Part shown: one piece after another, positions 1 through 64,000 of the stretch
How the letters are laid out: each line of letters begins with the position of its first letter
Numbering within the stretch: position 1 is the stretch's first letter
IMG/VR virus record: IMGVR_UViG_3300032167_000010
Length of the DNA: 64,000 nt
Strand: one strand, 5' to 3'
Origin: a virus
Taxonomy: Duplodnaviria > Heunggongvirae > Uroviricota > Caudoviricetes
The notes under the pieces: model-generated
What the model was told of the DNA's origin: nothing
Seen by the model: the letters and a program-made list of their open reading frames with translations, nothing else
Database searches by the model: none
Made by a program: the position numbers and the translations under genes

Positions 1-5
1 ACGAT

Positions 6-281
6 GTGCAAAAGCATTTTAAGAAAGTAGTTAAAAAAGAAAGACCTGATGGCGAAGTTTATAGATATACGGAACACAGTAGTGAGTTCTGGCCGTATAG
101 ATTAGTTCAAATCGTGAGCAAGTTGCCCGATACATATAAAAACGACTTTATGGAGCGTTATGATATTAAAGAAGATAAATTAAATGCAGTTCTTACTGCT
201 ATCAATCGTGCTCCTAACCAAAAATTGTATCGTTATATTCGTAATATGCTTAGTGAGCTTAAAACTTCGTTTACATGTTAA
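6..281 (+). CDS. hypothetical protein, probably 5'-truncated by the window edge
   Basis: ORF track (GTG at 6); frame stays open back to nt 1; no SD upstream. Confidence 0.4.
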   Translation: MQKHFKKVVKKERPDGEVYRYTEHSSEFWPYRLVQIVSKLPDTYKNDFMERYDIKEDKLNAVLTAINRAPNQKLYRYIRNMLSELKTSFTC

Positions 282-339
282 TATATAAAGTTATTTATTG
301 TATTATATAATATAGAAACGAAATTAGGAGGATTACGTT

Positions 340-1041
340 TTGTACCTGGATTTATTTGACGAGCTTAGATTAAATAAAAAATTAGTAAGGATTGCTGGCT
401 TTGATGTCGCCGCTTATTGGGCCGAGCTACAAAGCGTTCTTAAACAAGTAGTTAAGAAACAGACTGCTGATGAAAGAGGATTCTTTACTTTAGATAGAGA
501 CTATATAGAAAGAGAAACTACTTTAACTATCACAAAGCAACTTAAGTGTGAAGAGAAGTTAGTTGCTATGGGAGTTATTATGAAAGACCCGGCAGAACCG
601 AATAAACTTGCTATTGCAGTAAACGGAATGGTTGCGGTAATCACAGATGAAGATACTACTAAGTTAAAGAAGTCTTCTAAAACTTCTGCTGATGCTAAGG
701 CCGCTAAGATCGCTGGGATTAAAGCGACAATGAAAAGAGCTATCTTTACTACTGACCCTGAACTTAGACCTGCTTATGAACGTTGGGTAGACGGAATGGT
801 TGATGCACAAAATTGTAAGTTTACTAAAGCAGTAGTACAACTGTTCGAGAAGACTGTGTCTCAATATACTACGAACATCGCTACACAACTTAAGATAATA
901 GAAGTCGCAACTATCAATAGCTACAAAGACGCAACTTGGGCAATTAACAAAATTACAAGCTCAACTAATTTTAGAACATCTGTTGCAACAGCACTTCCTG
1001 AGCAAAAGATATGTTCAGGTGTCTCTACAGAAGTTTTTTAA
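340..1041 (+). CDS. hypothetical protein (233 aa)
   Basis: ORF track; TTG start 8 nt after AGGAGG. Confidence 0.55.
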   Translation: MYLDLFDELRLNKKLVRIAGFDVAAYWAELQSVLKQVVKKQTADERGFFTLDRDYIERETTLTITKQLKCEEKLVAMGVIMKDPAEPNKLAIAVNGMVAVITDEDTTKLKKSSKTSADAKAAKIAGIKATMKRAIFTTDPELRPAYERWVDGMVDAQNCKFTKAVVQLFEKTVSQYTTNIATQLKIIEVATINSYKDATWAINKITSSTNFRTSVATALPEQKICSGVSTEVF

Positions 1042-1068
1042 AAAATTGTAAAAATATGTCAAAAATAG

Positions 1069-1097
1069 TTTACAAATATGCTTAAACGCGTTATAAT
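1069..1097 (+). promoter_or_regulatory. early-class promoter (UP-like A/T tract, -35 TTTACA, 17 bp spacer, TATAAT)
   Basis: TTTACA 1069-1074; TATAAT 1092-1097; A-rich tract upstream. Confidence 0.7.
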
Positions 1098-1128
1098 ATA
1101 TGTAGAATAAAAGTTGGAGGACAAATTT

Positions 1129-1509
1129 ATGGAAAAATTTATTGTTGTTGCAAATTTTACTTGTCATGACACTTGTGAAGATGACCTTTATACATCTCAA
1201 TGGTTAGTAGGAACTTTTGATAAAGTTGAAGATTGTATTGAGGCATCGAGAAAAGACTTAGGTAGAGTTGCTCAGGACCACTTTGAGTGTGTTCTTTGTG
1301 AAGAAGAATTTGAGAGTGAAAAAGAATACTACGACGCAATTGCTGAAAACGTTGCTAACTATTGCAGTGACCGTTGGGAGGCAATGATAGGAGGTATTGA
1401 AGTAGAACTAAATACCTCTAACTCAGTAGAAACTATGTCTAATGACTTTATTGATAGTGAGTTCACAGACCAACGTCAAATTGTAAAATATTATATACAT
1501 AAAATATGA
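1129..1509 (+). CDS. hypothetical small Cys-containing protein
   Basis: ORF track 1114..1509; internal ATG 9 nt after GGAGG preferred. Confidence 0.55.
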   Translation: MEKFIVVANFTCHDTCEDDLYTSQWLVGTFDKVEDCIEASRKDLGRVAQDHFECVLCEEEFESEKEYYDAIAENVANYCSDRWEAMIGGIEVELNTSNSVETMSNDFIDSEFTDQRQIVKYYIHKI

Positions 1510-1531
1510 TTAGTATACTGGAGAATGACTT

Positions 1532-1750
1532 ATGGAAAACATTTTAGAAATTATTAGAACAGAACTTGAAGAACTTGCTGAAGAACACAGAGTTGCGGCA
1601 AGTAATGAAAGACTTTGGGCAAAAGGATCGCCTGATGCAGAAACTGCTAAAATGCACGAAGACAATGTAATAGTAAATAATCAAATTGCAGACATATACA
1701 GTAATCTCGCGGCGAACGTTTTGTCTATCGTAGAAACTTACGGCAATTAA
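1532..1750 (+). CDS. hypothetical protein (72 aa)
   Basis: ORF track; SD-like CTGGAGAA upstream. Confidence 0.55.
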   Translation: MENILEIIRTELEELAEEHRVAASNERLWAKGSPDAETAKMHEDNVIVNNQIADIYSNLAANVLSIVETYGN

Positions 1751-1771
1751 AATATCTGGAGGATATATAAA

Positions 1772-2101
1772 ATGAAAAAATCAAAATACCTTGGTTTGAA
1801 ATCAGGCAATTGGGAATGCACGCATGTCGGAGTCGCTTCTGTACAACCTACATTCAAAAAGTATGAAAGGGATTTGTTTGGAAGACGTGTAAGGAGTAAG
1901 AGTCCTGGTAGTAAACAATACTACTATATCTTTGAAAGACTTACTTCCGACAAGAAAGCAATGAAGATGATTAGGCTCAACGCTGCTCAAGCGCGTCTAG
2001 TGCTCTGCAATTGGTTTACTGTTGAGGACTTTGCTAAAAAGAAAGAGACTAAGAGATCACAGGATTTTGCACATAAAGTGAGTTATAGTTTCTGTGATTA
2101 G
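1772..2101 (+). CDS. hypothetical protein (109 aa)
   Basis: ORF track; SD TGGAGGA 8 nt upstream. Confidence 0.55.
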   Translation: MKKSKYLGLKSGNWECTHVGVASVQPTFKKYERDLFGRRVRSKSPGSKQYYYIFERLTSDKKAMKMIRLNAAQARLVLCNWFTVEDFAKKKETKRSQDFAHKVSYSFCD

Positions 2102-2160
2102 TACATAAAATAAATTGATTTAATTGTGAAGTTTGTTAACAAGCTTGCAAATTGTAAAAT

Positions 2161-2200
2161 AGCACTGTGGTTGTTGGACAGTGCTATTTTAATTTTTTTT
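2161..2200 (+). terminator. rho-independent terminator
   Basis: hairpin agcactgt-N9-acagtgct followed by T-run. Confidence 0.6.
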
Positions 2201-2220
2201 GAAAAACTTGCTAAAAACAG

Positions 2221-2249
2221 TTTACAAATTACGGTAATTATGCTATAAT
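2221..2249 (+). promoter_or_regulatory. early-class promoter
   Basis: TTTACA 2221-2226; TGcTATAAT 2241-2249; 17 bp spacer. Confidence 0.7.
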
Positions 2250-2280
2250 ATAGATATAAAATAAATGGAGGATACATAGT

Positions 2281-2709
2281 ATGGATGAAATCGGAGCAAT
2301 TATCTTAGCAGTAGCTTTTATTGGTGGTATTATATTTTTAATAGGATACTGTACACTTGGAACAATTTTATATGATAGACTAGAAGACAAATATAGAAAA
2401 GAGTGGGAAGACGCCCATCCGAATGAACTTATTAGGATTAAAGAACTAGATAAAGAAATCGAAGCCCTTGAGCCGAAGCGACGACTATTACATACAATCA
2501 AGAAGCAGATTGATGAGATTACTGCGGAGATGAAGTATATAGCTAATACAGAAAATACTGAGCTAAAACTTCTTGGTTTAAAACGCATGGCAGAAACCCT
2601 TATAGAAGACGAGCGCCGTTGGTATAAACTACTCGGTGAACGTAATGATATATGTTATGCTTGGTCGGAATATATACAAAACAAAATGCCAAAATGGCTA
2701 AAATATTAA
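2281..2709 (+). CDS. membrane-anchored coiled-coil protein
   Basis: ORF track; N-terminal hydrophobic helix; SD TGGAGGA. Confidence 0.6.
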   Translation: MDEIGAIILAVAFIGGIIFLIGYCTLGTILYDRLEDKYRKEWEDAHPNELIRIKELDKEIEALEPKRRLLHTIKKQIDEITAEMKYIANTENTELKLLGLKRMAETLIEDERRWYKLLGERNDICYAWSEYIQNKMPKWLKY

Positions 2710-2737
2710 AAAATTTCAAAAATTTACCTAAAAACAG

Positions 2738-2766
2738 TTTACAAATTTTACCAAATATGATATAAT
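2738..2766 (+). promoter_or_regulatory. early-class promoter
   Basis: TTTACA 2738-2743; TGaTATAAT ending 2766; 17 bp spacer. Confidence 0.7.
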
Positions 2767-2798
2767 ATTTATAGTAAAAGTTTTGGAGGAAACTATAT

Positions 2799-3140
2799 AT
2801 GAAATTTTCAGATTTAGACAAAAGAGGTGTTGAATTATTTACAGAACACCACGAAGTTAAGTTTTACGAAATGATCTTATGCTTTGCTGCGGAAGAACTC
2901 TTCGAAGAAGATATTGATGAAATCGAATTAACAAATTATCAATTTAATAAACTATTAAATTGTATGACTTGTTATCTCGCTGATGACTATCACGTATCTC
3001 CTTGGCATGTTGCTGATGCACTCGTAGCATTAGTTAAGAAGCACGGAGCTGATACTGTTATTACAGACTGTAATGATGGAGGTAAGTTGCTAGAAACTGA
3101 ACTTTATAAGTTAGAGTCAGGAAGTTATGAAGGAGAATAA
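2799..3140 (+). CDS. hypothetical protein (113 aa)
   Basis: ORF track; SD TGGAGGA. Confidence 0.55.
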   Translation: MKFSDLDKRGVELFTEHHEVKFYEMILCFAAEELFEEDIDEIELTNYQFNKLLNCMTCYLADDYHVSPWHVADALVALVKKHGADTVITDCNDGGKLLETELYKLESGSYEGE

Positions 3141-3142
3141 GT

Positions 3143-3838
3143 ATGTTAAAAGTATATTGTGATGGAGCTTGCTCAGGAAATCCCGGTATGGGTGGTTGGG
3201 CATTTGTAATCCCTAAGTTAGAAGCAGAGGACTCTGGTTATTATGTAAAAACTACAAATAATCGTATGGAAATTACAGCAGTTATTGAAGCTCTTAATTA
3301 TGTTAATGAATACTTTTGGGGCGTTGACAAAGTAGAAATAATTACCGACAGTCAGTATGTAGTTAATACGATGACTAAAGGTTGGCAGAAGAAAAAGAAT
3401 CTAGACTTATGGGAAGCTCTTGATGAAATCCTCTATATGTTTAAAGAAGTCAAGTGGACTTGGGTTAAAGGACATGCCGATAATAAGCATAATCAAAGAT
3501 GTGATGAACTTGCTGTCGAAGCTTATAGAATATACCAACGTGCTAAAGAAGAGAAGGAAAGTCAAAAAGCTCACGAGGCCCTACATAAGTATGACGATTG
3601 TTATGATACAGAAATTCCACTTACTGCTACATCACCTCAGACAGCTGTAGCTATTGCGCTTACCGCACATAAGAGATATACTATTGGTAATCATACTTAT
3701 ACCATATTAGATTGTGCCGGCTTACCTGGTTTATATGTAATAGAGAAAGACTACTGTACACTTATCTACCACGGTACCTTTGACGATTGTATGTATGAAC
3801 TAAAAGACATAAAAAACCCAGACGCACTTCCTTTTTAA
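3143..3838 (+). CDS. rnh: ribonuclease H (RNase HI domain plus ~90 aa C-terminal extension)
   Basis: motifs CDGACSGNPG, TNNRMEI, TDSQYV, VKGHADNKHNQRCDELA match RNase HI catalytic core. Confidence 0.8.
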   Translation: MLKVYCDGACSGNPGMGGWAFVIPKLEAEDSGYYVKTTNNRMEITAVIEALNYVNEYFWGVDKVEIITDSQYVVNTMTKGWQKKKNLDLWEALDEILYMFKEVKWTWVKGHADNKHNQRCDELAVEAYRIYQRAKEEKESQKAHEALHKYDDCYDTEIPLTATSPQTAVAIALTAHKRYTIGNHTYTILDCAGLPGLYVIEKDYCTLIYHGTFDDCMYELKDIKNPDALPF

Positions 3839-3878
3839 AAATAATTTTAAAAATTTTTGAAAAAGCACGTTAAAACAG

Positions 3879-3907
3879 TTTACAAAATTGGAAAAATATG
3901 TTATAAT
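3879..3907 (+). promoter_or_regulatory. early-class promoter
   Basis: TTTACA 3879-3884; TATAAT 3902-3907; 17 bp spacer. Confidence 0.7.
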
Positions 3908-3939
3908 TATAAATGTAAATAAGTTTTGGAGGAAATATT

Positions 3940-4140
3940 ATGGAACTTAAACAATTTGCATTTGACGTATTGGGAGACTTTATGCCAGAAAGAGCTTATG
4001 AGATTACTGAAATGCGTGGTAAACCTGTTGTTATTGTTTTATACAAAGGTTTAGTGCAAGCGCCGAAAGAAATCATTTTTGACGAATGGAACAGAGCGAA
4101 AGCTGGAACTGAATTTGAAGAAGTAAGTCTTTATATGTAA
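3940..4140 (+). CDS. hypothetical protein (66 aa)
   Basis: ORF track; SD TGGAGGA. Confidence 0.55.
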   Translation: MELKQFAFDVLGDFMPERAYEITEMRGKPVVIVLYKGLVQAPKEIIFDEWNRAKAGTEFEEVSLYM

Positions 4141-4154
4141 GGAGGACCAAGAGT

Positions 4155-4547
4155 ATGTCTACACATTGTGGAATTGCAGTAAAAACAGAAAAAGGTTATA
4201 ACACTATCTACTGCCATCACGACGGATATGAAAGTTATATGTATCCTATGTTGGCTAAGAACTATGGTACAGAAGAAAGAGCTAGAGACTTAGTTAGCTT
4301 GGGTGATGCTTCTTGTATCTATGAAAGAATGGTGCCATCTAGAGAGTCTGGACATAGCTTCGACAATCCTGAGGATGGGGTTTGTGTTTTCTATCACAGA
4401 GACAGGGGCGAACGTTGGGAGCAGACTGCACCACAAGTTTTCACTAAGACTACAGTAGTAAATGATTTTTATTATGTGTATATTTTTGAAGACGGACAGT
4501 GGAACGCTTATAAGAACGGAAGAAAAATTATTGTGAGGGTAGACTAA
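4155..4547 (+). CDS. hypothetical protein (130 aa)
   Basis: ORF track; SD AAGGAGGA. Confidence 0.55.
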   Translation: MSTHCGIAVKTEKGYNTIYCHHDGYESYMYPMLAKNYGTEERARDLVSLGDASCIYERMVPSRESGHSFDNPEDGVCVFYHRDRGERWEQTAPQVFTKTTVVNDFYYVYIFEDGQWNAYKNGRKIIVRVD

Positions 4548-4700
4548 TGACTGAGCTCGAACTTATAAAACTTAAGAAAGAAATTTATTACTATTCTGAT
4601 ATCGAGCCAACTGACGAAGAAGCTTGGGAAATCTATGATATCATGCAAGAAAAGCCATACGCAGATTTGAGCGCTGTTGTTGCGGACTACTATGGATGTT
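4548..4700 (+). CDS. hypothetical small protein (51 aa)
   Basis: ORF missed by the 60-aa track cutoff; ATG overlaps upstream stop (TAATGA); ends just before next SD. Confidence 0.4.
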
Positions 4701-4713
4701 AAGGAGGATTAGT

Positions 4714-4941
4714 ATGAAAATTGAAATGACTACGTCGCCTGCAATACATATTAAAGCTATTGGGTACGAGAAGACTAATACAGAAGAAATCTTAAGTCTC
4801 GAGCTTCCTGATGGAATTCGTAAGTTTTACGGAGTGCCGAAGAACATTTATGACGAGCTCATCAAAGTCTTACATCGAGCTGACTTCTTGGTTAAGGTTT
4901 TAGCAAATAATTATAAATATGAAGATATAGTTTGTAATTAA
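4714..4941 (+). CDS. hypothetical protein
   Basis: ORF track 4696..4941; ATG 7 nt after AAGGAGGA. Confidence 0.5.
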   Translation: MKIEMTTSPAIHIKAIGYEKTNTEEILSLELPDGIRKFYGVPKNIYDELIKVLHRADFLVKVLANNYKYEDIVCN

Positions 4942-4979
4942 AAAATTTTTAAAAAAGTTTTAAAACAGGCTTAAAACAG

Positions 4980-5008
4980 TTTACAAATATTTAATTTTGT
5001 GGTATAAT
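4980..5008 (+). promoter_or_regulatory. early-class promoter
   Basis: TTTACA 4980-4985; TGgTATAAT ending 5008; 17 bp spacer. Confidence 0.7.
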
Positions 5009-5039
5009 ATATGTATAAAGATTGTTAAGGAGAGTACAT

Positions 5040-6338
5040 ATGAAAACACTTATTCACTTTAAGGAATTCTGCGACGAAATTACACAAAGTGCGAGCAGAA
5101 AATACAAACAAGAAGTATTAACTAAATATAAAGATGATGAAGTAATTAAGAAATATCTTAAGATTGCTTATGATCCTTATGAGGTATACGGAATTTCTAC
5201 TAAGAAGCTTTCTAAAGGTATTGCTGGAATGACCCTATACACTTTTGATACTATCCTCGAACTCTTTGATTACTTAAAAGTACATAACACAGGCAGAGAC
5301 TGCGATGTTAAATTATGTCAAGCAACATTAGAAGTTGTATATTCGGCGTTTGAGGGCTGTACTTTACTTCTTAAAGAACTTATCTGTAAAGATTTGAGTA
5401 TCGGGTGTGATGCGAAGACCATTAACTCTGTAATGCCTAATCTAATTCCTACGTTTGATGTACAACTCGCCAATAAATACTTCGATAAGCCTGATTACGT
5501 AGAAGGAAAGGAATTTGCTATTACTACGAAGATAGACGGCGGAAGAATTATTGCTATAAAGGAAAATGGCCAAGTTTCATTTTTCACTCGTGCTGGACAA
5601 AGATACGAAGGATTAGTTGATCTCGAAAAAGAAATGCTTGACCGAATTCCGGACAATTTCGTTTTTGATGGTGAGATTACTTTACTTGACTACAAGAGCT
5701 ATGATTCTAAAGACGCTTATAAGCAGGCAATGAAGATTACTAGAGCGGACGGCGAAAAGCATGGAGTTAAGATGCTTGTCTTCGATTGTATGTCTGCGGA
5801 AGAGTTTCGTAAGCAACACTGTCTGGCTGGTTGGTATGTAAGAAGAACGTTAGTAGAAAGTATTTTCAATCTTGCTGGAGACCTTACATATTTCGAACTT
5901 CTTCCAGTATTGTATCAAGGAACTGATACTTCTAAGATTACAGAATTGTTAGATGCCGAGATTGCTCGTGGCCAAGAAGGTATAATGATTAACATTTGCG
6001 ACGCGAAGTACGAATTCAAAAGAACGAACTCACTTCTTAAAGTAAAGAAGATGAATACCCTCGACCTTCAAATCATCGGCTTCGAAGAAGGATCTGGAAG
6101 ACTTGCCGGAACGTTAGGAGCTATCTTAGTTAGATACAAAGATGGAAACATCGTAAAAGTCGGCTCTGGATTTACGGACTGGTTGAGAGAAGAGATTTGG
6201 AAAAATCAAGGAAAGTATTTAGACACTATCTGCGAGATCCAGTATTTTGAAGAGACTACTAATCAAGACGGCGGAATTTCACTTCGCTTCCCTATCTTCA
6301 AAGATTTCAGAACTGACAAGCTTGAGGCCGACTTCTAA
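5040..6338 (+). CDS. lig: ATP-dependent DNA ligase
   Basis: motif I TKIDGGRII (KxDGxR), motif IV QEGIMI, motif V LLKVKK; ORF track 5022..6338 with ATG after AAGGAGAG. Confidence 0.8.
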   Translation: MKTLIHFKEFCDEITQSASRKYKQEVLTKYKDDEVIKKYLKIAYDPYEVYGISTKKLSKGIAGMTLYTFDTILELFDYLKVHNTGRDCDVKLCQATLEVVYSAFEGCTLLLKELICKDLSIGCDAKTINSVMPNLIPTFDVQLANKYFDKPDYVEGKEFAITTKIDGGRIIAIKENGQVSFFTRAGQRYEGLVDLEKEMLDRIPDNFVFDGEITLLDYKSYDSKDAYKQAMKITRADGEKHGVKMLVFDCMSAEEFRKQHCLAGWYVRRTLVESIFNLAGDLTYFELLPVLYQGTDTSKITELLDAEIARGQEGIMINICDAKYEFKRTNSLLKVKKMNTLDLQIIGFEEGSGRLAGTLGAILVRYKDGNIVKVGSGFTDWLREEIWKNQGKYLDTICEIQYFEETTNQDGGISLRFPIFKDFRTDKLEADF

Positions 6339-6356
6339 TAAATTATTAAATTAATA

Positions 6357-6390
6357 AAACCCGTGTATTAATCTGCACGGGTTTTTCTTT
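6357..6390 (+). terminator. rho-independent terminator
   Basis: hairpin aaacccgtg-N9-cacgggttt plus T-run. Confidence 0.65.
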
Positions 6391-6424
6391 ATAAAAAATT
6401 TTTGGAAAATTATGCCAAAAATAG

Positions 6425-6453
6425 TTTACAAAATTAAATTTTTATGTTATAAT
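6425..6453 (+). promoter_or_regulatory. early-class promoter
   Basis: TTTACA 6425-6430; TGtTATAAT ending 6453. Confidence 0.7.
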
Positions 6454-6484
6454 ATAAGTATAAAGCTTAAGTGAGGTACATATT

Positions 6485-6660
6485 ATGAAAAAGATTATTG
6501 TTGTTGTAGCAGACGGAAATGTTGAGACTGTGTTCACTAATGTTGATGAGGAAGTTGAACTTGAGATTGTAGACTTTGATTCTTGTTTTGATTCCCACGA
6601 TGAGCAAGAAGCTTTGGGAGATTACATTGACAGTCTTCGTGCGACAATGAAAGAAATTTA
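6485..6660 (+). CDS. hypothetical acidic small protein (58 aa)
   Basis: ORF below track cutoff; SD GTGAGGT 8 nt upstream. Confidence 0.45.
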
Positions 6661-6672
6661 AGGAGACTAGTT

Positions 6673-6864
6673 ATGAAAAGAGCGGAACAAGTAAGTCAAA
6701 AGAAAACTAAAAAAGAATCTTTGTCTTTTAATATAAAAGTAAATCCTACACATGTGCCTAATATAGAACATGTCCGTATGTGTGAGAAGTTTCCAGCGAG
6801 AACTTTTGAAGATAAGAGATTTAAGAAGCCGAAGCATAAAGAAAAATATTTAGAAAATTATTAA
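6673..6864 (+). CDS. hypothetical basic small protein
   Basis: ORF track; SD AAGGAGA. Confidence 0.5.
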   Translation: MKRAEQVSQKKTKKESLSFNIKVNPTHVPNIEHVRMCEKFPARTFEDKRFKKPKHKEKYLENY

Positions 6865-6882
6865 AAAGTGCTTAAAAATGCT

Positions 6883-6910
6883 TTACAAAATTGGTAAAAT
6901 GTGTTATAAT
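6883..6910 (+). promoter_or_regulatory. early-class promoter (16 bp spacer variant)
   Basis: TTTACA 6883-6888; TGtTATAAT ending 6910. Confidence 0.6.
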
Positions 6911-6949
6911 ATATACATAAAGAATAAATAAAGTTTGGAGGAAACTTTT

Positions 6950-7288
6950 ATGAAAAAAGACCTTAAGAAAACAAATTATGTAATCGTTATGGATTATAGC
7001 AAAGAAAGCTATTTAGCGGAGGCTTACTTATTAGGCTGGAACAATAACGAAGACTGGTTTGACACTGGTATTGACAGTCGCGATATTATGACTCCAGCAG
7101 GTAATGTTAAAAAGAATCATTGGGGTTTAATTGATGTTGACTCACACTCTAGTGCTTATGTAGGTGAAACTTTTGAAGACTGTGCGGACTATGCCGACGG
7201 TGCTAGAAAAGAAGGTTATGAATGTACTATCTGTCGTTTAGAAAAAGACGACGAAGGCAATATCAGACTTATACCAGTAGAAGACTAA
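6950..7288 (+). CDS. hypothetical protein
   Basis: ORF track 6935..7288; ATG 9 nt after GGAGG. Confidence 0.5.
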   Translation: MKKDLKKTNYVIVMDYSKESYLAEAYLLGWNNNEDWFDTGIDSRDIMTPAGNVKKNHWGLIDVDSHSSAYVGETFEDCADYADGARKEGYECTICRLEKDDEGNIRLIPVED

Positions 7289-7311
7289 TACATAATAAGG
7301 AGAATATAATT

Positions 7312-7728
7312 ATGGAAAAGAAAACAACTCGTAGTTCAGTAGAAATTTTAGCAGACATTGATAGATTAAAGCAAGAACTAAAACAAGCTTTAACTGCCGA
7401 AAAGAAAGCAGGTTATAGCGAATTACCTAAAGTAGTTTACATTTGGGATATGTACTTGAATGAAGAAGATAAGGGTAATTGGACTAGTGCTGAAATTTAT
7501 AACGGTCTATATTCCGGTGCAGTTTTTGAGACTGAAGAAGAAGCTTATGATGCTGGTTTGTTTCATCTTAGAGAATTAGAAGATGAAGGTGAATTGACTT
7601 ATGAAGATGAAGACGGCGAAGAATATGAAGCAGAGCCAGAAGATTATACAATCGATACTGTTGCAATTTCAGTTAAGGACGTGGATGAAGAAACTTTAGC
7701 AGGTTCTGGTTTAGAACATTTAATTTAA
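7312..7728 (+). CDS. hypothetical highly acidic protein
   Basis: ORF track 7222..7728; ATG after AAGGAGAA; Glu/Asp-rich C-terminal half. Confidence 0.55.
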   Translation: MEKKTTRSSVEILADIDRLKQELKQALTAEKKAGYSELPKVVYIWDMYLNEEDKGNWTSAEIYNGLYSGAVFETEEEAYDAGLFHLRELEDEGELTYEDEDGEEYEAEPEDYTIDTVAISVKDVDEETLAGSGLEHLI

Positions 7729-7742
7729 TAACGAGGTAGAAA

Positions 7743-8483
7743 ATGGATAAAGAATTATTTACAGAAATACTAGAGTCTCTAAAACAACGTAAGGATTTGT
7801 GCGAAAGTTTTCTAGGCACAGTACATACCACAGAAGATCTTAAACAACTTTCTCTCGCTCGAGCAGTAGAACTTAAGAAGTTTTGTGTAGAAGAAGAAGT
7901 AATCATGACTAAGATTGTTATGGTTGATCTCTACCATATTATTGGCATGGGACAGTTGTCGCCAACTCAGATGATGAAGTTTACATATTTAATGCAGGAC
8001 TACCTTTCTTACCGCCCAGTGATAAAAGCTCTTGCTCAGAAGTTAGACCGCATCGAAGAACTTCCTAAAATCCCTATTAAAACTAAATTTAAGTTAATGG
8101 GATTGGGCAACGCTACTCTAACTTATGGTGAAGGTGAAGTAGTTGATGAAGCTTCAATAGAAGACTACGATAAACTTAGGGAACAGAATATCCCTGAACC
8201 TCCCGCTGAACTTCCTTTTACAATCTCAGGCAATAAGATTAAAGTAGACCTTGGCAAGCTTGATGTGTTTGTTCAGTTAATGGAAATGTTGTTTAAGACA
8301 CCACTCTCTGTTGATAAACTTAAGAGTAAAATTAGTAGTCATGGTGAGTATATAGGAATTACTTGGACTGATATGTTCTATGAAGAAACTTGCGAAGGAC
8401 CTGCTGGTATTTTTGCAGTAGGCAATATGACATCTAACAGCACTCGTCAAAAGATTATGAGTTATGTTAATAAAAAATCTTAA
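7743..8483 (+). CDS. hypothetical protein (246 aa)
   Basis: ORF track; SD-like CGAGGTAG. Confidence 0.55.
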   Translation: MDKELFTEILESLKQRKDLCESFLGTVHTTEDLKQLSLARAVELKKFCVEEEVIMTKIVMVDLYHIIGMGQLSPTQMMKFTYLMQDYLSYRPVIKALAQKLDRIEELPKIPIKTKFKLMGLGNATLTYGEGEVVDEASIEDYDKLREQNIPEPPAELPFTISGNKIKVDLGKLDVFVQLMEMLFKTPLSVDKLKSKISSHGEYIGITWTDMFYEETCEGPAGIFAVGNMTSNSTRQKIMSYVNKKS

Positions 8484-8521
8484 AAATTTTTTAATTTTTT
8501 TGAAAAAGTATATAAAAACAG

Positions 8522-8550
8522 TTTACAAAACTGGTAAAATATGTTATAAT
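8522..8550 (+). promoter_or_regulatory. early-class promoter
   Basis: TTTACA 8522-8527; TGtTATAAT ending 8550. Confidence 0.7.
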
Positions 8551-8593
8551 ATAATTACAAAGTAAATAAACAAATTTTTTGGAGGAAAAATTT

Positions 8594-9106
8594 ATGAACA
8601 AAAAACGTTTTAAGAACATTATTGAACCTGCTAAGAACTTTACAAAGGCATCAGAAGTTTACAACTATCTAGAGTCTCTCGACGATGTAAACTTTATGGC
8701 AAGTGCAATCGCTTATGGATTTGGTTGTACTTATGATGACTACATAGAAGCAGAAGTACACAGTGCTTTATTAGAATTAGTACAAGACAAAGATAAGACT
8801 ATTGCCGAAGTTTATGACGAATACTGTGAGATGTATGCCGAAGAAGAAAGTGATAAAGACTATGATGACGATGAAACATTCAGCTGTTTTAATGGTTATG
8901 ACGGACAAGAACCTGAAGATATAATTGCTTGTGCGGTATTTGATGTATTAGACGCTGTAGATAAGTCTAAAACGGTTAAAGAGGGTTTCAAAGCATTCTT
9001 CCTTGAATATATGGTATATGACAGTGAATTAGATGAAGTTGTATATCTTTTAGACTTAGATGAATACGACATCGAAGACGACTCTGACGAATATTTTAAT
9101 AAATAA
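8594..9106 (+). CDS. hypothetical highly acidic protein
   Basis: ORF track 8579..9106; ATG 8 nt after GGAGG; Asp/Glu-rich. Confidence 0.55.
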   Translation: MNKKRFKNIIEPAKNFTKASEVYNYLESLDDVNFMASAIAYGFGCTYDDYIEAEVHSALLELVQDKDKTIAEVYDEYCEMYAEEESDKDYDDDETFSCFNGYDGQEPEDIIACAVFDVLDAVDKSKTVKEGFKAFFLEYMVYDSELDEVVYLLDLDEYDIEDDSDEYFNK

Positions 9107-9111
9107 CAATA

Positions 9112-9150
9112 GAAATAACCTATCATAAAAGGTAGGTTATTTTTTTTATT
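9112..9150 (+). terminator. rho-independent terminator
   Basis: hairpin aataacctatc-N7-gtaggttatt plus long T-run. Confidence 0.6.
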
Positions 9151-9175
9151 TTTTTTGAAAAGTGCTTAAAAACAG

Positions 9176-9204
9176 TTTACAAATTACGGTAAATGTGATA
9201 TAAT
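9176..9204 (+). promoter_or_regulatory. early-class promoter
   Basis: TTTACA 9176-9181; TGtgaTATAAT region ending 9204; 17 bp spacer. Confidence 0.7.
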
Positions 9205-9238
9205 ATATGTAAGATAAAACGAGGAGGACGTAAGTCTT

Positions 9239-9562
9239 ATGGAAATTATTAAAGTAGAAACAAAAGAACAATTAAAGGCACTCAATGACTGTTCTGCGAT
9301 GACGTGGGAAGGTTTAAGAGAAGAAGACTTTGGTGTTGCATTAAGTATGTGCGGTGCTGAAGGTGCTAAAGGTTATTGCACATTAGGTAAAGTAATGAAC
9401 AAACTTTGTAAGTTAACCGGTTCTAATGCTTATCCTGATGACTTGACTATTTTTAGTATTGATAAGTTTAAGGGACTTGCTATTACGGTAGGTGCTCGCT
9501 GGATGGATGATGTCATTTCGAATAACGCTCGCAGAGAAGGCTATTATCCTTTTAGAAAATAA
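9239..9562 (+). CDS. hypothetical protein (107 aa)
   Basis: ORF track; SD CGAGGAGGA. Confidence 0.55.
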   Translation: MEIIKVETKEQLKALNDCSAMTWEGLREEDFGVALSMCGAEGAKGYCTLGKVMNKLCKLTGSNAYPDDLTIFSIDKFKGLAITVGARWMDDVISNNARREGYYPFRK

Positions 9563-9579
9563 TTGGAGGAATACATATT

Positions 9580-9976
9580 ATGAAAAAAACTTATACTATT
9601 ACATTTAAGGCAGAACTTACTGAAGAGGATGTTAAAGCGATGCAAGGTTGTTTCTATCAAGCAATGAACGAAAGTATGGAAATTTCTGAAGTTTGGGGGG
9701 TTAGAAATTACTGAAGATAAGTTTAGTGCAGAACCAGATAACGGTTTTTATCATATTCACGACTGTGTTGACGCTTTAATGAACTGTGAGAGCATTGATG
9801 AAGTTAACAACTTGTTAGATAACTTCCCTCATAAATTTGGTGAATGGTGGGTAGACACTATTGGTGAAGGGGAAGACGCTTACTACGAAGTCACCAACGA
9901 GTGGTGGGATTCTGTAAACGAAGAACTTTGTAGTAATCAATACCAACTTGACATCGAGGTAGAGGAGGAAGACTAA
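9580..9976 (+). CDS. hypothetical acidic protein encoded in two overlapping frames joined at a G6 tract (+1 frameshift or homopolymer length error)
   Basis: frame 1 ORF 9580..9714 (good SD) overlaps the frame +1 reading frame open from 9668 to 9976; downstream ATG 9779 has no SD; G6 at 9695-9700. Confidence 0.45.
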
Positions 9977-9984
9977 AATTATTT

Positions 9985-9994
9985 GCTAAATTAT
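9985..9994 (+). promoter_or_regulatory. late-type promoter motif tttGCTAAATTATTT (copy 1)
   Basis: GCTAAATTAT 36 nt upstream of ATG 10023. Confidence 0.5.
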
Positions 9995-10022
9995 TTGATT
10001 AACTTCAAAGGAGACCATACTT

Positions 10023-10562
10023 ATGGCAATAATAGAAAACTTTAGTACATTATCACAAGAAGAACTTAAAGAGTTTGTTGATAAACTTATAAAAACTATT
10101 AACACAGAGCAGATCTTCGCAGATAATGCTGAACTTACATTGGATACTCAATGTGCTATAGAGACAAGTGATTTTGATGGCAATCTTTATATCCCACTTG
10201 AGTGTGCTATTGATGTTGAGCGTTTTGCTAAATGGGATTGTGGTAGTCCTGAAGAACGCTTTGATATGAATAGTGCCTATAATCTAAATTTTGATAACTC
10301 TATTATAGAAGATGCAAAAAAATCATTTAAGACGCTTTCTACAACACTTGAAGGTTATAACGTAAGTTTAGAGTTAGATGATGTAGATGACGACGGATAT
10401 GAACAAGTAGAAGTAGATAGCTATTCTGAAGCAGATGCTGGTATTGGTGAGTATGAGTTCTGGGGGCATAAGAGCTACGACTCTCAGCCTTACTGTGAAG
10501 TTGAAGGTACTATAACTAAATCATGTACTTGTTATATAACACTTTGTGTTGAGCCTATTTAA
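10023..10562 (+). CDS. hypothetical highly acidic protein (179 aa)
   Basis: ORF track; SD AAAGGAGA; preceded by GCTAAATTAT motif. Confidence 0.6.
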   Translation: MAIIENFSTLSQEELKEFVDKLIKTINTEQIFADNAELTLDTQCAIETSDFDGNLYIPLECAIDVERFAKWDCGSPEERFDMNSAYNLNFDNSIIEDAKKSFKTLSTTLEGYNVSLELDDVDDDGYEQVEVDSYSEADAGIGEYEFWGHKSYDSQPYCEVEGTITKSCTCYITLCVEPI

Positions 10563-10580
10563 TAATTAAAATTAACTAAT

Positions 10581-10612
10581 AAACCCTGAGGCATATGTCT
10601 TGGGGTTTTTAT
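10581..10612 (+). terminator. putative terminator
   Basis: aaaccc..ggggttttt stem with T-run. Confidence 0.45.
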
Positions 10613-10655
10613 TTTATAAAAAATTAAAAAAATTTTCAAAAAGTTTGTAAAAACA

Positions 10656-10684
10656 GTTTACAAAATTGGAAAAATATGTTATAA
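10656..10684 (+). promoter_or_regulatory. early-class promoter
   Basis: TTTACA 10656-10661; TGtTATAAT ending 10684. Confidence 0.7.
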
Positions 10685-10721
10685 TATTGTATGTAAATAA
10701 GATTTGGAGGTTAGTTAGAAT

Positions 10722-10904
10722 ATGCCAGAACCTAAATATATACCTAAAAAAAGAACAGCACTAGATGGTAAAACTTGGTGGTGTGTTTATGACACTGTGA
10801 AAGACGCTTGGAGTACGATAATTTATTTTGGTAAGTATAAAACTAAAAAAGCTTGCCAAATAGATATTGACTTTTTCACAAAGGAGGATAAGAAGAATGA
10901 CTAA
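10722..10904 (+). CDS. hypothetical protein (60 aa)
   Basis: ORF track; SD TGGAGGT. Confidence 0.5.
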   Translation: MPEPKYIPKKRTALDGKTWWCVYDTVKDAWSTIIYFGKYKTKKACQIDIDFFTKEDKKND

Positions 10905-11229
10905 AACAGAATTTGAAGAAATGACATTAGACGAACTTTTAGAATGGGCTAATGAAAATATCAATGATATTACATACGAAGATACTTTGATTGAATTTGC
11001 AAAGCATAAGATTGATGACGATAATATTTATATGGCCATACATATCCTCGGAGCAATCTATAATAGCGAAGAAGCTTATAACAATTACTACTTATATGAC
11101 TACTCTATGGGAACTTTGGAAACTCCGACACCTATTACTTGTAAAGAAGATTTAGAACCTTACATAGACTTTGATGATGAAGAGGACTGTGAAATATATA
11201 CCTGTTGGGATTTAGACGAGGAGGAATGA
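10897..11229 (+). CDS. hypothetical acidic protein
   Basis: ORF track 10867..11229; ATG after AAGGAGGA. Confidence 0.5.
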   Translation: MTKTEFEEMTLDELLEWANENINDITYEDTLIEFAKHKIDDDNIYMAIHILGAIYNSEEAYNNYYLYDYSMGTLETPTPITCKEDLEPYIDFDDEEDCEIYTCWDLDEEE

Positions 11230-11231
11230 TT

Positions 11232-11441
11232 ATGATTAAGTGTGTATATTTGATTAAATGTGAACGAGATGCGTATGACCCTAATGATATCACCGCTACT
11301 TACACGGATATAGTAGGTTTTGTAGACGACGTTGAAGTTGCAAAAGCATACTGTCTTAAAAGAAATGATGGTTGGGAATACGGTCCTTACTCTTATGAAT
11401 GTGTGAGCGAACTTACTATAAAAGATATGGAGGAAAACTAA
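11232..11441 (+). CDS. hypothetical protein
   Basis: ORF track 11205..11441; ATG 7 nt after GAGGAGG. Confidence 0.5.
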   Translation: MIKCVYLIKCERDAYDPNDITATYTDIVGFVDDVEVAKAYCLKRNDGWEYGPYSYECVSELTIKDMEEN

Positions 11442-11854
11442 TGAGAGACACAACTAATAAAATTTTAGAAATGATCGATGAAGGATTACTTGATGCTAGA
11501 GATGTTGCTCAGATGTGTCTAAAGTATATGAGTGAAGACGCTGTAGCAGATATGGCTGAGGCTAATGAGGTCTTCTTTGAAGAGGAAGAAGATGTTGATG
11601 AAGACTTCGATGAAGAAGCACCTGAATGTCCTTACATAGTTTTCGCTGGGAAGTCTTGTAGCGAAGAAAACCCAATGTCTGCGTGGCCAACTGAAGAAAG
11701 TGCTATCGAAGCGGGAAAAGCAATATTGGCTAGTAAGTCTATTTTCTATAAGTATGTTGAAGTAGTGCTTATGCCGGAAGATGATATTGATACCAACGAA
11801 GTTATTTGGTGGGGAGAAAATGTTGATACGACCAACGTAGGCCAACAGAATTAA
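11441..11854 (+). CDS. hypothetical highly acidic protein
   Basis: ORF track 11399..11854; ATG after TGGAGGAA; EEEEDVDEDFDEE tract. Confidence 0.55.
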   Translation: MRDTTNKILEMIDEGLLDARDVAQMCLKYMSEDAVADMAEANEVFFEEEEDVDEDFDEEAPECPYIVFAGKSCSEENPMSAWPTEESAIEAGKAILASKSIFYKYVEVVLMPEDDIDTNEVIWWGENVDTTNVGQQN

Positions 11855-11930
11855 CCCTGTGGGATTAGTTTAAGTCTAGTTTTAGTATTTTATCATCACT
11901 AGATTAACTAGCCCCAGAGGGCTAAATAAA
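11855..11930 (+). other. long imperfect hairpin followed by variant late motif GCTAAATAAA
   Basis: ccctgtggg(11855-63) pairs with cccagaggg(11913-21), 49-nt enclosed region with inner ctag repeats; GCTAAATAAA 11921-11930. Confidence 0.35.
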
Positions 11931-11962
11931 GACTCAAATACATTATAAATAGGAGAACAAAT

Positions 11963-12190
11963 ATGAAAAAAGAATGCACTGGAAATCTTAAAGAGATTAT
12001 TTTAGCAATGATCGAAAACGAAACGGACTGTTGTGAAGTTACAAATACTGTCGGTGACATTTCTGTAACTGTAGACATTACTATTACTAAGATAGTAGAT
12101 AAAGGTGAAGTAGTCTACGATGCTTACGAAGATAAAGATGATCCTTACAGCGACGAGATTGATGACTACGAGCCTCGAATTTTACATTAA
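11963..12190 (+). CDS. hypothetical acidic protein (75 aa)
   Basis: ORF track; SD ATAGGAGAA. Confidence 0.5.
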   Translation: MKKECTGNLKEIILAMIENETDCCEVTNTVGDISVTVDITITKIVDKGEVVYDAYEDKDDPYSDEIDDYEPRILH

Positions 12191-12229
12191 AATTTTTTAA
12201 AAAATTTTTAAAAAAGTGGCTAAAAACAG

Positions 12230-12258
12230 TTTACAAATCCGGTAAAATATGTTATAAT
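12230..12258 (+). promoter_or_regulatory. early-class promoter
   Basis: TTTACA 12230-12235; TGtTATAAT ending 12258. Confidence 0.7.
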
Positions 12259-12293
12259 ATAATTACAAAGATTGATTAAGGAGACCGCTTGTT

Positions 12294-12485
12294 ATGAAAA
12301 AGTATGGTGTTTACAGAGTATTTATTGAAAACGAAAAAGTTGACAAATGGCTTTGGGGAACTTGGGAAGACCCTCACAGAGCAAATGAAGTCGGACTTGA
12401 AATTCAAGGAGACGGTTATTTTACAGAAGTAATTGAATTTGAAGACCAAGATCCACCTAAACATATCTTTTATCATGCAAACTAA
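12294..12485 (+). CDS. hypothetical protein
   Basis: ORF track; SD TAAGGAGA. Confidence 0.55.
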   Translation: MKKYGVYRVFIENEKVDKWLWGTWEDPHRANEVGLEIQGDGYFTEVIEFEDQDPPKHIFYHAN

Positions 12486-12504
12486 ATACTTGGAGGGTTA
12501 ATTT

Positions 12505-12720
12505 ATGGAAAACGAAAAATATCCTATTAAAGAAGAATGGCAAGAATACTACGATGTATTAGAAGGAATTAGAAGAACTGGCGTCGTGAATATGTGGGGA
12601 GCTTCTCCCTACTTAAAAGAGTTTTGCCCAGAGCTATCAGAAAAAGAATCTCAAGAAATTCTTTGCAACTGGATACATAACTACAACGAGTTAAACAAAA
12701 AGTTTGGCTGGCAAAAATAA
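12505..12720 (+). CDS. hypothetical protein
   Basis: ORF track; SD TGGAGGG. Confidence 0.55.
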   Translation: MENEKYPIKEEWQEYYDVLEGIRRTGVVNMWGASPYLKEFCPELSEKESQEILCNWIHNYNELNKKFGWQK

Positions 12721-12734
12721 AGGAGTACATACGT

Positions 12735-13139
12735 ATGAACTATAATGACACTATTAAAGATTTAACTGCTTGGCTCGAAGACTTAAAGAGATCTGCTAAG
12801 CTTGATGAACCTTTTACCATCTCTTGGTTTAAAGGAACTAAAAATTATCCATTTTCGATTATCGGAGGCTGGACGAAAGGCTTCTCTGATGACTATGCCG
12901 ACTTATTATGCGTTAGTGAATCAGAATCTGAGTATGCTATGTGTGTAAAGATCGTTATCAACGAAGGATCTTATGCGTATACTGACTACGAAGCTATGAA
13001 CATGCCGTATGATGAAGAATCCGGTAATGTTGATGACACTGAAGTCGCTCTTGAGTGGGATGACAACTCTGAAAGTCTCGCTACGTGGTTATTAACGGAG
13101 TGGGAAAGGATTATGAAAGAGCACGGAGAGGAAATCTAA
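12735..13139 (+). CDS. hypothetical protein (134 aa)
   Basis: ORF track; SD AAGGAGTA. Confidence 0.55.
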   Translation: MNYNDTIKDLTAWLEDLKRSAKLDEPFTISWFKGTKNYPFSIIGGWTKGFSDDYADLLCVSESESEYAMCVKIVINEGSYAYTDYEAMNMPYDEESGNVDDTEVALEWDDNSESLATWLLTEWERIMKEHGEEI

Positions 13140-13303
13140 TGTTGTATACCCTAGAATTAACTGAAGAAGAAATAGACTTCATCAAGGAAAGATGCTCACG
13201 TAAGGCGGCGAGATTAGAAGAATCTCATTTAGAAGATACTCCCTGCTATAAACTATCGTGGGACATCATGATCAAGATTATGAATATTAAAAAGGAGAAT
13301 TAG
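13139..13303 (+). CDS. hypothetical protein
   Basis: ORF track 13085..13303; ATG after GGAGAGG overlapping upstream stop. Confidence 0.45.
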   Translation: MLYTLELTEEEIDFIKERCSRKAARLEESHLEDTPCYKLSWDIMIKIMNIKKEN

Positions 13304-13304
13304 T

Positions 13305-13493
13305 ATGGATATATTTAGTCAACGCAGTAATGAACTTCAAAAAGCGTATGAAGAAGGAATAATCCACGGTGTAGAAACCGTGTGTGCTGAACTAACTGAA
13401 ACTTTTAAAGATATTCCAATGTGGGGATCTGTAGCAGTATATCATATCAATAAGTTGTTAGAAAACTTTAATAAGGAGAAAGACGCCAGATGA
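13305..13493 (+). CDS. hypothetical protein
   Basis: ORF track; SD AAAGGAGAA. Confidence 0.5.
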   Translation: MDIFSQRSNELQKAYEEGIIHGVETVCAELTETFKDIPMWGSVAVYHINKLLENFNKEKDAR

Positions 13494-13738
13494 GAAAACC
13501 TGAAATAATCGAAACTTCCGAAATTTCGCCATGTCCGTTTTGTGGTAATACCAAACTTAAGGTAGATAGTAAGCACAATGGTCATTGGTCTACTGTTGGA
13601 ACACACTCTGCTACTGTAAGATGCACTAAGTGTCATGCCAGAGGTCCGACTGCATCGTGTAAAGTATCCCCTGAACTTTATGGTGCAGATGATGCTACTA
13701 AACAGAAAGCAATAGAACTTTGGAATAAGAGGATTTAA
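13490..13738 (+). CDS. Lar-like zinc-finger protein (possible restriction alleviation)
   Basis: SPCPFCGN...CTKCHARG double Cys pairs typical of the Lar family; ATGA overlap with upstream gene. Confidence 0.45.
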   Translation: MRKPEIIETSEISPCPFCGNTKLKVDSKHNGHWSTVGTHSATVRCTKCHARGPTASCKVSPELYGADDATKQKAIELWNKRI

Positions 13739-13740
13739 CT

Positions 13741-14049
13741 ATGAAAAAAGAAATTAGTTTTTGGAAAACACAGTGGTTTAGTATGGTGGTAGCTTTCATT
13801 GCTATTGCTACGGGATTCGTTTATCTTATCGGAGCAGTATCAATAGTAGAACCAGTACTTTCATTATTCTGGTTTTTAATCTCCGAAGTTTGGGTCATTA
13901 CAGCTTTAGTGGACTATAATAACCTTCGTATTAAGAAGATACGAGATAGAATAGAAGTACTTGAGTACTGCGCAATTACAGACATAGTAGAAGAGTCTCC
14001 TAAACACTATGTGGTAAAGAGACGACTCGGTCCAGATAAGGAGGACTAA
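13741..14049 (+). CDS. small membrane protein (2 TM)
   Basis: ORF track; hydrophobic helices. Confidence 0.55.
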   Translation: MKKEISFWKTQWFSMVVAFIAIATGFVYLIGAVSIVEPVLSLFWFLISEVWVITALVDYNNLRIKKIRDRIEVLEYCAITDIVEESPKHYVVKRRLGPDKED

Positions 14050-14051
14050 CT

Positions 14052-14258
14052 ATGGGAAAAACACTTACTCAAAGAATCTATGAAACTCCACTAGATATTA
14101 AAGATGCTCTTTATAACAGTGGATACAAAGCCGGCAAATCAGCAATGATAAGTGAAATAAAAGATATTCTAGAAGACTGCTCTCAGACTAATGGTATAAT
14201 GTTCGTTAGAGCGCTTCAAGATCTTATAGAAAAATACGGAGAGAAAGATGCTAGATAA
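14052..14258 (+). CDS. hypothetical protein
   Basis: ORF track; SD AAGGAGGA. Confidence 0.5.
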   Translation: MGKTLTQRIYETPLDIKDALYNSGYKAGKSAMISEIKDILEDCSQTNGIMFVRALQDLIEKYGEKDAR

Positions 14259-14484
14259 AATTTATCTTTATGGTGCAAGGGATACCACAACAGGAAAGTT
14301 AGTATCAGATATTACTAATCCTAAAAGAAAGTATTGGGATAAGAAAGGTAATGCCGAGAAAGCAATCAGCGATTACAATCGAGGTTATGCCAACAGAAAA
14401 CTTCCGTATTCCGCTAACAAAGGCGAACATGGGATTATCGAATTAGTTATCTTTGAATTAGTAGAGGTGCCAAATGGAAAATAA
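14248..14484 (+). CDS. hypothetical protein
   Basis: ORF track; SD GGAGAGA. Confidence 0.5.
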   Translation: MLDKIYLYGARDTTTGKLVSDITNPKRKYWDKKGNAEKAISDYNRGYANRKLPYSANKGEHGIIELVIFELVEVPNGK

Positions 14485-14698
14485 AGAAATAAAGTATTGG
14501 ATTATTAAGAATCCTGACACTGGACTTTACTACAGAGGTAAGGGAGAAAACCGTTGGGGTAAGTACTACAATCAAGCGTCTATCTTTAGAATTAGAGGGC
14601 AAGTAGAAGAATCCTGTGAGTGGATTAATAGATGCCATCGTAATGGTGAGAAGGCTGAAATTGTAGAAATTAAAATTATAGAAATTAGTAATAATTAA
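14474..14698 (+). CDS. hypothetical protein
   Basis: ORF track; SD GAGGTG. Confidence 0.5.
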   Translation: MENKEIKYWIIKNPDTGLYYRGKGENRWGKYYNQASIFRIRGQVEESCEWINRCHRNGEKAEIVEIKIIEISNN

Positions 14699-14707
14699 CA
14701 AAAAGAA

Positions 14708-14722
14708 ATCGTATAATATAAT
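14708..14722 (+). promoter_or_regulatory. middle-class extended -10 promoter (cgTATAATATAAT)
   Basis: TATAAT 14712-14717 with no -35 at the expected spacing. Confidence 0.35.
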
Positions 14723-14745
14723 ATAAAACATTGGAGGATTTAATT

Positions 14746-14928
14746 ATGAGTATTTATGGTAAATATGAAACTTATAAAATTGTATACTATCCTAAAATTC
14801 AAAATAACGGTCAAATGGGAGTTGCTCTTGTAGAAGCTGGAGACTGGTCGCACGCAATGACTCTTTTCCAAGAACAATATGCCGGACAATTCCACACTGT
14901 AAAGAGCTGTGAAAAATTACTCGGCTAA
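14746..14928 (+). CDS. hypothetical protein
   Basis: ORF track 14731..14928; ATG after TGGAGGA. Confidence 0.5.
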   Translation: MSIYGKYETYKIVYYPKIQNNGQMGVALVEAGDWSHAMTLFQEQYAGQFHTVKSCEKLLG

Positions 14929-14957
14929 TTTAGAAAATTACAGCAAAATGTAAAAAG

Positions 14958-14976
14958 TTTTACTGTATAATATAAT
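14958..14976 (+). promoter_or_regulatory. middle-class extended -10 promoter (cTGTATAATATAAT)
   Basis: TGTATAAT 14964-14971. Confidence 0.45.
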
Positions 14977-14977
14977 A

Positions 14978-15128
14978 GAAAATGCCGCGGGGAATAACTA
15001 CTTTTGATATATCTCTTATCGTTTTCTTTTGTAAGTGTTCCTTCATTCTCCTCCTTAAACATAAACATTCTCCGTGGCTTCCACATAATTATTTAAAAAG
15101 ACCTGCTGTTTTAGTGGGTCTTTTTTCT
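14978..15128 (+). ncRNA. candidate ~150-nt small RNA (promoter + terminator unit without ORF)
   Basis: starts just downstream of TGTATAAT; ends at hairpin gacctgctgttttagtgggtc + T6 (15098-15128); internal ccttcattCTCCTCCttaaac anti-SD-like motif; 5' gccgcgg pairs with 3' ccgtggc. Confidence 0.4.
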
Positions 15129-15175
15129 ACCATTTATTGTATACTATAGTATTATGAAATTTGGAGGATTAACAA

Positions 15176-15364
15176 ATGAGTAAGTACACTACATATTATA
15201 ATAGTAGACAGACGATGTATAGAGATCTAGCGACTAATTGGATGAAGTACGTAGAAGAACATGGGATTACGAAACGTCAGATGCACGGGATGTCTATCTT
15301 CTTTACTAATATCGCTAGAAGATTCGGATTAATGAAAGACTTCCGAGACATCGGAGTTATTTAA
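15176..15364 (+). CDS. hypothetical protein
   Basis: ORF track; SD TGGAGGA. Confidence 0.5.
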   Translation: MSKYTTYYNSRQTMYRDLATNWMKYVEEHGITKRQMHGMSIFFTNIARRFGLMKDFRDIGVI

Positions 15365-15391
15365 TTTTTTTCAAGAACTTCTTAAAAACAG

Positions 15392-15420
15392 TTTACAAAT
15401 TCTACCAAATGTGATATAAT
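15392..15420 (+). promoter_or_regulatory. early-class promoter
   Basis: TTTACA 15392-15397; TGaTATAAT ending 15420. Confidence 0.7.
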
Positions 15421-15453
15421 ATAGGTAGAATAAAAGTTAAGGAGAAATTACCG

Positions 15454-15828
15454 ATGCTTGAAATTATTAAAGAACGTAAAGTAAGAATCGAAAAAGAATA
15501 CTACATTAACTTTGACTGTAAGGCTGACGATAGTTGCGGATTTATTTTCCCTGCTAATCCAGATGAAACTCTTGCGTTGGATAAGATGCCGGAAGAAGCG
15601 AGGGCTAACTATTATACCTGTGAAATGAACGTAGACTTATACAATCGTTGGTTTGAAGAACGCGAAGTAAAAGTAGTTGACTATGCTGTGGGAAAATGTA
15701 GATGTGGTGCCAAAGTCGAACTAACTGACGATGCTTGGATGGGAGCAGTACAGTGTGAGAAGTGTGGTAAGTGGTACAACATCTACGGACAAGAACTCAG
15801 AGACCCGAAGTATTGGGAGGAGGATTAA
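15454..15828 (+). CDS. Zn-ribbon protein
   Basis: ORF track; CRCG..17..CEKCG; SD AAGGAGAA. Confidence 0.55.
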   Translation: MLEIIKERKVRIEKEYYINFDCKADDSCGFIFPANPDETLALDKMPEEARANYYTCEMNVDLYNRWFEEREVKVVDYAVGKCRCGAKVELTDDAWMGAVQCEKCGKWYNIYGQELRDPKYWEED

Positions 15829-15829
15829 G

Positions 15830-16081
15830 ATGAATAGATACCTTATCTTTTCTATTACCATAGCCGAAGATGATCTAAAACATCTTCCTGAGAAATCATG
15901 GTACAATCATAACTACTATGAAATAACCGACTGGAACGACTATCTAATTCCCGAGAAGTGTAATATACTCTTTGAGGAGTGTGAAGATGATGGACCCGGT
16001 GCTTACTATCACTTGGGATACTTTGAGGGTGAACAATTTAAGTCTATGTTTACTTGGTATGAAGATGAAGCATTGATTTAA
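15830..16081 (+). CDS. hypothetical protein
   Basis: ORF track 15731..16081; ATG after GGGAGGAGGA. Confidence 0.5.
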   Translation: MNRYLIFSITIAEDDLKHLPEKSWYNHNYYEITDWNDYLIPEKCNILFEECEDDGPGAYYHLGYFEGEQFKSMFTWYEDEALI

Positions 16082-16120
16082 AAATAATTTAAAAATTTTT
16101 AAAAAACTACTCAAAAACAG

Positions 16121-16149
16121 TTTACAAAATTTGGTAAACATGATATAAT
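16121..16149 (+). promoter_or_regulatory. early-class promoter
   Basis: TTTACA 16121-16126; TGaTATAAT ending 16149. Confidence 0.7.
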
Positions 16150-16182
16150 ATATATAAAGAATAAATAAAAGAGGTACATATT

Positions 16183-16428
16183 ATGCAGTCAACAAGAATC
16201 GCAGATACAAATGAAATTAACAGAAGGTGCAGTGAAGTCTTTGATATGCAAGAAGGCGACTTCGTTTGGGGAATCTTCCTAACTGATGACGGTCAATTGT
16301 TAGTTGAAATGGAAGAGATTACAGAAGACGGTGATAGTTCTGGCATCTTTAACTTTGAACCTAATATGGAAGAAAGACCTGAGGCACTCGCTTACTTGAT
16401 GGGCGAGAGAAACGATTTTAACGATTAA
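16183..16428 (+). CDS. hypothetical acidic protein
   Basis: ORF track; SD AAGAGGTA. Confidence 0.55.
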   Translation: MQSTRIADTNEINRRCSEVFDMQEGDFVWGIFLTDDGQLLVEMEEITEDGDSSGIFNFEPNMEERPEALAYLMGERNDFND

Positions 16429-16468
16429 AAAATAATTAAAAAATTTTTGAAAAAGTAGTTAAAAACAG

Positions 16469-16497
16469 TTTACAAATCTCACCAAATATGTTATAAT
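16469..16497 (+). promoter_or_regulatory. early-class promoter
   Basis: TTTACA 16469-16474; TGtTATAAT ending 16497. Confidence 0.7.
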
Positions 16498-16533
16498 ATA
16501 TGTAATGAATAAAGTTAATAAGGAGAACATATT

Positions 16534-16752
16534 ATGTTTTATTACAAAGTAGAATCAAGTCATTGGCCAAACAATTTAGAATTCAAATCTAAAATTAAAA
16601 TGGAAGTAGGACAATGTTTCCGAATTACTTCTCACGATGGTTTCAAATCGTATCCAACTAGATTTAAGGTATTAAGTGTTTCAGATACTCCTGAATATAC
16701 TGGAACTGTTGTTGAAATTCTAGATGCCGATTTAACTGTTGAACAGTTCTAA
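16534..16752 (+). CDS. hypothetical protein
   Basis: ORF track; SD AAGGAGAA. Confidence 0.55.
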   Translation: MFYYKVESSHWPNNLEFKSKIKMEVGQCFRITSHDGFKSYPTRFKVLSVSDTPEYTGTVVEILDADLTVEQF

Positions 16753-16818
16753 CTTTAATCACACTTATCCAAACTCGTTTTGGTTAATCTAATTTTCATA
16801 TTTTCAACTTTCGGAAAA

Positions 16819-16852
16819 AGACTGATAGAGAAAATCTATTGGTCTTTTTTCT
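16819..16852 (+). terminator. rho-independent terminator
   Basis: agactgatag-N7-ctattggtct (two G-U wobbles) plus T6. Confidence 0.55.
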
Positions 16853-16860
16853 TTTACTTA

Positions 16861-16889
16861 TTTACAGACCTCCGGAACCGTGCTATAAT
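16861..16889 (+). promoter_or_regulatory. early-class promoter (divergent spacer sequence, same geometry)
   Basis: TTTACA 16861-16866; TGcTATAAT ending 16889; 17 bp spacer. Confidence 0.6.
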
Positions 16890-16916
16890 TATCTAGAAAG
16901 TTGGAGGTGAAAGTAG

Positions 16917-17105
16917 ATGATTAGTTATTTAAGACTCAAAGATATGTGTAGAACTGTCTGGTCTTTATTAACTGAAGAAGAGCGGGACTACTATCTAGAA
17001 AATGTCGGGATGATTAAATTTATAAAAGATGTTTCTAACTTACTTGGTTTGACACCAGAATATCTTTTAGTTGAACTATATGATGAGATACTAGAACAAT
17101 TGTAA
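16917..17105 (+). CDS. hypothetical protein
   Basis: ORF track; SD TTGGAGGTGA. Confidence 0.5.
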   Translation: MISYLRLKDMCRTVWSLLTEEERDYYLENVGMIKFIKDVSNLLGLTPEYLLVELYDEILEQL

Positions 17106-17109
17106 AAGA

Positions 17110-17142
17110 AGAGATCGGTCGTTTGTTGACCGGTCTTTTTAA
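17110..17142 (+). terminator. rho-independent terminator
   Basis: gatcggtc-gtttgtt-gaccggtc plus T-run. Confidence 0.6.
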
Positions 17143-17186
17143 TTAAAAAAAATTAAAAAATTTTCAAAAAAAGTTATTAAAAACAG

Positions 17187-17215
17187 TTTACAAATTTTGT
17201 TAAATGTGATATAAT
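17187..17215 (+). promoter_or_regulatory. early-class promoter
   Basis: TTTACA 17187-17192; TGtgaTATAAT ending 17215. Confidence 0.7.
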
Positions 17216-17271
17216 ATATATGTAAATAAGTGAATGACACTTATAAAAAATAAAAAGGACGGAAACACATT

Positions 17272-17475
17272 ATGGAAAAAAAGTATGAAATTAGTTATTT
17301 TAGAAGTACAGGAAAACCTGACGAAGTCGTAGACAGAGACACGATGGAAGATATTGTTTATGAGTTAGAAAGTTTTGAAAGAGACGATGTAAACATGATA
17401 CACGAACTTGAACCTGACGGTAGTTTAGGAAAAACTATTTGGACTGAAGAAGAAGGTTTATTCGTACTTCTTTAA
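17272..17475 (+). CDS. hypothetical acidic protein
   Basis: ORF track; SD AAAGGACGGA. Confidence 0.5.
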   Translation: MEKKYEISYFRSTGKPDEVVDRDTMEDIVYELESFERDDVNMIHELEPDGSLGKTIWTEEEGLFVLL

Positions 17476-17502
17476 TTAGTTCTATCTAATAAATTTACAT
17501 AG

Positions 17503-17540
17503 AATAAAGTCTTATTAAATTAAGACTTTATTTTTTTTCA
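17503..17540 (+). terminator. rho-independent terminator
   Basis: aataaagtctta-ttaaat-taagactttatt plus T8. Confidence 0.65.
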
Positions 17541-17558
17541 AAAACTTGTTAAAAACAG

Positions 17559-17587
17559 TTTACTTTTCCGGTAAAATATGGTATAAT
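17559..17587 (+). promoter_or_regulatory. early-class promoter (-35 TTTACT variant)
   Basis: TTTACT 17559-17564; TGgTATAAT ending 17587. Confidence 0.6.
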
Positions 17588-17615
17588 ATATATAGAATAA
17601 AGAGGAGATTTTATT

Positions 17616-17852
17616 ATGATAAGTTTTGAAGATTATTTTTGGGATTGTAGAATAAAGAGTTATGATAAGAAAGTTCTAAATGGTAAATTTCCAATTAGAA
17701 AACTTGTAAATAGATGTCAAAAAGTTAATTGGGACAAAATGGAAGAAGTTTCTAAATTAAAAAGTTTTCAAATTTATAACTATTTAGAAAACAATCACGA
17801 CTTATTAGAAAAACTTTGGGAGTTAGAATTTGGAGTGAGTATTCATTCTTAA
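17616..17852 (+). CDS. hypothetical protein
   Basis: ORF track; SD AAGAGGAGA. Confidence 0.5.
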   Translation: MISFEDYFWDCRIKSYDKKVLNGKFPIRKLVNRCQKVNWDKMEEVSKLKSFQIYNYLENNHDLLEKLWELEFGVSIHS

Positions 17853-17866
17853 TAGGAGGAAATAAA

Positions 17867-18283
17867 ATGATTAAAGAAATTGTTAAAGACGCAGAGTTCT
17901 TAACACAAAAATCCGAACAAGTAAGCATAGAAGAAGCACAAGAAATTATTACTGACCTTCTAGATACTGCTAATTATCACATCGACAATTGTTGTGGTTT
18001 GGCAGCACCTCAGATTGGAGTACATAAAAGAGTAATAGTTATTAGAAATGGAAATACTTTCTTCCCTATGATTAACCCTGTGGTTATTAAGAAGGATGGT
18101 AGAAAGTTTGTTAACAACGAAGGTTGCCTTTCTTTGGAAGGAACTAGATCGGTAGACCGTTACTCTTCGGTCCTTGTTGGATATCTTGATAAGTCTGGCA
18201 AGAGAATAGTTAAAACTTTTAACGGACTTCTTGCTATCATTATTCAACATGAGACTGACCATCTTAATGGGATACTTATTTAG
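17867..18283 (+). CDS. def: peptide deformylase
   Basis: PDF motifs GLAAPQIG, EGCLS, QHETDHLNG (HExxH); ATG after TAGGAGGAA; ORF track 17816..18283. Confidence 0.8.
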   Translation: MIKEIVKDAEFLTQKSEQVSIEEAQEIITDLLDTANYHIDNCCGLAAPQIGVHKRVIVIRNGNTFFPMINPVVIKKDGRKFVNNEGCLSLEGTRSVDRYSSVLVGYLDKSGKRIVKTFNGLLAIIIQHETDHLNGILI

Positions 18284-18294
18284 GAGTACATAGT

Positions 18295-18585
18295 ATGGTG
18301 AAGTTTAAACTATTACAGATTAGAGATATAGATAACTGCAGTTATTCTTTTCTTGGATTTAATACCGCCAGACAGATGGGCTTTTCACTAAATGACTATG
18401 AAGTTGTTTATGAAGATGAAGTGGGATCTGTAGATGACGAAGATGCCTTGGAGTCGCTGTTCTACATTTTTAATGCCGACTGTCCTGAAGACTTCAAAGG
18501 TAGATCGATGTCGGTCAGTGACGTAGTAGAACTAGATGGAAAGTATTACTATACAGATATTGTAGGATTTAAGGAAATTAAGTAA
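18295..18585 (+). CDS. hypothetical acidic protein
   Basis: ORF track; SD TAGGAGTA. Confidence 0.5.
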   Translation: MVKFKLLQIRDIDNCSYSFLGFNTARQMGFSLNDYEVVYEDEVGSVDDEDALESLFYIFNADCPEDFKGRSMSVSDVVELDGKYYYTDIVGFKEIK

Positions 18586-18598
18586 GGAGACATTGATT

Positions 18599-18856
18599 AT
18601 GAAGAAGAATATAATTAAAACAACTGCTGGATGTTGTCCTAAATGTCATCGTCCTAATAAACAAATAGTAGAAGGTAAGTACCCAATGTACGATAGGTTC
18701 GAGGATACTATTACTAAGTACTTCATCTGTGAGGGATGCTTAACTGAGTATTATGAAAAGTTTAATCTTGAATATGCCGGCTGCGAAGTAATCGAACTTA
18801 CTGAGAACGGTTACGGTGTGGTTGCGTACGACGCACTCGGTACTGAGGTAAAGTAA
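18599..18856 (+). CDS. Zn-ribbon protein
   Basis: ORF track 18593..18856; CPKCH..CEGC; ATG after TAAGGAGA. Confidence 0.5.
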   Translation: MKKNIIKTTAGCCPKCHRPNKQIVEGKYPMYDRFEDTITKYFICEGCLTEYYEKFNLEYAGCEVIELTENGYGVVAYDALGTEVK

Positions 18857-19134
18857 TGAAATACTACCACGGAACCTCTATTGTTGGCCTAGAAGAAATA
18901 CTACCACCAATAGATACTAATAATTTAAGAGAGGATTTTAGATCAGGTTTTCAGGACTGTGTGTTTATTACTCCTCTAAAGAAGTCTGCAGAAACCTATG
19001 CCAGAAAATGTGCAGCTAAGTTTGGAGGAACTCCTACTGTTTATGAAGTAGAGCCAGTTAATCCAATTAGTCTAAACGTAGGGCAGTACGTCTGTGATAA
19101 AGCTTTTGTACTGGATAGTTATGAGGTAAAGTAA
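18856..19134 (+). CDS. hypothetical protein
   Basis: ORF track; ATGA overlap with upstream gene. Confidence 0.5.
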   Translation: MKYYHGTSIVGLEEILPPIDTNNLREDFRSGFQDCVFITPLKKSAETYARKCAAKFGGTPTVYEVEPVNPISLNVGQYVCDKAFVLDSYEVK

Positions 19135-19135
19135 A

Positions 19136-19351
19136 ATGACATACACTATTGAATTGGATAAGTATGATTTAGCTAGACTTAAACGTATAGTAAAAGATGC
19201 ACTGCAAAGAGAACTTAAAGCTATAGACGTTTCTATAAAATGTAATGATGAAAGTGGTGAGGCTTTGGCAGACTATGAAGCTACACAACTTATGATGTTA
19301 TTGGGAAAATTGGATAATGTTATTCCAGTAGCAGATAAGATTACTGTTTAA
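19136..19351 (+). CDS. hypothetical protein, paralog of 37543..37751
   Basis: shared IELDK..L..LK.IV.D....LDNVIP[IV]ADK pattern. Confidence 0.55.
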   Translation: MTYTIELDKYDLARLKRIVKDALQRELKAIDVSIKCNDESGEALADYEATQLMMLLGKLDNVIPVADKITV

Positions 19352-19364
19352 GGAGATCCTAACT

Positions 19365-19559
19365 ATGGAACCTATGAACGAAGAATATAAAGAAGAACTA
19401 AAGAAAGAACTCGGTAATGCTATTGCCGCCTACGGACAGATCTTAACTAAAGCTTTTCTAGGAATTAGCACACCTAAATTCGAACATCTGATGAGGTGCA
19501 CCGAAGATGAACTAAGACATAAGATGCAGATGCTTAAAGACTTTCATAGTGCGTTATAA
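19365..19559 (+). CDS. hypothetical protein, paralog of 20755..20949
   Basis: ~50% identity over 64 aa (ME.MN.EYK.EL..ELGNAIAAY.Q.L). Confidence 0.55.
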   Translation: MEPMNEEYKEELKKELGNAIAAYGQILTKAFLGISTPKFEHLMRCTEDELRHKMQMLKDFHSAL

Positions 19560-19560
19560 A

Positions 19561-19617
19561 ATATTTAAGGTAGCCTATTAAAAATAGACTGCCTTTTATT
19601 GTATAGTATAATAATTA
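19561..19617 (+). repeat. terminator/promoter junction repeat, copy 1
   Basis: aatatttaaggtagcctatta..ttattgtatagtataat; near-copy at 20381-20437. Confidence 0.5.
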
Positions 19618-19635
19618 GAACAGGAGAACTGATTA

Positions 19636-19899
19636 ATGAAAAAATATAAGTTTAACGTTAACCGTTACATGTATGTAAAACTAACCGACTTCGGTAAGGA
19701 AAAGATTATTGAGAAGTGTGGTTATGGATACTTCGAGCATTGTATAGAGAACAAGAAACAACCAGACGGATACTACCAGCTTCAGGCACATGAAGTGATG
19801 AACTTATTAGGTGAGTATTGCTATAATGGTGCTCTTCAATTACCATTTGAACTTGATGTATACTTTACTGATGAAGACCTTAAATCTGTGGAGGATTAA
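19636..19899 (+). CDS. hypothetical protein
   Basis: ORF track; SD CAGGAGAA. Confidence 0.5.
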   Translation: MKKYKFNVNRYMYVKLTDFGKEKIIEKCGYGYFEHCIENKKQPDGYYQLQAHEVMNLLGEYCYNGALQLPFELDVYFTDEDLKSVED

Positions 19900-19900
19900 T

Positions 19901-20191
19901 ATGAGCGTAGTAAAAGAAGCATATGGTTATGGTGCTTCACATTGTAAATTAACTTATAGATATGCTATTACTAATATGCCAGAAGAAGATTCCGTATTAA
20001 TAGAATCAGTAGAGTACATAATGAATAAAGCCTTTTATGCAGCCGAAGCTGAGATAGAAAAAGAACTTTACAAGAGAGGATTAATGACCTGTAATGCTTA
20101 CCTTTACCGTATTGATGACATGCGTGTAAATGGTAATTACTTAGTACAAGACTATATTAAAGAACTAGATGCTAAGTATAAGGAGAACTAA
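19901..20191 (+). CDS. hypothetical protein
   Basis: ORF track 19811..20191; ATG after GTGGAGGA. Confidence 0.5.
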   Translation: MSVVKEAYGYGASHCKLTYRYAITNMPEEDSVLIESVEYIMNKAFYAAEAEIEKELYKRGLMTCNAYLYRIDDMRVNGNYLVQDYIKELDAKYKEN

Positions 20192-20192
20192 T

Positions 20193-20375
20193 ATGACATT
20201 TGTAGAATTTACAGAGATGACTTACGGAGTAGACCGTTGGCAGATCTTCTTTAACGGTAAATGGATCGTCGGAACAGATACCCTAGACAGTAAGTATTAC
20301 GATATGACTATTACTGGATTTGACTTCGAAGCCGATGATTATGGAAGGATTACCTGCACGGTAGATTTAAAATAA
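20193..20375 (+). CDS. hypothetical protein
   Basis: ORF track 20169..20375; ATG after AAGGAGAA. Confidence 0.45.
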   Translation: MTFVEFTEMTYGVDRWQIFFNGKWIVGTDTLDSKYYDMTITGFDFEADDYGRITCTVDLK

Positions 20376-20380
20376 CTAAA

Positions 20381-20437
20381 AAATATTTAAGGTGGTCTAT
20401 TAATAATGGGTCACCCTTTATTGTATAATATAGTAAG
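20381..20437 (+). repeat. terminator/promoter junction repeat, copy 2
   Basis: aaatatttaaggtggtctatta..tttattgtataatatag. Confidence 0.5.
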
Positions 20438-20463
20438 TAAACAAATTATGTCGAGGTAGATAT

Positions 20464-20568
20464 ATGAATCCTTTAAATATTATTGCTCAAGTTGCATTAG
20501 TAGTTGCTACAGGCCTTAGCATTACATATATAATATACCTAATAACTGATTTAGTAAAAAGGAAATAG
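20464..20568 (+). CDS. hypothetical 34-aa hydrophobic peptide
   Basis: ORF below track cutoff; SD GAGGTAG 8 nt upstream; single TM-like helix. Confidence 0.35.
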   Translation: MNPLNIIAQVALVVATGLSITYIIYLITDLVKRK

Positions 20569-20572
20569 TACA

Positions 20573-20755
20573 ATGAGCATAAGTACAACTACAGATAACT
20601 TCTTTTTTGACAAGTGGCATACTCAATATTTAGATCAAACTGAGGAGCCTGCTTATAGCGATACGCTTAACGGAAAGAAGATAAGTATTTCTAAGACAGA
20701 GAATATAGTATTAACTATTCCTATAAAAAGATTAACCGGTGGGGAGGTAAAATAA
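20573..20755 (+). CDS. hypothetical protein
   Basis: ORF track; SD AAAGGAAA. Confidence 0.45.
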   Translation: MSISTTTDNFFFDKWHTQYLDQTEEPAYSDTLNGKKISISKTENIVLTIPIKRLTGGEVK

Positions 20756-20949
20756 TGGAACAGATGAATGCAGAATATAAAAAAGAACTAAGAACAGAAT
20801 TAGGAAATGCGATTGCAGCTTATGCCCAAGTTTTGCGTAGAGCCTCTGAAGGAATTCTTACACCAGGATTTGCGCCTTTATTAAAATGCTCTGAATTAGA
20901 ACTGAGGTACAAATTAGAAATACTCAAAGAGTTATATAATAGCTTTTAA
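20755..20949 (+). CDS. hypothetical protein, paralog of 19365..19559
   Basis: ORF track; SD GGGGAGGT. Confidence 0.55.
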   Translation: MEQMNAEYKKELRTELGNAIAAYAQVLRRASEGILTPGFAPLLKCSELELRYKLEILKELYNSF

Positions 20950-20960
20950 GGAGAATTAGT

Positions 20961-21377
20961 ATGGATAAGAAATTAGCGTATCAAATACAAATACACCTTT
21001 GTACGGATGGTGACTTTGCTTTTAGAAAGGATTTATTATGGGATGATTTCTTTACTAATGATTGTAGAGAGATTCTTATTTGTGGTGAAGAGGACTTCGT
21101 ATGTAATATCTATGAAAAAGATATGAGCCGTTGTAAGTGGGACCCTGGTGAATGGTCAATGTATACAGCTAGAAGTACTTTTGAACAATACATATCTGCA
21201 ATGCATGTCTTGCATACCCACCTATATATTTGGCAAGATTTATTAGAGTGCCTCGAAAAGCTAGAGAGATGGATCTACCATCGTGAGACATTTGAAAATA
21301 AAGATTATTTTACTGCTTATATGTACGGAAACTATGAGGGTACAGAATTTACTATAACAAGAATCGAGGAGAACTAG
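20961..21377 (+). CDS. hypothetical protein (138 aa)
   Basis: ORF track; SD AAGGAGAA. Confidence 0.55.
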   Translation: MDKKLAYQIQIHLCTDGDFAFRKDLLWDDFFTNDCREILICGEEDFVCNIYEKDMSRCKWDPGEWSMYTARSTFEQYISAMHVLHTHLYIWQDLLECLEKLERWIYHRETFENKDYFTAYMYGNYEGTEFTITRIEEN

Positions 21378-21378
21378 T

Positions 21379-21624
21379 ATGGAATTTATATTTGGAGATA
21401 TAATATATAAGTATGAGGATGGACATATTTATTATAAAACGGACTATGGTACTTACCATTATTTTTGTCCGGTGCTTAGAGAGCTAGAAGAAATACTAGG
21501 GCTCTTTACAGAAGAAGGACAGATAACTATTTTAGAAGCTATTGTTCATGGCTGTCTGTATGGATATAGCGACGGTAAGAAAGCAAAGATTAGCGAAATT
21601 AGAAGAGCGCTTGATATAGATTAA
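21379..21624 (+). CDS. hypothetical protein
   Basis: ORF track; SD CGAGGAGAA. Confidence 0.5.
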   Translation: MEFIFGDIIYKYEDGHIYYKTDYGTYHYFCPVLRELEEILGLFTEEGQITILEAIVHGCLYGYSDGKKAKISEIRRALDID

Positions 21625-21636
21625 GGAGGACTTGTT

Positions 21637-22041
21637 GTGGAACAAAAAGAAATAGCAATCCAATGTTTAGAAAGACTCGACATCTATAAACCTTACATTA
21701 GAAAGTTTAAATCAAAAGCCGGCATTCCCTGCTTCTTTGAAAACTTCGGTGGATACTATGTAGATCAAGAACCTGAGATCTGGAACAAGGTAAAAGAAGT
21801 AGAAAAAGAATACGGTGGTCTAGTCTACGCCCTTACACATGAGAGAACTAACATTGGGGAAACCTGGTCGATGTTATATATACCGAAAGACTGTGAGATT
21901 GTTGAAGATGTTCTTGATCCGATTAACTCAAAAGAATTCTATGTCTTTGCTTACGTCTGGAATAAAGATGACGACTGGTGCTCAGAGTTCGGCGACATCG
22001 TAGTAAGGTCCTTCGGTGGTGGCATAAAAAGAATTGGTTAA
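21637..22041 (+). CDS. hypothetical protein (GTG start)
   Basis: ORF track; GTG 6 nt after AAGGAGGA. Confidence 0.5.
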   Translation: MEQKEIAIQCLERLDIYKPYIRKFKSKAGIPCFFENFGGYYVDQEPEIWNKVKEVEKEYGGLVYALTHERTNIGETWSMLYIPKDCEIVEDVLDPINSKEFYVFAYVWNKDDDWCSEFGDIVVRSFGGGIKRIG

Positions 22042-22048
22042 TTAATAG

Positions 22049-22077
22049 TTTACAAAACTTCTTTCTTGTAGTATAAT
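22049..22077 (+). promoter_or_regulatory. early-class promoter (isolated copy)
   Basis: TTTACA 22049-22054; TATAAT 22072-22077; 17 bp spacer. Confidence 0.6.
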
Positions 22078-22160
22078 GTATCTGTATTCTGTTGAGCTGA
22101 TTTATATTAGTATCATTACTCAAAGGGGCTGACTATCTTAATTGGTAGTCGGTCTTTTTA
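22078..22160 (+). ncRNA. candidate ~80-nt small RNA (promoter + terminator unit without ORF)
   Basis: no SD or ORF between TATAAT (22077) and terminator hairpin gactatc-ttaatt-ggtagtc + T5 (22130-22160). Confidence 0.35.
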
Positions 22161-22163
22161 TTT

Positions 22164-22173
22164 GCTAAATTAT
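22164..22173 (+). promoter_or_regulatory. late-type promoter motif (copy 2)
   Basis: tatttGCTAAATTATTTaga 44 nt upstream of ATG 22217. Confidence 0.5.
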
Positions 22174-22216
22174 TTAGATAACTTATTAAATTAATAAATT
22201 TAAGGGGGCTCTCATA

Positions 22217-22741
22217 ATGAGACAAACTATAAAAGAATCGTCTAACAACAATAATATTTTATATACCAAATCTTCTGGAGAATATCTAGAGGCAAATAGC
22301 AGTGGTCATGGTTATGCTGCATATAATAAGTTCAACGTATATCTCGGACATATTAGTGCCGACTCTGATGAAGAGGCTATTAATAAGTTCATGGCTAAAG
22401 AGCCTGAATATGAGTCTTTAGAAGAAGCTACTAATTATGATTTTACCAGATATAAACTACACGCAGAAATAGTAATCGAAAGAGAGTACGGGGAAGATGC
22501 TGAATATCACTTAATGAATTACCATAAGTACTATCAAGCCTTCGAACCTGAATATATCTTATTATATGAATTAATAGACCAAGGCAAGTTTATAATAGTT
22601 ACTACAAGTAATGATGCAATAGAAGAGTTTGATACTATAACAGAAGCTAATAATTACTGGGATGAGTTCTTCTCTGAACCTGAAGATGAAGAATCTTTTG
22701 TAAAAGATGCCGCAGATAACTGGCATACACAAGAGTGGTAA
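22217..22741 (+). CDS. hypothetical acidic protein (174 aa)
   Basis: ORF track; SD AAGGGGG. Confidence 0.55.
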   Translation: MRQTIKESSNNNNILYTKSSGEYLEANSSGHGYAAYNKFNVYLGHISADSDEEAINKFMAKEPEYESLEEATNYDFTRYKLHAEIVIEREYGEDAEYHLMNYHKYYQAFEPEYILLYELIDQGKFIIVTTSNDAIEEFDTITEANNYWDEFFSEPEDEESFVKDAADNWHTQEW

Positions 22742-22760
22742 GATACTGATTTAAATACAT

Positions 22761-22792
22761 AAAGACCTTTCAAGTAATTGAGAGGTCTTTTC
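22761..22792 (+). terminator. rho-independent terminator
   Basis: aaagacctttc-aagtaattg-agaggtcttt plus T-run. Confidence 0.65.
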
Positions 22793-22796
22793 TTTT

Positions 22797-22806
22797 GCTA
22801 AATTAT
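22797..22806 (+). promoter_or_regulatory. late-type promoter motif (copy 3)
   Basis: ttttGCTAAATTATCTaga 39 nt upstream of ATG 22845. Confidence 0.5.
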
Positions 22807-22844
22807 CTAGATATTAATTCTTGATAAAAGGCGGAACTTGCTAA

Positions 22845-23456
22845 ATGAACTTTAATGATGTATATTCTACACTAGAAACTTTATATGAAGCGAAGAGGGT
22901 AATCCATGATGCAGACATCCTTTACCACTTCACTAACCCGACACCATTCTTAAAGATCTTTAAAGAGGATTGCTTACGCGCAGACGTTCATCTAGACGCA
23001 GTTTGTCTAACCACAGATAAGGACTACCAGATCTACGGGTATCCCTGTGGCATCCAGTTTAGTCGTAGCAAATTAACCCAGGCAGGTTACGATCTAGTTC
23101 CCTTTGATGAATTCGAAGATGACCCAGAATCTAGAGGAGAATCAGAGGAGCGCATCTATGGGAACATTAATAACATGTCTAACTACGTAACTGCCGTCTA
23201 TATAAATTGGGAAAACATCTCATTAGTACAAAGTGCTGAGGGGGACAGAATAGCAGATGCTGTATATGATGAGCAAGGAAATGAAGATGAGACCTATGAC
23301 TTAATGCTAGAAGAATTCAGGTCCTTACTATCAGAACTAAAGGGTAGAGGAATTAGAGTAGTAGAGAAAGGTTACCCGGTGACCGGTGAATATTATTTAG
23401 ATACAGACGGGACTCTTCAGTATGGTCAGATGCCAGCACTTAGCACTGCGAGCTAA
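22845..23456 (+). CDS. hypothetical protein with N-terminal MNFNDVYSTLETLYEAK motif; locally GC-richer
   Basis: ORF track; SD AAAGGCGGAA; N-terminus shared with 52078 and 51302 proteins. Confidence 0.6.
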   Translation: MNFNDVYSTLETLYEAKRVIHDADILYHFTNPTPFLKIFKEDCLRADVHLDAVCLTTDKDYQIYGYPCGIQFSRSKLTQAGYDLVPFDEFEDDPESRGESEERIYGNINNMSNYVTAVYINWENISLVQSAEGDRIADAVYDEQGNEDETYDLMLEEFRSLLSELKGRGIRVVEKGYPVTGEYYLDTDGTLQYGQMPALSTAS

Positions 23457-23474
23457 TTTAGTTAATTAAATATT

Positions 23475-23510
23475 TAAAGACTCTTCTATAAAACGAGGGT
23501 CTTTTATTTT
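23475..23510 (+). terminator. rho-independent terminator
   Basis: aaagactc-ttctataaaac-gagggtcttt plus T-run. Confidence 0.55.
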
Positions 23511-23581
23511 TACTTAAACAATTAAATTTGGAATCTTGACATTGTATAATATAATATAAAAAATTATACGGAGAAATAGAT

Positions 23582-23971
23582 ATGAAATTTAATCAAGTTG
23601 AAACTACTTTTATTTGTCAGTTTAGTAAGCCAGCAAACATAGCGATGCTCGAAGGATATAAAACACGTAGAGACAAAAGTAATAAAGAACTTGCTAATTA
23701 CTATCGAGATATAGTTTGCGCTCTTGCTAATACACCGGCGTGGGGAGTATCTGGCGTTAATAAGATGATGAATGAACTTACTGCAGCAGTTAGAGCATCT
23801 CTTACTAAAGCAAAGAAAGGTAAGACTTCTGCGTATGCTCACGCAAATAAGCTTCTTACTTATGTCGCTCATTTCGGTAACGAAGATGCCAAGCCTTGCT
23901 ATAGTGGTAGATATAAGTTAGCGCCTATTCTTACGACTGAAGAATTACTTCAATTAGAAACAATGGTTTAA
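23582..23971 (+). CDS. hypothetical basic protein (129 aa)
   Basis: ORF track; SD ACGGAGAAA; upstream TTGTATAATATAAT. Confidence 0.55.
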   Translation: MKFNQVETTFICQFSKPANIAMLEGYKTRRDKSNKELANYYRDIVCALANTPAWGVSGVNKMMNELTAAVRASLTKAKKGKTSAYAHANKLLTYVAHFGNEDAKPCYSGRYKLAPILTTEELLQLETMV

Positions 23972-23980
23972 GGTATACAT

Positions 23981-24370
23981 ATGGCACCTGAATTAATCCT
24001 ATCAATAGTATCCCTAGGACTATCCACTATCACAAGTATATTAACATTAACCATAAATGCAAAGATAGGTAGACTTAATAACCTTGAGGCTGAACATAAA
24101 TACAAGAAACACATAACTAAATTTGAACTTAGCTTTAAAGATGAAGAATGGCTATTTAACCTAATGAAGTCAGATGAATTTCATAACTATGATAACAAGA
24201 GCCGACGTTTAATTCACAAGTGGTGGCGAGAATATAGTAAAACATATCTGCCTAAAAAACTAAAGGCTACGCTGCCTAATAGCCATGACTTTAGTGGTGT
24301 AATATTACGTTGCCCACCTCCTGTTGAAGTTCCTGTTGAAGACTGCTGCGATATTGATAAAGAGGATTAA
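23981..24370 (+). CDS. membrane-anchored protein
   Basis: ORF track; N-terminal TM helix; SD AAGGTATA. Confidence 0.5.
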   Translation: MAPELILSIVSLGLSTITSILTLTINAKIGRLNNLEAEHKYKKHITKFELSFKDEEWLFNLMKSDEFHNYDNKSRRLIHKWWREYSKTYLPKKLKATLPNSHDFSGVILRCPPPVEVPVEDCCDIDKED

Positions 24371-24466
24371 GGAATTAGTCTTCTTTTTTTTTATTTACAA
24401 AAATTTATTAAATTCTGAAATAAAAGATCGTATAATATAATGATAGAAATTTTATGAGGTACATTT

Positions 24467-24781
24467 ATGTATAATGTTGTAGGCTATAAAAATAAACCAG
24501 CTGTAGTAATGAGTAAGAATGATAGTGTAGCATCTGTTATGTATTTTATAGAAGAAGATAATATGATAAAAGCTGCTATAGACACTGTTTATGATAAAGC
24601 GTTGATAACCGATTACGTTTGTCCGTATGCAGATGCAACCCACCCAACCAGAATTTACTGTAGCGGCGGTAAGTGTATGTACATGATGAACTCACCGGCA
24701 GAATTAAACTATGTTTGTCTAAAATGCTTAAACGAATCTTTATTAAGCAAAGCTGCGGATGAAGGTATTATAGAGAGGTAA
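24467..24781 (+). CDS. Cys-rich hypothetical protein
   Basis: ORF track; SD TGAGGTA. Confidence 0.5.
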   Translation: MYNVVGYKNKPAVVMSKNDSVASVMYFIEEDNMIKAAIDTVYDKALITDYVCPYADATHPTRIYCSGGKCMYMMNSPAELNYVCLKCLNESLLSKAADEGIIER

Positions 24782-24784
24782 CTT

Positions 24785-24925
24785 ATGGAATTTATTTTAA
24801 CTTGTAAATCAGATACCCAAAGTGGATATGCTGTAATGACTATCTGTGGTAGTAACTTAGACCTTGCCCTCTGCGAGTATGAAGGTAGCCAAGAAGATAT
24901 TGTATCTATAGTGAGGGTATTTTAA
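24785..24925 (+). CDS. hypothetical 46-aa protein
   Basis: ORF below track cutoff; SD GAGAGGTAA 6 nt upstream. Confidence 0.35.
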   Translation: MEFILTCKSDTQSGYAVMTICGSNLDLALCEYEGSQEDIVSIVRVF

Positions 24926-24929
24926 AAGT

Positions 24930-25088
24930 ATGTTCATTAAATTCATTTTAGATAATAAAGAAGTTACTTATGAAGAACTACAGCAAGCAATGAAGAATTT
25001 AGATGCTGGATTTGGCTATAAATATTTTTTTAAATTAGACGATATTAAAAGTGATGGTACCTTAATATTTGAAAGACTAATTGTATAA
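24930..25088 (+). CDS. hypothetical 52-aa protein
   Basis: ORF below track cutoff; fills the gap, weak SD. Confidence 0.3.
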   Translation: MFIKFILDNKEVTYEELQQAMKNLDAGFGYKYFFKLDDIKSDGTLIFERLIV

Positions 25089-25108
25089 GTTATGTTGGAG
25101 GCTAATCT

Positions 25109-25420
25109 ATGGCAGAAGTTACTAGACACGGAATATATTATTCAGAAGCTAATAAATGTATTCTTTTAGATCCTATTATTGAAAACCCAGTAGACATTAG
25201 ATGTCCAGAGTGTGGTTATGCTTTTACTATTGACAAACAATACATAGATAAAGGGGAACGTAATACTAGAGCATATTGTCGTAATTGTGAGTGTGAGTTT
25301 ATTCCTGAAGAATCTGATATAATTGAAAAACAATTGTCAGATGAAGACATGTCATTAATTAGCCACCTAAAAATTATTGCCTATAAAATGGATAAAGTTA
25401 TAGAAGGACTAAATAAATAA
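25109..25420 (+). CDS. Zn-ribbon protein
   Basis: ORF track; CPECG..CRNCEC; SD TTGGAGG. Confidence 0.5.
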   Translation: MAEVTRHGIYYSEANKCILLDPIIENPVDIRCPECGYAFTIDKQYIDKGERNTRAYCRNCECEFIPEESDIIEKQLSDEDMSLISHLKIIAYKMDKVIEGLNK

Positions 25421-25424
25421 AAAC

Positions 25425-25625
25425 ATGACTAGAGAGAAAGCTTTAGAAGTAAGTAATTTACTATTTAAGATAGAAAGATATGAAGCATTAATAGAAGACA
25501 TTAGTAGTTTAAATGGATTAGAAGAACTCGCTGAAGTTTATGGGGAAACCGAACTAGAAGCCGAGCTAACAGGAGTTGTTCAGGGTAGGCTAAATAAACT
25601 GCTTAAAAAACTGAAGGAGCTGTAG
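25425..25625 (+). CDS. hypothetical coiled-coil protein
   Basis: ORF track; no clear SD. Confidence 0.4.
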   Translation: MTREKALEVSNLLFKIERYEALIEDISSLNGLEELAEVYGETELEAELTGVVQGRLNKLLKKLKEL

Positions 25626-25874
25626 ATGAATAAAGACGCGTTAGTTAGAGCAAAAGAGCTCGAACACCAAATAGATACTTATAGTAAGATAGCTTTTGCT
25701 ATGACTTTTCCATATACAAAGTTTAAGCTTTTTAAAAAGCAGGCCTATATTGGTTATGCCGGATATAATGCCCACCCTGAAATTGCAGTGTCAGATCCTG
25801 AACTAGCAAAGCTTATTGCAGACTACTGTAAGGATAAAATAAATAAACTTAATGCAAAACTAGAGGAGATGTAA
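25626..25874 (+). CDS. hypothetical protein
   Basis: ORF track; SD GAAGGAG 6 nt upstream; ATG follows upstream TAG. Confidence 0.5.
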   Translation: MNKDALVRAKELEHQIDTYSKIAFAMTFPYTKFKLFKKQAYIGYAGYNAHPEIAVSDPELAKLIADYCKDKINKLNAKLEEM

Positions 25875-25876
25875 GT

Positions 25877-26314
25877 ATGGAAGAAAAAGAAACTTTAGTA
25901 GAACAGATCGCTAAGGCAATTTGTCCTATTATTCAACCCCTTCAATGTAGGGAACTCTGTACAAATGTAGGTAATTGCCAAGAATTAAAAGAAGTATGTA
26001 GGAAAATAGTTAATGGTTTTTCTAAGCACGATACTGCGGTGGTGCTGACAAGAGAAGAATACGAAGAATATCAAGATTTACTTAAAAACTTTGATAACTA
26101 TCTTTTTGAATATAGAAAATTTGCTGATGGATGTATCAAAGATAAAGGCAAGGAAACGGCAGAGAAGATTTTATTTAAGGTTTATTCTAAACTAACTGAA
26201 CCGTCAACTTGGAAACAAATGCATACTTGGTGGCTATATAACGGAGAGTGTGAACAACTTAAAGCATTATTGAACGAAATTGCAATTAGTGAAGGCGTTG
26301 AAATAAAGGAGTAG
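25877..26314 (+). CDS. hypothetical protein (145 aa)
   Basis: ORF track; SD GGAGGAGATG. Confidence 0.55.
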   Translation: MEEKETLVEQIAKAICPIIQPLQCRELCTNVGNCQELKEVCRKIVNGFSKHDTAVVLTREEYEEYQDLLKNFDNYLFEYRKFADGCIKDKGKETAEKILFKVYSKLTEPSTWKQMHTWWLYNGECEQLKALLNEIAISEGVEIKE

Positions 26315-26317
26315 GCT

Positions 26318-26479
26318 ATGAAAACCTATAAAGCAATAGTTTCTACAATAGAAATTGTAGATGTGACCGCTGAAAGTGAGGAGCAGGCGATCGAAAGAGT
26401 TAAAGCAAGCTTACCTCCACGTACAGTGGCAGAAGTACAAATAGCACAAGAAACTAATATAGAAGAAATAAAGGAGTAA
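26318..26479 (+). CDS. hypothetical 53-aa protein (small-paralog family)
   Basis: ORF below track cutoff; SD AAAGGAGTAGG. Confidence 0.4.
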   Translation: MKTYKAIVSTIEIVDVTAESEEQAIERVKASLPPRTVAEVQIAQETNIEEIKE

Positions 26480-26483
26480 GATT

Positions 26484-26651
26484 ATGAACACTTATATAGT
26501 AACGTGGTTAGATACGCATGATAATATTATGTCTGAACAAGTAGAGGCTTACGATGTTAATGGTGCCTGCTGGTGTATTAGCTGTAGGCCGTCAGATATT
26601 ATATCGGTAATTAGAATTTATAATAAAGTACAAGAGGCGCACTATGAGTAA
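26484..26651 (+). CDS. hypothetical 55-aa protein, MNTYIVTW family
   Basis: SD AAAGGAGTAAG; same N-terminus as 27624 ORF. Confidence 0.45.
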   Translation: MNTYIVTWLDTHDNIMSEQVEAYDVNGACWCISCRPSDIISVIRIYNKVQEAHYE

Positions 26652-27624
26652 TAATCCAATTAAAGGTTTAACTGAATTATATGATGAAGCAGTTAAAAAA
26701 TCAGATGATGCCGGTTTAGCAGAAGTATATAAGCAAGCAACAGATGCAGTATTTAACGCTTTAAAGAAAGAGCTTAAAGAATACCGTAAGCTTGATATTA
26801 CTATAGAAGATGTAGAATACCTAGACGGTTATTTTATCTTTGGTATGGGAACGAACTCAGTAGTTCATTTTCACATTAAAGAAACTCCTGGTTGGAAGTA
26901 TGGCATCTGGTGGTCGCCAGTAGAAACAAAAGATTCTACAGAAGAAAATCCTAAATATGAACTTAATAAATTACATTGTAGTGTCTTCACTCAATACGAA
27001 GAAGAGATAGATAAGTTTAAACCTTCAGCATCTACGTTTGTAAAAGAGTTTACTTTCTATTTAGATAATACTTCAGGCTACGGTATGTGGGAGTTTGTCA
27101 AGACTATTAAGTTTATTCACGAGGAACCTTACCTTGCTTTTTATAGAGAGATGACATATACTGATTTTAATCACGAGCACGTTAGCCGAGCGAAAGCTAA
27201 GTCTTATTTCGAACGCCATTTTAAACAAAAGAGACTTGAAGAAGAAACCACTGCATTTAACGATAAAGAATTACTTAAGACTATCTATACTATCTTAAAA
27301 GAAGATATAGACGAAGGTACTTGTTTCGTACACGACCGTGGTGATAATTGGCATCCTAGATACGAGATCGTTATGAAGAATCCTTTTGATATAGAGGACG
27401 GCTGCTATGGATTATTTGATATACTAGAAGACGCATATGCTACCGAAGCACAAAAGCTTTGGGATGAAACAGTAAAAGATTGTGAAAAGCGAGCAGACAA
27501 AGCTGATAGCTACTGGTATAAGTGTTGTCACGATAGCTTGATATTAGTATCTGCCGATAGATTTAAAGAGTGTTCTGAAAGCGCTAATATAATAGATGTT
27601 AAGAAGTTAATGGAGGTTGACTAA
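26644..27624 (+). CDS. hypothetical protein (326 aa)
   Basis: ORF track; SD CAAGAGGCG. Confidence 0.6.
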   Translation: MSNNPIKGLTELYDEAVKKSDDAGLAEVYKQATDAVFNALKKELKEYRKLDITIEDVEYLDGYFIFGMGTNSVVHFHIKETPGWKYGIWWSPVETKDSTEENPKYELNKLHCSVFTQYEEEIDKFKPSASTFVKEFTFYLDNTSGYGMWEFVKTIKFIHEEPYLAFYREMTYTDFNHEHVSRAKAKSYFERHFKQKRLEEETTAFNDKELLKTIYTILKEDIDEGTCFVHDRGDNWHPRYEIVMKNPFDIEDGCYGLFDILEDAYATEAQKLWDETVKDCEKRADKADSYWYKCCHDSLILVSADRFKECSESANIIDVKKLMEVD

Positions 27625-27779
27625 TGAACACTTATATCGTAACTTGGTTTAATGAAGAATACGAAGAGTACAGAACTGAACAAATAGATGCCACTGATAT
27701 AGTAGAGGCTTGTTATTATGTTGGATGTAAACTAGAAAACGTGGTATCTGCGACTAGAATCTATAAGGGGAGTGATTAA
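27624..27779 (+). CDS. hypothetical 51-aa protein, MNTYIVTW family
   Basis: SD ATGGAGGTTGA; paralog of 26484 ORF. Confidence 0.45.
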   Translation: MNTYIVTWFNEEYEEYRTEQIDATDIVEACYYVGCKLENVVSATRIYKGSD

Positions 27780-27780
27780 T

Positions 27781-27930
27781 ATGTACTTATATGAAATAAA
27801 ATATAAAGATAATACGACTGAATATGTAGAAGCAACAGATGTCCAAAATGCTTGTAGTGTTGCTAATTGCAGAATGGATAATGTTGTGTCGGTAATGATA
27901 GTGCATGAAGTAGAGAAAGAGGAAAATTAG
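27781..27930 (+). CDS. hypothetical 49-aa protein, related small family
   Basis: SD AAGGGGAGTGA; shares ATDV..AC....NVVS pattern. Confidence 0.4.
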   Translation: MYLYEIKYKDNTTEYVEATDVQNACSVANCRMDNVVSVMIVHEVEKEEN

Positions 27931-27931
27931 T

Positions 27932-28111
27932 ATGGCACAAGCAACAGTATGTGATAAATGTGGTACAGTTTTAAAATACGCACCTGATACTAAGATTAAA
28001 ATTTATTATCACCCTTATGGTGATATACATTATGAGCTATGCTCTAAGTGCACGGAAGAACTAAAGAAGTGGCTTAATAGTGAAAAGCCCTGGAATAAGG
28101 AGACTAAATAA
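27932..28111 (+). CDS. Zn-ribbon small protein (59 aa)
   Basis: CDKCG..CSKC; SD GAGGAAAA. Confidence 0.45.
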   Translation: MAQATVCDKCGTVLKYAPDTKIKIYYHPYGDIHYELCSKCTEELKKWLNSEKPWNKETK

Positions 28112-28914
28112 TGAAACCGATTATTAAATGGGTGGGTGGAAAGCATGGCAATTTGGAGCATATTAGAAAGTTGTTGCCCGAAAACTATAACAGATATTAT
28201 GAACCTTTCTTAGGAGGCGGAGCAGTATTACTAGACCTTAATCCGAAAGAAGCTTACGTGAATGATATTAACTCAGAGCTAATAAATATGTATATTCAAG
28301 TAAGAGAGGATGTAGAAGTAGTAATTAGAGAGCTAGTTAAATTTGACGAGCTACATGAATCTTACGCTAACCCGAAAGTATTCTACTATGATGTTAGAAA
28401 AGATTTTAATAATAATCTTAGAAGCAATACTGCCACTCAGGCAGCAAGATTTATATACTTAAATAAACACTGTTTTAATGGTTTATACAGAGAAAACTCT
28501 AAGTGTGAGTTTAACGTGCCTTTTAATGGAAAGCTTACTGGCGGTTCTTTTGATGCCGAACATCTTAGAGAAGTATCTAAGCAGATTCATGACGTAATGT
28601 TTCTTAACGGCGACTTTGAAGACTGCGTATGTCACGCTGATAAAGGCGATCTAGTGTTCCTAGATCCCCCTTACGACAATTCTTTTACTGACTATACAGG
28701 AGCCGGCTTTGAAAGAGATGAGCAAATCAGAGTAGCTAAGAAATTTAAAGAACTATCTGATAGAGGTTGTTATTGTATGTTAACTAATCACGATACGCCG
28801 CTTATCAGAGAACTATATAAAGAATATAACTTTACCGAAGTAGACGTCCGCCGTAGTATCAATAGAAAAGGCGATAATAGAAAAGGTAAAGAAGTTATTA
28901 TTACTACTTATTAG
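28111..28914 (+). CDS. dam: DNA N6-adenine methyltransferase (Dam/D12 class)
   Basis: N-terminal KWVGGK...EPFLGGGAV (SAM motif) and catalytic DPPY; SD AAGGAGA. Confidence 0.8.
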   Translation: MKPIIKWVGGKHGNLEHIRKLLPENYNRYYEPFLGGGAVLLDLNPKEAYVNDINSELINMYIQVREDVEVVIRELVKFDELHESYANPKVFYYDVRKDFNNNLRSNTATQAARFIYLNKHCFNGLYRENSKCEFNVPFNGKLTGGSFDAEHLREVSKQIHDVMFLNGDFEDCVCHADKGDLVFLDPPYDNSFTDYTGAGFERDEQIRVAKKFKELSDRGCYCMLTNHDTPLIRELYKEYNFTEVDVRRSINRKGDNRKGKEVIITTY

Positions 28915-28922
28915 GAGTATCT

Positions 28923-29501
28923 ATGTTAAAAGTTATTTTTTGCGGGATTACTTTACTTATTGTTATTGGCATCATTGTTTTTCTTTTATGCGGTTATACA
29001 CAAAGAAAAACAATGTCAAAAGATTATGTGCTAGATTTAACTAAAAAGACTACTTATGAATCAGCTACTATCGTGGAACAGTGGGCGGCTGCCGAGGAGC
29101 GTCTTGAAAAAGAACGCACTTGGATTAACGAAGTAAAAGAACTTTGTAAACTGAACATAGTTAAGCTTAGCCGAAGACTACCGGTCGGAGTATCTAGAGT
29201 AGAACATTACAATAACATAATAGATGAAGTTTATTATAGAGCCATGAGTACTAATGCGAATTACTTTATAATCGCGTCTAATTGGCTTCCTATCTTTTCT
29301 TTTACTGCAGACTTTGAGATGACTGAAACTATGCCTATTCAAGGCTCTTATGTTGCAGGTACTTATAAAGGACTTCCTATCATTGTTTCACCTTGCTTAG
29401 GTTCCTTTGAAATGATTTGTGGAGCAGATACGCCCACGCCTGAATATAATACTGCAGCTATAGACATGAATAAGTTTATGTTTATTAAGCTCGAAGACTA
29501 A
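28923..29501 (+). CDS. membrane-anchored protein (N-terminal TM, juxtamembrane KDYVLD)
   Basis: ORF track; SD TAGGAGTA. Confidence 0.55.
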   Translation: MLKVIFCGITLLIVIGIIVFLLCGYTQRKTMSKDYVLDLTKKTTYESATIVEQWAAAEERLEKERTWINEVKELCKLNIVKLSRRLPVGVSRVEHYNNIIDEVYYRAMSTNANYFIIASNWLPIFSFTADFEMTETMPIQGSYVAGTYKGLPIIVSPCLGSFEMICGADTPTPEYNTAAIDMNKFMFIKLED

Positions 29502-29544
29502 TTAAAATAAATTACTAATAAATTAATGAAGGAGATATTTAAAT

Positions 29545-29895
29545 ATGGGTTGGTTTGATGCAGCAGCTACTTATCGTAGTGGTAAAACACCAAAGTATAA
29601 AGTAGGAGATAAAGTATATAGACTACTTGTTATTCCGCCGAAGTTTAATAAAAGAAAGCTACAGAAGTTCTGCGTGCCTTGTGAGATTATGGGAGTATCC
29701 GCAAAGAAGAGCGGCTTTATCTTTAGAGAGTTTACTTATACAGTTAAGTCCGCAGCTGGCGAAACTGTAGAAAACGTTTATGAGTCAGAACTTTATACTG
29801 AATATCAGAATGTGCCAGAAACTAAGAATCCTGATATTACTTTTAAAGAAGCAGTAGAAGAAGCTCTAGAACAAATGACAGAGGAAGCACAGTAA
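29545..29895 (+). CDS. hypothetical protein, MGW-N-terminal paralog A
   Basis: ORF track; SD GAAGGAGA; N-terminus MGWFDAAATYRSGKTPKYKVGDKVY. Confidence 0.55.
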   Translation: MGWFDAAATYRSGKTPKYKVGDKVYRLLVIPPKFNKRKLQKFCVPCEIMGVSAKKSGFIFREFTYTVKSAAGETVENVYESELYTEYQNVPETKNPDITFKEAVEEALEQMTEEAQ

Positions 29896-29898
29896 CTT

Positions 29899-30639
29899 AT
29901 GGGTTGGATTCATTCAAAGTTTTCATATAAGAGCGGTAAGTGGCCAGAATATAAAGTAGGGGAAGAAGTTTATCTAGTTAGAGATATTCCTGATCCTTGG
30001 CTTGGAACTGGCTTATCTCCTGTGCCTGCTAAGTATAAAATAAAGGAAGTATCTAAGACTGCTTGTGGCGGGATTATTAATAGAGAGTTTGTATATGTTA
30101 TTGTAAATACCGAAACTAATATGGTAACAATAAATGTGTATGAATCAGAACTTAGATCTGCCGCTCAGCCACTAGGATACTATAAACCAGATCACAGACA
30201 TACAGATTATGAATACCTGATAATTGGCGTTACAAATAAGCTCGATCGTAATGAAGCACCAAGTTTCTACAATGACAATATTCTAGAGCTTACTTGGGAT
30301 AGCCGAACCGATACTTACCGTCTTTGGTTTGATTCTACTATTACAAACAGCGCGATCGTACGCAATGTAACTCTTTTACTTATGAGCTTGTCATTAGAAG
30401 GATATTCAGATGATGAGGTTGTAAGAATTCAGTATAAGTATATAGAACCTACACTTAAAGTCGGCGAGGGGCAGCTAGAAGGAAAAGACGCCTGGATAGC
30501 AAAGTCTATCTATATACTTGTAGCTAGAAGATTTATCTGGGATGATATAGTATGTCATGACGAAAAAGATGAGTATATAAAGACACATCCTTCTGCGGAA
30601 AAGGTATATAGACCTGATAAGAAATATATTAAGGAGTAA
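29899..30639 (+). CDS. hypothetical protein, MGW-N-terminal paralog B
   Basis: same frame as upstream gene, separated by TAA + 1 codon; N-terminus MGWIHSKFSYKSGKWPEYKVGEEVY. Confidence 0.55.
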   Translation: MGWIHSKFSYKSGKWPEYKVGEEVYLVRDIPDPWLGTGLSPVPAKYKIKEVSKTACGGIINREFVYVIVNTETNMVTINVYESELRSAAQPLGYYKPDHRHTDYEYLIIGVTNKLDRNEAPSFYNDNILELTWDSRTDTYRLWFDSTITNSAIVRNVTLLLMSLSLEGYSDDEVVRIQYKYIEPTLKVGEGQLEGKDAWIAKSIYILVARRFIWDDIVCHDEKDEYIKTHPSAEKVYRPDKKYIKE

Positions 30640-30645
30640 CTGTGA

Positions 30646-31335
30646 ATGACTACTGAGCTTTATATTTTACACGTATTTATATTTATGCTGCTAGGTTTTG
30701 CTTTGCTAGGCTGTCATCATTTTTTATCTAAATATCGTGATCGTCTTAGAGAAGAAGTACAAGCTAAAAAAGATAAAGAAAATAAAAAGGAAAATAAGAC
30801 TATGAAGAAGACTATTGTTGTTAATTTAGCTGGTGCACCTGGTGCTGGGAAGAGCACTGGCGCTGCAAAGATATTTAGTGAACTTAAGATGCTAGGTATT
30901 AACTGTGAACTTGTAGGTGAGTTTGCAAAAGATATAACCTGGGAGCATAATACTACAGCACTTAGCTGTCAGGAATATGTATTCGGAAAGCAGTCTTATC
31001 GTTTAGCTAGATGCAGAAATGACGTAGACGTTATTATTACTGATAGTCCCCTCCCGCTTACTATTATCTATACGCAAGACGAAGCTATTAAGAAACCACT
31101 TACTGATTTGGTTATGGCAGTATTTAATACATATGATAATATTAGCTTCTTTATAAATAGAACTAAGCCTTACAATCCTAAAGGCCGCAATCAGACTATG
31201 GAAGAGAGCGATGCTATTAGCTTAAGAATTAAGGGGCTTTACAAGGAATTAAATATCCCATACATAGAAATTAATGGTGATTCTGCAGGATACGAAAAAG
31301 CTGTTGAATTAATATTAGATAAACTAAATAAATAA
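30646..31335 (+). CDS. P-loop NTPase / kinase-like protein with N-terminal TM helix
   Basis: Walker A GAPGAGKST; DVIITDSP Walker-B-like; hydrophobic N-terminus. Confidence 0.6.
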   Translation: MTTELYILHVFIFMLLGFALLGCHHFLSKYRDRLREEVQAKKDKENKKENKTMKKTIVVNLAGAPGAGKSTGAAKIFSELKMLGINCELVGEFAKDITWEHNTTALSCQEYVFGKQSYRLARCRNDVDVIITDSPLPLTIIYTQDEAIKKPLTDLVMAVFNTYDNISFFINRTKPYNPKGRNQTMEESDAISLRIKGLYKELNIPYIEINGDSAGYEKAVELILDKLNK

Positions 31336-31341
31336 GAAAAT

Positions 31342-31380
31342 ATTTACCAATTATTTTTAGAATAGTTGGTAATTTTTATT
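31342..31380 (+). terminator. rho-independent terminator (twin of 32605-32645)
   Basis: atttaccaattatt-tttaga-atagttggtaat + T5. Confidence 0.65.
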
Positions 31381-31439
31381 TAATGCACTGTATTATATAA
31401 TATAAAACTTAAACAAATAAAAATTATAAAGGAGTATTT

Positions 31440-32591
31440 ATGGTAGGTTTTATTTTTGGTATCATTATTTTACTAGCCGGCATTATTACCGGCATATGTT
31501 TAACTACTTGTAAAAGAGAAGTTGAAACAAAAGAGTATGTACTAGACGAGAACGGCTCGCCTATTAGAAACAATTGGGGTGAACCTAAGTACATAACCAA
31601 GACAAGTGTTAAAAAGCCTTATAAAAAGTATAGTGGCTTTGCTTATGCTGCAGGCATCTTTTTAGGTATCTTATTAACGTTCTTTGGCTGCATGGCTTCT
31701 GTATCTACCGGAAACACTGGTGTCGTAACTACTTTTGGTAAAGTTGAAAATTATACTTTAGAAGCAGGTTTTCACCTTAAAGCACCTTGGCATACGGTTA
31801 CTGAAATGGACAATAGAGTGCAGAAGACTACGGTAGAATTAAGCTGCTTTAGCTCTGACATTCAAGAAGTGTCTATGAAGTATACCCTTAATTATCAAAT
31901 CGATAAAGCTAACGCACAAGAGATTTATAGAACGGTAGGTGTTAATTATTATGCTACTATCGTAGAGCCTAATATTGCTGAGGCAGTTAAAGTTGCTACT
32001 GCACAGTACACTGCAGAACAATTGGTACAAACGAGAAGTAACCTTGCGAAAGATATTGAGACGTTGTTAGAAGAAAACTTAGGACGTTTTAATATTAAAG
32101 TATCTTCTACTGCTATCGAGGATATGGACTTTACTGATGCATTTACTAACGCAGTTGAAGCTAAGCAAGTAGCTGAACAAAAGAAAAAACAAGCCGAAAT
32201 CGAACAAGCTCAAGCATTGGCTCAAGCAGAAAATGATAAGAAGATTGCAGAGACTAATGCAAAAGCAAATGCAGAAGTAGCTAAGATTCAAGCTGAGGCT
32301 GATATGGAAGTTGCGAAGATTGCTGCTGACTCTGCTGAATATCAAGGTAAGAAAGAAGCCGCTATTGCTCTTCAACGTTTAGCAAGTATCAATGGTTGGA
32401 CTGTAGTTATGGATGAAGAAACAGGACTTAATAAACTCTATAAACCTGATGGTTCTGAAGTAAATGAAGAAGAATTAAAAGCCGGCGCTGAAAGACTTAT
32501 TGAATATTACTATACTCAACAGTGGGATGGTAAGTTACCTGAAACTGTTCTTGGTTCAGACGATAACCTTCTAATTGGCGTAGGAAATTAA
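31440..32591 (+). CDS. SPFH/Band-7 (prohibitin/stomatin/HflKC-like) membrane protein
   Basis: two N-terminal TM segments, SPFH core, Ala/Glu/Gln/Lys-rich coiled-coil tail; SD AAAGGAGTA. Confidence 0.8.
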   Translation: MVGFIFGIIILLAGIITGICLTTCKREVETKEYVLDENGSPIRNNWGEPKYITKTSVKKPYKKYSGFAYAAGIFLGILLTFFGCMASVSTGNTGVVTTFGKVENYTLEAGFHLKAPWHTVTEMDNRVQKTTVELSCFSSDIQEVSMKYTLNYQIDKANAQEIYRTVGVNYYATIVEPNIAEAVKVATAQYTAEQLVQTRSNLAKDIETLLEENLGRFNIKVSSTAIEDMDFTDAFTNAVEAKQVAEQKKKQAEIEQAQALAQAENDKKIAETNAKANAEVAKIQAEADMEVAKIAADSAEYQGKKEAAIALQRLASINGWTVVMDEETGLNKLYKPDGSEVNEEELKAGAERLIEYYYTQQWDGKLPETVLGSDDNLLIGVGN

Positions 32592-32604
32592 TAATATAAT
32601 TTAA

Positions 32605-32645
32605 ATAAATTACCAGTTATATTAATGTAACTGGTAATTTTTATT
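32605..32645 (+). terminator. rho-independent terminator (twin of 31342-31380)
   Basis: aattaccagttat-attaat-gtaactggtaatt + T5. Confidence 0.7.
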
Positions 32646-32703
32646 ATACTTATATTGTATTATATATTGTAATAACTTAAAAGGAAATGGCTATATGTAG
32701 AAA

Positions 32704-33045
32704 ATGCACCTAATAAAATTAGAAGAATTAAACGACTGGGTAGAACGTTTAGCTAGCCCTGGTGAGGTTGCTATCTACTATGAGAGCAGAGCAGATATAC
32801 TATATGTATATAAGTATGAAGGCTCAGACGAAAATCCACAGTGGTTACGCTTTGTAAAAGAATTACCTGTATTAGAAGAGCTTCCTACGGTAAAAGGTAA
32901 ATGGATACCCGTAAGCCAGAAACCTGGAGTTCACGCAGGTATGAAGTGTTCTATTTGTAAAGCTAAAATTTCTTATAAAGATTATTACGGCGGCCAGCAT
33001 AACTATTGTTATAAATGTGGTGCCAAGATGACTAAGGAGGATTAA
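32704..33045 (+). CDS. Zn-ribbon protein
   Basis: ORF track; CSICK..CYKCG. Confidence 0.5.
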   Translation: MHLIKLEELNDWVERLASPGEVAIYYESRADILYVYKYEGSDENPQWLRFVKELPVLEELPTVKGKWIPVSQKPGVHAGMKCSICKAKISYKDYYGGQHNYCYKCGAKMTKED

Positions 33046-33048
33046 TCA

Positions 33049-33552
33049 ATGGAAAAGAATTGTACTAACTGTAAACATAGGATTCCTGTATACGGAGCGG
33101 ACTACGACTTTTGTAATCATATAAAACACTTAGGTATAAAAGCAAATGAGCATGCTTTGTGTTCAGAGCACGAACTTCAAGAAGAACCTACCTATACTAA
33201 TGAAGAAATACAAGAAGTATTACTTGGTTTAAAGTGTTGTACTGGCTCACAAAGTAAGGGGTGTATAGACTGTCCGTTTGCTAGATATGAGTGTACCTGT
33301 CAACAAGACCTTATGTTTGCAGCTAAAGTAGTTATAGAAAAGTTACAAAAAGAACTGGGTGGTTATATTGTAGATCAAGGTATCTGGATAACCCGAAATG
33401 ACTATTTAGAAAAAGAAAATAAGAAACTTTGGAATAGCTGCCATCAAGGATATGACGTTGGCTATAAATATGGAAAGCAAGATGCGCTCACTGCAGACGG
33501 AGCTAAACCTTCTAATGAAAAACCAGAACGTGAACAAGAACTCGCTCAATGA
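33049..33552 (+). CDS. Cys-rich protein
   Basis: ORF track; CTNCKH, CIDCPF..CTC; SD TAAGGAGGA. Confidence 0.55.
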   Translation: MEKNCTNCKHRIPVYGADYDFCNHIKHLGIKANEHALCSEHELQEEPTYTNEEIQEVLLGLKCCTGSQSKGCIDCPFARYECTCQQDLMFAAKVVIEKLQKELGGYIVDQGIWITRNDYLEKENKKLWNSCHQGYDVGYKYGKQDALTADGAKPSNEKPEREQELAQ

Positions 33553-33573
33553 TATTAAGGATGCAATAGACTA

Positions 33574-33834
33574 ATGGAAGAATACAGGTTAGAAGAATTA
33601 TTTAAAGAAAGAATAAAAGCAGAACTTGCTGCCATTAATGTTGGTAAAGACATTTCTCTTAAAGCAGAAGTTAGAGATGATATTTTAGAGGGCGCGCTTA
33701 GAATGTCCTTAGGTGAGCTTAGTAATGCTATACACAAAGGAGCGCTTGCGGAATATTTTTTAGTGCTAGGTGATTATGACTTAGCAAAATTATATCACAA
33801 GCAATACACGAAAGAGCTCAAGGAATTATTATGA
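33574..33834 (+). CDS. hypothetical protein
   Basis: ORF track; weak SD. Confidence 0.45.
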   Translation: MEEYRLEELFKERIKAELAAINVGKDISLKAEVRDDILEGALRMSLGELSNAIHKGALAEYFLVLGDYDLAKLYHKQYTKELKELL

Positions 33835-33929
33835 TTATAGCAGTTATTATTTTAAGTATTTTACTATTCTCATCACTTACTTTTATTGCTGAAAGCTGTG
33901 CGTGGGAATATAAAGCAGAGGTTTTATGA
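33831..33929 (+). CDS. hypothetical 32-aa hydrophobic peptide
   Basis: ATGA overlap; SD AAGGAAT; fills the gap to next SD. Confidence 0.3.
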   Translation: MIIAVIILSILLFSSLTFIAESCAWEYKAEVL

Positions 33930-33939
33930 GGTATAAAAT

Positions 33940-34131
33940 ATGAATAAATATTTAATTGCATTTACAGAGTATAAACATTATTTCTCCACAGAACTTGAGA
34001 TAAGTACTTTTTGGACTGAAGCGGAAAATATGAAAGAAGCTGTTAAAAACACAAAAGCCGTAAATAGCGTTTATGATATTATAGCTATCACTCAATTAGA
34101 TGATAGTATTACTTGGGAGGACATTGACTAA
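33940..34131 (+). CDS. hypothetical protein
   Basis: ORF track; SD TGAGGTATAA. Confidence 0.45.
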   Translation: MNKYLIAFTEYKHYFSTELEISTFWTEAENMKEAVKNTKAVNSVYDIIAITQLDDSITWEDID

Positions 34132-34406
34132 TGGAGATACCTTACAGTATTGGCCAGCACATTTGGGGAGTAGATGCCAGAGATAATAAAATTCAAATAA
34201 ATGAATATGAAATAACTATGATAACTATTAAAAAAGACCTTACTATTAAATTAAGATTAACTAGAGTAAAAGAGAAATGGTCCCATGAGATTTGTGCAAC
34301 TGCACTAAATAGAGTTGATGAAAAAACATGTAATTGTTATCATACTTATGAAGAATGTGCTAAAAAGCATTATGAATTATTAAAAGCTTTGGAGGGTCAT
34401 AATTAA
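34131..34406 (+). CDS. hypothetical protein
   Basis: ORF track; ATGA-type overlap. Confidence 0.5.
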   Translation: MEIPYSIGQHIWGVDARDNKIQINEYEITMITIKKDLTIKLRLTRVKEKWSHEICATALNRVDEKTCNCYHTYEECAKKHYELLKALEGHN

Positions 34407-34407
34407 T

Positions 34408-34599
34408 ATGGAAGAAACTAGAAAAATAGTGCGTGAAGAAATTGCACGCGCAGCAGAAATTTGGTGTAAAAAAGTTGCACATTATGAAAAGCATTTAACC
34501 ACGCCAGATGGTTCTGTTTGGTATGGAAACCGTGCTGCAACTATAGATGAGAAGTTTGAATTATTTCTTAGACTTTTAGAGGAGAGCAAAGATGAATAA
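34408..34599 (+). CDS. hypothetical protein
   Basis: ORF track; SD TGGAGGGT. Confidence 0.5.
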   Translation: MEETRKIVREEIARAAEIWCKKVAHYEKHLTTPDGSVWYGNRAATIDEKFELFLRLLEESKDE

Positions 34600-34912
34600 A
34601 CATTATAGTGTATCAATAATAGACCCAGAAGAACGATATGATATGCCGGTTTATGCACATTCTGTGAAAGAACTTAGCAGTCAAGTAATAAAAAGTGGCC
34701 CAGATGCGCCTTATATCGAAACTGAAGTAGTAGTAAAAGCTGTTTTTAGAGAATATAATCCAGATTATGGCGATGGTAAGCTTTGTAAATGTGGCCATTC
34801 TTATTATAGGCATTTTGATTCTTGTGAAAATATGGCCCCAATAGGCTGCAAATATTGTGGATGTCATACTTTTGTCCCCGCAGAGGAAATTGATAATGGA
34901 CAAACGTTGTAA
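34592..34912 (+). CDS. Cys/His-rich protein
   Basis: ORF track; CKCGHSYYRH..CKYCGCH. Confidence 0.5.
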   Translation: MNKHYSVSIIDPEERYDMPVYAHSVKELSSQVIKSGPDAPYIETEVVVKAVFREYNPDYGDGKLCKCGHSYYRHFDSCENMAPIGCKYCGCHTFVPAEEIDNGQTL

Positions 34913-35183
34913 AGACTGTACTTATAAGGGTTTCGAAGAACGAGATAAGAATGAAGCTTGGCCTTTTTGTATGTACAAAGATGAAGACTTAAGAAAGAAA
35001 GCTGCTGAATATTGGAATTATATACATCGATATTCTATTAGATATGGAGTGGAGCACAAGATAAAAGACTTTCCTCAAGAAAATGTTCCGTCTTGCCAAA
35101 TGGTTCAAGCAGCTTATAGTGAATTATATGGGACGACTTGTCCTAACTATAGAGGAGTAGAAAATGTTAAAGAAAAAGAATAA
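34896..35183 (+). CDS. Cys-rich protein
   Basis: ORF track 34857..35183; ATG after AGAGGAAAT. Confidence 0.45.
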   Translation: MDKRCKDCTYKGFEERDKNEAWPFCMYKDEDLRKKAAEYWNYIHRYSIRYGVEHKIKDFPQENVPSCQMVQAAYSELYGTTCPNYRGVENVKEKE

Positions 35184-35847
35184 AGAACTTTCTGTTGAAA
35201 GAATAACTGATAAAGAAGAAGTTAAGATGATGGCTAATGACATAGATTATGCATGTGTTAATTTGTCGTCAGAGCAGAGACTTGAGATTGCTAAAGTACT
35301 AGCTATTCTTGGTTATGGAAAATTAAATAAAGAAAAAACTGGTAATTGGGTTGTTTCAGAAAGAGGTTGTGTGATAACCTGTTCAAATTGTAAAGAACGT
35401 GTAGAGCTATATTGGCCTGATGGGACAGAGATAGGGCCGACATTACCTTATTGTCCATTCTGTGGGACTAAGATAGCCAGTTCTGCAGAAGTAAAAGATG
35501 TTGATAAGAAGCTGGGGAGAACAGTTATGAAAATTTGGTTAGATGATATTAGACCTGCACCAATAGATTATATTTGGCTTAAAAGTGTAGATGAGGCAAA
35601 AACATGGATACTTAACTGTGAAAGAAAGTATACAGAAAAGCATATAAAAGAAGATATTTTTGATACATCTCTCTTAGCTCGATATTGGGATATGAGTTGC
35701 GATACAAGTGACTATATAGAGCTTTTAAACTGGCTTGAAAGCACCAATAGAATAAACTTTACTTTTAAACTCCATGGCACAAACATAGTAGGTGTAGAAA
35801 ATATGCGCCGTATTATAAAAAGAAATGGTTGGACAGAGGTGAAATAA
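35164..35847 (+). CDS. Zn-ribbon protein (227 aa)
   Basis: ORF track; CSNCKE..CPFCG. Confidence 0.55.
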   Translation: MLKKKNKELSVERITDKEEVKMMANDIDYACVNLSSEQRLEIAKVLAILGYGKLNKEKTGNWVVSERGCVITCSNCKERVELYWPDGTEIGPTLPYCPFCGTKIASSAEVKDVDKKLGRTVMKIWLDDIRPAPIDYIWLKSVDEAKTWILNCERKYTEKHIKEDIFDTSLLARYWDMSCDTSDYIELLNWLESTNRINFTFKLHGTNIVGVENMRRIIKRNGWTEVK

Positions 35848-35849
35848 TT

Positions 35850-36050
35850 ATGAACAATACAAGATGTATGGTAAATTTTAATTGTGAAAAATGTATAAAA
35901 GGTGATGTATGCCCTCATAAAAGTAAAGTTGCTGAGCTTGTCGAAAATTTTTCTGATAAGGTATGTGGGCATCCATTTAATGCTTCATTAACTTGTTGGG
36001 CATATATAAACAAATCTAAATCAACAACTGGATTAATTAAAGGTGAGTAA
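35850..36050 (+). CDS. Cys-rich small protein
   Basis: ORF track 35829..36050; ATG after GAGGTGAAAT. Confidence 0.45.
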   Translation: MNNTRCMVNFNCEKCIKGDVCPHKSKVAELVENFSDKVCGHPFNASLTCWAYINKSKSTTGLIKGE

Positions 36051-36051
36051 T

Positions 36052-36267
36052 ATGTGTAAATATTGTGATTGTGTAGATATTCCCATGGCTGGAAAATATG
36101 GAAATGGAATTGAAAGTATAGAGAGTGAAAGTGTTTTCGCTCATATACAACAAACACCAGATAATAAATTTTTATTTGGAATTGATGAGGATGTTTTTTA
36201 CCATTTTGAAATTAACTACTGCCCTATGTGTGGTAGAGATTTAAGTTATAAATCTGAGGTGAAGTAA
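36052..36267 (+). CDS. Zn-ribbon small protein
   Basis: ORF track 36043..36267; CKYCDC..CPMCG. Confidence 0.45.
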   Translation: MCKYCDCVDIPMAGKYGNGIESIESESVFAHIQQTPDNKFLFGIDEDVFYHFEINYCPMCGRDLSYKSEVK

Positions 36268-36268
36268 T

Positions 36269-36523
36269 ATGGCTTGGAATGAAATTGGACTTATTATACT
36301 TTTCTGTTCAGTTATAAGTGTTTTCACTCATTGGTTTGTTTGGGCTATTCTAGAAGAGTTTATAGATAAGCCTCCATTTTTATATACTCCTGGCACATTA
36401 TATCTCCATACAAAAATGAATTGGTTTGGCTGTATTATGATTTATATTATTCTGTTTCCATTTGGTTTTGTATTTGAAATAGGTGGATTTTTAAGATGGT
36501 TATTTACAGTAGGGAGGAGATGA
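36269..36523 (+). CDS. small membrane protein, NWFGC family copy 1
   Basis: ORF track; conserved NWFGC and C-terminal VGRR. Confidence 0.55.
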   Translation: MAWNEIGLIILFCSVISVFTHWFVWAILEEFIDKPPFLYTPGTLYLHTKMNWFGCIMIYIILFPFGFVFEIGGFLRWLFTVGRR

Positions 36524-36527
36524 TAAC

Positions 36528-36788
36528 ATGGCTTGGTATCAATATTTATTATGTTTTTATATAGCATTCTCAATAGTAACATTTATAATTGTTTTGGCAA
36601 TATTTATTGACGAGCCGTATGAATGGATAATTCAATCTCCAATTCAATTATATGAAAAAACAAATATGAATTGGTTTGGCTGCATTTTTATTTGGTTTTT
36701 AGAATTTTTATTAATGCCAGTACCTGTGATTTTGTCATTAATCTGGGACTTTTTTAACTGGTTAGTTCATGTTGGGAGGAAAGATTAA
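36528..36788 (+). CDS. small membrane protein, NWFGC family copy 2
   Basis: ORF track; NMNWFGC, ..VGRKD. Confidence 0.55.
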   Translation: MAWYQYLLCFYIAFSIVTFIIVLAIFIDEPYEWIIQSPIQLYEKTNMNWFGCIFIWFLEFLLMPVPVILSLIWDFFNWLVHVGRKD

Positions 36789-36789
36789 T

Positions 36790-36972
36790 ATGTGTTTATT
36801 TAGAAAAAAAGAAAAACAATTATATGAAATAACTTATGAATCTTATGGTATTAACAGAGAAATTTTTGCAGCAAAAAGTCCAGAACAAGCAATAAGAAAA
36901 TTTCATCGAAAACATTATTCATGCTGGGATGTAATAGATATAAAATTATATAAAATGTTAGAGGTAGAATAA
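36790..36972 (+). CDS. hypothetical protein
   Basis: ORF track 36769..36972; ATG after GGGAGGAAAG. Confidence 0.45.
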   Translation: MCLFRKKEKQLYEITYESYGINREIFAAKSPEQAIRKFHRKHYSCWDVIDIKLYKMLEVE

Positions 36973-36973
36973 T

Positions 36974-37210
36974 ATGGTTTGGTGGTTAATTTTAATAATT
37001 TTATATCTTATATCACATGCAATAGGAGTAGCTCAAATTTCGTACACAGAAGAAAAATTTGATTTTGCCTTTCTCTCACCTTATACCTTATATAAATATT
37101 GTAAAGTAAATATGTTTGGTGCAATATTCTTATGGTTATTGCATTTAGCAGTTACTCCTATTTATGCGTTGATAGGTTTATTTATTTGGTTGTGTACAGT
37201 AGGGAGGTAA
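36974..37210 (+). CDS. small membrane protein, NWFGC family copy 3 (divergent: NMFGA)
   Basis: ORF track; ends ..CTVGR. Confidence 0.5.
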   Translation: MVWWLILIILYLISHAIGVAQISYTEEKFDFAFLSPYTLYKYCKVNMFGAIFLWLLHLAVTPIYALIGLFIWLCTVGR

Positions 37211-37216
37211 AATAAT

Positions 37217-37540
37217 ATGACATTAAGATTAGCAATAAAATCAATTGAAACTTATAATTGTATCGAAGGAAAAGATGGTTTATACAATCATAGTTGGGTT
37301 CCAGTAAGTGCTATTGTAGATAAATTACCATTTAATAAACTTATGGAAAAATATCCTAAATTAAACATAATCTATGAAGGAATTTTTAATAACGGAAAAC
37401 TTCTCAACTATACAATAAAGGGACCTAAAAAGCTTTGCAATGAAGTTATGATAAGCTTAACGAGCATAGCTGAATTAGCAAAATATTTTGATATAATGAC
37501 AGTTGGTAAGTATGATTACTATTGGAAGAAAGGGTGGTAA
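37217..37540 (+). CDS. hypothetical protein
   Basis: ORF track; SD GGGAGGTAAAA. Confidence 0.5.
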   Translation: MTLRLAIKSIETYNCIEGKDGLYNHSWVPVSAIVDKLPFNKLMEKYPKLNIIYEGIFNNGKLLNYTIKGPKKLCNEVMISLTSIAELAKYFDIMTVGKYDYYWKKGW

Positions 37541-37542
37541 TA

Positions 37543-37751
37543 TGAAATATATTATTGAATTAGATAAAGATGAATTAAGTTTTTTAAAAGGTATAGTTAG
37601 AGACACACGCTATAAATTACTTGATAAGCTTAGAAATAATATCTTTGATAAAAAATCAATTAACCATATTATTACTCAAACGCTTATATTAAGCGAGAGA
37701 TTAGACAATGTTATTCCTATAGCAGACAAAGCAAATAAAGAGGTGAAATAA
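37543..37751 (+). CDS. hypothetical protein, paralog of 19136..19351
   Basis: ORF track 37503..37751; ATG after AAGGGTGGTAAT. Confidence 0.5.
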
Positions 37752-37752
37752 T

Positions 37753-37944
37753 ATGAAAATATGGAAGATATTAACACAAATATTGATTGATATCCTTGTT
37801 ATGATAGGTTTGTTGTGCTTGATGGTGCATTTAATAATTGCATGGAAACTCAATATAATTACAAGTAGTTTGTTTGGTATTCTTACTGGTGTAGTTATTG
37901 TTACAATATGGTATGTAATATATCTAATATTTTATAAGAGGTAA
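37753..37944 (+). CDS. small membrane protein (2 TM)
   Basis: ORF track; SD AGAGGTGAAA. Confidence 0.5.
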   Translation: MKIWKILTQILIDILVMIGLLCLMVHLIIAWKLNIITSSLFGILTGVVIVTIWYVIYLIFYKR

Positions 37945-37950
37945 GGCAAA

Positions 37951-38139
37951 ATGACAAAAATATTGATACAATATTTACTCTATCTTATTCGTTGGCAACT
38001 TTCTACACCAATATTGGCGATAGTGCTATGGTTATTCGGAATAGGCGTTTCACCATTTATACCAACTGTAATAGCAAATTTGATTGGTGGATTAATATTT
38101 TTTTGGATAGATAAATGGATATTTAATAAAAACAGTTAA
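37951..38139 (+). CDS. small membrane protein (2 TM)
   Basis: ORF track; SD AGAGGTAAGG. Confidence 0.5.
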   Translation: MTKILIQYLLYLIRWQLSTPILAIVLWLFGIGVSPFIPTVIANLIGGLIFFWIDKWIFNKNS

Positions 38140-38154
38140 CAGAGGTAAAGTACT

Positions 38155-38508
38155 ATGTTTAATGAAAAAGTAATAGAAGTAATTGCAAGTGTTCTTCCAT
38201 ATGAAGAAACTGAGAATAAATTACTTGCAAAGACAATAGCAAAGACTTTATGGGATAGTGGGCTTGTTATGAATAGCCCTGAAATGATGGATGAGCAAGA
38301 ACCTAATATCTATAAATGGACTGCTATGGAAAACGATGGTTATACCCATATGGAATCCGGAGTCGCTATGAATATGCTTGATGCTTTTATCAAAGCTACT
38401 GAGTATAGTCCGAGCTATCATAAATATATAGAAATAGAAAAAGTAGAAAAAGAAGATTATACTGATGCTCACAAAGAGTTATTAGATTGGTATAAAGAGG
38501 TGAAATAA
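38155..38508 (+). CDS. hypothetical protein
   Basis: ORF track; SD AGAGGTAAAG. Confidence 0.5.
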   Translation: MFNEKVIEVIASVLPYEETENKLLAKTIAKTLWDSGLVMNSPEMMDEQEPNIYKWTAMENDGYTHMESGVAMNMLDAFIKATEYSPSYHKYIEIEKVEKEDYTDAHKELLDWYKEVK

Positions 38509-38509
38509 T

Positions 38510-38746
38510 ATGGAAATAGAAAGAAAGGTTTTGGTTGGATATATTTGTGATACTTCCAGTGTTAAGCCGTTTCAGAAAGCTCTTCAGGATTATTTAGATA
38601 ACGGCTGGCAGGTAGAGCATACTGAGCATACAGATAGAGCTGTTGTGGCATTCTTTTATAGAATAAAAGATACCGGAGTAGAAGAAGAGTCAATGGATAA
38701 TTCACTTAATGAGTCTGCTTACGAAAATACTAAGAGGTATTTATGA
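38510..38746 (+). CDS. hypothetical protein
   Basis: ORF track; SD AGAGGTGAAA. Confidence 0.5.
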   Translation: MEIERKVLVGYICDTSSVKPFQKALQDYLDNGWQVEHTEHTDRAVVAFFYRIKDTGVEEESMDNSLNESAYENTKRYL

Positions 38747-39105
38747 AATTTGGATATCAACCTAAAATAGGACCAGCTACGCCACCAGAGCCGCCAACCT
38801 CCGGAAGCAACGCAGACTTAAGCGTTAAGGTAAAAACAGAAGATATAGTAATCTTGAGTACAAAAGAGTATTTAGACTTACTTAGTACTATAAATAGACT
38901 AAGGCAATATGATTATGAAAGAGATGTTGTTTTACACGCAAAGCTTATTAGCAAAACCAGAGAAGAAAATTCAAAAGAAATTTTTGAAAAGCTAGATGAA
39001 ATTTGTAAAGGTTTCTGTTGGGATTTTAACCATTATCAAGATACTTGGTTTGGACAAAAGTTTTTAGCATTGGCAAAAGAATACGGAGTAGAATTATGCA
39101 GATAG
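38743..39105 (+). CDS. hypothetical protein
   Basis: ORF track; ATGA overlap. Confidence 0.5.
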   Translation: MKFGYQPKIGPATPPEPPTSGSNADLSVKVKTEDIVILSTKEYLDLLSTINRLRQYDYERDVVLHAKLISKTREENSKEIFEKLDEICKGFCWDFNHYQDTWFGQKFLALAKEYGVELCR

Positions 39106-39482
39106 ATTATATTTTATATAAAGGTAAAACATTAGAAGGCATTTGGGTAGAAGGACTTCCTTGTTATAATATTTATAAACAGTTGTGTATACAGCCACTT
39201 GATAATATGCCATGTTGTGTTATTAACAGAGATACTCTCAGTAGATTTACCACGCAAATTGATAAAAATTCTGTGAAGATTTTTGACGGAGATATTACTA
39301 GATTTACAAAAGATGGTTTTCCAATGTTAATTAGGTGGGACTGTGAACAAGCTCGATTTGTTTTTCACGATACTATAAACAACGTTGATATTTACATGTA
39401 TAGAATGCTTGCGGAGCAGTGTGAAGTAATTGGAAATGTGTGGGATAACCCAAAACTTTTGGAGGACTCAGAAGATGACTAA
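39096..39482 (+). CDS. YopX-family protein
   Basis: C-terminal VIGNVWDNPKLLED matches the YopX signature (IGNIYENPELL); ORF track 39045..39482. Confidence 0.6.
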   Translation: MQIDYILYKGKTLEGIWVEGLPCYNIYKQLCIQPLDNMPCCVINRDTLSRFTTQIDKNSVKIFDGDITRFTKDGFPMLIRWDCEQARFVFHDTINNVDIYMYRMLAEQCEVIGNVWDNPKLLEDSEDD

Positions 39483-39729
39483 GGTTTACAAGAAAGGTGA
39501 ACGTGGCAGAATTCCTACTCGTATTAAAGCGGCAGTAGAAAAAGAGATTGAGAAATATGGTTTTTATATGGCATGGCATTACTTTGCTTATGATTGTGAT
39601 TTTGGTAATTTAACTAGCTGGGAAATTCAAACTTGGAGAGCTTTTGATCAATATGAAAGAACCAATAAAATTAAAGAAAAACCACTTACTACAAAATCTA
39701 TGATGGGGAGATTAGCAAATGGAAATTAA
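39475..39729 (+). CDS. hypothetical protein
   Basis: ORF track 39430..39729; ATG 9 nt after GGAGG. Confidence 0.45.
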   Translation: MTKVYKKGERGRIPTRIKAAVEKEIEKYGFYMAWHYFAYDCDFGNLTSWEIQTWRAFDQYERTNKIKEKPLTTKSMMGRLANGN

Positions 39730-40039
39730 ATATGAACGTATCAAAGATAACAGTGACGCCACGAGTAATTATGATGTAATAGTTAAGTACCCTATATCTT
39801 TTGCAGAGTTTTACAGAGTAATTCTTGAAAATGACGATAGCTTTAGAATAGTTCTTCACGCTACGAATGATACTTATGGTGGCTGGTGTTATAATAAAGT
39901 TGAAATTAGCCACAATGAAACCGAAGATGTAGAGATGTTTGATAGATATATGAAAGAAACTGTTGTTGACTGCTGGGCAAATGGCGGTTGGGGACAAATG
40001 ACATATTTTATGACTTTTGCTGAACAGGAGGTAAATTAA
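39719..40039 (+). CDS. hypothetical protein
   Basis: ORF track. Confidence 0.5.
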   Translation: MEIKYERIKDNSDATSNYDVIVKYPISFAEFYRVILENDDSFRIVLHATNDTYGGWCYNKVEISHNETEDVEMFDRYMKETVVDCWANGGWGQMTYFMTFAEQEVN

Positions 40040-40040
40040 T

Positions 40041-40235
40041 ATGAGAAGCTCAAATGAAGTTACTCAAGAGATTTTTCAGTTATTTAGTGAATTGATAGCG
40101 GCACGAGAAGCTGAAGAAAGTGAACAAAGAGCTAAGTTCGATTATTTAGAACATAGATTAAATGACTTATATAACAAGATTGACCTTCAAGAAAATAAAA
40201 ATAGACAAATCGCTCAAATATTATTAAAAGATTAA
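40041..40235 (+). CDS. hypothetical coiled-coil protein
   Basis: ORF track; SD CAGGAGGTAAA. Confidence 0.45.
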   Translation: MRSSNEVTQEIFQLFSELIAAREAEESEQRAKFDYLEHRLNDLYNKIDLQENKNRQIAQILLKD

Positions 40236-40282
40236 TTATTTTATTGTATTATAAAATATAATAATATTTGGAGGTATTATTT

Positions 40283-40486
40283 ATGAGTTATTTATGTTAT
40301 AAGTGTAGAAAAGAAATAGAAGGTAAACCCGGACACTTAGTTTATGGTTATAAGAAAGGTAAGCCTTTTTCATTAGTTCTTTGTAAAGACTGTCGAGATG
40401 AGCTTACTGACGAACAAGTTGAAGAACTTGAAAGAACTCAAGCATCCAATACTATTTCTGAAGAATTAGGAATTTTAGGACAATAA
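40283..40486 (+). CDS. Zn-ribbon small protein
   Basis: ORF track 40268..40486; ATG after TGGAGGTA; CYKCR..CKDCR. Confidence 0.5.
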   Translation: MSYLCYKCRKEIEGKPGHLVYGYKKGKPFSLVLCKDCRDELTDEQVEELERTQASNTISEELGILGQ

Positions 40487-40488
40487 TT

Positions 40489-41370
40489 ATGATAATGACA
40501 AAAATTAGACCAACTTTTACGATGTTAGTAGGCATTCCAGGTTGTGGAAAAACCTCATTCGCAGAAGAACTTAAAAATGAAACTACAGTTCATTTATCTT
40601 CTGATGCCATTAGAAAAGAGCTTTGGGGCGATGAGAATTGCCAAGATGATCACAATAGAGTATTTAACTTAATGCATGAAAGAACTTTGTATGCTTTAAG
40701 AAATGGCTATGATGTAATCTATGATGCTACTAATATTACTAGAAAGAGCAGAAGAAGTATACTTGAGAAACTTCCTGCTTATGTAGATAAAAAATGTGTT
40801 ATTGTGTAGGCACCTATTTCATTTTGTTTAGCTAGGGATATGCACAGAGGTAGACATGTGGGTGAAGAAGTAATTATGTCAATGCTTAAAAGATTTGAAG
40901 CTCCTTTTTATGATGAAGGCTTTGATAGTATTGAAGTAAAATATTCTGGCTATTTTTTAAACAGTGATTATTTTACTGAGTGTAAACAGGCCTTAGAAAT
41001 TCCACATGATAACCCACATCATACTGCAGACGTAGCAGAACATTGTAGACTTTGTGGTGAAAATCTTTTAGACCAAGACTTGCCAAGAGTTGTAAAATCG
41101 GCAGGCTATGTTCACGATATTGGTAAACCTATTACAAAGACTTTTGTCAACAATAAAGGTGAAACTACTGAAATCGCACATTACTATGGGCATCAGGCAG
41201 CTGGTGCGTGGATTAGCTATGGATTTTTAGATGAAGATAATATTACACTTGCTTGGTTAATTTCCACACATATGGCGCCTTTTATTAATCAGAAATACTA
41301 TAATAGCTTAGACCCTTTATATAAGAATTGGATTGACGCTTTACATAAGGCTGACTTGGAAGCACACTAA
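40489..41370 (+). pseudogene. Pnk-like polynucleotide kinase domain fused to HD phosphohydrolase domain, interrupted by in-frame TAG at 40807-40809
   Basis: Walker A GIPGCGKTS; kinase motif CLARDMHRGRHVGEEVIMSM continues in the same frame right after the TAG; HD signatures HDNPHHTAD / HDIGKP downstream; both track ORFs 40489..40809 and 40840..41370 are in the same frame. Confidence 0.6.
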
Positions 41371-41388
41371 AAACGAACAAATTTATCC

Positions 41389-41398
41389 GCTAAATTAT
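41389..41398 (+). promoter_or_regulatory. late-type promoter motif (copy 4)
   Basis: atccGCTAAATTATTAaag 46 nt upstream of GTG 41444. Confidence 0.45.
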
Positions 41399-41443
41399 TA
41401 AAGAAGACTACAAAGTCTTACTACTATTTGGAGGATATTTGTT

Positions 41444-41869
41444 GTGATTAAAAACAAAGCGACTTTTTATCTTTTATCGTTTACTTGGGGCATTGTGATG
41501 TCTATAATTGGATGCCTAGCAGCACTCGGACTTTTAATTGCTGGGCATAAACCAGAAAAGTGGGGCTATTGCTTACATTTTAGGCTTGGTAAAAATTGGG
41601 GCGGAGTTAATTTAGGTCCAGTAATTATTACTGATGTGTATTCTGGTGATTCTAGTAGTATTAAGAACCACGAGCACGGACACGCGCTTCAGAACTGTAA
41701 ATACGGACTCTTTATGATAGTAGTTAGTATTATGTCGTTTATACGTTATTGGTACAGAGAGCTTAAGTACTATAGAAAAAACTTAATTCCACCTACTGCC
41801 TACGATGACGCTTGGTATGAAGGTGAAGCTACTAAACTAGGTGATGAGTTTATGGCAGCTTTTGAGTAA
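41444..41869 (+). CDS. integral membrane protein with HExxH (HEHGH) motif
   Basis: ORF track; GTG 8 nt after GGAGGA; 3-4 TM segments. Confidence 0.5.
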   Translation: MIKNKATFYLLSFTWGIVMSIIGCLAALGLLIAGHKPEKWGYCLHFRLGKNWGGVNLGPVIITDVYSGDSSSIKNHEHGHALQNCKYGLFMIVVSIMSFIRYWYRELKYYRKNLIPPTAYDDAWYEGEATKLGDEFMAAFE

Positions 41870-41897
41870 AAATAAAAACTATAATTAAATAAAAAAG

Positions 41898-41935
41898 AAA
41901 GATCTCTTATTTATCTCTAAGAGGTCTTTTATTTT
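41898..41935 (+). terminator. rho-independent terminator
   Basis: aagatctctta-tttatctc-taagaggtctt + T-run. Confidence 0.6.
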
Positions 41936-41987
41936 ACCACTTTTTACTGTATTTTATAATATAGATTAATACTATGGAGGATAGAGA

Positions 41988-42185
41988 ATGAAGTGGTCTG
42001 TTAGTGTTGGATTAAGATTGGCTATTGATTATGATGATATTGAAGCTGAAACTCAAGAAGACGCTGAAGCAATCGCTATAGAAAAAGCTCTTGAAGATGT
42101 TGATTATAATAACGCTTCTTGTGATGAAAGTGATGTTATTGTATATGCTGCTTGGCCAGAAGAGGAGGAAGAAGATGTATATTAA
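41988..42185 (+). CDS. hypothetical acidic protein
   Basis: ORF track; SD TGGAGGATAGAGA. Confidence 0.5.
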   Translation: MKWSVSVGLRLAIDYDDIEAETQEDAEAIAIEKALEDVDYNNASCDESDVIVYAAWPEEEEEDVY

Positions 42186-42396
42186 TAGAATATGCTGTCC
42201 AGTTTGTTCTGGTACGGGTAAAGCTCAAAAGTGGGTTATGGTTGAAACCCATCCAGATGGCACTGGAACTCTTAAAGCTGAAGAATGTGTTTGTGGTAAT
42301 TGTAGCGGAAAAGGTTATACTACTTATCCGGTATTTACTACAGAAGAAGCTAAAGTTATCGCAAAGCATTTTGGTTTTGTAATTATAGGAGATTAA
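42175..42396 (+). CDS. DnaJ-type (CxxCxGxG) zinc-finger mini-protein
   Basis: CPVCSGTGK and CGNCSGKG repeats; ATG after AGAGGAGGAAGA; track ORF 42091 is an unlikely N-extension. Confidence 0.5.
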   Translation: MYINRICCPVCSGTGKAQKWVMVETHPDGTGTLKAEECVCGNCSGKGYTTYPVFTTEEAKVIAKHFGFVIIGD

Positions 42397-42397
42397 A

Positions 42398-42715
42398 ATG
42401 ACTAATTTTGAAAAATTTAAATCTATGTCTATAGATGAGTTGGCGGATTGGCTAGATAAGTATGGACAATTTGATGGCTCACCCTGGATGGAGTGGTTTA
42501 ATGACAACTACTGTAAAAAATGTGAGTCTATCAAATGCAAATTTTCTGAGGCAGATGAAAAACTTGGATTTACTCCCTTGTTCCCAGGTAAAGAAATAGA
42601 CTGTGCCTATTGTGAACTAGAGAAGCACTGTAAATTTTTTACAGAGCTTATGGAAGTTCCAGACAATAAGAGCATAATTGAGATGTGGTTAAATCAGGAG
42701 GTGCAAAATGGATAA
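42398..42715 (+). CDS. Cys-rich protein
   Basis: ORF track; CKKCESIKC..CAYCELEKHC. Confidence 0.5.
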   Translation: MTNFEKFKSMSIDELADWLDKYGQFDGSPWMEWFNDNYCKKCESIKCKFSEADEKLGFTPLFPGKEIDCAYCELEKHCKFFTELMEVPDNKSIIEMWLNQEVQNG

Positions 42716-43130
42716 AGAACTTAGTAAAGAAGTAGATGAAATTATGAGTGTTTTGTTTGCATATGCTGAACGTTTTAATACAGCCACTACTGCAGTAGCT
42801 ACTCAAGCATTTATAAATCAATTATATCCAGCCTTTAGGGGTTATGCAGAAGCACTCGTTGCAGCCGGTTATAAAAATTGTAAAGATAAGAGAGTGGTGG
42901 ATCCAAAAGAATACGACAAACTTCAGTATTATAGATTTGAAACTGGTATTAAACATGGACGTAAAGAAGTCTTTTCTGCAGTAAAAGAACTTATAGATCA
43001 TACTGATATTGTGGTAGACAATGATGTACATACTTGGCAGCCCGATGCTGGCTATGACAAAAAACAAGTAGACGAAGGTTTAAAAGAACTAGCTAAAAGG
43101 TTTGAGGTAAAAATAGATGACAATTATTGA
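42708..43130 (+). CDS. hypothetical protein
   Basis: ORF track; SD CAGGAGGTGCAAA. Confidence 0.5.
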   Translation: MDKELSKEVDEIMSVLFAYAERFNTATTAVATQAFINQLYPAFRGYAEALVAAGYKNCKDKRVVDPKEYDKLQYYRFETGIKHGRKEVFSAVKELIDHTDIVVDNDVHTWQPDAGYDKKQVDEGLKELAKRFEVKIDDNY

Positions 43131-43392
43131 AATTGAACGTAAACCAGATCACAAAATATTTACTGCTACCATAAAATTAAACTACGATGAACTAAGAGAC
43201 TTAGACCACGGTATGTATCAGTTATGCAAAGACGAGGAAAACAAGAAAAATACTTCCTATCATGAAACACATAAAGAAATAGCTTTATTATTTGATTTAG
43301 TAAAACACGGTCATCTTGATAGCTGCTCAATAGATATGCTGCATGATTTGCAAAAAGCTATAGATGAGAGCATAAAAAAGGAGATTGAATAG
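43117..43392 (+). CDS. hypothetical protein
   Basis: ORF track. Confidence 0.5.
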   Translation: MTIIEIERKPDHKIFTATIKLNYDELRDLDHGMYQLCKDEENKKNTSYHETHKEIALLFDLVKHGHLDSCSIDMLHDLQKAIDESIKKEIE

Positions 43393-43676
43393 TGAAAGAA
43401 TTTAATTTAGGTCAAGCTGTGTATTATTGTCATTGTTATGGCGAATCTTATGGAAGTAAATCGTATAGATGGGGTAATATACGACTTGGTTTTATTACTG
43501 ATAAAAAATATATAGAAGCTCGCAATCAGTATATTTATATTGTTGGTACTATAAACCCTTATGACGAACTTGGAGCCATTTATAAAACACTTGGCCCACA
43601 TCTAATATTTGGATATAATGAGTATCACAACGCTCTAGAAAAATTAAAAGAGCTTTGTGAAGAGGTAGATGAATAA
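43392..43676 (+). CDS. hypothetical protein (GTG start)
   Basis: GTG 7 nt after AAGGAGA. Confidence 0.45.
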   Translation: MKEFNLGQAVYYCHCYGESYGSKSYRWGNIRLGFITDKKYIEARNQYIYIVGTINPYDELGAIYKTLGPHLIFGYNEYHNALEKLKELCEEVDE

Positions 43677-44239
43677 TGAAGCTAACTGAAGAACAAAAAC
43701 GTAATAAACAGCTGGTTGAACGTTATCCTTTTTTACTGCCTCGTAATGTATGGACTGATAAAATACCTGAAAACTACGATTATCACTATATTAGAGGCAT
43801 CGGGGAGCTTCCTGAAGGTTGGGAAAAATTATTCTTACAAATGTGTGAAGATATTAGACAGCCTCTGATTGATGCGGACTATTTAGACAAATTTAGATTT
43901 ACTCAAATTAAAGAAAAATATAACCGTATGGAATGCTATAACAATGGAGCTCCTGAGAAAGTACATAAAATTTTAGATAAGTACTCGATGATGGCTGGCT
44001 ATATTTGCACTGTCTGTGGAAAACCAGCCACATTTGAAACTGAAGGCTATATTGCTTCTTACTGCGATGAGTGCTTTAAAGATAAAGCGAGACACTACCC
44101 AGGTGAATGGATTAAATTTAATCCTAGCTACATAGTACACGGTTATGCAAATGGAAAAAGCTATAGAAAGATCATTTCATTTAAAAGAGAATGGAATAGA
44201 TATATTAAAAGTTTAGAAAGTGAGGCAATAAATATATGA
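43676..44239 (+). CDS. Zn-ribbon protein (187 aa)
   Basis: ORF track; CTVCG..CDEC. Confidence 0.55.
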   Translation: MKLTEEQKRNKQLVERYPFLLPRNVWTDKIPENYDYHYIRGIGELPEGWEKLFLQMCEDIRQPLIDADYLDKFRFTQIKEKYNRMECYNNGAPEKVHKILDKYSMMAGYICTVCGKPATFETEGYIASYCDECFKDKARHYPGEWIKFNPSYIVHGYANGKSYRKIISFKREWNRYIKSLESEAINI

Positions 44240-44457
44240 ACATTGTAAAAGTTGGTATTGGAGTCATGCGCGCTGAACAAGTAGCGAAGCTATTGAAAAC
44301 ACTTGCGCAGGCGAGCAGTACAAAGGTTTCTGAATGGATTGCTATACCGCACGAAGTGGATATTATAACAAACGTTTCTATAGAACAACTAAGATTGCTT
44401 AAATCTATTGTAGATAGACGTATTGAAGAACTTGAAACTAAGGAGGATGTAGAATGA
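44236..44457 (+). CDS. hypothetical protein
   Basis: ORF track; ATGA overlap. Confidence 0.45.
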   Translation: MNIVKVGIGVMRAEQVAKLLKTLAQASSTKVSEWIAIPHEVDIITNVSIEQLRLLKSIVDRRIEELETKEDVE

Positions 44458-44639
44458 GAGACTCAAATAGAATACCTGAATTGTTGAAAGTATTACAAAC
44501 TGGCTGGGAAAAGGTGCCTGACTGGCGTTTTGGTCAGTTAATTGAAAATCTTAAGCGATTTATAAACAAGCAAGATTTATTTTATATAGAAGATGATGAT
44601 TTAATAAATGCTTTGATTGAATTTTTTGATTTAATTTAA
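44454..44639 (+). CDS. hypothetical protein
   Basis: ORF track; SD TAAGGAGGATG. Confidence 0.45.
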   Translation: MRDSNRIPELLKVLQTGWEKVPDWRFGQLIENLKRFINKQDLFYIEDDDLINALIEFFDLI

Positions 44640-44666
44640 ATAATATTATTTTTGGAGAAAATTTAT

Positions 44667-45017
44667 ATGAAAATTTTTGGAATTAACTTTGAAACAAAGA
44701 AAGAACTTCGCGCTAAAAACTCTGAACTTATCGGTAAAATTAATAAGTTAGGGAAAGCCTTAGATTTCGCTAATGATGAACTTCATTATATGCAGATAAG
44801 GTTTCCACTTGAACTTGGTCAAGTGGTGTATGATGTAGCACTTAAAAACGCTCAGGGTAAATATACTAAAACTAAACCATCTCGTGAACATAGCACAATT
44901 ACCCCAGTTGAAGTAAATGAAAAGAATTATTTTGGACTCGTTAAGCGTCTTAATCATAATGATGTATTCTTGACTCAAGAAGCTGCCTTAGAATACCTTA
45001 AATCGGTGTGTAAATAA
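44667..45017 (+). CDS. hypothetical protein
   Basis: ORF track 44652..45017; ATG 9 nt after TGGAGAAAA. Confidence 0.5.
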   Translation: MKIFGINFETKKELRAKNSELIGKINKLGKALDFANDELHYMQIRFPLELGQVVYDVALKNAQGKYTKTKPSREHSTITPVEVNEKNYFGLVKRLNHNDVFLTQEAALEYLKSVCK

Positions 45018-46129
45018 TGGATTATAAAGGATATAAATTATTAGATAAAATTATGTTGGTTTGCAGAGACCTTCCTTCACGCACGGACGGTTATGGTCTT
45101 AATTGTGGAGCAAAAGCGTACCAAGCATACTTTGTGGATCCTTCTAGCAAAAACCAGTTAGACTCCGCAAGAAATTGGGCGGAATGGACAGAGTTTGGAC
45201 CTTCTTATACAAATGCCGAAGGTAGGTGGACGCACGAATGGGAAATCAAACATAAGCCTGCAGAATTTACTTTTGATAATGATGGTTTTACACTTGAACT
45301 ACTAGACTGCGCAGGTGGAAGTTCTCAGGGCGGTAAACTCTCTTTTTGGAATTGTTTAGTAAATAAAGACGACAAAACTTTTAAGATTGGTATTAACTCA
45401 GAGATGTTATTAAATCTGTTAAAAGACGCAGATTTTAATAAAGGCGTTTGTCAAAGCCCACTTATTTTTATTACACAGAAAGGCAGAGTGGGCTTGACAG
45501 TTAAAGATTCTGAAACCTACAGGCAATGTATTAGCGACAGAGATCTTAAAAAGAAATTTGGCTCTGAAACTACTTCTAAGTTTGCTTTCGGCGACCTACT
45601 TAAAACAGCGACGCTTAAAGAAGTATATCTTGGAACGCTTACTCAGTATTATACTGTTGATATTGGAATAAATAGAGACCGCCGGTATCACGAGCGAATT
45701 AACTTTAAAGAGTGCACAGTTGTTAAGTTAGCAAAGCCTATTACTTACCATGTCTTTGAGAGCCTATACAGCGAGGATAAAAAATTATCTGAATTTATAG
45801 AAGGTTATAAGAAGTATCAATATTCATACCCAGACCTTAAAAAGACCTGTCCTAAAAGAGTAATTGACGGCAAAATTGATTTAGATATTACAGAAGAAGA
45901 CTTTTATAATGAAGTAATAGATAAAGCATATAACTTCGAACTTTATAAGAAATTATACATTGATAGCTATGTTTCTTATGGTAATAAAGCACCTGCTATT
46001 GACGAAGATGTAGTTTTATACTATTTCTTAGGGTCTAGAATATTTGGTCTTGGAAAAGAACCTTTTGAACTTCCTGAAGATATTATGAGCAGACTTAAAG
46101 CTGCCGGTATAAAATACGTGGAGGAGTAG
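45017..46129 (+). CDS. hypothetical protein (370 aa)
   Basis: ORF track; ATGA-type overlap. Confidence 0.6.
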   Translation: MDYKGYKLLDKIMLVCRDLPSRTDGYGLNCGAKAYQAYFVDPSSKNQLDSARNWAEWTEFGPSYTNAEGRWTHEWEIKHKPAEFTFDNDGFTLELLDCAGGSSQGGKLSFWNCLVNKDDKTFKIGINSEMLLNLLKDADFNKGVCQSPLIFITQKGRVGLTVKDSETYRQCISDRDLKKKFGSETTSKFAFGDLLKTATLKEVYLGTLTQYYTVDIGINRDRRYHERINFKECTVVKLAKPITYHVFESLYSEDKKLSEFIEGYKKYQYSYPDLKKTCPKRVIDGKIDLDITEEDFYNEVIDKAYNFELYKKLYIDSYVSYGNKAPAIDEDVVLYYFLGSRIFGLGKEPFELPEDIMSRLKAAGIKYVEE

Positions 46130-46133
46130 ACCT

Positions 46134-46313
46134 ATGAAATATATTGTAGATATGGATGCTTTTGCAGACTGCTTAGAATGCTTACATGGTATGGTAATTA
46201 ATGGTAAAGATTATGTTTCTATTGAAATGGTAAAGGCATTTATTGAAAGATTTCCAAAAGATCCGGTAGTCCTACAAGCTGAGACTAATACTGAGCTAGA
46301 ACAAGCAGAATAA
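46134..46313 (+). CDS. hypothetical 59-aa protein
   Basis: ORF below track cutoff; SD GTGGAGGAG 8 nt upstream. Confidence 0.45.
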   Translation: MKYIVDMDAFADCLECLHGMVINGKDYVSIEMVKAFIERFPKDPVVLQAETNTELEQAE

Positions 46314-46435
46314 TCCAGATTTAAACGTTTTAGGCTAAGATGTATAAATTATTTATTATAGTATAAAGTGTCTTAAAACGCGAATTTGGGCTCCAAAATA
46401 CCTGTTAAAAACTAAATAAAATAATTAAAAAATTC

Positions 46436-46456
46436 TATTGATTATTGTATAATATA
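46436..46456 (+). promoter_or_regulatory. middle-class extended -10 promoter (attaTTGTATAATATAT)
   Basis: TGTATAAT core; sits before the 46490 gene in the longest non-coding gap. Confidence 0.4.
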
Positions 46457-46489
46457 TCAGTAGAATTTTTATTTTTGGGGTGTATAAAA

Positions 46490-46759
46490 ATGACGAGATA
46501 TAATATTTACTATTCACAATATAGTATTACGGCGCGGAAGTATATTTCATATATTAAAGTGATACATACCGAGGATGTTTATCACGAAATTGGCTGGATG
46601 ATTTGTAATGCACTTGAACATATCGATAAAATTAGATATACTCGACCGAGAGCGAGTGAAGAAGCTTGTGAGCAGTTTTGGATTGATAGTGGCTATATAA
46701 AAATTTCAGACAACCTTTGGATGCTTGAAAAGAAATCTGATGAAGACGATGATAAATAG
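46490..46759 (+). CDS. hypothetical protein
   Basis: ORF track 46445..46759; ATG after GGGGTG. Confidence 0.5.
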   Translation: MTRYNIYYSQYSITARKYISYIKVIHTEDVYHEIGWMICNALEHIDKIRYTRPRASEEACEQFWIDSGYIKISDNLWMLEKKSDEDDDK

Positions 46760-46772
46760 GAGGAATGTAAAA

Positions 46773-47126
46773 ATGACATTTATAGAAGAACTTAAACAAC
46801 TTTCTGAATCTGTGGCACTACGCCATAAGCTTGAAAGACAATTAAATGAAATTAAAGCTAAGATGAAAACTGCGGCGAGTAATGGTTATAGGGGTTTTAA
46901 AATTGACATTATTACGTTATTAGACTCAAGAGCTAGTATTATACGTTTACCAGATATTAATGCTGAAAATTATTACTGTATTTTTACTAATAATGAAACT
47001 TTTTACATTGATGCTATTAGCAGCTTCTTAGCTGAACTTGGATTTAATACTTCTGAAATTGCTTATGTTAAACGTAGCAATATTACGGACGGCTACAACT
47101 CAATGCTTATTACTATACTTTGGTAG
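46773..47126 (+). CDS. hypothetical protein
   Basis: ORF track 46725..47126; ATG after TAGGAGGAATG. Confidence 0.5.
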   Translation: MTFIEELKQLSESVALRHKLERQLNEIKAKMKTAASNGYRGFKIDIITLLDSRASIIRLPDINAENYYCIFTNNETFYIDAISSFLAELGFNTSEIAYVKRSNITDGYNSMLITILW

Positions 47127-47136
47127 GAGGATAACT

Positions 47137-47943
47137 ATGGAAAGAGACGCAGCTATTATGGAAAGAGTAAGACAGCATTTTGCTGAAGCTCTTAAATATT
47201 TTCCAGAAGATAGAATTGTTGGTGTATTTTTACAAGGAAGCCAAAATTACGGATTAGATTTACCAACGTCGGACGTAGATACTAAGCTAATTGTAGTACC
47301 GACTTTTCACAATATTGCTTTAAACAGTAAGCCTGTTAGCACCACGCACGTCAGAGCAAACGACGAACATATTGATTTTAAAGATATTCGTCTTTATATG
47401 GAAACTTTTAGGAAACAGAATTTAAACTTCCTTGAGATTTTATTTACGGACTACTATATCATCAATCCGCTTTACGAAGAACAATGGAATAGACTAGTAA
47501 AAGCTCGTGAAGAAATTGCGCGTATGAATCCTTATCGTGCGGTAAAATCTATGAAGGGTATTGCTCTAGAAAAATTTCATGCAATGGAGCATCCCTATCC
47601 AACGAAGCTTGACTTAATCGAAAAATATGGTTTTGATGGAAAACAGGTACACCACCTTATCAGAGTTGCCGACTATCTTACTAGATATATAAATGGTGAA
47701 TCTTACGCAGGCTGTTTAAAACCAAGTAAGCATTTAGTAGAACATATGTTAGAATATAAACGTCACGAAATCGACCTTGAAACGGCAAGAAAAGAAGCGA
47801 AATTAGTATTAGACTTTACAACTAAGATAGCCGATGATTTTTGCTCGACTCACAAAGATGAAGAAGACTCAATGATGCGAGAGCTGCTTCAAGACGTGTC
47901 ATATAATATTATGAAAATTGCAACATTAAAAGAACTTACATGA
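47137..47943 (+). CDS. Pol-beta-superfamily nucleotidyltransferase (RlaP-like)
   Basis: GSQNYGLDLPTSDVDTKLIVVP (GS..YG....SD.D) plus downstream NLNFLEILFT; ATG after GGTAGGAGGAT. Confidence 0.6.
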   Translation: MERDAAIMERVRQHFAEALKYFPEDRIVGVFLQGSQNYGLDLPTSDVDTKLIVVPTFHNIALNSKPVSTTHVRANDEHIDFKDIRLYMETFRKQNLNFLEILFTDYYIINPLYEEQWNRLVKAREEIARMNPYRAVKSMKGIALEKFHAMEHPYPTKLDLIEKYGFDGKQVHHLIRVADYLTRYINGESYAGCLKPSKHLVEHMLEYKRHEIDLETARKEAKLVLDFTTKIADDFCSTHKDEEDSMMRELLQDVSYNIMKIATLKELT

Positions 47944-47956
47944 GGAGATAGGAATA

Positions 47957-48265
47957 ATGAAAGTAATAAATTTGAAACGCGGTCAGGGAAAGACTACAAG
48001 ACTTTTATATGCAAGTGAATTCGATGAAATACCTATATTATGTGAAACGCGAGAAACTAAAAAATTTTTACTTGATACTGCATTTCAGCTTGGACTAACC
48101 ATACCAGAGCCTATCACTGTAAATGATTTAATTTCTAATAAATCAACAATGCACTATTCGGACATTCTCATAGACGAAGCTCCGCATGTGTTGCAGTGCT
48201 TATTAAGGAATTTAGGCGTAGTTGACGATATAAGAGCTATCACATTAACATCTGATAAAATATAA
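47957..48265 (+). CDS. mini P-loop NTPase (102 aa) with Walker A and B
   Basis: KRGQGKTT and DILIDEA; SD TGAGGAGATAGG. Confidence 0.5.
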   Translation: MKVINLKRGQGKTTRLLYASEFDEIPILCETRETKKFLLDTAFQLGLTIPEPITVNDLISNKSTMHYSDILIDEAPHVLQCLLRNLGVVDDIRAITLTSDKI

Positions 48266-48303
48266 CTTATTAAGCATGGTATAACTTACCGTGCTCTTTT
48301 CTT

Positions 48304-49068
48304 TTGAATCCCTGGCCGATTTACTGTATATTAAATAGAAAGGTCGGTGATACATGTTTGAAACGAAACATAGAGTTAATAGTAAAACTAATATTACTTA
48401 GCATTTTAATTCTTTTGCTTCTTTTTATTAACCACAAAAGTAATAAGGCTGAAACAATGACCAGCCAAAAGTCCGCTATAGCTCCAAAAGCTAGTTATAC
48501 TTTAAAAATACCTGAAAATACTTTACCTGAAGATAGCTCAGCCTTAGTGGAGTCTGATACTACAGAACCGGTTGTAGAACAGCCTATTATCGAAGCTGTA
48601 GAAAAATCAGACCCTTATAAAACATGGGAAGAAGAATATTTTTATGCAGCTAACGTTTATAAGTATTTCATGCAAAGAGGCTTTACTAAAGAAGCAACGG
48701 CTGGTATAATTGGAAACATGATGATAGAAACTTCTGGAGGTTCGTTAGACCTTAAACCGAATATTTATAGTAAAAGTGGAAATTACTACGGGCTTTGTCA
48801 GTGGTCTAAAAAGTATTATCCAGAAGCACATGGGCTTTCTTTTAAACGGCAATTAAACTATTTATTTAAAACAATGCCTGCAGAATTTAAAACTTTTGGG
48901 TGGTTATATAAAGACGGTTTTAATTTTAAAGACTTTACTAAAATGACTAATGTTAAAGAAGCGGCTATTGCTTTTACTAAAGTATATGAACGTTGTAGCC
49001 CAGTTAGCTACAAACAACGTCAACAGGCTGCATTAAAAGCATACAACTATTTTAAAGCACTCAAATAA
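48304..49068 (+). CDS. membrane-anchored lysozyme-like / lytic-transglycosylase-like peptidoglycan hydrolase (start uncertain)
   Basis: hydrophobic anchor VKLILLSILILLLLFI; domain IGNMMIETSGGS...GNYYGLCQWS resembles the ES..GxxGLMQ SLT-type signature; alternative TTG start at 48358. Confidence 0.45.
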   Translation: MNPWPIYCILNRKVGDTCLKRNIELIVKLILLSILILLLLFINHKSNKAETMTSQKSAIAPKASYTLKIPENTLPEDSSALVESDTTEPVVEQPIIEAVEKSDPYKTWEEEYFYAANVYKYFMQRGFTKEATAGIIGNMMIETSGGSLDLKPNIYSKSGNYYGLCQWSKKYYPEAHGLSFKRQLNYLFKTMPAEFKTFGWLYKDGFNFKDFTKMTNVKEAAIAFTKVYERCSPVSYKQRQQAALKAYNYFKALK

Positions 49069-49082
49069 TGGGTGCTTTTATT
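49053..49082 (+). terminator. rho-independent terminator
   Basis: aaagcactc-aaataat-gggtgcttt + T-run, overlapping the stop codon. Confidence 0.55.
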
Positions 49083-49123
49083 GTATAATATTATATATAA
49101 AATAACTAGGAGTTTTTATTATA

Positions 49124-49675
49124 ATGGTATATAAAACAGAACAAGAACGTATTGCTGAATTTATAGAGGAAGCCTCAAAGTATAGTACTTTGAATATTTC
49201 AAAAGAGTTTATGGATTGGTTAAAAGAACAAGGCTTCTTTACTAAACCTGCAGCAATTAAACATCATGGAAACTATGAAGGTGGTTTATTTGATCACAGT
49301 TTAGCAGTTGCTCAAAGTTTACTTACTATGACGGGAGCTTTAAATCTTAAGTGGCAAAACCCACGTTCACCTTTTGTAGTTGGTATGTTCCACGACCTCT
49401 GTAAATTGGATGACTATGCAATAAAACAAGAAGATTCTGGTAAATTCTTTTGGTACAATAATGATAAAATTCTTAATGGTCACGGGGATAAGTCACTTAT
49501 AATGTTATCTCAGTTTTTAAAGCTGACGGAAGAAGAAATCTTATGTATTAGATATCACATGGGAGCTTATCAAACTGATGACTGGGATTCTTATGATAAA
49601 GCAATTAGAAAATATGAAACAGTTCTTTGGACTCATACTGCCGATATGTATGCTTCTAAGATTTTAAATATTTAA
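49124..49675 (+). CDS. HD-domain phosphohydrolase
   Basis: H..G..H then FHDLCKLDD (HD signature); SD CTAGGAGTTT; upstream TTGTATAATAT. Confidence 0.7.
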   Translation: MVYKTEQERIAEFIEEASKYSTLNISKEFMDWLKEQGFFTKPAAIKHHGNYEGGLFDHSLAVAQSLLTMTGALNLKWQNPRSPFVVGMFHDLCKLDDYAIKQEDSGKFFWYNNDKILNGHGDKSLIMLSQFLKLTEEEILCIRYHMGAYQTDDWDSYDKAIRKYETVLWTHTADMYASKILNI

Positions 49676-49689
49676 TGAGGGAAATTTTT

Positions 49690-50103
49690 ATGTATATTAA
49701 TAAAATTAATAAAGATTCTGCTTGGATAGTCTATGAAACTTTTGAAAATAATGAACATAGTTTTAAAGCACAATGTCCACATTGTGGGTATACTTATGAG
49801 ATAGCTTGTTCTATGGATCTAGAGAGTTATGAATACACTACTGAACCGCTTAAAGAAGGTTGTCCGCTTTGTCTTAAAAGTATGAGAAAGACTAAAGAAA
49901 CGCCTTTTATTGTTGGATCTGGCATTGGACGTAATCTTTTAGATGAACTCCCACCTAAAACTTTGAGTATTGACTGTGATACCATTATTCTTAACCAAAG
50001 AAGTCTTGATATTTCTTTTAAACTAGAAAGAGTAAATTTAGAAAAGTTTGATAACTTAACTATCAATGGATTTACTTTTGTGAGGGAGAAAACAGATGAA
50101 TAA
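49690..50103 (+). CDS. Zn-binding hypothetical protein
   Basis: ORF track 49675..50103; CPHCG..CPLC; ATG after GAGGGAAA. Confidence 0.5.
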   Translation: MYINKINKDSAWIVYETFENNEHSFKAQCPHCGYTYEIACSMDLESYEYTTEPLKEGCPLCLKSMRKTKETPFIVGSGIGRNLLDELPPKTLSIDCDTIILNQRSLDISFKLERVNLEKFDNLTINGFTFVREKTDE

Positions 50104-50479
50104 TTTCTTTGTAATTTTACTTATGATTTTCTGTCATATTTTAGATGATTATGGCCTACAAGTACCTTGCTTATGTAATTTAAAACAAAGGAAATTTTGG
50201 AAAGAGAAAGCGCCGGAAAAGATGTATAAATAAGATTATATCTGGGCCCTAATTATGCACTCATTTAGTTGGGCTTTTATGATCATGCTTCCAATCGCGG
50301 CAGTAATGAAATTTGAAGTTGATATTTTATTTGGAATTATTTTTGGAATAAACGTAGTATTACACGCAATAATAGATAATGAGAAAGCAAATAAATTTCA
50401 TATTAATCTTTGGGTTGATCAATTATTACATATAGTACAAATACTTGGAACTGCTTTTATTTTATTAGGTACATATTAA
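50096..50479 (+). pseudogene. small integral membrane protein gene interrupted by in-frame TAA at 50231-50233
   Basis: 45-aa ORF (SD GAGGGAGAAAA) and track ORF 50255..50479 are in the same frame with one stop between; downstream part has no SD. Confidence 0.4.
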
Positions 50480-50868
50480 TGAAAAGAAAATCAATATCAA
50501 AAAAGATGCGTGAGGCTGTTTATAATAAGTATGACGGCCATTGTGCTTATTGTGGAAAAAAGTTAGAACCAAAAGGCTGGCAGTTAGACCACCTAATTCC
50601 GTATCAAAGAGAACGATTTGGTAGGTATACAGAAGGGCAGATTGAATGCTTTGAAAACTATATGCCGGCATGTAGGCGTTGTAACCACTATAAGAGAGCA
50701 CATTCATTAGAAGTATTTAGAGAAATGATTGGAGAGATTCCTAAGAAACTTTATCGAGATAATTACATATATAAAGTCGGACTTGATTACGATCTAATCG
50801 AATCAAAAGAACATATGATTAGATTTTATTTTGAATTAAGTGAAGAAGAAAGAAAAGCGAGGAATTAA
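50479..50868 (+). CDS. HNH endonuclease
   Basis: CAYCG..DHLIPY..N..CRRCNHYK HNH signature; ATGA overlap. Confidence 0.75.
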   Translation: MKRKSISKKMREAVYNKYDGHCAYCGKKLEPKGWQLDHLIPYQRERFGRYTEGQIECFENYMPACRRCNHYKRAHSLEVFREMIGEIPKKLYRDNYIYKVGLDYDLIESKEHMIRFYFELSEEERKARN

Positions 50869-50869
50869 T

Positions 50870-51232
50870 ATGTTTTTTAATAAAAAGAAATCTACTAGCT
50901 CTTGTTCGGAAATTACAGTAAACGGTAAAACTATTAGAGTTAGGGGTAATAACATTACAGTAGTCAATGATAAAATAATTGTTGACGGTATAGTCCTTGA
51001 TGAATCTATGGATTTTAAAAATATTACCGTGATTGTTGAAGGCGACTGTAATAAGCTAGATGCTTGTGGAGATGTTGAAATAAAAGGTAGCTGCGGTTCT
51101 GTCGACTGTAGCGGCAGCTGTCATATTGAAGGTAATGTACATGGAGACGTTGACGCTAGTGGATCTGTAACTTGTGGAGATGTTGCTGGGAATATCGATG
51201 CTAGTGGCAGTGTTAGATGTACAAAAAGATAA
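50870..51232 (+). CDS. beta-helix-like repeat protein (bactofilin-like GxV/GxI repeats)
   Basis: ORF track 50840..51232; ATG after GCGAGGAATTAAT; repeats GDVDASGSV.CGDVAGNIDASGSV. Confidence 0.45.
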   Translation: MFFNKKKSTSSCSEITVNGKTIRVRGNNITVVNDKIIVDGIVLDESMDFKNITVIVEGDCNKLDACGDVEIKGSCGSVDCSGSCHIEGNVHGDVDASGSVTCGDVAGNIDASGSVRCTKR

Positions 51233-51257
51233 TTTGATAATTTAATAAAAATTAACT

Positions 51258-51267
51258 GCTAAATTAT
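51258..51267 (+). promoter_or_regulatory. late-type promoter motif (copy 5)
   Basis: taactGCTAAATTATTTgta 35 nt upstream of ATG 51302. Confidence 0.5.
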
Positions 51268-51301
51268 TTGTAAGAAAAAGCTCAGTGAGGAGTTTATAAA
51301 T

Positions 51302-52042
51302 ATGAATAATTTATGGAGCACGTTTTTAGAGCTAGACGCTTTATATGAAGACGTTTATGACTTTAAATCTACGAATAAAAACAATTGGATATCTATGCAA
51401 CCAAAAGCTAATGTTCAACAACCAATTGCTCAATCACAACCTATTACTAAACCTGCTATTACAAGTCCTAATGGTAAGTGTGTCGTAGTTATTGTCTCAG
51501 ATAAAGGCAGACTTAGAGCTTTTGGTACTGATGGGGTTAATCCAGGAGCTTTTGTAGCTTTTCCAAATAATTTAAGACAATTCGAAGGCCAAAAATACGA
51601 AGTTGACCAATTAATTTGGAATGGAAAAAACTATAGAGTATCTGGTAATATTAAAGAAATTAAACCAGTACCATTAACAACAACGCCTACTTCGCAATCA
51701 GCAAGCTCAGTTAATACTCAAAATAATAGTCAAAGTACTACTAGTATTGATATACCAGCTATTTTAAAAGCTTGGCTAAGTTTTATGAATGACGTGGGTT
51801 TACCTGGTGATACTTGGTATGATTATGACTTAGGAGACGATGATAAAGTTCCTTTAATTTTATCTGACTCAGATTTATTGAATGATTTAGCAGCTAAAAT
51901 TGAAATAGCTTTAAAAAACGAGGGTTTATTTGATATCTTCAGTACTTCTGATCCCGCTGAGGCACTGGATGACGATAATGATAAGGCGCTAGAAATAATT
52001 TCTTGTATTGCTGATGAAATTGTAGAACTCTTAGAGTTATAA
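51302..52042 (+). CDS. hypothetical protein with N-terminal MNNLWSTFLELDALYED motif
   Basis: ORF track; SD GTGAGGAGTT; acidic C-terminus. Confidence 0.6.
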   Translation: MNNLWSTFLELDALYEDVYDFKSTNKNNWISMQPKANVQQPIAQSQPITKPAITSPNGKCVVVIVSDKGRLRAFGTDGVNPGAFVAFPNNLRQFEGQKYEVDQLIWNGKNYRVSGNIKEIKPVPLTTTPTSQSASSVNTQNNSQSTTSIDIPAILKAWLSFMNDVGLPGDTWYDYDLGDDDKVPLILSDSDLLNDLAAKIEIALKNEGLFDIFSTSDPAEALDDDNDKALEIISCIADEIVELLEL

Positions 52043-52077
52043 AGATAAATAAAAATTAATAAGGAGACTTATAAAAA

Positions 52078-52779
52078 ATGAATTTTAATAGTGTTTTTGA
52101 AGAACTTAGCAGTCTTTATGAAGAAAAGGTTGTAGAAGAAGTTAAACCTACAGAAGAAGAACTTAAAGTGGAAGAGCGCTGCTCAAATGAAGCTGAGCCT
52201 TGCGAAGAAGCTTGTGCTAAAAAATTAGAAGAGGCTACCAATGAAGAAGAAACTGAAACTGTTAATGACGAAGCTCCAGTAGAAGAAGTTTCTGAAGAAG
52301 AACCCGCAGGTGAAATTGAATTTGCAGAAGAACCTGTTGAACCTATTGCTAGACAGCTAATTCTTGAATGCTCTAAATGCGGTGCAATTATAATCAAAGA
52401 TGAAGCTGACGTAGTTATTGATGAAGAATCTGATTTAGTAAATATCGAAGAAGAGTGTCCATTCTGTGAAGAAACAGAAGGCTACAAGATTATTGGTGTT
52501 GTTGCTCCATATGAAGCAATTGAAGAAGACTCTGTAGAAGTATCCGAAGAACTTGAACCTGTAGAAGCTAATGATAATGCAGATTTAAATGAGTATTATG
52601 ACGCTGAAGCTCCTCTTGGAAGAGACACGCCTTATTATACTAATAGCGCTAAATCTTGGGGAGACCCAGTCCCACAATGGTGGTTAGACCAAGGCGGTAC
52701 TCGAGCAAGCTGGAATGCACGAAATACTTCTAGTGGTCGCAAATGGGATGAAGAAACCGGCGGAAAGGATAGATATTAA
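52078..52779 (+). CDS. highly acidic Glu-rich protein with N-terminal MNFNSVFEELSSLYEEK motif and two CxxC pairs
   Basis: ORF track; SD AAGGAGACTTAT. Confidence 0.6.
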   Translation: MNFNSVFEELSSLYEEKVVEEVKPTEEELKVEERCSNEAEPCEEACAKKLEEATNEEETETVNDEAPVEEVSEEEPAGEIEFAEEPVEPIARQLILECSKCGAIIIKDEADVVIDEESDLVNIEEECPFCEETEGYKIIGVVAPYEAIEEDSVEVSEELEPVEANDNADLNEYYDAEAPLGRDTPYYTNSAKSWGDPVPQWWLDQGGTRASWNARNTSSGRKWDEETGGKDRY

Positions 52780-52832
52780 GCAAAATGCTATTAATATGCA
52801 TAAGTTTATTTAACTTTTAGAGTTTTAAAATA

Positions 52833-52866
52833 AAAAGACTGGCTTTATACCGGTCTTTTTATTTTA
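52833..52866 (+). terminator. rho-independent terminator
   Basis: aaagactgg-ctttata-ccggtcttt + T-run. Confidence 0.65.
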
Positions 52867-52884
52867 CATTTTAGCTAAAATAGC

Positions 52885-52912
52885 CTTTATTATATTGTAT
52901 ATTATAATATAA
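52885..52912 (+). promoter_or_regulatory. middle-class extended -10 promoter
   Basis: tttattatATTGTATATTATAATATA. Confidence 0.35.
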
Positions 52913-52934
52913 CAAAAATAACGGAGAGTATTTT

Positions 52935-53360
52935 ATGATTAATTATATGTTTATGTTGCGTCCTACTGAAAAGAAATTTACTACGGTTTGTCCAGCTTGT
53001 GCCAAACGTGGCGAGGTAGTTGATACTTGTAGAACTTGCTATGGTAAAGGTGTGATCAGAAAGAGTACTATGCAATATTATGTACGAACGAATCCTATTG
53101 AAATTGAAAAAATAGATCGTGATCCTAAAAATGGAATTTTAAGATACTGGGAAGATGCTAGCGATTTTTGCTATGAAACCACTACACCTAAATTAAATAA
53201 ATATGTTCCAGATGTTCCATATGGAGTGCACCTTTGTCATTTTGATAGAAAGTCTGCACAAATTGAGTGTGATAGAATTAATAAGTATCTTAGTGAAAAA
53301 GCGAAGCGTGCTGAGTCAGAAGTAGATAAATTAAGTATTGAGCTTAATTATATTTTTTAG
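52935..53360 (+). CDS. DnaJ-type zinc-finger protein
   Basis: CPACAKRG and CRTCYGKG; SD ACGGAGAGT. Confidence 0.5.
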   Translation: MINYMFMLRPTEKKFTTVCPACAKRGEVVDTCRTCYGKGVIRKSTMQYYVRTNPIEIEKIDRDPKNGILRYWEDASDFCYETTTPKLNKYVPDVPYGVHLCHFDRKSAQIECDRINKYLSEKAKRAESEVDKLSIELNYIF

Positions 53361-53369
53361 GAGTTTCTA

Positions 53370-53540
53370 ATGGATATTACGTATTGCAATAATGAATGTT
53401 CTATTGGTAAAAAAGCACGCGAAGAATTTTTAAATGATAATAATTCGGCTTTTGATGCTGTTATAGATTTCTGGCATTTTGTTGACGAATGTGTAAAAAC
53501 TTGTCCTTATAAAGATAAACATAACACGGAGGATAGATAA
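53370..53540 (+). CDS. Cys-rich 56-aa protein
   Basis: ORF below track cutoff; SD TAGGAGTTTC. Confidence 0.4.
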   Translation: MDITYCNNECSIGKKAREEFLNDNNSAFDAVIDFWHFVDECVKTCPYKDKHNTEDR

Positions 53541-53543
53541 ATA

Positions 53544-54074
53544 ATGAAAGTATGTTGTATTAGCGCGAAAGCGAGACACGGAAAAGATACTGCAGCAGCC
53601 ATAATCGCAAAATATCTCGAAAAGCAAGGCCACAGAGTACTTATTACTCATTTTGCAGATTTACTTAAATATATTTGTAATAAATTTTTTGGTTGGGATG
53701 GTAATAAAGACGAAAAAGGTAGAACGCTGCTTCAATATGTTGGAACAGACGTAGTTGGTGCACAAAAACCAGACTTTTGGGCAAATTTTATAATAGATAT
53801 TTTAAAGTTATTTGAAAATGAGTGGGATTTTGTACTTATTCCAGATTGCAGATATCCTATTGAGATGACTACAATGGAAAATAACTTTGATACTACTCTT
53901 CTTAGAGTCGAAAGACCTAATTTTGATAACGGTTTAACTGACGAACAAAAGAAACATCCTTCTGAGACGGCTATGGATAATTATCCCTATGACACTGTTT
54001 TATACAATGACAGCGACCTTGATACTTTTAAAGATAAAGTAGAATGGTTCGCGGATAATTTTTTACTTAACTGA
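53544..54074 (+). CDS. deoxynucleoside monophosphate kinase (T4 gp1-like)
   Basis: SAKARHGKDTAA P-loop, LLQYVGTDVV, IPDCRYPIE resemble T4 dNMP kinase; SD ACGGAGGATAG. Confidence 0.55.
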   Translation: MKVCCISAKARHGKDTAAAIIAKYLEKQGHRVLITHFADLLKYICNKFFGWDGNKDEKGRTLLQYVGTDVVGAQKPDFWANFIIDILKLFENEWDFVLIPDCRYPIEMTTMENNFDTTLLRVERPNFDNGLTDEQKKHPSETAMDNYPYDTVLYNDSDLDTFKDKVEWFADNFLLN

Positions 54075-54076
54075 TT

Positions 54077-54460
54077 ATGATATATACTACTTATTTTGCT
54101 AAACTTAGGTCTTTACCTAAAAATATTATTCCTATTGCTATTTGTGCAAAGCCGCCTGTGGGCTATCGAGGACCGGCTTATAGACAGCTTGCACCACACT
54201 ATGACTTTTACAGTCAATATAAAGTCAGTGGTGATAGAGAGTATTTTGAACAGTGTTACAACAATCTAGTATTAAAAGACTTAAATCCAACTAAAGTTAT
54301 AGCTGATTTATATGGCCTAGTAGGAAAAAGCTACTGCGACGGTGATATTGCTTTAGTATGCTACGAAAAGGCTACTGACTTTTGTCATAGACATCTGGTG
54401 GCGTATTGGTTGCAAGAAAATGGCTATAAGTGCGAAGAATTTGACTTTGACAAAAAATAA
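54077..54460 (+). CDS. DUF488-like protein
   Basis: C-terminal LVCYEKATDFCHRHLVAYWL matches the DUF488 C..CHR.L.A..L signature. Confidence 0.45.
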   Translation: MIYTTYFAKLRSLPKNIIPIAICAKPPVGYRGPAYRQLAPHYDFYSQYKVSGDREYFEQCYNNLVLKDLNPTKVIADLYGLVGKSYCDGDIALVCYEKATDFCHRHLVAYWLQENGYKCEEFDFDKK

Positions 54461-54476
54461 AGCTTACTTATTATCA

Positions 54477-54486
54477 GCTAAATTAA
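54477..54486 (+). promoter_or_regulatory. late-type promoter motif (copy 6, GCTAAATTAA)
   Basis: 21 nt upstream of ATG 54507. Confidence 0.4.
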
Positions 54487-54506
54487 TATAGTGAGGTGAT
54501 TTTGAC

Positions 54507-54692
54507 ATGTTAAAACTAGAAAAAGACACACAACAAAATCAAGAGCTTAGTAATAATATAAAACTTACTATTAAAACGCCCAAAGACTGTTTAACTGTGC
54601 CTAAAATTAACCCAAAAGAAATTAAATCTGCAGAGCAGCCAATACATCCCACTGAAAAACAAAATAATGAATCTTTATTTGAAATTTATTAA
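54507..54692 (+). CDS. hypothetical protein
   Basis: ORF track; SD GTGAGGTGATTT. Confidence 0.45.
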   Translation: MLKLEKDTQQNQELSNNIKLTIKTPKDCLTVPKINPKEIKSAEQPIHPTEKQNNESLFEIY

Positions 54693-54725
54693 GGTAGACC
54701 TTTTAAAGTCTACCTTTTATTTTTA
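54691..54725 (+). terminator. rho-independent terminator
   Basis: perfect 8-bp stem aggtagac/gtctacct + T-run. Confidence 0.7.
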
Positions 54726-54743
54726 TCTTTGATTATAAAAAGT

Positions 54744-54753
54744 GCTAAATTAT
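54744..54753 (+). promoter_or_regulatory. late-type promoter motif (copy 7)
   Basis: aaagtGCTAAATTATTTgat 48 nt upstream of TTG 54801. Confidence 0.5.
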
Positions 54754-54800
54754 TTGATATATTAATTTTATATAAAAATAACAACTAGGAGGACTTACGC

Positions 54801-55313
54801 TTGCTTAGTTATTGTACAAATTATCTAGCGACGATGCCTGAAATTACGGTATATATGAATTGTGATACCAGGCTTGCAGTAAATCTACGTATGTTTGATT
54901 TGGGCGACGATGATGAGTTTGTTTTTGCTATAAAAAACTATAATCACATTAATTCACCTTATGTATATTTATTTAAAGCTCGAAAAACTGATATAGACGA
55001 AAACGGTGAGGTGCTTTTTAAAATTGCCCCAGAGGTATCTAGACAAATAAAACCTGGCGCTTTTTATAATTTTTCTGTTTTATTAAACGCTTATAACCAG
55101 AAGAAAGAGACTGAATACAAAAAACTTACTGATAATGGAGAGATTAGAATTGAATACGGTGCTCAAGACCTTCAAACCAAGCCTGACCCTAACGACCCTA
55201 AAGGTGAAATTGTTAGTGTACGTTTTGAGTTGCTTCCTGAAGAGGCCGAGGTTGGAGTACCCAGTAAGTATTTAAGTAGTAAAATAGTTGGAATACGCTT
55301 AGAGGAGGTTTAA
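54801..55313 (+). CDS. hypothetical (probably structural) protein
   Basis: ORF track; TTG 7 nt after AGGAGGA. Confidence 0.5.
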   Translation: MLSYCTNYLATMPEITVYMNCDTRLAVNLRMFDLGDDDEFVFAIKNYNHINSPYVYLFKARKTDIDENGEVLFKIAPEVSRQIKPGAFYNFSVLLNAYNQKKETEYKKLTDNGEIRIEYGAQDLQTKPDPNDPKGEIVSVRFELLPEEAEVGVPSKYLSSKIVGIRLEEV

Positions 55314-55314
55314 T

Positions 55315-55611
55315 ATGTTAGAAATAAAAAGACCTTCTAAAAAACCTATTGTAGTAATTAGATCCGCGACAGGTAATGAGCTTTCTAACTATGAAAAACG
55401 TAAACTTGCTAATATCGAAGAGAGCGCCCAAGTAAATAAAATTGAAGTTATTAAACTTGGCGAAACGCGTCTTCCAATTGACCCGCTTAATAAAGAAGTT
55501 AGAATTGATTTAGGCAACCTTGCTTTTAAGTCAGCTATTAAGCCGGAAGACTTGTCAGCGGAAGATCTTTTCTTTATTAAATGTGAGCTGGACGAAACCG
55601 CATTAAAGTGA
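55315..55611 (+). CDS. hypothetical protein
   Basis: ORF track; SD AGAGGAGGTTTAAT. Confidence 0.5.
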   Translation: MLEIKRPSKKPIVVIRSATGNELSNYEKRKLANIEESAQVNKIEVIKLGETRLPIDPLNKEVRIDLGNLAFKSAIKPEDLSAEDLFFIKCELDETALK

Positions 55612-55622
55612 GGTAATTATAA

Positions 55623-55868
55623 ATGAACGAAGAAAAAAATAGATTAGACGAACTACTTACTGCTATTGCGGAAGGAACTGTGCCAGAAAATTGGACCTGT
55701 TTAAATCGTCTAGAGCAATACTTAATTTGTATATTAACGCGTAAAGATATTGAAACCCTTGGTGAACCTTTAAATAGACTTGAAGTTTTATTACGAGCTC
55801 TATATGAAGTAGTTCCTGAGAATGCTATTGAAGTTCTTTCTGCGCGTTTAGAAGAAACAAATAATTAA
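55623..55868 (+). CDS. hypothetical protein
   Basis: ORF track; SD GTGAGGTAAT. Confidence 0.5.
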   Translation: MNEEKNRLDELLTAIAEGTVPENWTCLNRLEQYLICILTRKDIETLGEPLNRLEVLLRALYEVVPENAIEVLSARLEETNN

Positions 55869-55888
55869 TTTAAGTGAGGAGATAGATT

Positions 55889-56101
55889 ATGGCAACTTAT
55901 AAAGTATGGCTTACTGTGAAAGATAGCTATGGCAATACTAAAGAAGTAGACGGCGGCACTATTGATGTAAATCTTGCTGAAATGACCGAGACTGAAGTTA
56001 GCACAGTAGCCGAAAAACTTGACTCTTATCTTGCTACAGATGCTGCGGTAGAGAATAAGAACACTATTAAATACTCAGACTTTGAGATAAAATCAGAGTA
56101 A
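55889..56101 (+). CDS. hypothetical protein
   Basis: ORF track; SD GTGAGGAGATAG. Confidence 0.5.
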   Translation: MATYKVWLTVKDSYGNTKEVDGGTIDVNLAEMTETEVSTVAEKLDSYLATDAAVENKNTIKYSDFEIKSE

Positions 56102-56110
56102 TAAGGAGTT

Positions 56111-57787
56111 ATGAAAATGAATGATTTTAAAATTAAACGTGGCCTATCATCAGTAGTATTTATCGAGCCGGGAGTGATTAATCCACAACTAGTTATTGAA
56201 GAAGGCTGTTGGTATCTTTGTACTGACACCGCAGAACTTTATTTAGGTGTTCAGATAGACACTGGCTTAACATTAAAGAAAATTAATGGTCATAATGCAG
56301 TAGATATCCCAACTCAATCACCTGACGGTGGAGATGGTGAAGCTCCTAGAGGTTTAATCGGTGCTTATATAGATGAAGCTGGAGAGCTTTGTGTAATTTT
56401 TTCAGATAATACTGAAGAATCGCTTGGTGTGGTTGTTGGCAAAAACGGTATTGACGGTAAAGATGGTACCAACGGTATCGATGGCCGCGATGGTATTACA
56501 CCACATATCGGTGATAATGGAAATTGGTACCTTGGAGAACTAAACACCGGAGTTTCTGCAGCCGGTACTGAGGGCCCACAAGGACCTCAAGGTGAAGCTG
56601 GTCCCCAAGGTAGTCAAGGTGAAAAAGGCGAAAAAGGTGACGCTTTTACATACGAAGATTTTACAGAAGAGCAATTAGCTGCTCTTAAAGGTGAACAAGG
56701 TCCCACAGGTAAAGACGGTTATACTCCCGTTAAAGGTGTTGACTATTTTGATGGAGCTGCGGGTAAAGACGGTAAAGACGGTTTAACTACCGCTGTAAAG
56801 GTTAACGGTACTGTTTATGAACACGACAACGGCGTTATTGAATTACCTAACTTTATTACTGAACATCAATCTTTAGCAGACTATGCCAAAAAGACAGACT
56901 TATTTAGTAAGTCTTATAATGATTTAACTGATAAGCCTACTATTCCTTCTATTGAAGGCCTAGCGACAGAAGATTATATAAATAATGCTATTGCAAATAT
57001 CAAACATCCTGCTAGTCCGACAAAAGTAAGTGATTTAGAAAATGACGCAGGCTATATTACTTCTGCGGATATTCCTGAAACTGACTTAAGTAATTATTAC
57101 ACAAAGACAGAAGTTGATAATAAAATACTTGACATAAAAGCTAATGATGTACCTTTTACAAGCGCTAAATTTGTTGCAAAAGCGTTTGGCGGATTTGCCG
57201 TCGGTGATGATTTAAACGGCTTAACTGTTGCTCAATTATTTGCTAAATTATTAGAGCTAACTGATACTAAACCTGGTGAAAATCCTGACGTCCCTGAGGT
57301 TCCAACTGAGCCAGACGGCGTAATAGATGAGATTATAACCGACAAGCTTCCTATGTATTCTGTAAATGCTGAGGGTGAAGTTATTGAGATATCTTATGAT
57401 GATGTAATTACTTATACAGAAGCTACCGCAAGTGAACAACCTACAGAGTCTGGTTTTTATCAAATAACAAATGAAACTGGCGAAGTTATTGAGTCTGGCT
57501 ACCAAGAATTAACTGCAGAAAACCCAAATACTATTTATATTATTGCATTACCTAAAGGCGTTGATTTTAATACAATGGTTACTACTCAAACTTATGACAT
57601 GCTAGAAGGTAAATGGAAAGATGATTCTCTCGAAATGTCTAGAGACTATGACACAATAAGCGGTATTTGTGAAGCACTTTCTATTGATACTTCACACATT
57701 GACCTTAAAAAATATATTCTTTGGGCAGATTTAACTTCAGGACAAGGACCTAGTGGTAAGATACATAGATTTATTATAAAGGAATAA
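56111..57787 (+). CDS. collagen-like repeat tail-fibre protein
   Basis: ~25 G-X-Y triplets (GKNGIDGKDGTNGIDGRDG...GPQGPQGEAGPQGSQGEKGEKG); SD TAAGGAGTT; alternative ATG 56117. Confidence 0.7.
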   Translation: MKMNDFKIKRGLSSVVFIEPGVINPQLVIEEGCWYLCTDTAELYLGVQIDTGLTLKKINGHNAVDIPTQSPDGGDGEAPRGLIGAYIDEAGELCVIFSDNTEESLGVVVGKNGIDGKDGTNGIDGRDGITPHIGDNGNWYLGELNTGVSAAGTEGPQGPQGEAGPQGSQGEKGEKGDAFTYEDFTEEQLAALKGEQGPTGKDGYTPVKGVDYFDGAAGKDGKDGLTTAVKVNGTVYEHDNGVIELPNFITEHQSLADYAKKTDLFSKSYNDLTDKPTIPSIEGLATEDYINNAIANIKHPASPTKVSDLENDAGYITSADIPETDLSNYYTKTEVDNKILDIKANDVPFTSAKFVAKAFGGFAVGDDLNGLTVAQLFAKLLELTDTKPGENPDVPEVPTEPDGVIDEIITDKLPMYSVNAEGEVIEISYDDVITYTEATASEQPTESGFYQITNETGEVIESGYQELTAENPNTIYIIALPKGVDFNTMVTTQTYDMLEGKWKDDSLEMSRDYDTISGICEALSIDTSHIDLKKYILWADLTSGQGPSGKIHRFIIKE

Positions 57788-57799
57788 GGAGATTTACAT

Positions 57800-58573
57800 A
57801 TGGCTTTAGAAATATCTAATCAATATCTATATACAGGTAGAGGCCCTTTTGACGCGAAGTCTATTGTAAAAACTTATGCTGACTTACTATCAGAAGAAAC
57901 TTGGAAGTCTGACAAGGGCAATATTATCGCTTATAACGGTATGGTTGTTGCGGTATGGCTTAATAAAGAAGACCCTACTAAAAACGGCATTTATTATCTG
58001 TATGATAGTGCGGTTTTATCTAATCAGACCGCGGCTTATATAGTGCCAGCACCGGATGTTACGAAAGAAGAAAACTGGCACAAATTAGCAGAAATATCTG
58101 ACCTAGAAGCTTTTACAAAAGTACTTTCTAACAGGTTAACCGAGCTCGAAGGAGTTGAGCTGTTCCAAAAAATCGAACAGGAAACTGAGTTGCCTAATAA
58201 CTTTGACTCAGACGAATTTAACCCTAATATTACATATTATAGAGTTCGTCAGCTTGGTGCTGATACTGATGCTTATATACTTTATACTTATATATATGAT
58301 AAAGACTCTAATCGTTATTTACGTAAAGCTAACGCTAATGACGCGAGAGCAAGTGTTTCCGACGTAGAGGTTAATAACGAAGGCGGTATCACAGTATACT
58401 ATTCTGATGGAACCTCAAAAACTGTCTGCGTAGGAAGCTCTAATGTTGACCTTACTAACTACGCAACTAAAGATTTCGTAGAAGAGTACGTAGACAATTC
58501 ATTTACTAGTTTTACTGAGTCACTTAAAACGACTATATTATTTGGTGGTGACTCTGACCCAAATGATGACTAA
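57800..58573 (+). CDS. hypothetical structural protein
   Basis: ORF track; SD TAAGGAGATTTA. Confidence 0.5.
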   Translation: MALEISNQYLYTGRGPFDAKSIVKTYADLLSEETWKSDKGNIIAYNGMVVAVWLNKEDPTKNGIYYLYDSAVLSNQTAAYIVPAPDVTKEENWHKLAEISDLEAFTKVLSNRLTELEGVELFQKIEQETELPNNFDSDEFNPNITYYRVRQLGADTDAYILYTYIYDKDSNRYLRKANANDARASVSDVEVNNEGGITVYYSDGTSKTVCVGSSNVDLTNYATKDFVEEYVDNSFTSFTESLKTTILFGGDSDPNDD

Positions 58574-58593
58574 AACAAAATTAATTAGAATTA

Positions 58594-58603
58594 GCTAAAT
58601 TAA
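58594..58603 (+). promoter_or_regulatory. late-type promoter motif (copy 8, GCTAAATTAA)
   Basis: 61 nt upstream of ATG 58664. Confidence 0.4.
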
Positions 58604-58663
58604 TATGTGTGTTTAAAAACATGCATAACTAAAAATAAAAATTATAATTAAAGGAGATACTTT

Positions 58664-59860
58664 ATGGCAGAACAAACTATTAATACTATTATAGTGTTAA
58701 GAAATGACTCAACCACCGAGTGGCAAAAATCTAGCTACAAGTTGAGAAGCGGCGAAGTTGGCGTTGGCTATATGACTCGTACAGTAGACGGCGAAAACAA
58801 AGTAGTGCCTATCATCAAAGTTGGTGACGGTACTAGCACCTGGAGTCAGCTTCCTCAGGCTGAAGGTGTGTTTGAACAACCTGTTACTTTAACACAGAAC
58901 TTCGGTTACTACAATGACGTACCTGCAGGTAGCTTCAAGACTTACTCAAGCACTGCTGGTATGACTACTTCAGAATTCCTTCTTAGCGCGCTTAAGAAGA
59001 CTGTTGAACCTACTATTACTCAACCAAATGCATCTTTTAGCTCTGTAAGCGCAACGGTGCAAAATAATGACCCTGAAATGGGCGCGTATATCACAGCTCT
59101 TAACTGGGATGGCTCAACATCAAACGGTAAGTACAACGTCGGTACAGCAGCTGACCAAGCTACTGGTATTAGTGCTAGCAACTTCAAGTGGTCAGTTACT
59201 ACGAATAAAACAATTGATGGCAACCCTCCTGCTGCATCAGACCAGGTAGATGGTTCCTTCGCATTAGCAGACAATTCAGCTAACGAAGGTGGTGTAGATA
59301 ACCGTATTCAAATTACGTCTGAATCTAGCACAGAATATGCTAAGATTTATGCAACAGTTACTTTAGATTTGACAAATACTACTGTTAATGCTCCTAAGAA
59401 TAACTTAAACGAAGTTACTTCTGGTACAATAACTGGTTTTGATAAAAATGGCACTAAAACAAAAGACCTTACTGGTTCCGTTAAAGTAACTGGATATAGA
59501 AAACCTTTCTGGGGCTGGAAGAGCTCTACCGATGCTTTAGCGGATCCTACAGCCATTACTTCAGTACAAGTAAGAGCGCTTGGCAATAGTGGTACTTCTA
59601 CTGCTGGACTTCCTACTTCTCTAAAGGTGCCTGCTGGTACGAAGCAAGTTTTCTTTGCAGCAAAAGCTGGTGCCAAATCTTCTTTAACTGTTAAAAACGT
59701 AACTAAAGAGCCTGCAACCAGTGTTGCTTGTACAAAGAAAGCAAGACTTCTTACAGTTGATGGCGCTAACGGCTATACCGCAGTTGACTATGACGTATGG
59801 TATATCAATTTGGACGCACCTTTCACTGGTGAAACTAGTCTTGAGCTTACTTGGGCTTAA
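58664..59860 (+). CDS. tail-fibre-like protein
   Basis: N-terminal RNDSTTEWQ..L..GE.GV.....K.GDG.S.WS.LPQ motif common to phage tail fibres; SD AAAGGAGATAC. Confidence 0.55.
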   Translation: MAEQTINTIIVLRNDSTTEWQKSSYKLRSGEVGVGYMTRTVDGENKVVPIIKVGDGTSTWSQLPQAEGVFEQPVTLTQNFGYYNDVPAGSFKTYSSTAGMTTSEFLLSALKKTVEPTITQPNASFSSVSATVQNNDPEMGAYITALNWDGSTSNGKYNVGTAADQATGISASNFKWSVTTNKTIDGNPPAASDQVDGSFALADNSANEGGVDNRIQITSESSTEYAKIYATVTLDLTNTTVNAPKNNLNEVTSGTITGFDKNGTKTKDLTGSVKVTGYRKPFWGWKSSTDALADPTAITSVQVRALGNSGTSTAGLPTSLKVPAGTKQVFFAAKAGAKSSLTVKNVTKEPATSVACTKKARLLTVDGANGYTAVDYDVWYINLDAPFTGETSLELTWA

Positions 59861-59878
59861 TAAGGAGGGCAATATATA

Positions 59879-62251
59879 ATGGCAAAATCATATCTTGATA
59901 TTCAAAATTCAGCCTATAAAGTAGGCAATATTATGGACTGGACCAATGCCCTTACTCGTTTAAGCGGTGTTCCTGTCGATATTACAGAAGTTTATGACTC
60001 ATTTGATAAAGCAGTTGTGTATGCAGCAACAAACCCTGTTGCTTATGAAGGTCAGTTAATCACTGTTACTGAAAATGGTGATACTACTGTTTATGTAATT
60101 ACACCTTCAGAACAAGGCACTCACAAAGTTATTGAAAAAGTAGATAACGTTGATACAGAAGTAGAATATTCTATTTATATTAAGAAAGTAGGCACAGTTC
60201 CTACCGGTGATGACGCATCTATCACAGTAACTGAAGACGGAAGAGTAGCTCTTAAAGGCTTTGCTAATGCAGAAGATGCTTATTTACCTCGCGTAAAAGT
60301 AACTAATGGTGTTAGATCTATCGAGTGGGTACCTATTAACCAAATCGTTGAAGGTGACACAAATACCGTAACAAAAGTTGAAGTTGCTGAAGGCTCTGCA
60401 CTTAGTATTGAGAAAGACGAAGATGTTAATACTGACACTGTTACATATACTCTTGACGTAGCAATTCCTGAATATGCTGTTAAGAAGACTACTGGTACTG
60501 GCGTAGTAAATTATGAACTTACTAAAGACGGTATAGCTGTTGCAGAGCAAATCGTGGTACCTAATGCTTATAATGATTCGGCTTTAGTTGAGAGAGTTGA
60601 AGACGTTGAGGCTTTAGCTGCTGGAAATAAAGACGTTTTAGATAATGCTGTAGAAGATATAAGCGATCACGAAGACCGCTTAGAGGCTATCGAGGCATTC
60701 TTTGATGGTGCGGCTGCAGATGAAGGCGAAGGTGAAAGTCTTAAAAATGCTCTTGATACTTTAGTTGAAATCCAAACTTTTATTAATACTGAAGGTGAAA
60801 CTGCTAAAGATTTACTTGATGCTATTAACGAAAATACCGAGGATATCGCTGCTTTACAAAAGACCTTAGCTACTAACGGCGACTTTGAAAAACGCGTAGC
60901 TGAGGTTGAAGCTAAGGCATCTAATAATACTAGTGACATTGAGGCACTTCAAGAACTTACTACTACTAGTGGCGCAATCTATACAGCAATTAACGCTGCT
61001 AAAGATCAAGCAGATAAGGGTGTAGCTGATGCTGCTACGGCTCAAGCTGCTGCAAATGCTGCTGATGCTAAAGCTGTTAATGCTCAAAAAGAAGTTGATG
61101 CTCTTGAAACTGAAGTTGCTGGTATTAAAACTACAGCTGAAGATGCCAATGCTTTAGCTATTGCAAATGATGGTCGTTTAGATACTGCAGAAGCTAATAT
61201 TGACGCTTTAGAAGCTATTGTTAAAACCGGTGCTAATACTAATGCTGCTCTTAGAGAAGCTATTACAGAACTCCAAGGTATTGTTAAAACTGGAGATGAT
61301 GCAAATAGCGCACTTCGTACTGACCTAACAAATTTGGGTAAAGATTTAAGCGACTTAGCTACAGCTATTAATGATGAAAATAGCGGTCTCGCTAAAACTA
61401 ACGAAATTGCTGATAATGCAGCATCTTTAGCTGCTGAAAACGCCGGCCGTTTAGATACTGCAGAAGCTGATATTGATGTGTTACAAGAAATCGTAGATTC
61501 TGGTGATGGTAAAACAATTAGAAACGATATTACTGCACTTCAACAATTAACTGGTGATGGTTCTAAAGGTAATAACGCTTTATATACAGAAATCTCTAGA
61601 GTTGCTGGATTGGTGGATAATAAGACAGCTGGCCTTAGTGCAACAAAAGCTATCGCAGACAATGCCGCTAGTGAAGCATCTGATGCACATAGCCGTTTAG
61701 ATGATATTGATACTATCTTAACTGGGTACGAGGATATTAACGTTAAAGATGATGTAAACGACGCTAGAAACGCTGCTTATACTGCTGATGGAAAGGCAGT
61801 TGCTGCACAAAACGCTGCAGATGCTGCTCAAGGTACGGCTAATGCAGTTAAAGCTGCTGTAGAAGATGCAGCGACAGGTCTCGCTAAGACGAAAGAAGTT
61901 GCTGACGCCGCTGCCGCAAAAGCTGCTGAAAACGCTGGTCGTTTAGATACAGCTGCAGATGCTATTGAGGATTTAGAAAGTATTGTTTTAGATCCTGATA
62001 GCGTTGGTAATGAAAAATTACGTGCTGACTTAGACGCTATTACAGGCAGTGTTAATAACGCATCAACAGGTCTTGCTAAAACTAAAGAAATTGCTGATAA
62101 TGCAGCGGCTGCTGCAAGTGCAAATAGTGATCGTCTTGATGCTATTGAAGGTGATTGTGTAAAAATTGGCACAGATAACAAACTTTACCACGGTAAAGAC
62201 GGTGATGTTATTATTTTCTATTGCGGTTCTGCAACTGAAAATATTGATTAA
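59879..62251 (+). CDS. long Ala-rich coiled-coil fibre protein with internal repeats (790 aa)
   Basis: ORF track; SD AAGGAGGGCAAT; repeated GLAKTKEIADNAA..AENAGRLDTAE units. Confidence 0.65.
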   Translation: MAKSYLDIQNSAYKVGNIMDWTNALTRLSGVPVDITEVYDSFDKAVVYAATNPVAYEGQLITVTENGDTTVYVITPSEQGTHKVIEKVDNVDTEVEYSIYIKKVGTVPTGDDASITVTEDGRVALKGFANAEDAYLPRVKVTNGVRSIEWVPINQIVEGDTNTVTKVEVAEGSALSIEKDEDVNTDTVTYTLDVAIPEYAVKKTTGTGVVNYELTKDGIAVAEQIVVPNAYNDSALVERVEDVEALAAGNKDVLDNAVEDISDHEDRLEAIEAFFDGAAADEGEGESLKNALDTLVEIQTFINTEGETAKDLLDAINENTEDIAALQKTLATNGDFEKRVAEVEAKASNNTSDIEALQELTTTSGAIYTAINAAKDQADKGVADAATAQAAANAADAKAVNAQKEVDALETEVAGIKTTAEDANALAIANDGRLDTAEANIDALEAIVKTGANTNAALREAITELQGIVKTGDDANSALRTDLTNLGKDLSDLATAINDENSGLAKTNEIADNAASLAAENAGRLDTAEADIDVLQEIVDSGDGKTIRNDITALQQLTGDGSKGNNALYTEISRVAGLVDNKTAGLSATKAIADNAASEASDAHSRLDDIDTILTGYEDINVKDDVNDARNAAYTADGKAVAAQNAADAAQGTANAVKAAVEDAATGLAKTKEVADAAAAKAAENAGRLDTAADAIEDLESIVLDPDSVGNEKLRADLDAITGSVNNASTGLAKTKEIADNAAAAASANSDRLDAIEGDCVKIGTDNKLYHGKDGDVIIFYCGSATENID

Positions 62252-62280
62252 AATAATTTAAAAAACTTATAGTATTTAAA

Positions 62281-62306
62281 AAGGTAACCTTACACGGTTA
62301 CCTTTT
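62281..62306 (+). terminator. rho-independent terminator
   Basis: perfect aggtaacc-ttacac-ggttacct + T5. Confidence 0.7.
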
Positions 62307-62324
62307 TATTTATTAAATCTATTT

Positions 62325-62334
62325 GCTAAATTAT
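62325..62334 (+). promoter_or_regulatory. late-type promoter motif (copy 9)
   Basis: ctatttGCTAAATTATACgaa 34 nt upstream of ATG 62368. Confidence 0.5.
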
Positions 62335-62367
62335 ACGAACAAAAAATTAATGATGGGAGTTAGCATT

Positions 62368-64000
62368 ATGATAGTAAAACACCGTAGAGGAACAACTCAA
62401 GAATGGAAAGATTTTGATCTTATTCCAGAAGAGGGTGAACTGATAATAGAAGAGTGTCTTGACGGTACTAGAAAGTGTAAGATAGGTACCGGCTATACAA
62501 TATTCTCAAAACTACCTTATATAGATGATAAAACTAAGACTATTTTACTACAAGAGCTAGCAAAAACACAAGCCGAGCTCGAAGAAAAGATAGCTGAAAT
62601 AAAAGAGAGCCTTCCAGAAAATATTTCAAGTATTAGACAAGAAATATCTCAAGTTATTGAGGCAAAGAGCTCAGAATTAACGAATGATTTTATTAATAGA
62701 GATGAAATTGTTAGTACAGACATTAAGGGCGAGATCTCTAAAACAGCAAATACCTTACGTAGTGAAACAAAGGCTGCTACAAAAGCTGTCACAGAGCAAG
62801 CCCAGGAGGCCAGAAATAACCTTAAAACTGAGTTAGAGTCAAAGATTGCTAAAGATATATCTGAAGCTAAAACTTCGTTAGAATCTACAATATTTGACGA
62901 AAAAAGCGCTCGTGAAGGAGCTATTAATGACATATATAAAGTTATTGCGGATGCAGACATTGCGAGCAAGAACGAGCTTAACTCAGCAATTAATAAATTA
63001 GACAATACAATAAATACTCGTATTAATAGCGTAGTTAGTCAAACGGCTTCTGATATATCTTCGCTTGAAACACAACTGGATAATAAAGCAGAAGAACTTG
63101 ACAATAAAATTGATGATAGCTTTAAGACAATTAATGAAGCTTTGACTGCTGCGATAAATACTTTAGAACAACAAACGAAAGAGGCTGATGAGAATAATAC
63201 TGCTCAAATAAGAGGTTTAGAAAAAGACATAGCAGCTTTAGCTACTTTCAATAAAGGTCTTGTAGATCGTATAGACCTCGATCAAGAGAAACTTTTAGCT
63301 AATATTGAAGACCTTGACACTAGAATAACTGATACGGAAGAAGGGTTACAGACTGACCTTGCTGCCGTTGAGACTGCTTTAATTGATAAGATGTCTTACA
63401 TAGAACAGCAAGGCACAGCCGCTGCCGAAGAGCTTTCAAAACATATAAACACTCTAAAAGAAAGTGTAAATAGTCTATCAGAAAAATTAAAAGCTACTCA
63501 AGGTCAGCTTGATACTGATGTTGAAAAATTTTTAGCTAATATTGAAGACCTTGACACTAGAATAAATACTGCAGAAGATAGTTTGTCTGATGAGCTTACT
63601 GAAATTGAAACTACTTTAGATGGTGCGATAACTCTTTTAGAGCAATATTGCAAAGAAACGGACGCAGAGCTTTTAGCACAAATAAAGTCGGTTATGGAAA
63701 ATGTTACTATTTTACATTCTGACATTAGTACCTTAGAAGGTACTTTTCTTGAATACCGTGATAAAACAATTGCCAGCTTTTGTGTGTTAGAAGAAACAAT
63801 CGGTATTCAGTCCACTCCCGCTGCCGGTGTTGAAGGTGAAGACGATTATGTGCCTGCTGAAGCTGCTACTGGTATTTATGCTATTATCGAAGACGGTGAT
63901 AAAGAGTTGACAGACCAAATTGCTTCTGTAAATCAAGCATTACTAGATACTAAAACAACTTATGAAGCAAAAGTAGCTGAACTTACTGCGGAAGATGCTG
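62368..64000 (+). CDS. tail-fibre protein with coiled-coil repeats (3'-truncated by window edge)
   Basis: N-terminal RRGTTQEWKDFDLIPEEGELIIEE....KIGTGYTIFSKLPY fibre signature; repeated LANIEDLDTRI units; SD GATGGGAGTTAG. Confidence 0.6.
   Translation, partial: MIVKHRRGTTQEWKDFDLIPEEGELIIEECLDGTRKCKIGTGYTIFSKLPYIDDKTKTILLQELAKTQAELEEKIAEIKESLPENISSIRQEISQVIEAKSSELTNDFINRDEIVSTDIKGEISKTANTLRSETKAATKAVTEQAQEARNNLKTELESKIAKDISEAKTSLESTIFDEKSAREGAINDIYKVIADADIASKNELNSAINKLDNTINTRINSVVSQTASDISSLETQLDNKAEELDNKIDDSFKTINEALTAAINTLEQQTKEADENNTAQIRGLEKDIAALATFNKGLVDRIDLDQEKLLANIEDLDTRITDTEEGLQTDLAAVETALIDKMSYIEQQGTAAAEELSKHINTLKESVNSLSEKLKATQGQLDTDVEKFLANIEDLDTRINTAEDSLSDELTEIETTLDGAITLLEQYCKETDAELLAQIKSVMENVTILHSDISTLEGTFLEYRDKTIASFCVLEETIGIQSTPAAGVEGEDDYVPAEAATGIYAIIEDGDKELTDQIASVNQALLDTKTTYEAKVAELTAEDA

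What the first reader, a model, noticed from the sequence alone, without database searches (positions are those of the whole stretch)
1040..17600. Array of ~18 near-identical super-consensus early promoters
Seen in sequence: before almost every 1-4-gene block between 1.0 and 17.6 kb (plus an isolated copy at 22049-22077) the same ~60-70 bp element recurs. It consists of an A/T-rich UP-like tract (aaaaatttttgaaaaag...), 'aaaaacagTTTACAaa', a 17 bp spacer (16 in one copy), and 'tatgtTATAATat' (TGn extended -10 plus perfect TATAAT). The -35 is always TTTACA (one TTTACT), never TTGACA. Established knowledge: this is the sigma-A/sigma70 consensus with UP element and extended -10, the layout used for host-RNAP early promoters in virulent phages such as T5 and SPO1. 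Inference: this block is the host-takeover region transcribed by unmodified host RNAP. Conservation over ~70 bp, well beyond what promoter function needs, suggests spread by duplication or recombination, and the copies could drive shuffling of the tiny early genes.
Basis: partly seen in the sequence, partly recalled or inferred. Interest (0 to 1): 0.55.

Follow-up and report, generated by a model that had tools for sequence, protein, structure and literature searches.

The report
Early promoter cassette array, gut jumbo phage
The repeats are real: a dense array of near-identical strong bacterial-type promoters, each driving a few tiny genes, in the probable early region of an uncultured ~222 kb gut phage, and close relatives show gene cassettes gained, lost and swapped by recombination inside these promoters, a known kind of phage architecture seen here in a new lineage.

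Summary
The window has 18 plus-strand TTTAC(A/T)-N17-TATAAT sites, against about 3 expected by chance. Sixteen of them share an element of about 80 bp. It has A-tracts phased every 11 bp from -76 to -39, then CAG-TTTACA-AAA, a TRTGn "-16 region", TATAAT-ATA, and a 27-43 nt leader with a Shine-Dalgarno site.

The array is larger than reported. It starts about 4 kb left of the window, just after nrdD/nrdG, giving about 24 copies in 21.5 kb. The source is a ~222 kb metagenomic gut phage with no close GenBank relative.

The best reading is strong early promoters for the host primary sigma factor. Between orthologous copies the hexamers stay 98-100% identical while the spacers drift. No copy in any relative reads TTGACA: anchored on TGnTATAAT alone, 105 sites read TTTACN. 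GTTTAC at -36..-31 with an A-rich -44..-40 is also the phage T4 early-promoter consensus.

Three hybrid-promoter junctions in relatives show cassette gain, loss or replacement by recombination within the elements, and cassette order also differs. This parallels the PeSL cassettes of T4-type phages.

A sister subclade replaces the A-tracts with an invariant TTCGTCRAT at -50..-42, which is unexplained. I rate this a new member of a known kind, of moderate interest. Early timing and the use of unmodified host RNA polymerase remain untested.

The parts
1028..1108 (+). Class I promoter element (-76..+5), -35 TTTACA at 1069-1074, -10 TATAAT at 1092-1097. It has CG instead of TG at -15/-14. Drives 3 ORFs (126, 72, 109 aa).
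2159..2187 (+). Terminator-like hairpin with a T-run, just upstream of the 2221 promoter
2180..2260 (+). Class I promoter element, -35 at 2221, TGc-TATAAT at 2241-2249. Drives 1 ORF (142 aa).
2697..2777 (+). Class I promoter element, -35 at 2738. Drives a 113-aa ORF and RNase H (3143-3838). Its upstream A/T tracts overlap the 3' end of the preceding ORF.
3838..3918 (+). Class I promoter element, -35 at 3879. Its spacer is identical to that of the 10657 copy. Drives 4 small ORFs.
4939..5019 (+). Class I promoter element, -35 at 4980. Drives the ATP-dependent DNA ligase gene (5040-6338).
6356..6385 (+). Intrinsic-terminator-like hairpin after the ligase gene
6384..6464 (+). Class I promoter element, -35 at 6425. 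An orthologous copy with a near-identical spacer is at L006 11390.
6841..6921 (+). Class I promoter element, -35 at 6882 (prefix AAATGC instead of AAACAG). Drives 3 ORFs.
8481..8561 (+). Class I promoter element, -35 at 8522. Drives 1 ORF (170 aa).
9114..9141 (+). Terminator-like hairpin upstream of the 9176 promoter
9135..9215 (+). Class I promoter element, -35 at 9176. Drives 4 ORFs.
10581..10608 (+). Terminator-like hairpin upstream of the 10657 promoter
10616..10696 (+). Class I promoter element, -35 at 10657. Drives 5 ORFs.
12189..12269 (+). Class I promoter element, -35 at 12230. It is followed by 13 small ORFs, including a Lar-like one at about 13490-13738. In relative L021 a different gene precedes the orthologous promoter.
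15351..15431 (+). Class I promoter element, -35 at 15392. Drives 2 ORFs.
16080..16160 (+). Class I promoter element, -35 at 16121. Its spacer is identical in relative L021.
16428..16508 (+). Class I promoter element, -35 at 16469. Drives 1 ORF (72 aa).
16815..16850 (+). Long terminator-like hairpin directly abutting the 16861 promoter
16861..16889 (+). Divergent promoter: TTTACA-N17-TGc-TATAAT without the shared A-tract/AAAACAG flank and with a GC-rich spacer. Drives 1 ORF (62 aa).
17113..17135 (+). Terminator-like hairpin upstream of the 17187 promoter
17146..17226 (+). Class I promoter element, -35 at 17187. Its upstream half is orthologous to the hybrid promoter at L021rc 5091.
17506..17529 (+). 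AT-rich hairpin with a T-run upstream of the 17559 promoter
17518..17598 (+). Class I promoter element, -35 TTTACT at 17559, the last copy of the array. It is followed by 16 ORFs. Its core is identical to the core of the L021 hybrid promoter.
22049..22077 (+). Isolated TTTACA-N17-TATAAT without TG and without the shared flanks. It is followed by about 80 nt of non-coding sequence ending in a strong terminator hairpin (22125-22159), so it is a candidate small-RNA promoter rather than a member of the array.

Best explanation
What it is. The region is an array of strong, co-oriented promoters for the host's primary (sigma-A/sigma-70-type) RNA polymerase holoenzyme. It lies in the ORFan-rich, probably early, region of an uncultured ~222 kb phage from gut metagenomes. 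The host is probably a low-GC Firmicute, possibly a Peptostreptococcaceae such as Intestinibacter.

How each copy works. Each copy is a complete expression cassette head.
- A-tracts centred at -74, -63, -52 and -41 provide curved, UP-like DNA for the alpha C-terminal domains.
- G-36 TTTACA is read by sigma region 4.
- T-17 R-16 T-15 G-14 is read by sigma region 3.
- TATAAT is read by sigma region 2, followed by an A/T discriminator.
- A start site is predicted about 7 nt downstream, followed by a short leader of roughly 20-35 nt carrying a GGAGG-type ribosome-binding site.

Effect. About 24 such heads in 21.5 kb (18 in the window) re-initiate transcription every 0.3-3 kb. About 7 of 17 follow a terminator hairpin. 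Many tiny genes would therefore be expressed strongly and independently, presumably straight after DNA entry.

Second role. Because the heads are about 80 bp repeats in direct orientation, they also act as substrates for homologous recombination. That recombination inserts, deletes, replaces and reorders the gene cassettes between them.

Shown and inferred. Shown: the anatomy, the selective conservation of the hexamers, the family-wide distribution and the recombination junctions. Inferred: which polymerase form reads them, their strength and their early timing.
For: Occurrence and strand bias: 23 matches against 3.1 expected, with all core copies on the coding strand.

Anatomy. Position-specific counts over 20 copies give A5 at -43..-39 and -54..-50, A-runs at -64..-62 and -76..-72, C-38 A-37 G-36, and TTTACA 20/20. 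They also give T-17 17/20, R-16 20/20, T-15 19/20, G-14 19/20 and TATAAT 20/20. TRTG is the sigma-A '-16 region' consensus of B. subtilis (PMC6570832).

Geometry. The distance from the -10 to the ATG is 27-43 nt, with GGAGG or a sub-motif present. A terminator hairpin lies upstream of about 7 of the 17 array copies.

Selection. In orthologous promoter pairs (L006/L007, L004/L132, L004/L133, L021/window) the -35 hexamer is 98.5-100% identical and the -10 hexamer 98.5-100%. The spacer is 67-93% and the remaining sequence 78-92%.

Unbiased -35 test. Anchoring on TGnTATAAT alone in nine loci, the hexamer 17 bp upstream is TTTACA 78 times, TTTACT 23 times, TTTACG 4 times and TTGACA never.

Temporal context. 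Class I copies are confined to a 21.5 kb block within the 73.6 kb examined. The remainder carries two other recurrent motifs, TGTATWATATAAT and GCTAAATTA. The latter sits in front of tail-fibre-like genes.

Known parallels. T4 early promoters have GTTTAC at -36..-31 and an A-rich -44..-40 (PMC1524935). This was seen directly in T4 DNA.

Recombination.
- L006 carries two promoter copies flanking a 113-aa gene where L007 has one hybrid copy.
- L007 11386 combines the upstream half of L006 11390 with the core of L006 11959.
- L021 5091 combines the upstream half of window 17187 with the core of window 17559.
- A three-gene block is transposed between L004 and L132, with ends 48-81 bp after a -35.
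Against: - There are no transcript data, and no host genome or host promoter set for comparison.
- The -35 never matches the TTGACA consensus. Invariance of T-33 across more than 100 promoters is not expected if an ordinary sigma-A were the only reader.
- A sister subclade (L004, L132, L133) has no A-tracts. It carries an invariant, GC-containing TTCGTCRAT at -50..-42 instead. This looks more like a specific protein site than a UP element.
- Only 74 kb of about 222 kb was seen. A phage sigma factor, RNAP or RNAP-modifying enzyme elsewhere in the genome cannot be excluded.
- The enrichment of homology breakpoints at promoters (20 of 45 within -60..+75, against 11-15% sequence coverage) is confounded. 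Breakpoints favour gene boundaries in any case.
Confidence: 0.72

Rival explanations
1. The promoters are read by host RNAP, but only or preferentially after phage-directed change. One possibility is a virion-delivered modifier, such as the ADP-ribosylation of alpha by T4 Alt. Another is a phage or host DNA-binding factor that recognises the lineage-specific upstream module: A-tract plus AAAACAG in this phage, TTCGTCRAT in the sister subclade. The invariant T at -33 and the upstream module would then be the marks that distinguish phage promoters from host promoters.
For: - There are 0 TTGACA against 105 TTTACN sites across phages whose ligases are only 71-84% identical.
- In T4, T at -33 is described as a preferred contact of ADP-ribosylated alpha (PMC1524935).
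- TTCGTCRAT is present in 36 of 37 promoters of three genomes, the remaining one reading TTCGTAAAT. It sits at a fixed distance from the -35 hexamer.
- Other metagenomic arrays carry their own upstream motifs on the same TTTAC core.
- TTCGTCA fits the reverse complement of the loose Spo0A box TGNCGAA (PMC7643835). Phage phi29 early promoters are controlled through such boxes placed over a UP element (PMC2731898).
Against: - No ADP-ribosyltransferase, sigma factor or obvious DNA-binding regulator appears among the Pfam families listed for 148 window proteins. Only the top 25 of 34 families were shown, and most proteins are ORFans.
- A-tracts at -41 and -52 are fully explained by ordinary alpha-CTD/UP interactions.
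- About half of the TTCGTCRAT sites end in G, which breaks the Spo0A box.
- Lineage-specific flanks can also arise by duplication and gene conversion, and within-genome similarity does exceed between-genome similarity even in the spacer.
Confidence: 0.18
2. The elements are promoters for a TcdR/BotR/UviA-type (group 5) alternative sigma factor, encoded by the host or the phage. That family has a -35 element of TTTACA.
For: TcdR-related sigma factors recognise -35 TTTACA and -10 GTTATA (PMC4031146). Copies reading TGTTATAAT contain GTTATA, and the likely hosts are clostridia.
Against: - The base at -13 is A 57, T 30, G 10, C 4, so GTTATA is present in under a third of copies.
- TRTGn plus an invariant TATAAT with T-7 is the primary-sigma signature.
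- The same GTTTAC form is used by sigma-70 at T4 early promoters.
- No sigma-70-family Pfam domain appears among the listed window hits.
- A virulent phage needs a polymerase form that is already present at the moment of infection.
Confidence: 0.04
3. The repeats are mainly structural or recombinational DNA elements, for example replication, packaging or cassette-exchange sites. On this view their likeness to promoters is secondary.
For: Recombination junctions map inside the elements. The copies are directly repeated, and similarity extends into the spacer.
Against: - Selection acts precisely on the two hexamers and TG, not on the spacer.
- Every copy is on the coding strand at a fixed 27-43 nt from an ATG with a Shine-Dalgarno site.
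- Several copies follow terminators.
Confidence: 0.03

Closest known systems
PeSLs (promoter-early stem-loop cassettes) of T4-type phages phi1/RB49, PST and nt-1 (PMC2839356, PMC4122927)
   Same: Both are repeated composite motifs concentrated in ORFan-rich plastic regions. Each has the stop codon of the upstream gene in an AT-rich tract, a strong sigma-70-type early promoter, a Shine-Dalgarno site and the start codon of a small gene. About 50 occur per T4-type genome. Indels and replacements between close relatives are bounded by the motifs. The hybrid promoters are the same signature.
   Different: The phage here is a non-T4, Firmicute-associated jumbo phage. A stem-loop is present in only about 7 of 17 copies and always lies upstream of the A-tracts, never inside the promoter. 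The promoter carries the Gram-positive TRTGn region. Mini-circles could not be tested.
Phage T4 early promoters (consensus as summarised in PMC1524935)
   Same: Both have GTTTAC at -36..-31 with T rather than G at -33, an A-rich tract at about -44..-40, a GT/TG motif upstream of -12, and TATAAT. Both occur as dozens of copies conserved over much more than the two hexamers, upstream of small early genes.
   Different: The host phylum differs. The 11-bp phased A-tracts here extend to -76. No Alt or ModA homologue was seen in the 74 kb examined. T4 promoters are scattered over the genome rather than packed into one co-oriented 21.5 kb block.
SPO1 host-takeover module (Stewart et al. 1998, as described in PMC6873191)
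   Same: Both are clusters of small early genes arranged in many short operons. Each operon has a promoter and ribosome-binding site typical of highly expressed sigma-A genes. Both belong to a large virulent phage of a Firmicute.
   Different: The SPO1 module is 26 genes in a 12.4 kb terminal region with both orientations. Here there are 60 or more ORFs, all co-oriented. The position relative to the genome ends is unknown. No homology to SPO1 genes was found, and the -35 hexamer is uniformly TTTACA.
phi29 early promoters controlled by Spo0A boxes (PMC2731898)
   Same: This applies only to the sister subclade (L004/L132/L133). There a short GC-containing motif resembling TTCGNCA occupies the UP-element position of every early promoter.
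   Different: The motif is TTCGTCRAT, not TTCGACA. It is single rather than paired. Binding is untested, and the motif is absent from the phage of this window.

Membership tests
Primary-sigma (sigma-A/sigma-70) promoters of Gram-positive type | -10 hexamer TATAAT, with -12 T, -11 A and -7 T | tested here: met
   20/20 core copies have TATAAT. Orthologous copies are 98.5-100% identical.
Primary-sigma (sigma-A/sigma-70) promoters of Gram-positive type | -35 hexamer TTGACA, 17 +/- 1 bp upstream of the -10 | tested here: inconclusive
   The spacer is 17 bp in all 18 copies. The hexamer is TTTACA, a 5/6 match, and never TTGACA in 105 sites. This is a systematic deviation at -33.
Primary-sigma (sigma-A/sigma-70) promoters of Gram-positive type | TRTGn '-16 region' / extended -10 | tested here: met
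   T-17 17/20, R-16 20/20, T-15 19/20, G-14 19/20. The consensus is given in PMC6570832.
Primary-sigma (sigma-A/sigma-70) promoters of Gram-positive type | A/T-rich UP element or phased A-tracts between -40 and -60 | tested here: met
   A5 at -43..-39 and -54..-50, T4 at -59..-56, and further A-runs at -64..-62 and -76..-72. UP positions are given in PMC2613000.
Primary-sigma (sigma-A/sigma-70) promoters of Gram-positive type | Transcription initiates about 7 nt downstream of the -10, by sigma-A holoenzyme | not testable with these tools
   No RNA data and no host are available.
PeSL-type mobile regulatory cassettes | A repeated early-promoter motif upstream of ORFans in plastic regions, ending in a Shine-Dalgarno site and a start codon | tested here: met
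   Most downstream ORFs have no Pfam or PHROG hit.
PeSL-type mobile regulatory cassettes | A stem-loop terminator/attenuator as an integral part of the motif | tested here: not met
   Hairpins precede only about 7 of the 17 array copies. They lie outside the conserved element, and none lies within the promoter.
PeSL-type mobile regulatory cassettes | Indels and replacements between close relatives have their junctions inside the motifs | tested here: met
   Three hybrid promoters were found, plus a cassette transposition between L004 and L132. The statistical enrichment is confounded by gene boundaries.
PeSL-type mobile regulatory cassettes | Excised mini-circles formed by recombination between neighbouring motifs | not testable with these tools
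   This needs reads or PCR across circle junctions.
T4-type early promoters | GTTTAC at -36..-31 and an A-rich tract at -44..-40 | tested here: met
   G-36 20/20, TTTAC 20/20, and A at -43..-39 in 16-20 of 20 copies. The T4 consensus is in PMC1524935, with T4 examples.
T4-type early promoters | The phage belongs to the T4 superfamily and delivers Alt to ADP-ribosylate RNAP alpha | not tested
   No hallmark T4 structural gene or ADP-ribosyltransferase was seen in the 74 kb available. About 150 kb of the genome was not examined.
TcdR/BotR/UviA (group 5 sigma) promoters | -35 TTTACA | tested here: met
   PMC4031146.
TcdR/BotR/UviA (group 5 sigma) promoters | -10 GTTATA | tested here: not met
   The base at -13 is T in only 30 of 101 sites. 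The invariant part is TGnTATAAT.
SPO1-type host-takeover module | Located in the terminal redundancy, with products that shut off host synthesis | not testable with these tools
   The genome termini are unknown. Assemblies of 221,766, 222,952 and 444,602 bp suggest a circular or concatemeric assembly. The ORFs have no homology to SPO1 genes.

The most novel reading that the evidence does not exclude
In this clade of gut jumbo phages, early promoters may not simply be strong host-type promoters. They may carry a two-part code that marks them as phage promoters. One part is an obligatory T at -33 (GTTTAC, as in T4). The other is a lineage-specific upstream module: phased A-tracts plus AAAACAG here, and TTCGTCRAT at -50..-42 in the sister subclade. 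The code would be read by a co-evolving factor. Candidates are a virion-delivered RNAP modifier or activator, or a host master regulator such as Spo0A, which would tie the whole early programme to the sporulation state of the host.
Probability: 0.18. Interest if true: 0.6.

Novelty: new member of a known kind. Interest (0 to 1): 0.4.

Why it matters
The array gives a ready, sequence-defined map of the probable early transcription units of an uncultured ~222 kb gut phage clade, most of whose early genes are ORFans. That tells experimenters which roughly 60 small genes to test for host-takeover or anti-defence activity.

It extends the PeSL idea, in which repeated early promoters act as both expression signals and recombination sites for gene-cassette exchange. 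That idea was known from T4-type phages of Gram-negative hosts and is extended here to an unrelated Firmicute-associated lineage.

The T4-like GTTTAC -35 is conserved across more than 100 promoters. The switch between an A-tract and a TTCGTCRAT upstream module offers a clean natural experiment on how phages make their early promoters outcompete, or differ from, host promoters.

The elements are also candidate strong, compact promoter and ribosome-binding-site parts for clostridial synthetic biology.

Tried and rejected
- Megablast of 1-18 kb and 40-64 kb against 50,697 GenBank phage records gave no match. Tblastn of the 790-aa protein also gave none. The ligase's best cultured relative is Geobacillus virus E3 at 43%, so no annotated relative could be used.
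- The IMG/VR scan for the motif gave one unrelated hit.
It therefore did not give the hoped-for genome-wide distribution on the 222 kb contig, although it did yield related arrays.
- The genome-contig scan with the ligase found only one distant relative, at 58%, in a Bacilli MAG with no array. This gave no help on host identity. The only host hint is two NCBI MAG labels reading 'Intestinibacter sp.'.
- Rfam at gathering threshold gave no hits in the window plus the left flank.
- ARAGORN found no tRNA genes.
- The stringent 80-column PWM found no further copies on either strand.
- The T4 RefSeq record carries no promoter annotation, so a PWM cross-test against annotated T4 early promoters was replaced by a simple pattern scan.
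- The TcdR-type sigma idea was considered and rejected on the -13 base counts.
- The Spo0A-box idea applies only to the sister subclade and fits only loosely.
- The breakpoint-enrichment statistic was judged confounded by gene boundaries, so the argument rests on the individual hybrid junctions instead.
- The paper 'Bacteriophage T4 genome' (PMC150520) is not held.

Full report
**1. The observation**

A search for TTTACA-N17-TATAAT with at most 1 mismatch returns 23 matches. The chance expectation is 3.1 +/- 1.7, and no shuffle exceeded 8.

Eighteen matches are exact on the + strand, with TTTACT once. Their -35 starts are 1069, 2221, 2738, 3879, 4980, 6425, 6882, 8522, 9176, 10657, 12230, 15392, 16121, 16469, 16861, 17187, 17559 and 22049. 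All have a 17-bp spacer.

Printing the flanks shows that 16 of them share much more than the hexamers. With an 80-column weight matrix, leave-one-out scores are 46-83 bits. Shuffled sequence never exceeds -17 bits, and no further copy exists on either strand.

The copies at 16861 and 22049 share only the hexamers. It lacks the flanks and belongs to another motif. TTGACA-N16-18-TAnAAT does not occur anywhere in the 64 kb.

**2. Anatomy**

The counts below are over 20 copies, including four from the left flank.

| Position | Content | Count |
|---|---|---|
| -76..-72 and -64..-62 | A-runs | 11-14 and 14-18 of 20 |
| -59..-56 | T-run | 14-18 of 20 |
| -54..-50 | A5 | 17-20 of 20 |
| -43..-39 | A5 | 16-20 of 20 |
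| -38, -37, -36 | C, A, G | G-36 and A-37 20/20, C-38 17/20 |
| -35..-30 | TTTACA | TTTAC 20/20, A-30 19/20 |
| -29, -28 | AA (T at -27 in only 12 of 20) | 19 of 20 each |
| -20..-18 | AAA | 14-15 of 20 |
| -17 | T | 17/20 |
| -16 | R | 20/20 |
| -15 | T | 19/20 |
| -14 | G | 19/20 |
| -12..-7 | TATAAT | 20/20 |
| -6, -5, -4 | A, T, A | 16-18 of 20 |

- The A-tracts are centred at about -41, -52, -63 and -74, an 11-bp phase.
- T-17 R-16 T-15 G-14 is the TRTG '-16 region' of B. subtilis sigma-A promoters (PMC6570832).
- The A-tracts occupy the UP-element positions (PMC2613000).
- The end of the -10 lies 27-43 nt from an ATG preceded by GGAGG or a sub-motif. The one exception is 17187, at 56 nt.
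- The preceding ORF often ends only 17-40 bp before the -35, so the A/T tracts overlap its stop codon.
- About 7 of the 17 array copies are preceded by a terminator-like hairpin.
- Units are mostly 1-5 ORFs, but 13 ORFs follow 12230 and 16 follow 17559.

**3. Where the window comes from, and the true extent of the array**

All roughly 150 ORFs in the window are on the + strand. There is no tRNA gene and no nucleotide match in GenBank phages.

The ligase (5040-6338) is found with 100% identity on metagenomic contigs of 221,766 bp (ENA) and 222,952 bp (JGI). The longest contig carrying it is 444,602 bp, which is probably a dimer. This indicates a phage of about 222 kb. Relatives with 71-87% ligase identity are numerous, and two are labelled Intestinibacter sp. 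MAGs.

Extending the window 9.7 kb to the left shows six more TTTACA-N17-TATAAT copies, at window coordinates -3971, -3756, -3002, -1987, -1796 and -640. They start immediately after nrdD-nrdG. There are none further left.

The array therefore has about 24 copies in 21.5 kb and is cut by the window edge. It is confined to one block of the 73.6 kb that could be examined.

Genes in the block are mostly ORFans. They also include RNase H, ATP-dependent DNA ligase and a Lar-like restriction-alleviation protein.

**4. The rest of the window carries other signals**

Intergenic regions from 18 to 64 kb carry two different recurrent + strand motifs.
- TGTATWATATAAT: 13 + strand sites (15 matches on both strands against 1.5 expected).
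- GCTAAATTA: 10 + strand sites (11 matches on both strands against 2.5 expected).

GCTAAATTA typically follows a terminator and sits in front of tail-fibre-like and other large genes. Three promoter-like classes in separate genome blocks is the layout expected of an early/middle/late cascade. It supports, but does not prove, an early role for class I.

**5. Evidence that these are working promoters**

Orthologous copies were compared in four pairs of relatives.

| Segment | Identity between orthologous copies |
|---|---|
| -35 hexamer | 98.5-100% |
| -10 hexamer | 98.5-100% |
| Spacer | 67-93% |
| Remaining sequence, mostly coding | 78-92% |

Selection therefore falls on the polymerase-contact positions.

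A second test anchored only on TGnTATAAT in nine loci from phages with 71-100% ligase identity. The hexamer 17 bp upstream is TTTACA 78 times, TTTACT 23 times, TTTACG 4 times and never TTGACA. The base at -13 is A 57, T 30, G 10, C 4.

**6. Which polymerase**

TRTGn plus an invariant TATAAT points to the primary sigma factor. TcdR/BotR-type sigma factors of clostridia also use -35 TTTACA, but with -10 GTTATA (PMC4031146). The variable -13 base argues against them, and no sigma domain appeared among the listed Pfam hits of 148 window proteins.

The uniform T at -33 is not what an ordinary sigma-A consensus predicts. The same form is the T4 early-promoter consensus: GTTTAC at -36..-31 with an A-rich -44..-40. 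There, T-33 has been linked to RNAP ADP-ribosylated by the injected Alt protein (PMC1524935). Examples are visible in T4 DNA.

The step 'unmodified host RNAP' therefore remains open.

**7. Relatives: a shared core with lineage-specific flanks**

- L006, L007 (ligase 84% and 79%) and L021 share the A-tract plus AAAACAG form.
- L004, L132 and L133 (72-73%) keep TTTACA-N17-(TG)nTATAAT but have no A-tracts and no CAG. Instead, TTCGTC(A/G)AT sits at -50..-42 in 36 of 37 promoters, the remaining one reading TTCGTAAAT.
- L008 (71%) is intermediate, with CGTCR plus AAAAYAG.
- Another lineage (L064, L126, L078) has AAAAACAG-TTTACA and a strongly conserved leader, TAATCTATAAGGTAATACAAA.
- Further metagenomic arrays have their own upstream motifs.
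- A distant relative (58% ligase) has no array.

Within-genome similarity exceeds between-genome similarity in every segment, including the spacer: 0.50 against about 0.40 for the window phage, with 0 of 300 label permutations reaching the observed difference. The spacer is not under visible selection.

The GC-containing TTCGTCRAT is not explained by UP-element function. It loosely fits the reverse complement of the Spo0A box TGNCGAA (PMC7643835). Phage phi29 provides a precedent for Spo0A control of early promoters at the UP position (PMC2731898). About half of the sites break the box, however, so this is only a lead.

**8. Recombination at the elements**

- L006 has two promoter copies (1403-1481 and 1849-1926) flanking a 113-aa gene. 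L007 has one copy, whose left half matches the first and whose right half matches the second.
- After the ligase, the L007 promoter at 11386 joins the upstream part of L006 11390 to the core of L006 11959. The two small genes in between are missing.
- L021 5091 joins the upstream terminator and A-tracts of window 17187 to a core identical to window 17559. A different gene follows it.
- A 78-aa gene at window 14248-14484 lies upstream of the 12230-type promoter in L021 (91% DNA identity, about 95% protein identity).
- A three-gene block is transposed between L004 and L132, with ends 48-81 bp after a -35.
- Overall, 20 of 45 internal homology ends fall within -60..+75 of a -35, against 11-15% sequence coverage. 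This figure is confounded by the preference of breakpoints for gene boundaries.

The individual hybrid promoters are the stronger evidence. This is the behaviour described for PeSL cassettes in T4-type phages (PMC2839356, PMC4122927).

**9. Verdict**

It is unproven on timing and on the state of the polymerase, too narrow on gene content, and wrong on the left boundary.

The closest known systems are T4 early promoters, PeSL cassettes and the SPO1 host-takeover module. This is a new member of that kind in an uncultured Firmicute-associated jumbo-phage clade.

The open points of real interest are two. One is the invariant T-33 shared with T4. The other is the alternative upstream modules in sister lineages.

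Noticed in passing
window + strand: 299, 14710, 14964, 19600, 20422, 23543, 24429, 31389, 32656, 40245, 41948, 49082, 52896: A second recurrent intergenic motif, TGTATWATATAAT, often as tTaTTGTATaATATAAT, with no -35 partner. There are 15 matches on both strands against 1.5 expected. It is a candidate second (middle?) promoter class, and three sites lie inside the class I array.
   Followed up: partly
window + strand: 9985, 22164, 22797, 41389, 51258, 54477, 54744, 57242, 58594, 62325: A third recurrent motif, GCTAAATTA (11 matches against 2.5 expected). It usually lies just after a terminator hairpin and in front of tail-fibre-like or other large genes. It is a candidate late promoter for an unidentified phage factor.
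   Followed up: partly
window 22049-22165: The isolated TTTACA-N17-TATAAT is followed by about 80 nt with no ORF, ending in a 16-bp terminator hairpin. The MFE is -25.3 kcal/mol and the z-score -4.9. This is a candidate small RNA gene with no Rfam family.
   Followed up: partly
L129 5690-5905 and 7674-7865 (window coordinates about -3971..-3756 and -1987..-1796): Two paralogous non-coding units of about 165-190 nt. Each lies behind a weaker TTTACA-N17-TATAAT and ends in ...TTCTGTGTT(C/T)TCC(T)TACATAAAAATATTTT, just before the next class I promoter. They may be phage ncRNAs or long leaders. There is no Rfam hit.
   Followed up: partly
L004, L132, L133 (relatives with 72-73% ligase identity): 36 of 37 early-type promoters carry TTCGTC(A/G)AT at -50..-42 in place of the A-tracts and AAAACAG; the remaining one reads TTCGTAAAT. 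The motif loosely resembles a reversed Spo0A box (TTCGNCA).
   Followed up: partly
L064, L126, L078, L059 (contigs RCUH01000718.1, RCUU01000001.1): Another phage lineage has 20 class I-type promoters in 13.4 kb and a nearly invariant transcribed leader, TAATCTATAAGGTAATACAAA, directly after TATAAT (80% pairwise identity). This suggests an RNA-level function such as processing, stability or translation.
   Followed up: no
L044, L058, L014, L125, L026, L022, L100 (metagenome loci): Arrays of TTTAC(A/T)-N17-TGnTATAAT promoters occur in several other metagenomic contigs. Each has its own conserved upstream motif, for example CTTTGCA in L044 and AAATAAGTGGCATTATTTGCAC in L058. A shared core with a lineage-specific upstream module may be common.
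   Followed up: no
window 1-64000 and L129: All roughly 150 ORFs over 74 kb are on one strand, and most are under 150 aa. GC skew is positive throughout. The same ligase protein sits on contigs of 221,766, 222,952 and 444,602 bp. This suggests a ~222 kb genome that assembles as a circle or a dimer.
   Followed up: partly
L004 5795-7954 vs L132 5913-8056: A three-gene block is transposed between two close relatives, so cassette order differs. The ends of the homology blocks lie 48-81 bp after a -35 hexamer.
   Followed up: partly
L129 5590-5690 (window about -4070..-3970): A long GC-rich inverted repeat (ACGCGCGTAACGCGTGCGCACACGT...) and a hairpin (AACGTTTGTTATTATTGACAAAACATTGCTTTTTGTTTAAAATAACAAACGTT) lie between nrdG and the first class I copy. 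They mark the left boundary of the array.
   Followed up: no

Follow-up and report, generated by a model that had tools for sequence, protein, structure and literature searches.

The gene at positions 9580-9976 of a 64,000-nucleotide stretch of viral DNA (the whole of the stretch analysed, hereafter referred to as the window) is present in three allelic forms that segregate among otherwise identical genomes and constitute an on/off polymorphism. The form carried by the window is very probably a genuine and recent frameshift allele, generated by replication slippage, of an accessory early gene that codes for a two-module protein in an uncultivated phage of about 222 kb, whose host probably belongs to the Bacillota. 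The extra G that disrupts the reading frame would have been introduced by slipped-strand mispairing at a run of five Gs during DNA replication, while a sister lineage broke the same gene independently by the extension of a run of seven As to eight. For the purpose of annotation, the region is best regarded as one gene with a natural frameshift allele, and not as two genes, an error to be silently corrected or a recoding site.

The window sequence was examined for the features reported in a preliminary description of this DNA, and the G6 run, the Shine-Dalgarno sequence and the 44-codon frame-0 ORF were all found where they had been placed (Table 1), the product of the latter ending in ...ISEVWGVRNY. 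The +1 frame is likewise open from 9668 up to a stop codon at 9974-9976, and the earliest ATG, GTG or TTG in it is the ATG at 9779, which is preceded by no Shine-Dalgarno-like sequence. Removal of one G from the run gives exactly the 131-aa protein that had been put forward, and the same sequence is available in public data (P0110), in which the proposed fusion peptide ...EVWG-LEITEDK... has an exact match. The run spans codons W39 (TGG) and G40 (GGG) and reaches the first base of V41. Within a three-gene unit (9239-9562, 9580-9976 and 10023-10562), the gene occupies the middle position, and its surroundings consist of a long series of small acidic ORFs on the same strand, typical of a phage early region.

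Near-identical promoter-like repeats of the form AACAGTTTACAAAA(T/C)TGG(A/T)AAAATATGTTATAAT, i.e. TTTACA-17 nt-TATAAT with a TG, were observed at about 3877-3910, at 8522-8550, 9176-9204 and 10657-10685, and at about 12241, heading successive short early operons. They look like a set of strong early promoters, which would be recognised by the host sigma-A. The ends of Logan contigs at 3878, 8533 and 10679 were considered as possible marks of polymorphism and were rejected, as these ends fall within the repeated promoter element (copies at 3878, 8533, 10656 and 12241).

Table 1. Features predicted in the window (positions are those of the window)
Position	Strand	Feature	Remarks
5040-6338		ATP-dependent DNA ligase	
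9176..9204	+	Promoter-like site that heads the three genes; TTTACA-17 nt-TATAAT, the -10 preceded by TG	11/12 matches
9239..9562	+	Upstream gene of the unit, 107 aa, without known family	Invariant, 18 contigs
9565..9571	+	Shine-Dalgarno sequence GGAGGAA, 8 nt 5' of ATG 9580	From sequence; conserved in relatives
9580..9714	+	Frame-0 part, 44-aa product P0108: N-terminal module residues 1-40 and out-of-frame tail VRNY	
9583..9589	+	Poly-A tract A7 (ATG AAA AAA ACT)	A8 in L001-L004, where the ATG served by the Shine-Dalgarno sequence is out of frame
9695..9700	+	Poly-G tract G6, codons W39-G40 (TGG GGG)	G5 in the intact allele
9701..9976	+	+1-frame remainder LEITEDKF...EVEEED and stop codon, well-predicted C-terminal domain	Bases identical to the intact allele
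10023..10562	+	Third gene of the unit, 179 aa, preceded by a separate Shine-Dalgarno sequence	Invariant, 18 contigs
10581..10608	+	Terminator-like hairpin and T run, end of the unit	
13490-13738		Lar-like restriction-alleviation protein	Converted from L003 gene calls, offset -360
17867-18283		Peptide deformylase	Converted from L003 gene calls, offset -360
18295-18585		YodL-like protein	Converted from L003 gene calls, offset -360
28111-28914		Dam-type D12 N6-adenine methyltransferase	

Homopolymers are depleted overall in the window, in which 4 G runs of at least 5 nt are observed against about 17 expected from the base composition and 9 A runs of at least 7 nt against about 32. The G6 run is the sole G run of at least 6 nt in the 64 kb, GGG is the rarest glycine codon of the phage (5% of Gly), and the run is not a product of chance. 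The gene also has another variable tract, absent from the preliminary description, namely the A7 run at 9583-9589, which is one of the nine such A runs in the window and is represented by A8 in another assembly of the phage. Two repeats of at least 6 nt, G6 and A7, are found inside the ORF, the ON state of the G tract being only G5.

The intact allele (A7+G5), coding for the 131-aa protein P0110, was found on 18 public contigs and the window allele (A7+G6), coding for the 44-aa product, on 7, which come from JGI, ENA and Logan assemblies. The third allele (A8+G5; L001-L004) is carried by 2 contigs of 223 kb, namely ENA ERZ27248351 k141_2448477 and JGI 3300024268 Ga0257090_10000168. The sum of these counts (27) equals the number of index blocks in which an invariant gene is listed, and that of an independent tally of 13, 4 and 1 (18) equals the count for the invariant neighbouring genes, the in-frame allele being present on 18 of the 27 contigs by the former and on 13 of the 18 by the latter. 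The contigs are derived from apparent sibling samples of one study, with consecutive JGI and SRA accession numbers, and the allele counts overstate the number of independent samples because the same samples are probably present in more than one assembly collection.

Apart from the two tracts, the genomes compared at this locus are the same. Three contigs with the intact allele (L073, L074 and L075) otherwise match the window without a mismatch over 19,976, 6,802 and 2,147 bp, respectively, and the A8+G5 contigs have 0 mismatches over 19,977 bp, with two gaps only, one at the A tract and the other at the G tract. The A7+G6 contigs for which the DNA was read, JGI 3300024303 Ga0257089_10000424 and Logan SRR7032241_12257 (L067 and L068), are 100% identical to the window, and the Logan contig is common to 3 samples. 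Repeat-length variants of one base (G5/G6 and A7/A8) thus occur among otherwise isogenic genomes, and the natural on/off slippage tract suggested in the preliminary description holds as a polymorphism, its status as a dedicated switch being doubtful, as discussed below. In all the alleles, the C-terminal part of the coding sequence agrees base for base, and the break is therefore recent. When IMG/VR was scanned for exact patterns of the junction with G4-G8, no match was obtained, nor was any obtained in searches for the locus in GenBank phages with megablast and blastn, or with tblastn using the fusion.

A wider comparison of the window with ENA ERZ27248446, which carries the ON allele, over about 60.8 kb (positions 1-19976, 21440-41596 and 42078-62779) revealed 0 substitutions and 2 indels, both of which are homopolymer frameshifts inside ORFs. 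One of them is the G6/G5 difference described above, while the other is a G4/G3 difference at 31576-31579 in an SPFH/Band-7 gene (31440-32591) and the sole difference from the window in 20,157 bp. The SPFH gene is intact in the window (383 aa) and on 12 of 18 contigs; on 6 of 18, the change from G4 to G3 at TGGGGT splits it into products of 51 aa (P0167) and 338 aa (P0166). This indel falls again at a Trp-Gly codon pair, as in the gene at 9580-9976, and, occurring at a mere G4, it looks like an ordinary indel mutation and not a dedicated switch. The haplotypes observed were G6 with intact SPFH (the window), ON with the SPFH frameshift (ERZ27248446) and A8 with the SPFH frameshift (ERZ27248351). 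As these fit a clonal genealogy, each mutation possibly had one origin, and the G6 and A8 breaks, being on different SPFH backgrounds, are independent. Longer runs, including A8 at 17145, T9 at 24384 and several T8, are invariant between the compared genomes, which points to selection on particular genes and not to mutation rate alone.

Comparison with related genomes indicates that the gene is normally a single ORF. A search with the one-G-deleted fusion identified 107 metagenomic homologues, none of which has a Pfam domain, and the full-length homologues (123-143 aa) are contiguous across ...(E/D)(V/I/L)W(G/D)LE.... No copy split at the VWG/LE junction was found among 62 related loci examined with tblastn, nor were halves found there in adjacent overlapping frames. 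The nearest other phages, L069 (P0002) and L071 (P0001), have A7+G5 with the ORF intact, and A7+G5 is therefore the ancestral state of this small clade. L072 has A7+G4, and the more distant relatives have ATG AAG AAA ACT, in which the A run is broken, and TGG GGA/GGT CTT, all of them in frame. Neither tract is a feature of the family.

The homologue P0001 was modelled with AlphaFold from 85 aligned sequences. The model consists of an N-terminal beta-alpha-beta module (residues 4-46, pLDDT 53-73) and a C-terminal alpha-alpha-beta-beta-beta domain (residues 59-126, pLDDT >90), the confidence being good for the C-domain only. G40 is located within strand beta-2 of the N-module. As judged by this model, the intact allele codes for a 131-aa acidic protein with a predicted beta-alpha-beta N-module (about residues 1-46) and a predicted alpha-alpha-beta-beta-beta C-domain (about residues 56-126). 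Each half can stand alone, since ORFs with the N-module only (47-62 aa; L027, L033, L035 and L043) and others with the C-domain only (76-84 aa; for example P0072 and P0087) occur naturally. The N-only ORF overlaps the start of an unrelated downstream MSK(E/R)I(V/I)K(I/V)LMERDG... gene in L027, L035 and L043, and the L033 contig ends just after it; in P0105-P0107, the N-module is joined to a different C-terminus.

The N-module, of about 45 aa (MKKTYxITFKAEL...MNESMEI..VWGLE), is thus seen alone, attached to unrelated C-termini of at least two kinds, or as a gene of its own beside a C-domain gene (loci L027, L033, L035, L043, L005, L011 and L038-L042; proteins P0105-P0107), and it appears to be a mobile building block. 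No Pfam or PHROG family was found for the N-module, and the protein as a whole had no match in Pfam or PHROGs. A PDB profile search gave a best E-value of 0.08, Foldseek against BFVD gave no match at E <=0.001, and a protein scan of IMG/VR detected only distant relatives with the N- or the C-module alone.

The probable products of the broken alleles were deduced from their reading frames. In the G6 allele, translation from the strong Shine-Dalgarno sequence and ATG is predicted to yield a 44-aa peptide, consisting of residues 1-40 and VRNY, with beta-2 cut short. The C-domain is out of frame and effectively off, because initiation at ATG 9779 would skip the conserved FYHIHDCVDAL segment. Full-length protein would be made from G6 only through unprogrammed, low-level slippage of the ribosome or the RNA polymerase. 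Such low-level restoration of the frame is possible on the ribosome either by re-pairing of tRNA-Gly or by a slip of tRNA-Trp while the rare GGG waits in the A site, and the peptide EVWGLEITEDK would result from either route. In the A8+G5 allele, the ATG served by the Shine-Dalgarno sequence is out of frame and leads to MKKNLYYYI and a stop codon, and the protein called on these contigs (P0004, 111 aa) starts at M21 and has 100% identity to the fusion. The C-domain is in frame here with the weak internal start M21 (GAGG 11 nt upstream), with loss of the first strand of the N-module.

The source of the window is an uncultivated phage of about 222 kb with 34% GC. Its DNA ligase is closest to the ligases of Geobacillus, Clostridioides, Brevibacillus and Bacillus phages (37-43% identity), and a Bacillota host is therefore probable. 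The accessory genes in the window (Table 1) are typical of large Bacillota phages, and no tRNA genes were detected within the window. A protein of 556/558 aa with a weak collagen-repeat match is encoded at 56111-57787 and adjoins putative tail-fibre-like genes (57800-62251), beyond which lies the start of a very large ORF with an LRR_5 domain (2,813 aa in L078). The collagen-like gene was considered as a variable locus and rejected, since its DNA is identical in L078, where gene callers start 2 codons later (556 aa); the exact 558-aa translation is missing from the collection owing to this later called start, and no tandem repeat was found in the gene. The exact 124-aa product of 15454-15828 is present on 16 contigs, against 18 for the neighbouring genes, which may reflect another variant allele or contig ends. 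The 222,952-bp JGI contig Ga0257090_10000168 (L004) has its end 177 bp 5' of M21, the called start of the frameshifted gene, or about 117 bp upstream of the ATG that follows the Shine-Dalgarno sequence, while an ENA assembly of seemingly the same phage continues through. One contig of 444,602 bp, about twice the genome, also carries the gene, and these two observations together suggest a circularly permuted or concatemeric assembly.

Several other explanations of the broken frame were weighed. That the run is really G5 and was lengthened by a sequencing or assembly artefact, as had been allowed for in the preliminary description, is the least probable of them. Homopolymer indels are a classic type of error and the window differs from the ON allele by a single base; however, G6 is found on 7 contigs from three pipelines, and the longer A8, T8 and T9 runs, equally exposed to error, are free of indels over the approximately 60 kb compared. 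Contig names such as k141_... also suggest short-read de Bruijn assemblies. Sequencing error is thus not supported, because G6 recurs across pipelines and samples and the longer runs are unchanged. It is nearly as improbable that the gene is normally expressed from two frames by a programmed +1 frameshift of the prfB type, which had been proposed as well, or by programmed transcriptional slippage at the G run. A GGG-bound tRNA-Gly can shift one base downstream in G6 and pair again without a mismatch, the rare GGG could cause a pause, and both broken alleles lie on slippery runs and need the same +1 correction. However, no fused homologue for which DNA was examined has the two-frame layout, most of them having TGG GGA/GGT CTT, and the form that requires a frameshift is the minority allele within the phage. 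The frame-0 codons that follow the run are common ones (GTT 41% of Val, AGA 58% of Arg), no Shine-Dalgarno-like element is located 3-10 nt upstream except the run itself, and the downstream 90 nt folds no better than shuffled sequence (z = -0.48). Efficient transcriptional slippage takes runs of roughly 9 A or T or more, and G6 and A7 are below the lengths at which it is efficient. A conserved programmed frameshift is therefore not supported, as the distant relatives are without either tract and are all in frame.

A dedicated phase-variable gene, in which both the tracts are selected as high-frequency reversible switches, is conceivable but doubtful. By means of such a gene, the population would hedge its output among the complete protein, only the N-module (A7+G6), a protein truncated at the N-terminus but with the C-domain (A8+G5, from M21), or nothing. 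The presence of two variable repeats in a single 396-bp gene, the rarity of such runs elsewhere in the window, and the use of GGG both here and in L069 and L071, in spite of its being the rarest glycine codon, are consistent with this possibility. So are the natural occurrence of N-only ORFs and of several C-only ORFs, P0072 and P0087 among them, and the precedents of T2 agt, with two A repeats and escape mutants of plus or minus one base (one of them revertible), and of the A6 run of T4 rIIA. However, the tracts are short and are not conserved in the family, most members of which have AAG AAA and GGA/GGT, and neither homoplasy nor reversion is seen among the alleles. The co-segregating SPFH frameshift at G4 is also not switch-like, and, in contrast to the natural N-only ORFs, the G6 product is without the end of beta-2 (LEITED replaced by VRNY). 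A two-switch contingency locus, in which the poly-A and the poly-G tracts would independently and reversibly select the full fusion, the N-module or the C-domain form as a hedge against a defence that senses one of the modules, is unlikely; if true, it would represent bet-hedging caught in nature, with frameshift slips as the sole differences in the approximately 60 kb compared.

A recent slippage allele thus remains the preferred explanation, and the data suggest that selection drove the broken alleles to consensus. This is favoured because the differences over about 60 kb are only indels that break ORFs, two independent events struck this one gene, and longer runs remained constant. The two tracts may also mutate at a raised rate and reversibly. 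The alleles would behave as an on/off switch of the contingency-locus type, and loss of the full-length protein would have been favoured in some populations, for example where the protein is sensed by a host defence or is costly in the host. Against this explanation, a single event per allele accounts for all the observations, with no homoplasy to prove repeated switching, and G5 and A7 are short in comparison with classical bacterial contingency tracts.

The locus provides an example, from the field and from public metagenome assemblies as opposed to laboratory lysates, of homopolymer slippage alleles that have reached consensus. Two tracts broke the same gene and a third slip broke the SPFH gene, with no point substitutions in about 60 kb, a pattern which supports the recent proposal that phages use, or at least suffer, short-repeat frameshifts as the fastest means of gene inactivation. 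In addition, a widely distributed family of modular proteins is brought forward as a candidate target of host defence or of another strong selective agent. The finding is chiefly useful for the correct annotation of the gene and as a clean case, taken from the field, of a clonal population of jumbo phages in which slippage alleles segregate.

Contingency loci have been described in phages, where frameshifts of plus or minus one base in two A repeats accounted for 10 of 15 escape mutants of T2 agt, the A6 run of T4 rIIA was found to behave like the agt repeats, and repeats of at least 6 nt were found to be widespread in phage genomes (Gomez, Barrick & Waters, bioRxiv 10.1101/2025.10.21.683753). 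An elevated rate, reversion and a fitness trade-off (TgvAB vs McrBC; RexAB) were measured in the laboratory for agt and rIIA (bioRxiv 10.1101/2025.10.21.683753). The gene described here resembles both in having mononucleotide runs of at least 6 nt in a non-essential phage ORF, where slippage by one base causes a knockout, and in the segregation of the variants among otherwise isogenic phages. It also resembles agt in having more than one variable run, there two A repeats and here A7/8 and G5/6. Unlike agt and rIIA, it is represented by fixed consensus alleles from metagenome assemblies only, one of its tracts is poly-G, and it belongs to an uncultivated, low-GC phage of about 222 kb with a probable Bacillota host.

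Hypermutable polyG tracts are attributed to Campylobacter phages in work cited in PMC10877375 (Sorensen et al. 2021, Cell Rep 35:109214). As in that system, a poly-G run in a phage ORF is involved here, and variation in its length switches the frame on or off. The Campylobacter phage tracts are reportedly about G9-G13 in length, located in receptor-binding or structural genes and conserved across a phage genus, whereas the G5/G6 tract belongs to an accessory gene of the early region and is restricted to a single small clade. In the +1 frameshift of the prfB type, the shift takes place at CUU UGA C with an upstream Shine-Dalgarno sequence. Here, too, a +1 shift would restore the product, and the site allows re-pairing of the P-site tRNA; unlike in prfB, the site is not conserved, the A site has neither a stop nor a rare codon, no Shine-Dalgarno sequence is correctly spaced and the in-frame allele is in the majority. 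Phages are also known to escape host defence by loss-of-function mutation of the phage gene that is sensed. As in such escape, of which agt and TgvAB are an example, independent frameshift alleles of one accessory gene have reached consensus in different populations while the sequence was otherwise unchanged, and defence escape is proposed as the possible driver in the present case. The mechanism is not new, and the locus adds a new natural case to a kind that is already known.

What the first reader, a model, noticed from the sequence alone, without database searches (positions are those of the whole stretch)
9985..62334. Conserved 'tttGCTAAATTATTT' motif marks a third (late-type) promoter class, also inside the early region
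Seen in sequence: GCTAAATTAT (flanked by ttt and ttt[ga]) occurs at 9985, 22164, 22797, 41389, 51258, 54744, 62325, with GCTAAATTAA variants at 54477 and 58594 and GCTAAATAAA at 11921. Each sits ~20-70 nt upstream of a start codon and often directly after a terminator hairpin. Five copies precede genes of the fibre/structural-looking block (51.3-62.4 kb). Four precede isolated genes embedded in the early/middle region (10023, 22217, 22845, 41444), and none of those four has a class-1 or class-2 promoter. Inference: this is the recognition element of a phage-encoded sigma factor or activator for late transcription, and the embedded genes are late genes, possibly virion-packaged proteins injected with the DNA. 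I do not recognise the motif as a named late-promoter consensus.
Basis: partly seen in the sequence, partly recalled or inferred. Interest (0 to 1): 0.7.

Follow-up and report, generated by a model that had tools for sequence, protein, structure and literature searches.

The report
Late-gene promoter of gut jumbo phages
A strictly conserved GCTAAATTA sequence marks the late (virion-gene) promoters of a large, uncultured group of about 220-kb phages; it is a new consensus for a familiar kind of phage control element, and the factor that reads it was not found.

Summary
GCTAAATTAT occurs 8 times in the window, always on the coding strand (0.68 expected). With the two GCTAAATTAA variants, 9 of 10 copies are intergenic, 30-70 nt before a start codon and often just after a terminator.

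The window belongs to a 221.8-kb metagenomic phage contig. In 60 related loci fetched by protein homology, the 9-mer occurs 96 times on the coding strand and 4 on the other (about 6 expected each).

Ninety non-redundant copies give a roughly 23-bp element, AWnTATtT-GCTAAATTA-WTTRRT, with no -35 box.

The genes behind it are:
- tail fibres, tail sheath, head-tail adaptor, a T4 gp21-like head protease and a baseplate spike;
- homing endonucleases, NrdD and small ORFs.

Replication genes use a different promoter (TGTATAATA). Host-takeover ORFans use perfect sigma-A promoters.

"Third, late promoter class" is therefore well supported by association, but no transcript data exist.

The reading factor was not found: no sigma, gp55 or RNA polymerase homologue in about 120 kb of the roughly 222-kb genome.

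GCTAAATAAA at 11921 is not a member. One "promoter-less" gene (22217) does have a sigma-A promoter upstream.

I classify it as a new variant of a known kind.

The parts
9977..9999 (+). Late-promoter element (core GCTAAATTA at 9985), 38 nt before ATG of gene 10023-10562. No terminator upstream.
   Evidence: Flanks fit the consensus (ttatttGCTAAATTAtttgat).
22156..22178 (+). Late-promoter element (core at 22164), 53 nt before gene 22217-22741. It follows a hairpin with a T-run, which itself follows the sigma-A promoter at 22049-22077.
22789..22811 (+). Late-promoter element (core at 22797), 48 nt before gene 22845-23456, whose product carries the leader MNFNDVYSTLETLYE.
   Evidence: Terminator 22761-22790.
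41381..41403 (+). Late-promoter element (core at 41389), 55 nt before GTG 41444 (membrane protein 41444-41869). The upstream flank is weaker (tatcc).
51250..51272 (+). Late-promoter element (core at 51258), 44 nt before the operon 51302-52042 and 52078-52779. Both products carry the leader.
54469..54491 (+). Variant copy GCTAAATTAA (core at 54477), 30 nt before gene 54507-54692. It abuts a sigma-70-like match at 54447-54474, so assignment is less certain.
54736..54758 (+). Late-promoter element (core at 54744), 57 nt before the fibre operon 54801-58573. The position is conserved in relatives.
   Evidence: cluster 2. Terminator 54691-54716.
57234..57256 (+). Intragenic copy (core at 57242) inside the collagen-like tail-fibre gene 56117-57787. 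Probably an internal late promoter.
   Evidence: 9 of 9 lineages keep GCT AAA TTA TTA and NTA TTN before it, while neighbouring codons vary synonymously.
58586..58608 (+). Variant copy GCTAAATTAA (core at 58594), 70 nt before genes 58664-59860 and 59879-62251. A hairpin starts at +10.
   Evidence: (same position about 65-70 nt before the homologue in many loci)
62317..62339 (+). Late-promoter element (core at 62325), 43 nt before ATG 62368 of the 2,813-aa LRR fibre gene, which runs off the window.
   Evidence: conserved in L003, L005, L009. Terminator 62277-62308.
11921..11930 (+). Judged NOT a member.
   Evidence: It breaks the invariant T at core position 8 and lacks the A(-4)/T(-3) flank.

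Best explanation
The element is the core of the late promoter class of this phage and its clade. It is a roughly 23-bp, -35-less promoter: A/T-rich TATtT, then the invariant GCTAAATTA, then WTT, then a purine pair.

The hexamer TAAATT inside the core acts as the -10 element, and transcription starts at the purines 12-13 nt after the G.

Early in infection, host sigma-A holoenzyme reads the perfect TTTACA-N17-TATAAT promoters. Replication genes use the TGTATAATA class. Late in infection, RNA polymerase is redirected to GCTAAATTA sites by a phage-encoded specificity factor. Most likely this is a sigma-like protein on the host core enzyme, as with T4 gp55.

This switches on the virion genes and a scattering of other genes: homing endonucleases, NrdD and leader-bearing proteins.

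- **Shown:** the motif, its strand and position bias, its deep conservation, and its association with structural genes.
- **Inferred:** that it is a promoter, the start site, the late timing, and the nature of the factor.
For: **Statistics.**
- 8 exact 10-mers against 0.68 expected, all on the coding strand.
- 9 of 10 copies are intergenic.
- In 60 loci fetched by protein homology (568 kb) there are 96 coding-strand and 4 opposite-strand copies, with about 6 expected each.

**Anatomy (90 non-redundant copies).**
- There is no information upstream of -9, so there is no -35 box.
- A(-4) is present in 82 of 90 copies, R(+12) in 86 of 90, and R(+13) in 84 of 90.
- TAAATT keeps the T-12, A-11 and T-7 positions of a -10 hexamer.

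**Position.**
- The modal distance to the start codon is 30-80 nt and is variable.
- 32 of 90 copies follow a terminator-like hairpin (window examples).
- Strong hairpins with different stem sequences begin at +10 in orthologous leaders. This fits a 5'-terminal stem-loop on a transcript starting at +12/13.

**Conservation.** The 9-mer is kept at orthologous intergenic sites while flanks diverge, in relatives whose fibre proteins are only 30-83% identical.

**Function split.**
- Downstream genes include tail sheath, head-tail adaptor, head maturation protease, baseplate spike and fibres.
- SSB, DNA polymerase, clamp, clamp loader, exonuclease and SbcD carry TGTATAATA promoters.
- Within the window's fibre block, the inserted dNMP-kinase/DUF488 genes have a class-2 promoter, not class 3.

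**DNA-level selection.** The copy inside the fibre ORF shows constraint at synonymous sites.

**Precedent.** T4 late promoters are also a tightly kept single -10-region element without a -35 box, at about 50 sites.
Against: - There are no transcript 5' ends or time-course data, so both promoter function and late timing rest on association.
- No sigma, gp55, gp33 or RNA polymerase homologue was found in the window (Pfam and PHROGs), in its flanks (precomputed Pfam only) or in 30 kb of the replication module. A gp55 HMM over all fetched loci also found nothing in the clade.
- The element also precedes genes that are not virion parts: NrdD, PFL, homing endonucleases and an Arc-like regulator.
- Some related lineages lack it completely in the same fibre block, for example L007/L008 and L029.
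- Gene 10023 has no terminator upstream, so it would also be read from the early promoter at 9176.
Confidence: 0.6

Rival explanations
1. It is a host sigma-A extended -10 promoter (TGc-TAAATT) with no new sigma. Late timing would come from a phage activator or sigma-appropriating protein, or simply from weak promoters that win once early promoters are shut off.
For: - T precedes the G in 61 of 90 copies, giving TGnTAAATT.
- The hexamer keeps T-12, A-11 and T-7.
- The phage clearly uses host sigma-A for early genes.
- No phage sigma was found.
Against: - Sigma-A does not need C(+1), A(+4), A(+5), T(+6) or A(+8), yet these never vary in about 100 homology-retrieved copies.
- The T of the 'TG' is the less conserved base, which is the reverse of a true TGn motif.
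- One-mismatch variants are at background frequency. This argues for a reader far more exacting than sigma-A.
Confidence: 0.2
2. It is the promoter of a phage-encoded RNA polymerase, either a single-subunit or a non-canonical multisubunit enzyme, encoded in the roughly 100 kb of the genome that could not be read.
For: - The element is about 23 bp, contiguous, near-invariant and runs up to the start site, like T7-type promoters.
- Jumbo phages often encode their own polymerases.
- Only part of the genome was inspected.
Against: - The core looks like a -10 element of a sigma-dependent promoter.
- The known jumbo-phage late consensus sequences differ: AR9 is AACA-N6-TA/G and phiKZ is TATG.
- No polymerase domain was seen in any inspected stretch.
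- The morphogenesis genes point to T4-like ancestry, where host core polymerase is used.
Confidence: 0.12
3. It is not a promoter. It could be an RNA-level signal (processing, stability or translational control) in leaders of read-through transcripts. It could also be an operator for a small DNA-binding protein, such as the Arc-like RHH proteins encoded directly behind some copies.
For: - Strict strand specificity would also fit an RNA element.
- Arc-like genes follow the motif in 13 loci.
- Two copies lie downstream of another promoter plus a hairpin: 22164 and L002:2817.
Against: - Many copies lie directly after strong terminators, where little read-through RNA is expected.
- The distance to the ribosome-binding site varies from 30 to 170 nt.
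- For most structural operons no other promoter-like sequence is present in the gap.
- The sequence is not palindromic, as RHH operators usually are.
- There is no Rfam match.
Confidence: 0.08

Closest known systems
Bacteriophage T4 late promoters (TATAAATA, read by gp55 with gp33 and the gp45 sliding clamp)
   Same: - A single, tightly kept -10-region element with no -35 box, present at tens of sites per genome.
- It precedes virion genes and also scattered non-structural genes, including homing endonucleases. That T4 I-TevI is late-expressed is from my own knowledge.
- It shares the core TAAAT.
- The clade has a T4 gp21-like head protease and encodes its own clamp and clamp loader.
- It is the third tier of an early / middle / late scheme.
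   Different: - The consensus is GCTAAATTA with conserved flanks (about 23 bp), not TATAAATA.
- All copies are on one strand, because all genes are.
- No gp55 or gp33 homologue was detectable in the parts read.
- The host is a Firmicute, judged from sigma-A promoters and GGAGG ribosome-binding sites.
Bacillus phage SPO1 middle and late promoters (gp28; gp33/gp34 sigma replacement)
   Same: A Gram-positive phage with a three-tier programme, in which phage sigma-like proteins replace sigma-A on host core polymerase (own knowledge).
   Different: - SPO1 classes have both -35 and -10 boxes: AGGAGA/TTTNTTT and CGTTAGA/GATATT (own knowledge).
- The element here has none upstream.
- No gp28- or gp34-like protein was found by PHROGs or Pfam.
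Late promoters of jumbo phages with their own multisubunit polymerases (AR9, phiKZ)
   Same: Jumbo genome size, short conserved late motifs close to the start site, and internal promoters inside ORFs.
   Different: - AR9 is AACA-N6-TA/G and phiKZ is TATG.
- Those phages do not rely on host polymerase for early genes. This phage has about 20 perfect sigma-A early promoters.
Sigma-70 / sigma-A extended -10 promoters (TGnTATAAT)
   Same: No -35 box is needed. TGc-TAAATT keeps the key -10 positions.
   Different: The invariant positions go well beyond what sigma-A reads, and the T of 'TG' is only 68% conserved.

Membership tests
T4-type late promoter system (gp55/gp33/gp45) | Single -10-region element, no -35 element | tested here: met
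   In the logo of 90 copies, information sits only from -8 to +14.
T4-type late promoter system (gp55/gp33/gp45) | Consensus TATAAATA | tested here: not met
   The core is GCTAAATTA and only TAAAT is shared. Searched in two distant cultured relatives (SP-15, GXN1), TATAAATA was rare and not strand-biased.
T4-type late promoter system (gp55/gp33/gp45) | Phage encodes a gp55 homologue | tested here: inconclusive
   - A gp55 HMM built from 6 phages found nothing in the clade's loci.
- PHROGs and Pfam found nothing in about 120 kb.
- About 100 kb of the genome was not read.
T4-type late promoter system (gp55/gp33/gp45) | Phage-encoded sliding clamp and clamp loader | tested here: met
   Hits to DNA polymerase processivity factor (E 4e-14) and clamp loader (E 3e-24) in L305. 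L305 comes from a sample that also carries this phage.
T4-type late promoter system (gp55/gp33/gp45) | Drives virion structural genes | tested here: met
   Sheath, adaptor, head protease, baseplate spike and fibres lie downstream.
T4-type late promoter system (gp55/gp33/gp45) | Activity coupled to DNA replication and late in infection | not testable with these tools
   This needs expression data from an infected host, and the host is unknown.
Sigma-A extended -10 promoter | TG at -15/-14 plus a TATAAT-like hexamer | tested here: inconclusive
   G is invariant, but the T is present in only 61 of 90 copies. The hexamer TAAATT matches 4 of 6 positions, including T-12, A-11 and T-7.
Jumbo-phage non-virion RNA polymerase late promoters (AR9 / phiKZ type) | Consensus AACA-N6-TA/G or TATG at the start site, plus split beta/beta' polymerase genes | tested here: not met
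   The consensus differs. No polymerase domains were seen in the inspected parts. Early promoters are sigma-A type.
SPO1 gp33/34 late promoters | Bipartite CGTTAGA-N18-GATATT (own knowledge) | tested here: not met
   There is no upstream box, and the -10 region is different.

The most novel reading that the evidence does not exclude
The promoter is read by a specificity factor, or a polymerase, with no detectable sequence similarity to sigma-70, gp55 or the SPO1 sigmas. Related lineages that lack the motif (for example the 223.7-kb contig behind L008) would then have swapped both promoter and factor. That would give a natural pair for finding a new family of late-transcription factors in gut jumbo phages. 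In addition, the MNFxSxFEELxxLYE leader would be a capsid-targeting signal that loads diverse cargo proteins into the head for injection.
Probability: 0.3. Interest if true: 0.65.

Novelty: new variant of a known kind. Interest (0 to 1): 0.45.

Why it matters
- **Annotation.** The element gives a simple, highly specific sequence tag. The 9-mer plus its flanks marks late transcription units in a widespread, entirely uncultured clade of about 205-235-kb phages from gut and animal metagenomes, where most genes are ORFans. It sorts genes into temporal and functional classes without expression data, and it flags candidate virion proteins.
- **Transcription programme.** It shows that these phages run a T4-like three-tier programme on host polymerase, using a different late signal.
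- **Finding the factor.** Lineages with and without the motif can be compared to find the unknown factor that reads it.
- **Limits.** It does not overturn any current view. Phage-specific late promoters without a -35 box are well known.

Tried and rejected
1. **Close relatives in GenBank phages.** Megablast of 32 kb of the window found nothing. tblastn of the fibre block found only weak hits in a Faecalibacterium phage and a faecal-sample phage.
2. **Search for the factor.**
   - Pfam and PHROGs on concatenated chunks of the window's gene products (PHROGs left out a few already Pfam-annotated genes) found no sigma, gp55, gp33 or polymerase.
   - The same was true for L305/L316.
   - A gp55 HMM built from T4, 44RR, VH7D, S-8S55, ACP17 and Atu_ph07 was run against 9,109 ORFs. 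It hit only one unrelated T4-like contig.
3. **Synteny lead.** In T4-like phages gp55 sits next to gp47/gp46. The 272-aa ORFan next to the SbcD/SbcC homologues gave no PHROG or Pfam hit, and hhalign against gp55 gave probability 0.2%. I rejected it as unsupported.
4. **Concatenated query.** I used a five-protein query to reach other parts of the contig.
5. **IMG/VR scan with the 14-mer** was swamped by chance hits.
6. **Cultured distant relatives.** SP-15 and Streptococcus phage GXN1 do not use the motif in their structural regions.
7. **Literature.** Searches found no prior description of the 9-mer as a phage promoter.
8. **RNA genes.** No Rfam family or tRNA overlaps the copies.
9. **Host alternative sigmas.** I considered SigD, sporulation sigmas and the TcdR group from memory. 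None has a matching -10 element. This was not tested further.
Full report
**1. The observation**

GCTAAATTAT occurs 8 times in the 64-kb window, all on the + strand: 9985, 22164, 22797, 41389, 51258, 54744, 57242 and 62325. Dinucleotide-preserving shuffles give a mean of 0.68 and never more than 3.

The two GCTAAATTAA variants at 54477 and 58594 are present.

- One-mismatch neighbours as a class are at background: 19 found, 16.4 expected.
- The 7-mer GCTAAAT is also at background: 21 found, 20.7 expected.
- What is special is therefore the exact 9-mer GCTAAATTA followed by T or A.

Nine of the ten + strand copies lie between genes, though gaps make up only about 9% of the window. The tenth, 57242, lies inside the tail-fibre ORF 56117-57787.

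Distances from the motif to the next start codon are 30-70 nt. Terminator-like hairpins end shortly before 22797, 54744 and 62325.

GCTAAATAAA at 11921 breaks a position that never varies elsewhere and lacks the conserved flanks. I do not count it.

**2. The setting**

All genes in the window are on the + strand, and GC content is 34%. The intergenic regions fall into three classes.

| Class | Sequence | Where |
|---|---|---|
| 1 | aaaaacagTTTACAaa-N17-TATAATAta, a near-perfect sigma-A promoter with an A/T-rich upstream region | About 18 copies from the window start to 22.1 kb, and six more just upstream of the window, in front of short ORFans, RNase H and DNA ligase |
| 2 | ttaT(T/C)GTAT(A/T)ATATAAt, with no -35 box | Scattered from 14.7 kb onward |
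| 3 | The element under study | See section 1 |

The window is part of a 221,766-bp metagenome contig (ENA ERZ27248446, k141_1405776). The flanks hold two more copies:
- one 54 nt before the anaerobic ribonucleotide reductase gene nrdD (L002:2817);
- one before the next fibre operon (L001:21944, equivalent to window position 71822).

Nothing close exists in GenBank phages. The best ligase match is 43% identity, to Geobacillus virus E3.

**3. Relatives**

The 398-aa protein encoded at 58664-59860 has hundreds of homologues, many on contigs of 205-235 kb. I fetched loci around them from ENA, Logan, JGI, GTDB and IMG/VR.

In 60 such loci (568 kb), chosen without regard to the motif, GCTAAATTA occurs 96 times on the coding strand and 4 times on the other. 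Base composition predicts about 6 on each.

The 9-mer sits at the same intergenic positions while the surrounding DNA has diverged. It lies before the 398-aa gene, before the 170-aa gene that heads the fibre operon, and before the giant LRR fibre gene. These relatives have fibre proteins only 30-83% identical to the window's.

Core genes of these phages are much closer. The RecA-like protein encoded in L199/L305 (not in the window contig) is 89-95% identical in the IMG/VR relatives. The clade is therefore tighter than the fibre genes suggest, but the intergenic flanks still differ.

Many stretches have 2-8 same-strand copies and 0-2 on the other strand, and several lie on contigs of 210-260 kb.

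A few related lineages lack the motif completely in the same block: L007/L008, L029 and L046.

**4. Anatomy**

Ninety non-redundant copies give A(-8) W n T(-5) A(-4) T(-3) t T(-1) GCTAAATTA W T T R(+12) R(+13) T.
- A(-4) is present in 82 of 90 copies.
- R(+12) is present in 86 of 90, and R(+13) in 84 of 90.
- There is no information further upstream, so there is no -35 box.

TAAATT within the core keeps the three key positions of a -10 hexamer (T-12, A-11, T-7). That places the expected start at the conserved purines.

In several orthologous leaders a strong hairpin begins at +10, with energies of -22 to -26 kcal/mol and z-scores of -6 to -9. The stem sequence differs between lineages. A transcript starting at +12/13 would carry this as a 5'-terminal stem-loop. 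In Gram-positive bacteria such stem-loops are a known way of stabilising mRNA (my own knowledge).

The distance to the start codon peaks at 30-80 nt. One gene family, a 277-aa protein with no annotated function, always sits 163-168 nt downstream.

**5. What lies downstream**

I clustered 226 downstream ORFs and annotated the main clusters:
- the 398-aa and 170-aa fibre-block proteins;
- the giant fibre;
- tail sheath (PHROG E 1e-12);
- head-tail adaptor (3e-11);
- head maturation protease (4e-25, T4 gp21-like by tblastn);
- a baseplate spike-like protein (by sequence inspection; no PHROG hit);
- an Arc-like ribbon-helix-helix protein (7e-6, 13 loci);
- NrdD and a pyruvate-formate-lyase-like enzyme;
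- GIY-YIG homing endonucleases.

I also read a 30-kb replication module from IMG/VR contig 3300024303_001775. That sample also holds a near-identical copy of this phage (L191). In the module, class-2 promoters precede SSB, DNA polymerase, the sliding clamp, the clamp loader, an exonuclease and SbcD. GCTAAATTA precedes only the three homing endonucleases and a few small ORFs.

Inside the window's fibre block, the inserted dNMP-kinase and DUF488 genes have a class-2 promoter, while the fibre genes around them have class 3.

This division is what a temporal programme of early, middle and late genes would produce: host-takeover ORFans, replication genes and virion genes, each with its own promoter type. 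It is the main reason to call class 3 'late'. It remains an association. There are no RNA data.

**6. The copy inside the fibre gene**

In nine distinct lineages the peptide (I/L/V)(F/L)AKLL(G/E)L is always encoded as NTA TTN GCT AAA TTA TTA. Codons on either side vary freely at synonymous sites.

From the window's codon usage, GCT-AAA-TTA has a chance of about 0.13 per lineage. The A at -4, which is the strongest flank position of the logo, is also kept. This points to selection on the DNA itself, so it is probably an internal late promoter.

**7.

I looked for a sigma factor, T4 gp55 or gp33, or a phage RNA polymerase.
- **Window:** Pfam and PHROGs on concatenated chunks of its gene products; the PHROGs runs left out a few already Pfam-annotated genes.
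- **Flanks:** the precomputed Pfam lists.
- **Replication module:** PHROGs and Pfam.
- **All fetched loci:** a gp55 HMM.

Nothing was found. A 272-aa ORFan next to the SbcD/SbcC homologues occupies the position gp55 has in T4-like phages, but profile comparison gave no support.

Roughly 100 kb of the genome could not be read, and my last homologue search failed. The factor is therefore unidentified.

**8. Explanation and rivals**

The best-supported reading is a late promoter without a -35 box, read by RNA polymerase that has been redirected by a phage-encoded specificity factor. I put 0.6 on this as a whole. I put about 0.85 on 'late-class promoter' and about 0.5 on 'phage sigma-like factor on host core'.

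| Rival | Weight | Main reason it ranks lower |
|---|---|---|
| Sigma-A extended -10 promoter plus an activator | 0.2 | The invariant positions go far beyond what sigma-A reads |
| Promoter of a phage-encoded polymerase in the unread part | 0.12 | The core looks like a sigma-dependent -10 element, and no polymerase domain was seen |
| RNA-level signal or operator | 0.08 | Many copies follow terminators, and the distance to the ribosome-binding site varies |

**9. Comparison with known systems**

The closest analogue in logic is the T4 late promoter.
- It is one tightly kept -10-region element with no -35 box, at about 50 sites.
- The clade shares T4-like head maturation (gp21-type protease) and has its own clamp and loader.

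It is not a member of the T4 system as defined. The consensus differs, and no gp55 was found. It also differs from:
- the AR9 and phiKZ late motifs;
- the SPO1 classes (my own knowledge);
- its distant cultured relatives SP-15 and GXN1, which lack the motif.

I found no earlier description of the 9-mer as a phage promoter.

**10. Verdict**

The late promoter class is well supported by association. The sigma or activator is not shown. The virion-packaging idea has one suggestive line of evidence.
- Novelty: a new variant of a known kind.
- Interest: moderate, 0.45.

Noticed in passing
window 22845-22895, 51302-51355, 52078-52128; L009:2273, L021:2334, L033:1410, L037:2382: Otherwise dissimilar, often acidic proteins of 203-807 aa share an N-terminal leader, MNF(N/I)S(V/A/T)FEEL(N/S/D)(K/S)LYE. 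All are the first or second gene behind a GCTAAATTA copy. The clade has a T4 gp21-like head protease, and in T4 that protease cuts after L/I-x-E. The leader may therefore be a capsid-targeting, cleaved signal for packaged proteins.
   Followed up: partly
window 57234-57256 (inside ORF 56117-57787): The motif copy inside the collagen-like fibre gene is kept codon for codon in nine lineages, while neighbouring synonymous sites vary. It is probably an internal promoter.
   Followed up: yes
L002:5690-5900 and L002:7674-7860 (about 4.0 and 2.0 kb upstream of the window start): Two sigma-A-type promoters are each followed by about 150-200 nt with no ORF and with similar sequence (…cacagaaggaa…). These are candidate early small RNAs. 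There was no Rfam match.
   Followed up: no
window 22049-22160: A perfect TTTACA-N17-TATAAT promoter drives only about 75 nt before a hairpin with a T-run, and the late element follows directly at 22164. A similar layout stands before nrdD (L002:2725-2870): class-2 promoter, hairpin, then late element. These could be short RNAs or attenuator-type leaders.
   Followed up: partly
L007/L008 (ena:ERZ27316097:k141_496880, 223,748 bp), also L029, L046: Related phages with the same fibre-block gene order have no GCTAAATTA at all. Their gaps show TTGTATAT-like sequences instead. This may be a lineage-specific swap of late promoter and factor.
   Followed up: partly
L305:688-1416, 4875-5864, 9136-9882: Three GIY-YIG homing endonuclease genes interrupt or flank the replication genes, and the DNA polymerase is split around one of them. 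Each has its own late element, while their neighbours use class-2 promoters.
   Followed up: partly
window 62368 onward; L190:1560-20681: There is a 2,813-aa fibre protein with coiled-coil and LRR_5 regions. It is followed by at least four more LRR_5 proteins in one operon. This block is the most variable part of the clade.
   Followed up: no
13 IMG/VR loci (cluster 3, e.g. L251, L158); L305:9845-9988; L316:17601-17753: Small Arc/CopG-like ribbon-helix-helix genes of 47-56 aa recur, often directly behind a late element. They may act as late-stage regulators.
   Followed up: partly
P0121 (L001:20931-21611): The identical 226-aa protein is also recorded on a 444,602-bp contig, twice the genome length. 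This could be a concatemer assembly or a mis-join.
   Followed up: no
L316:13334-14152: A 272-aa ORFan sits directly after the SbcD/SbcC homologues, where T4-like phages carry gp55. It has homologues in two relatives but no detectable similarity to gp55 or any family.
   Followed up: yes
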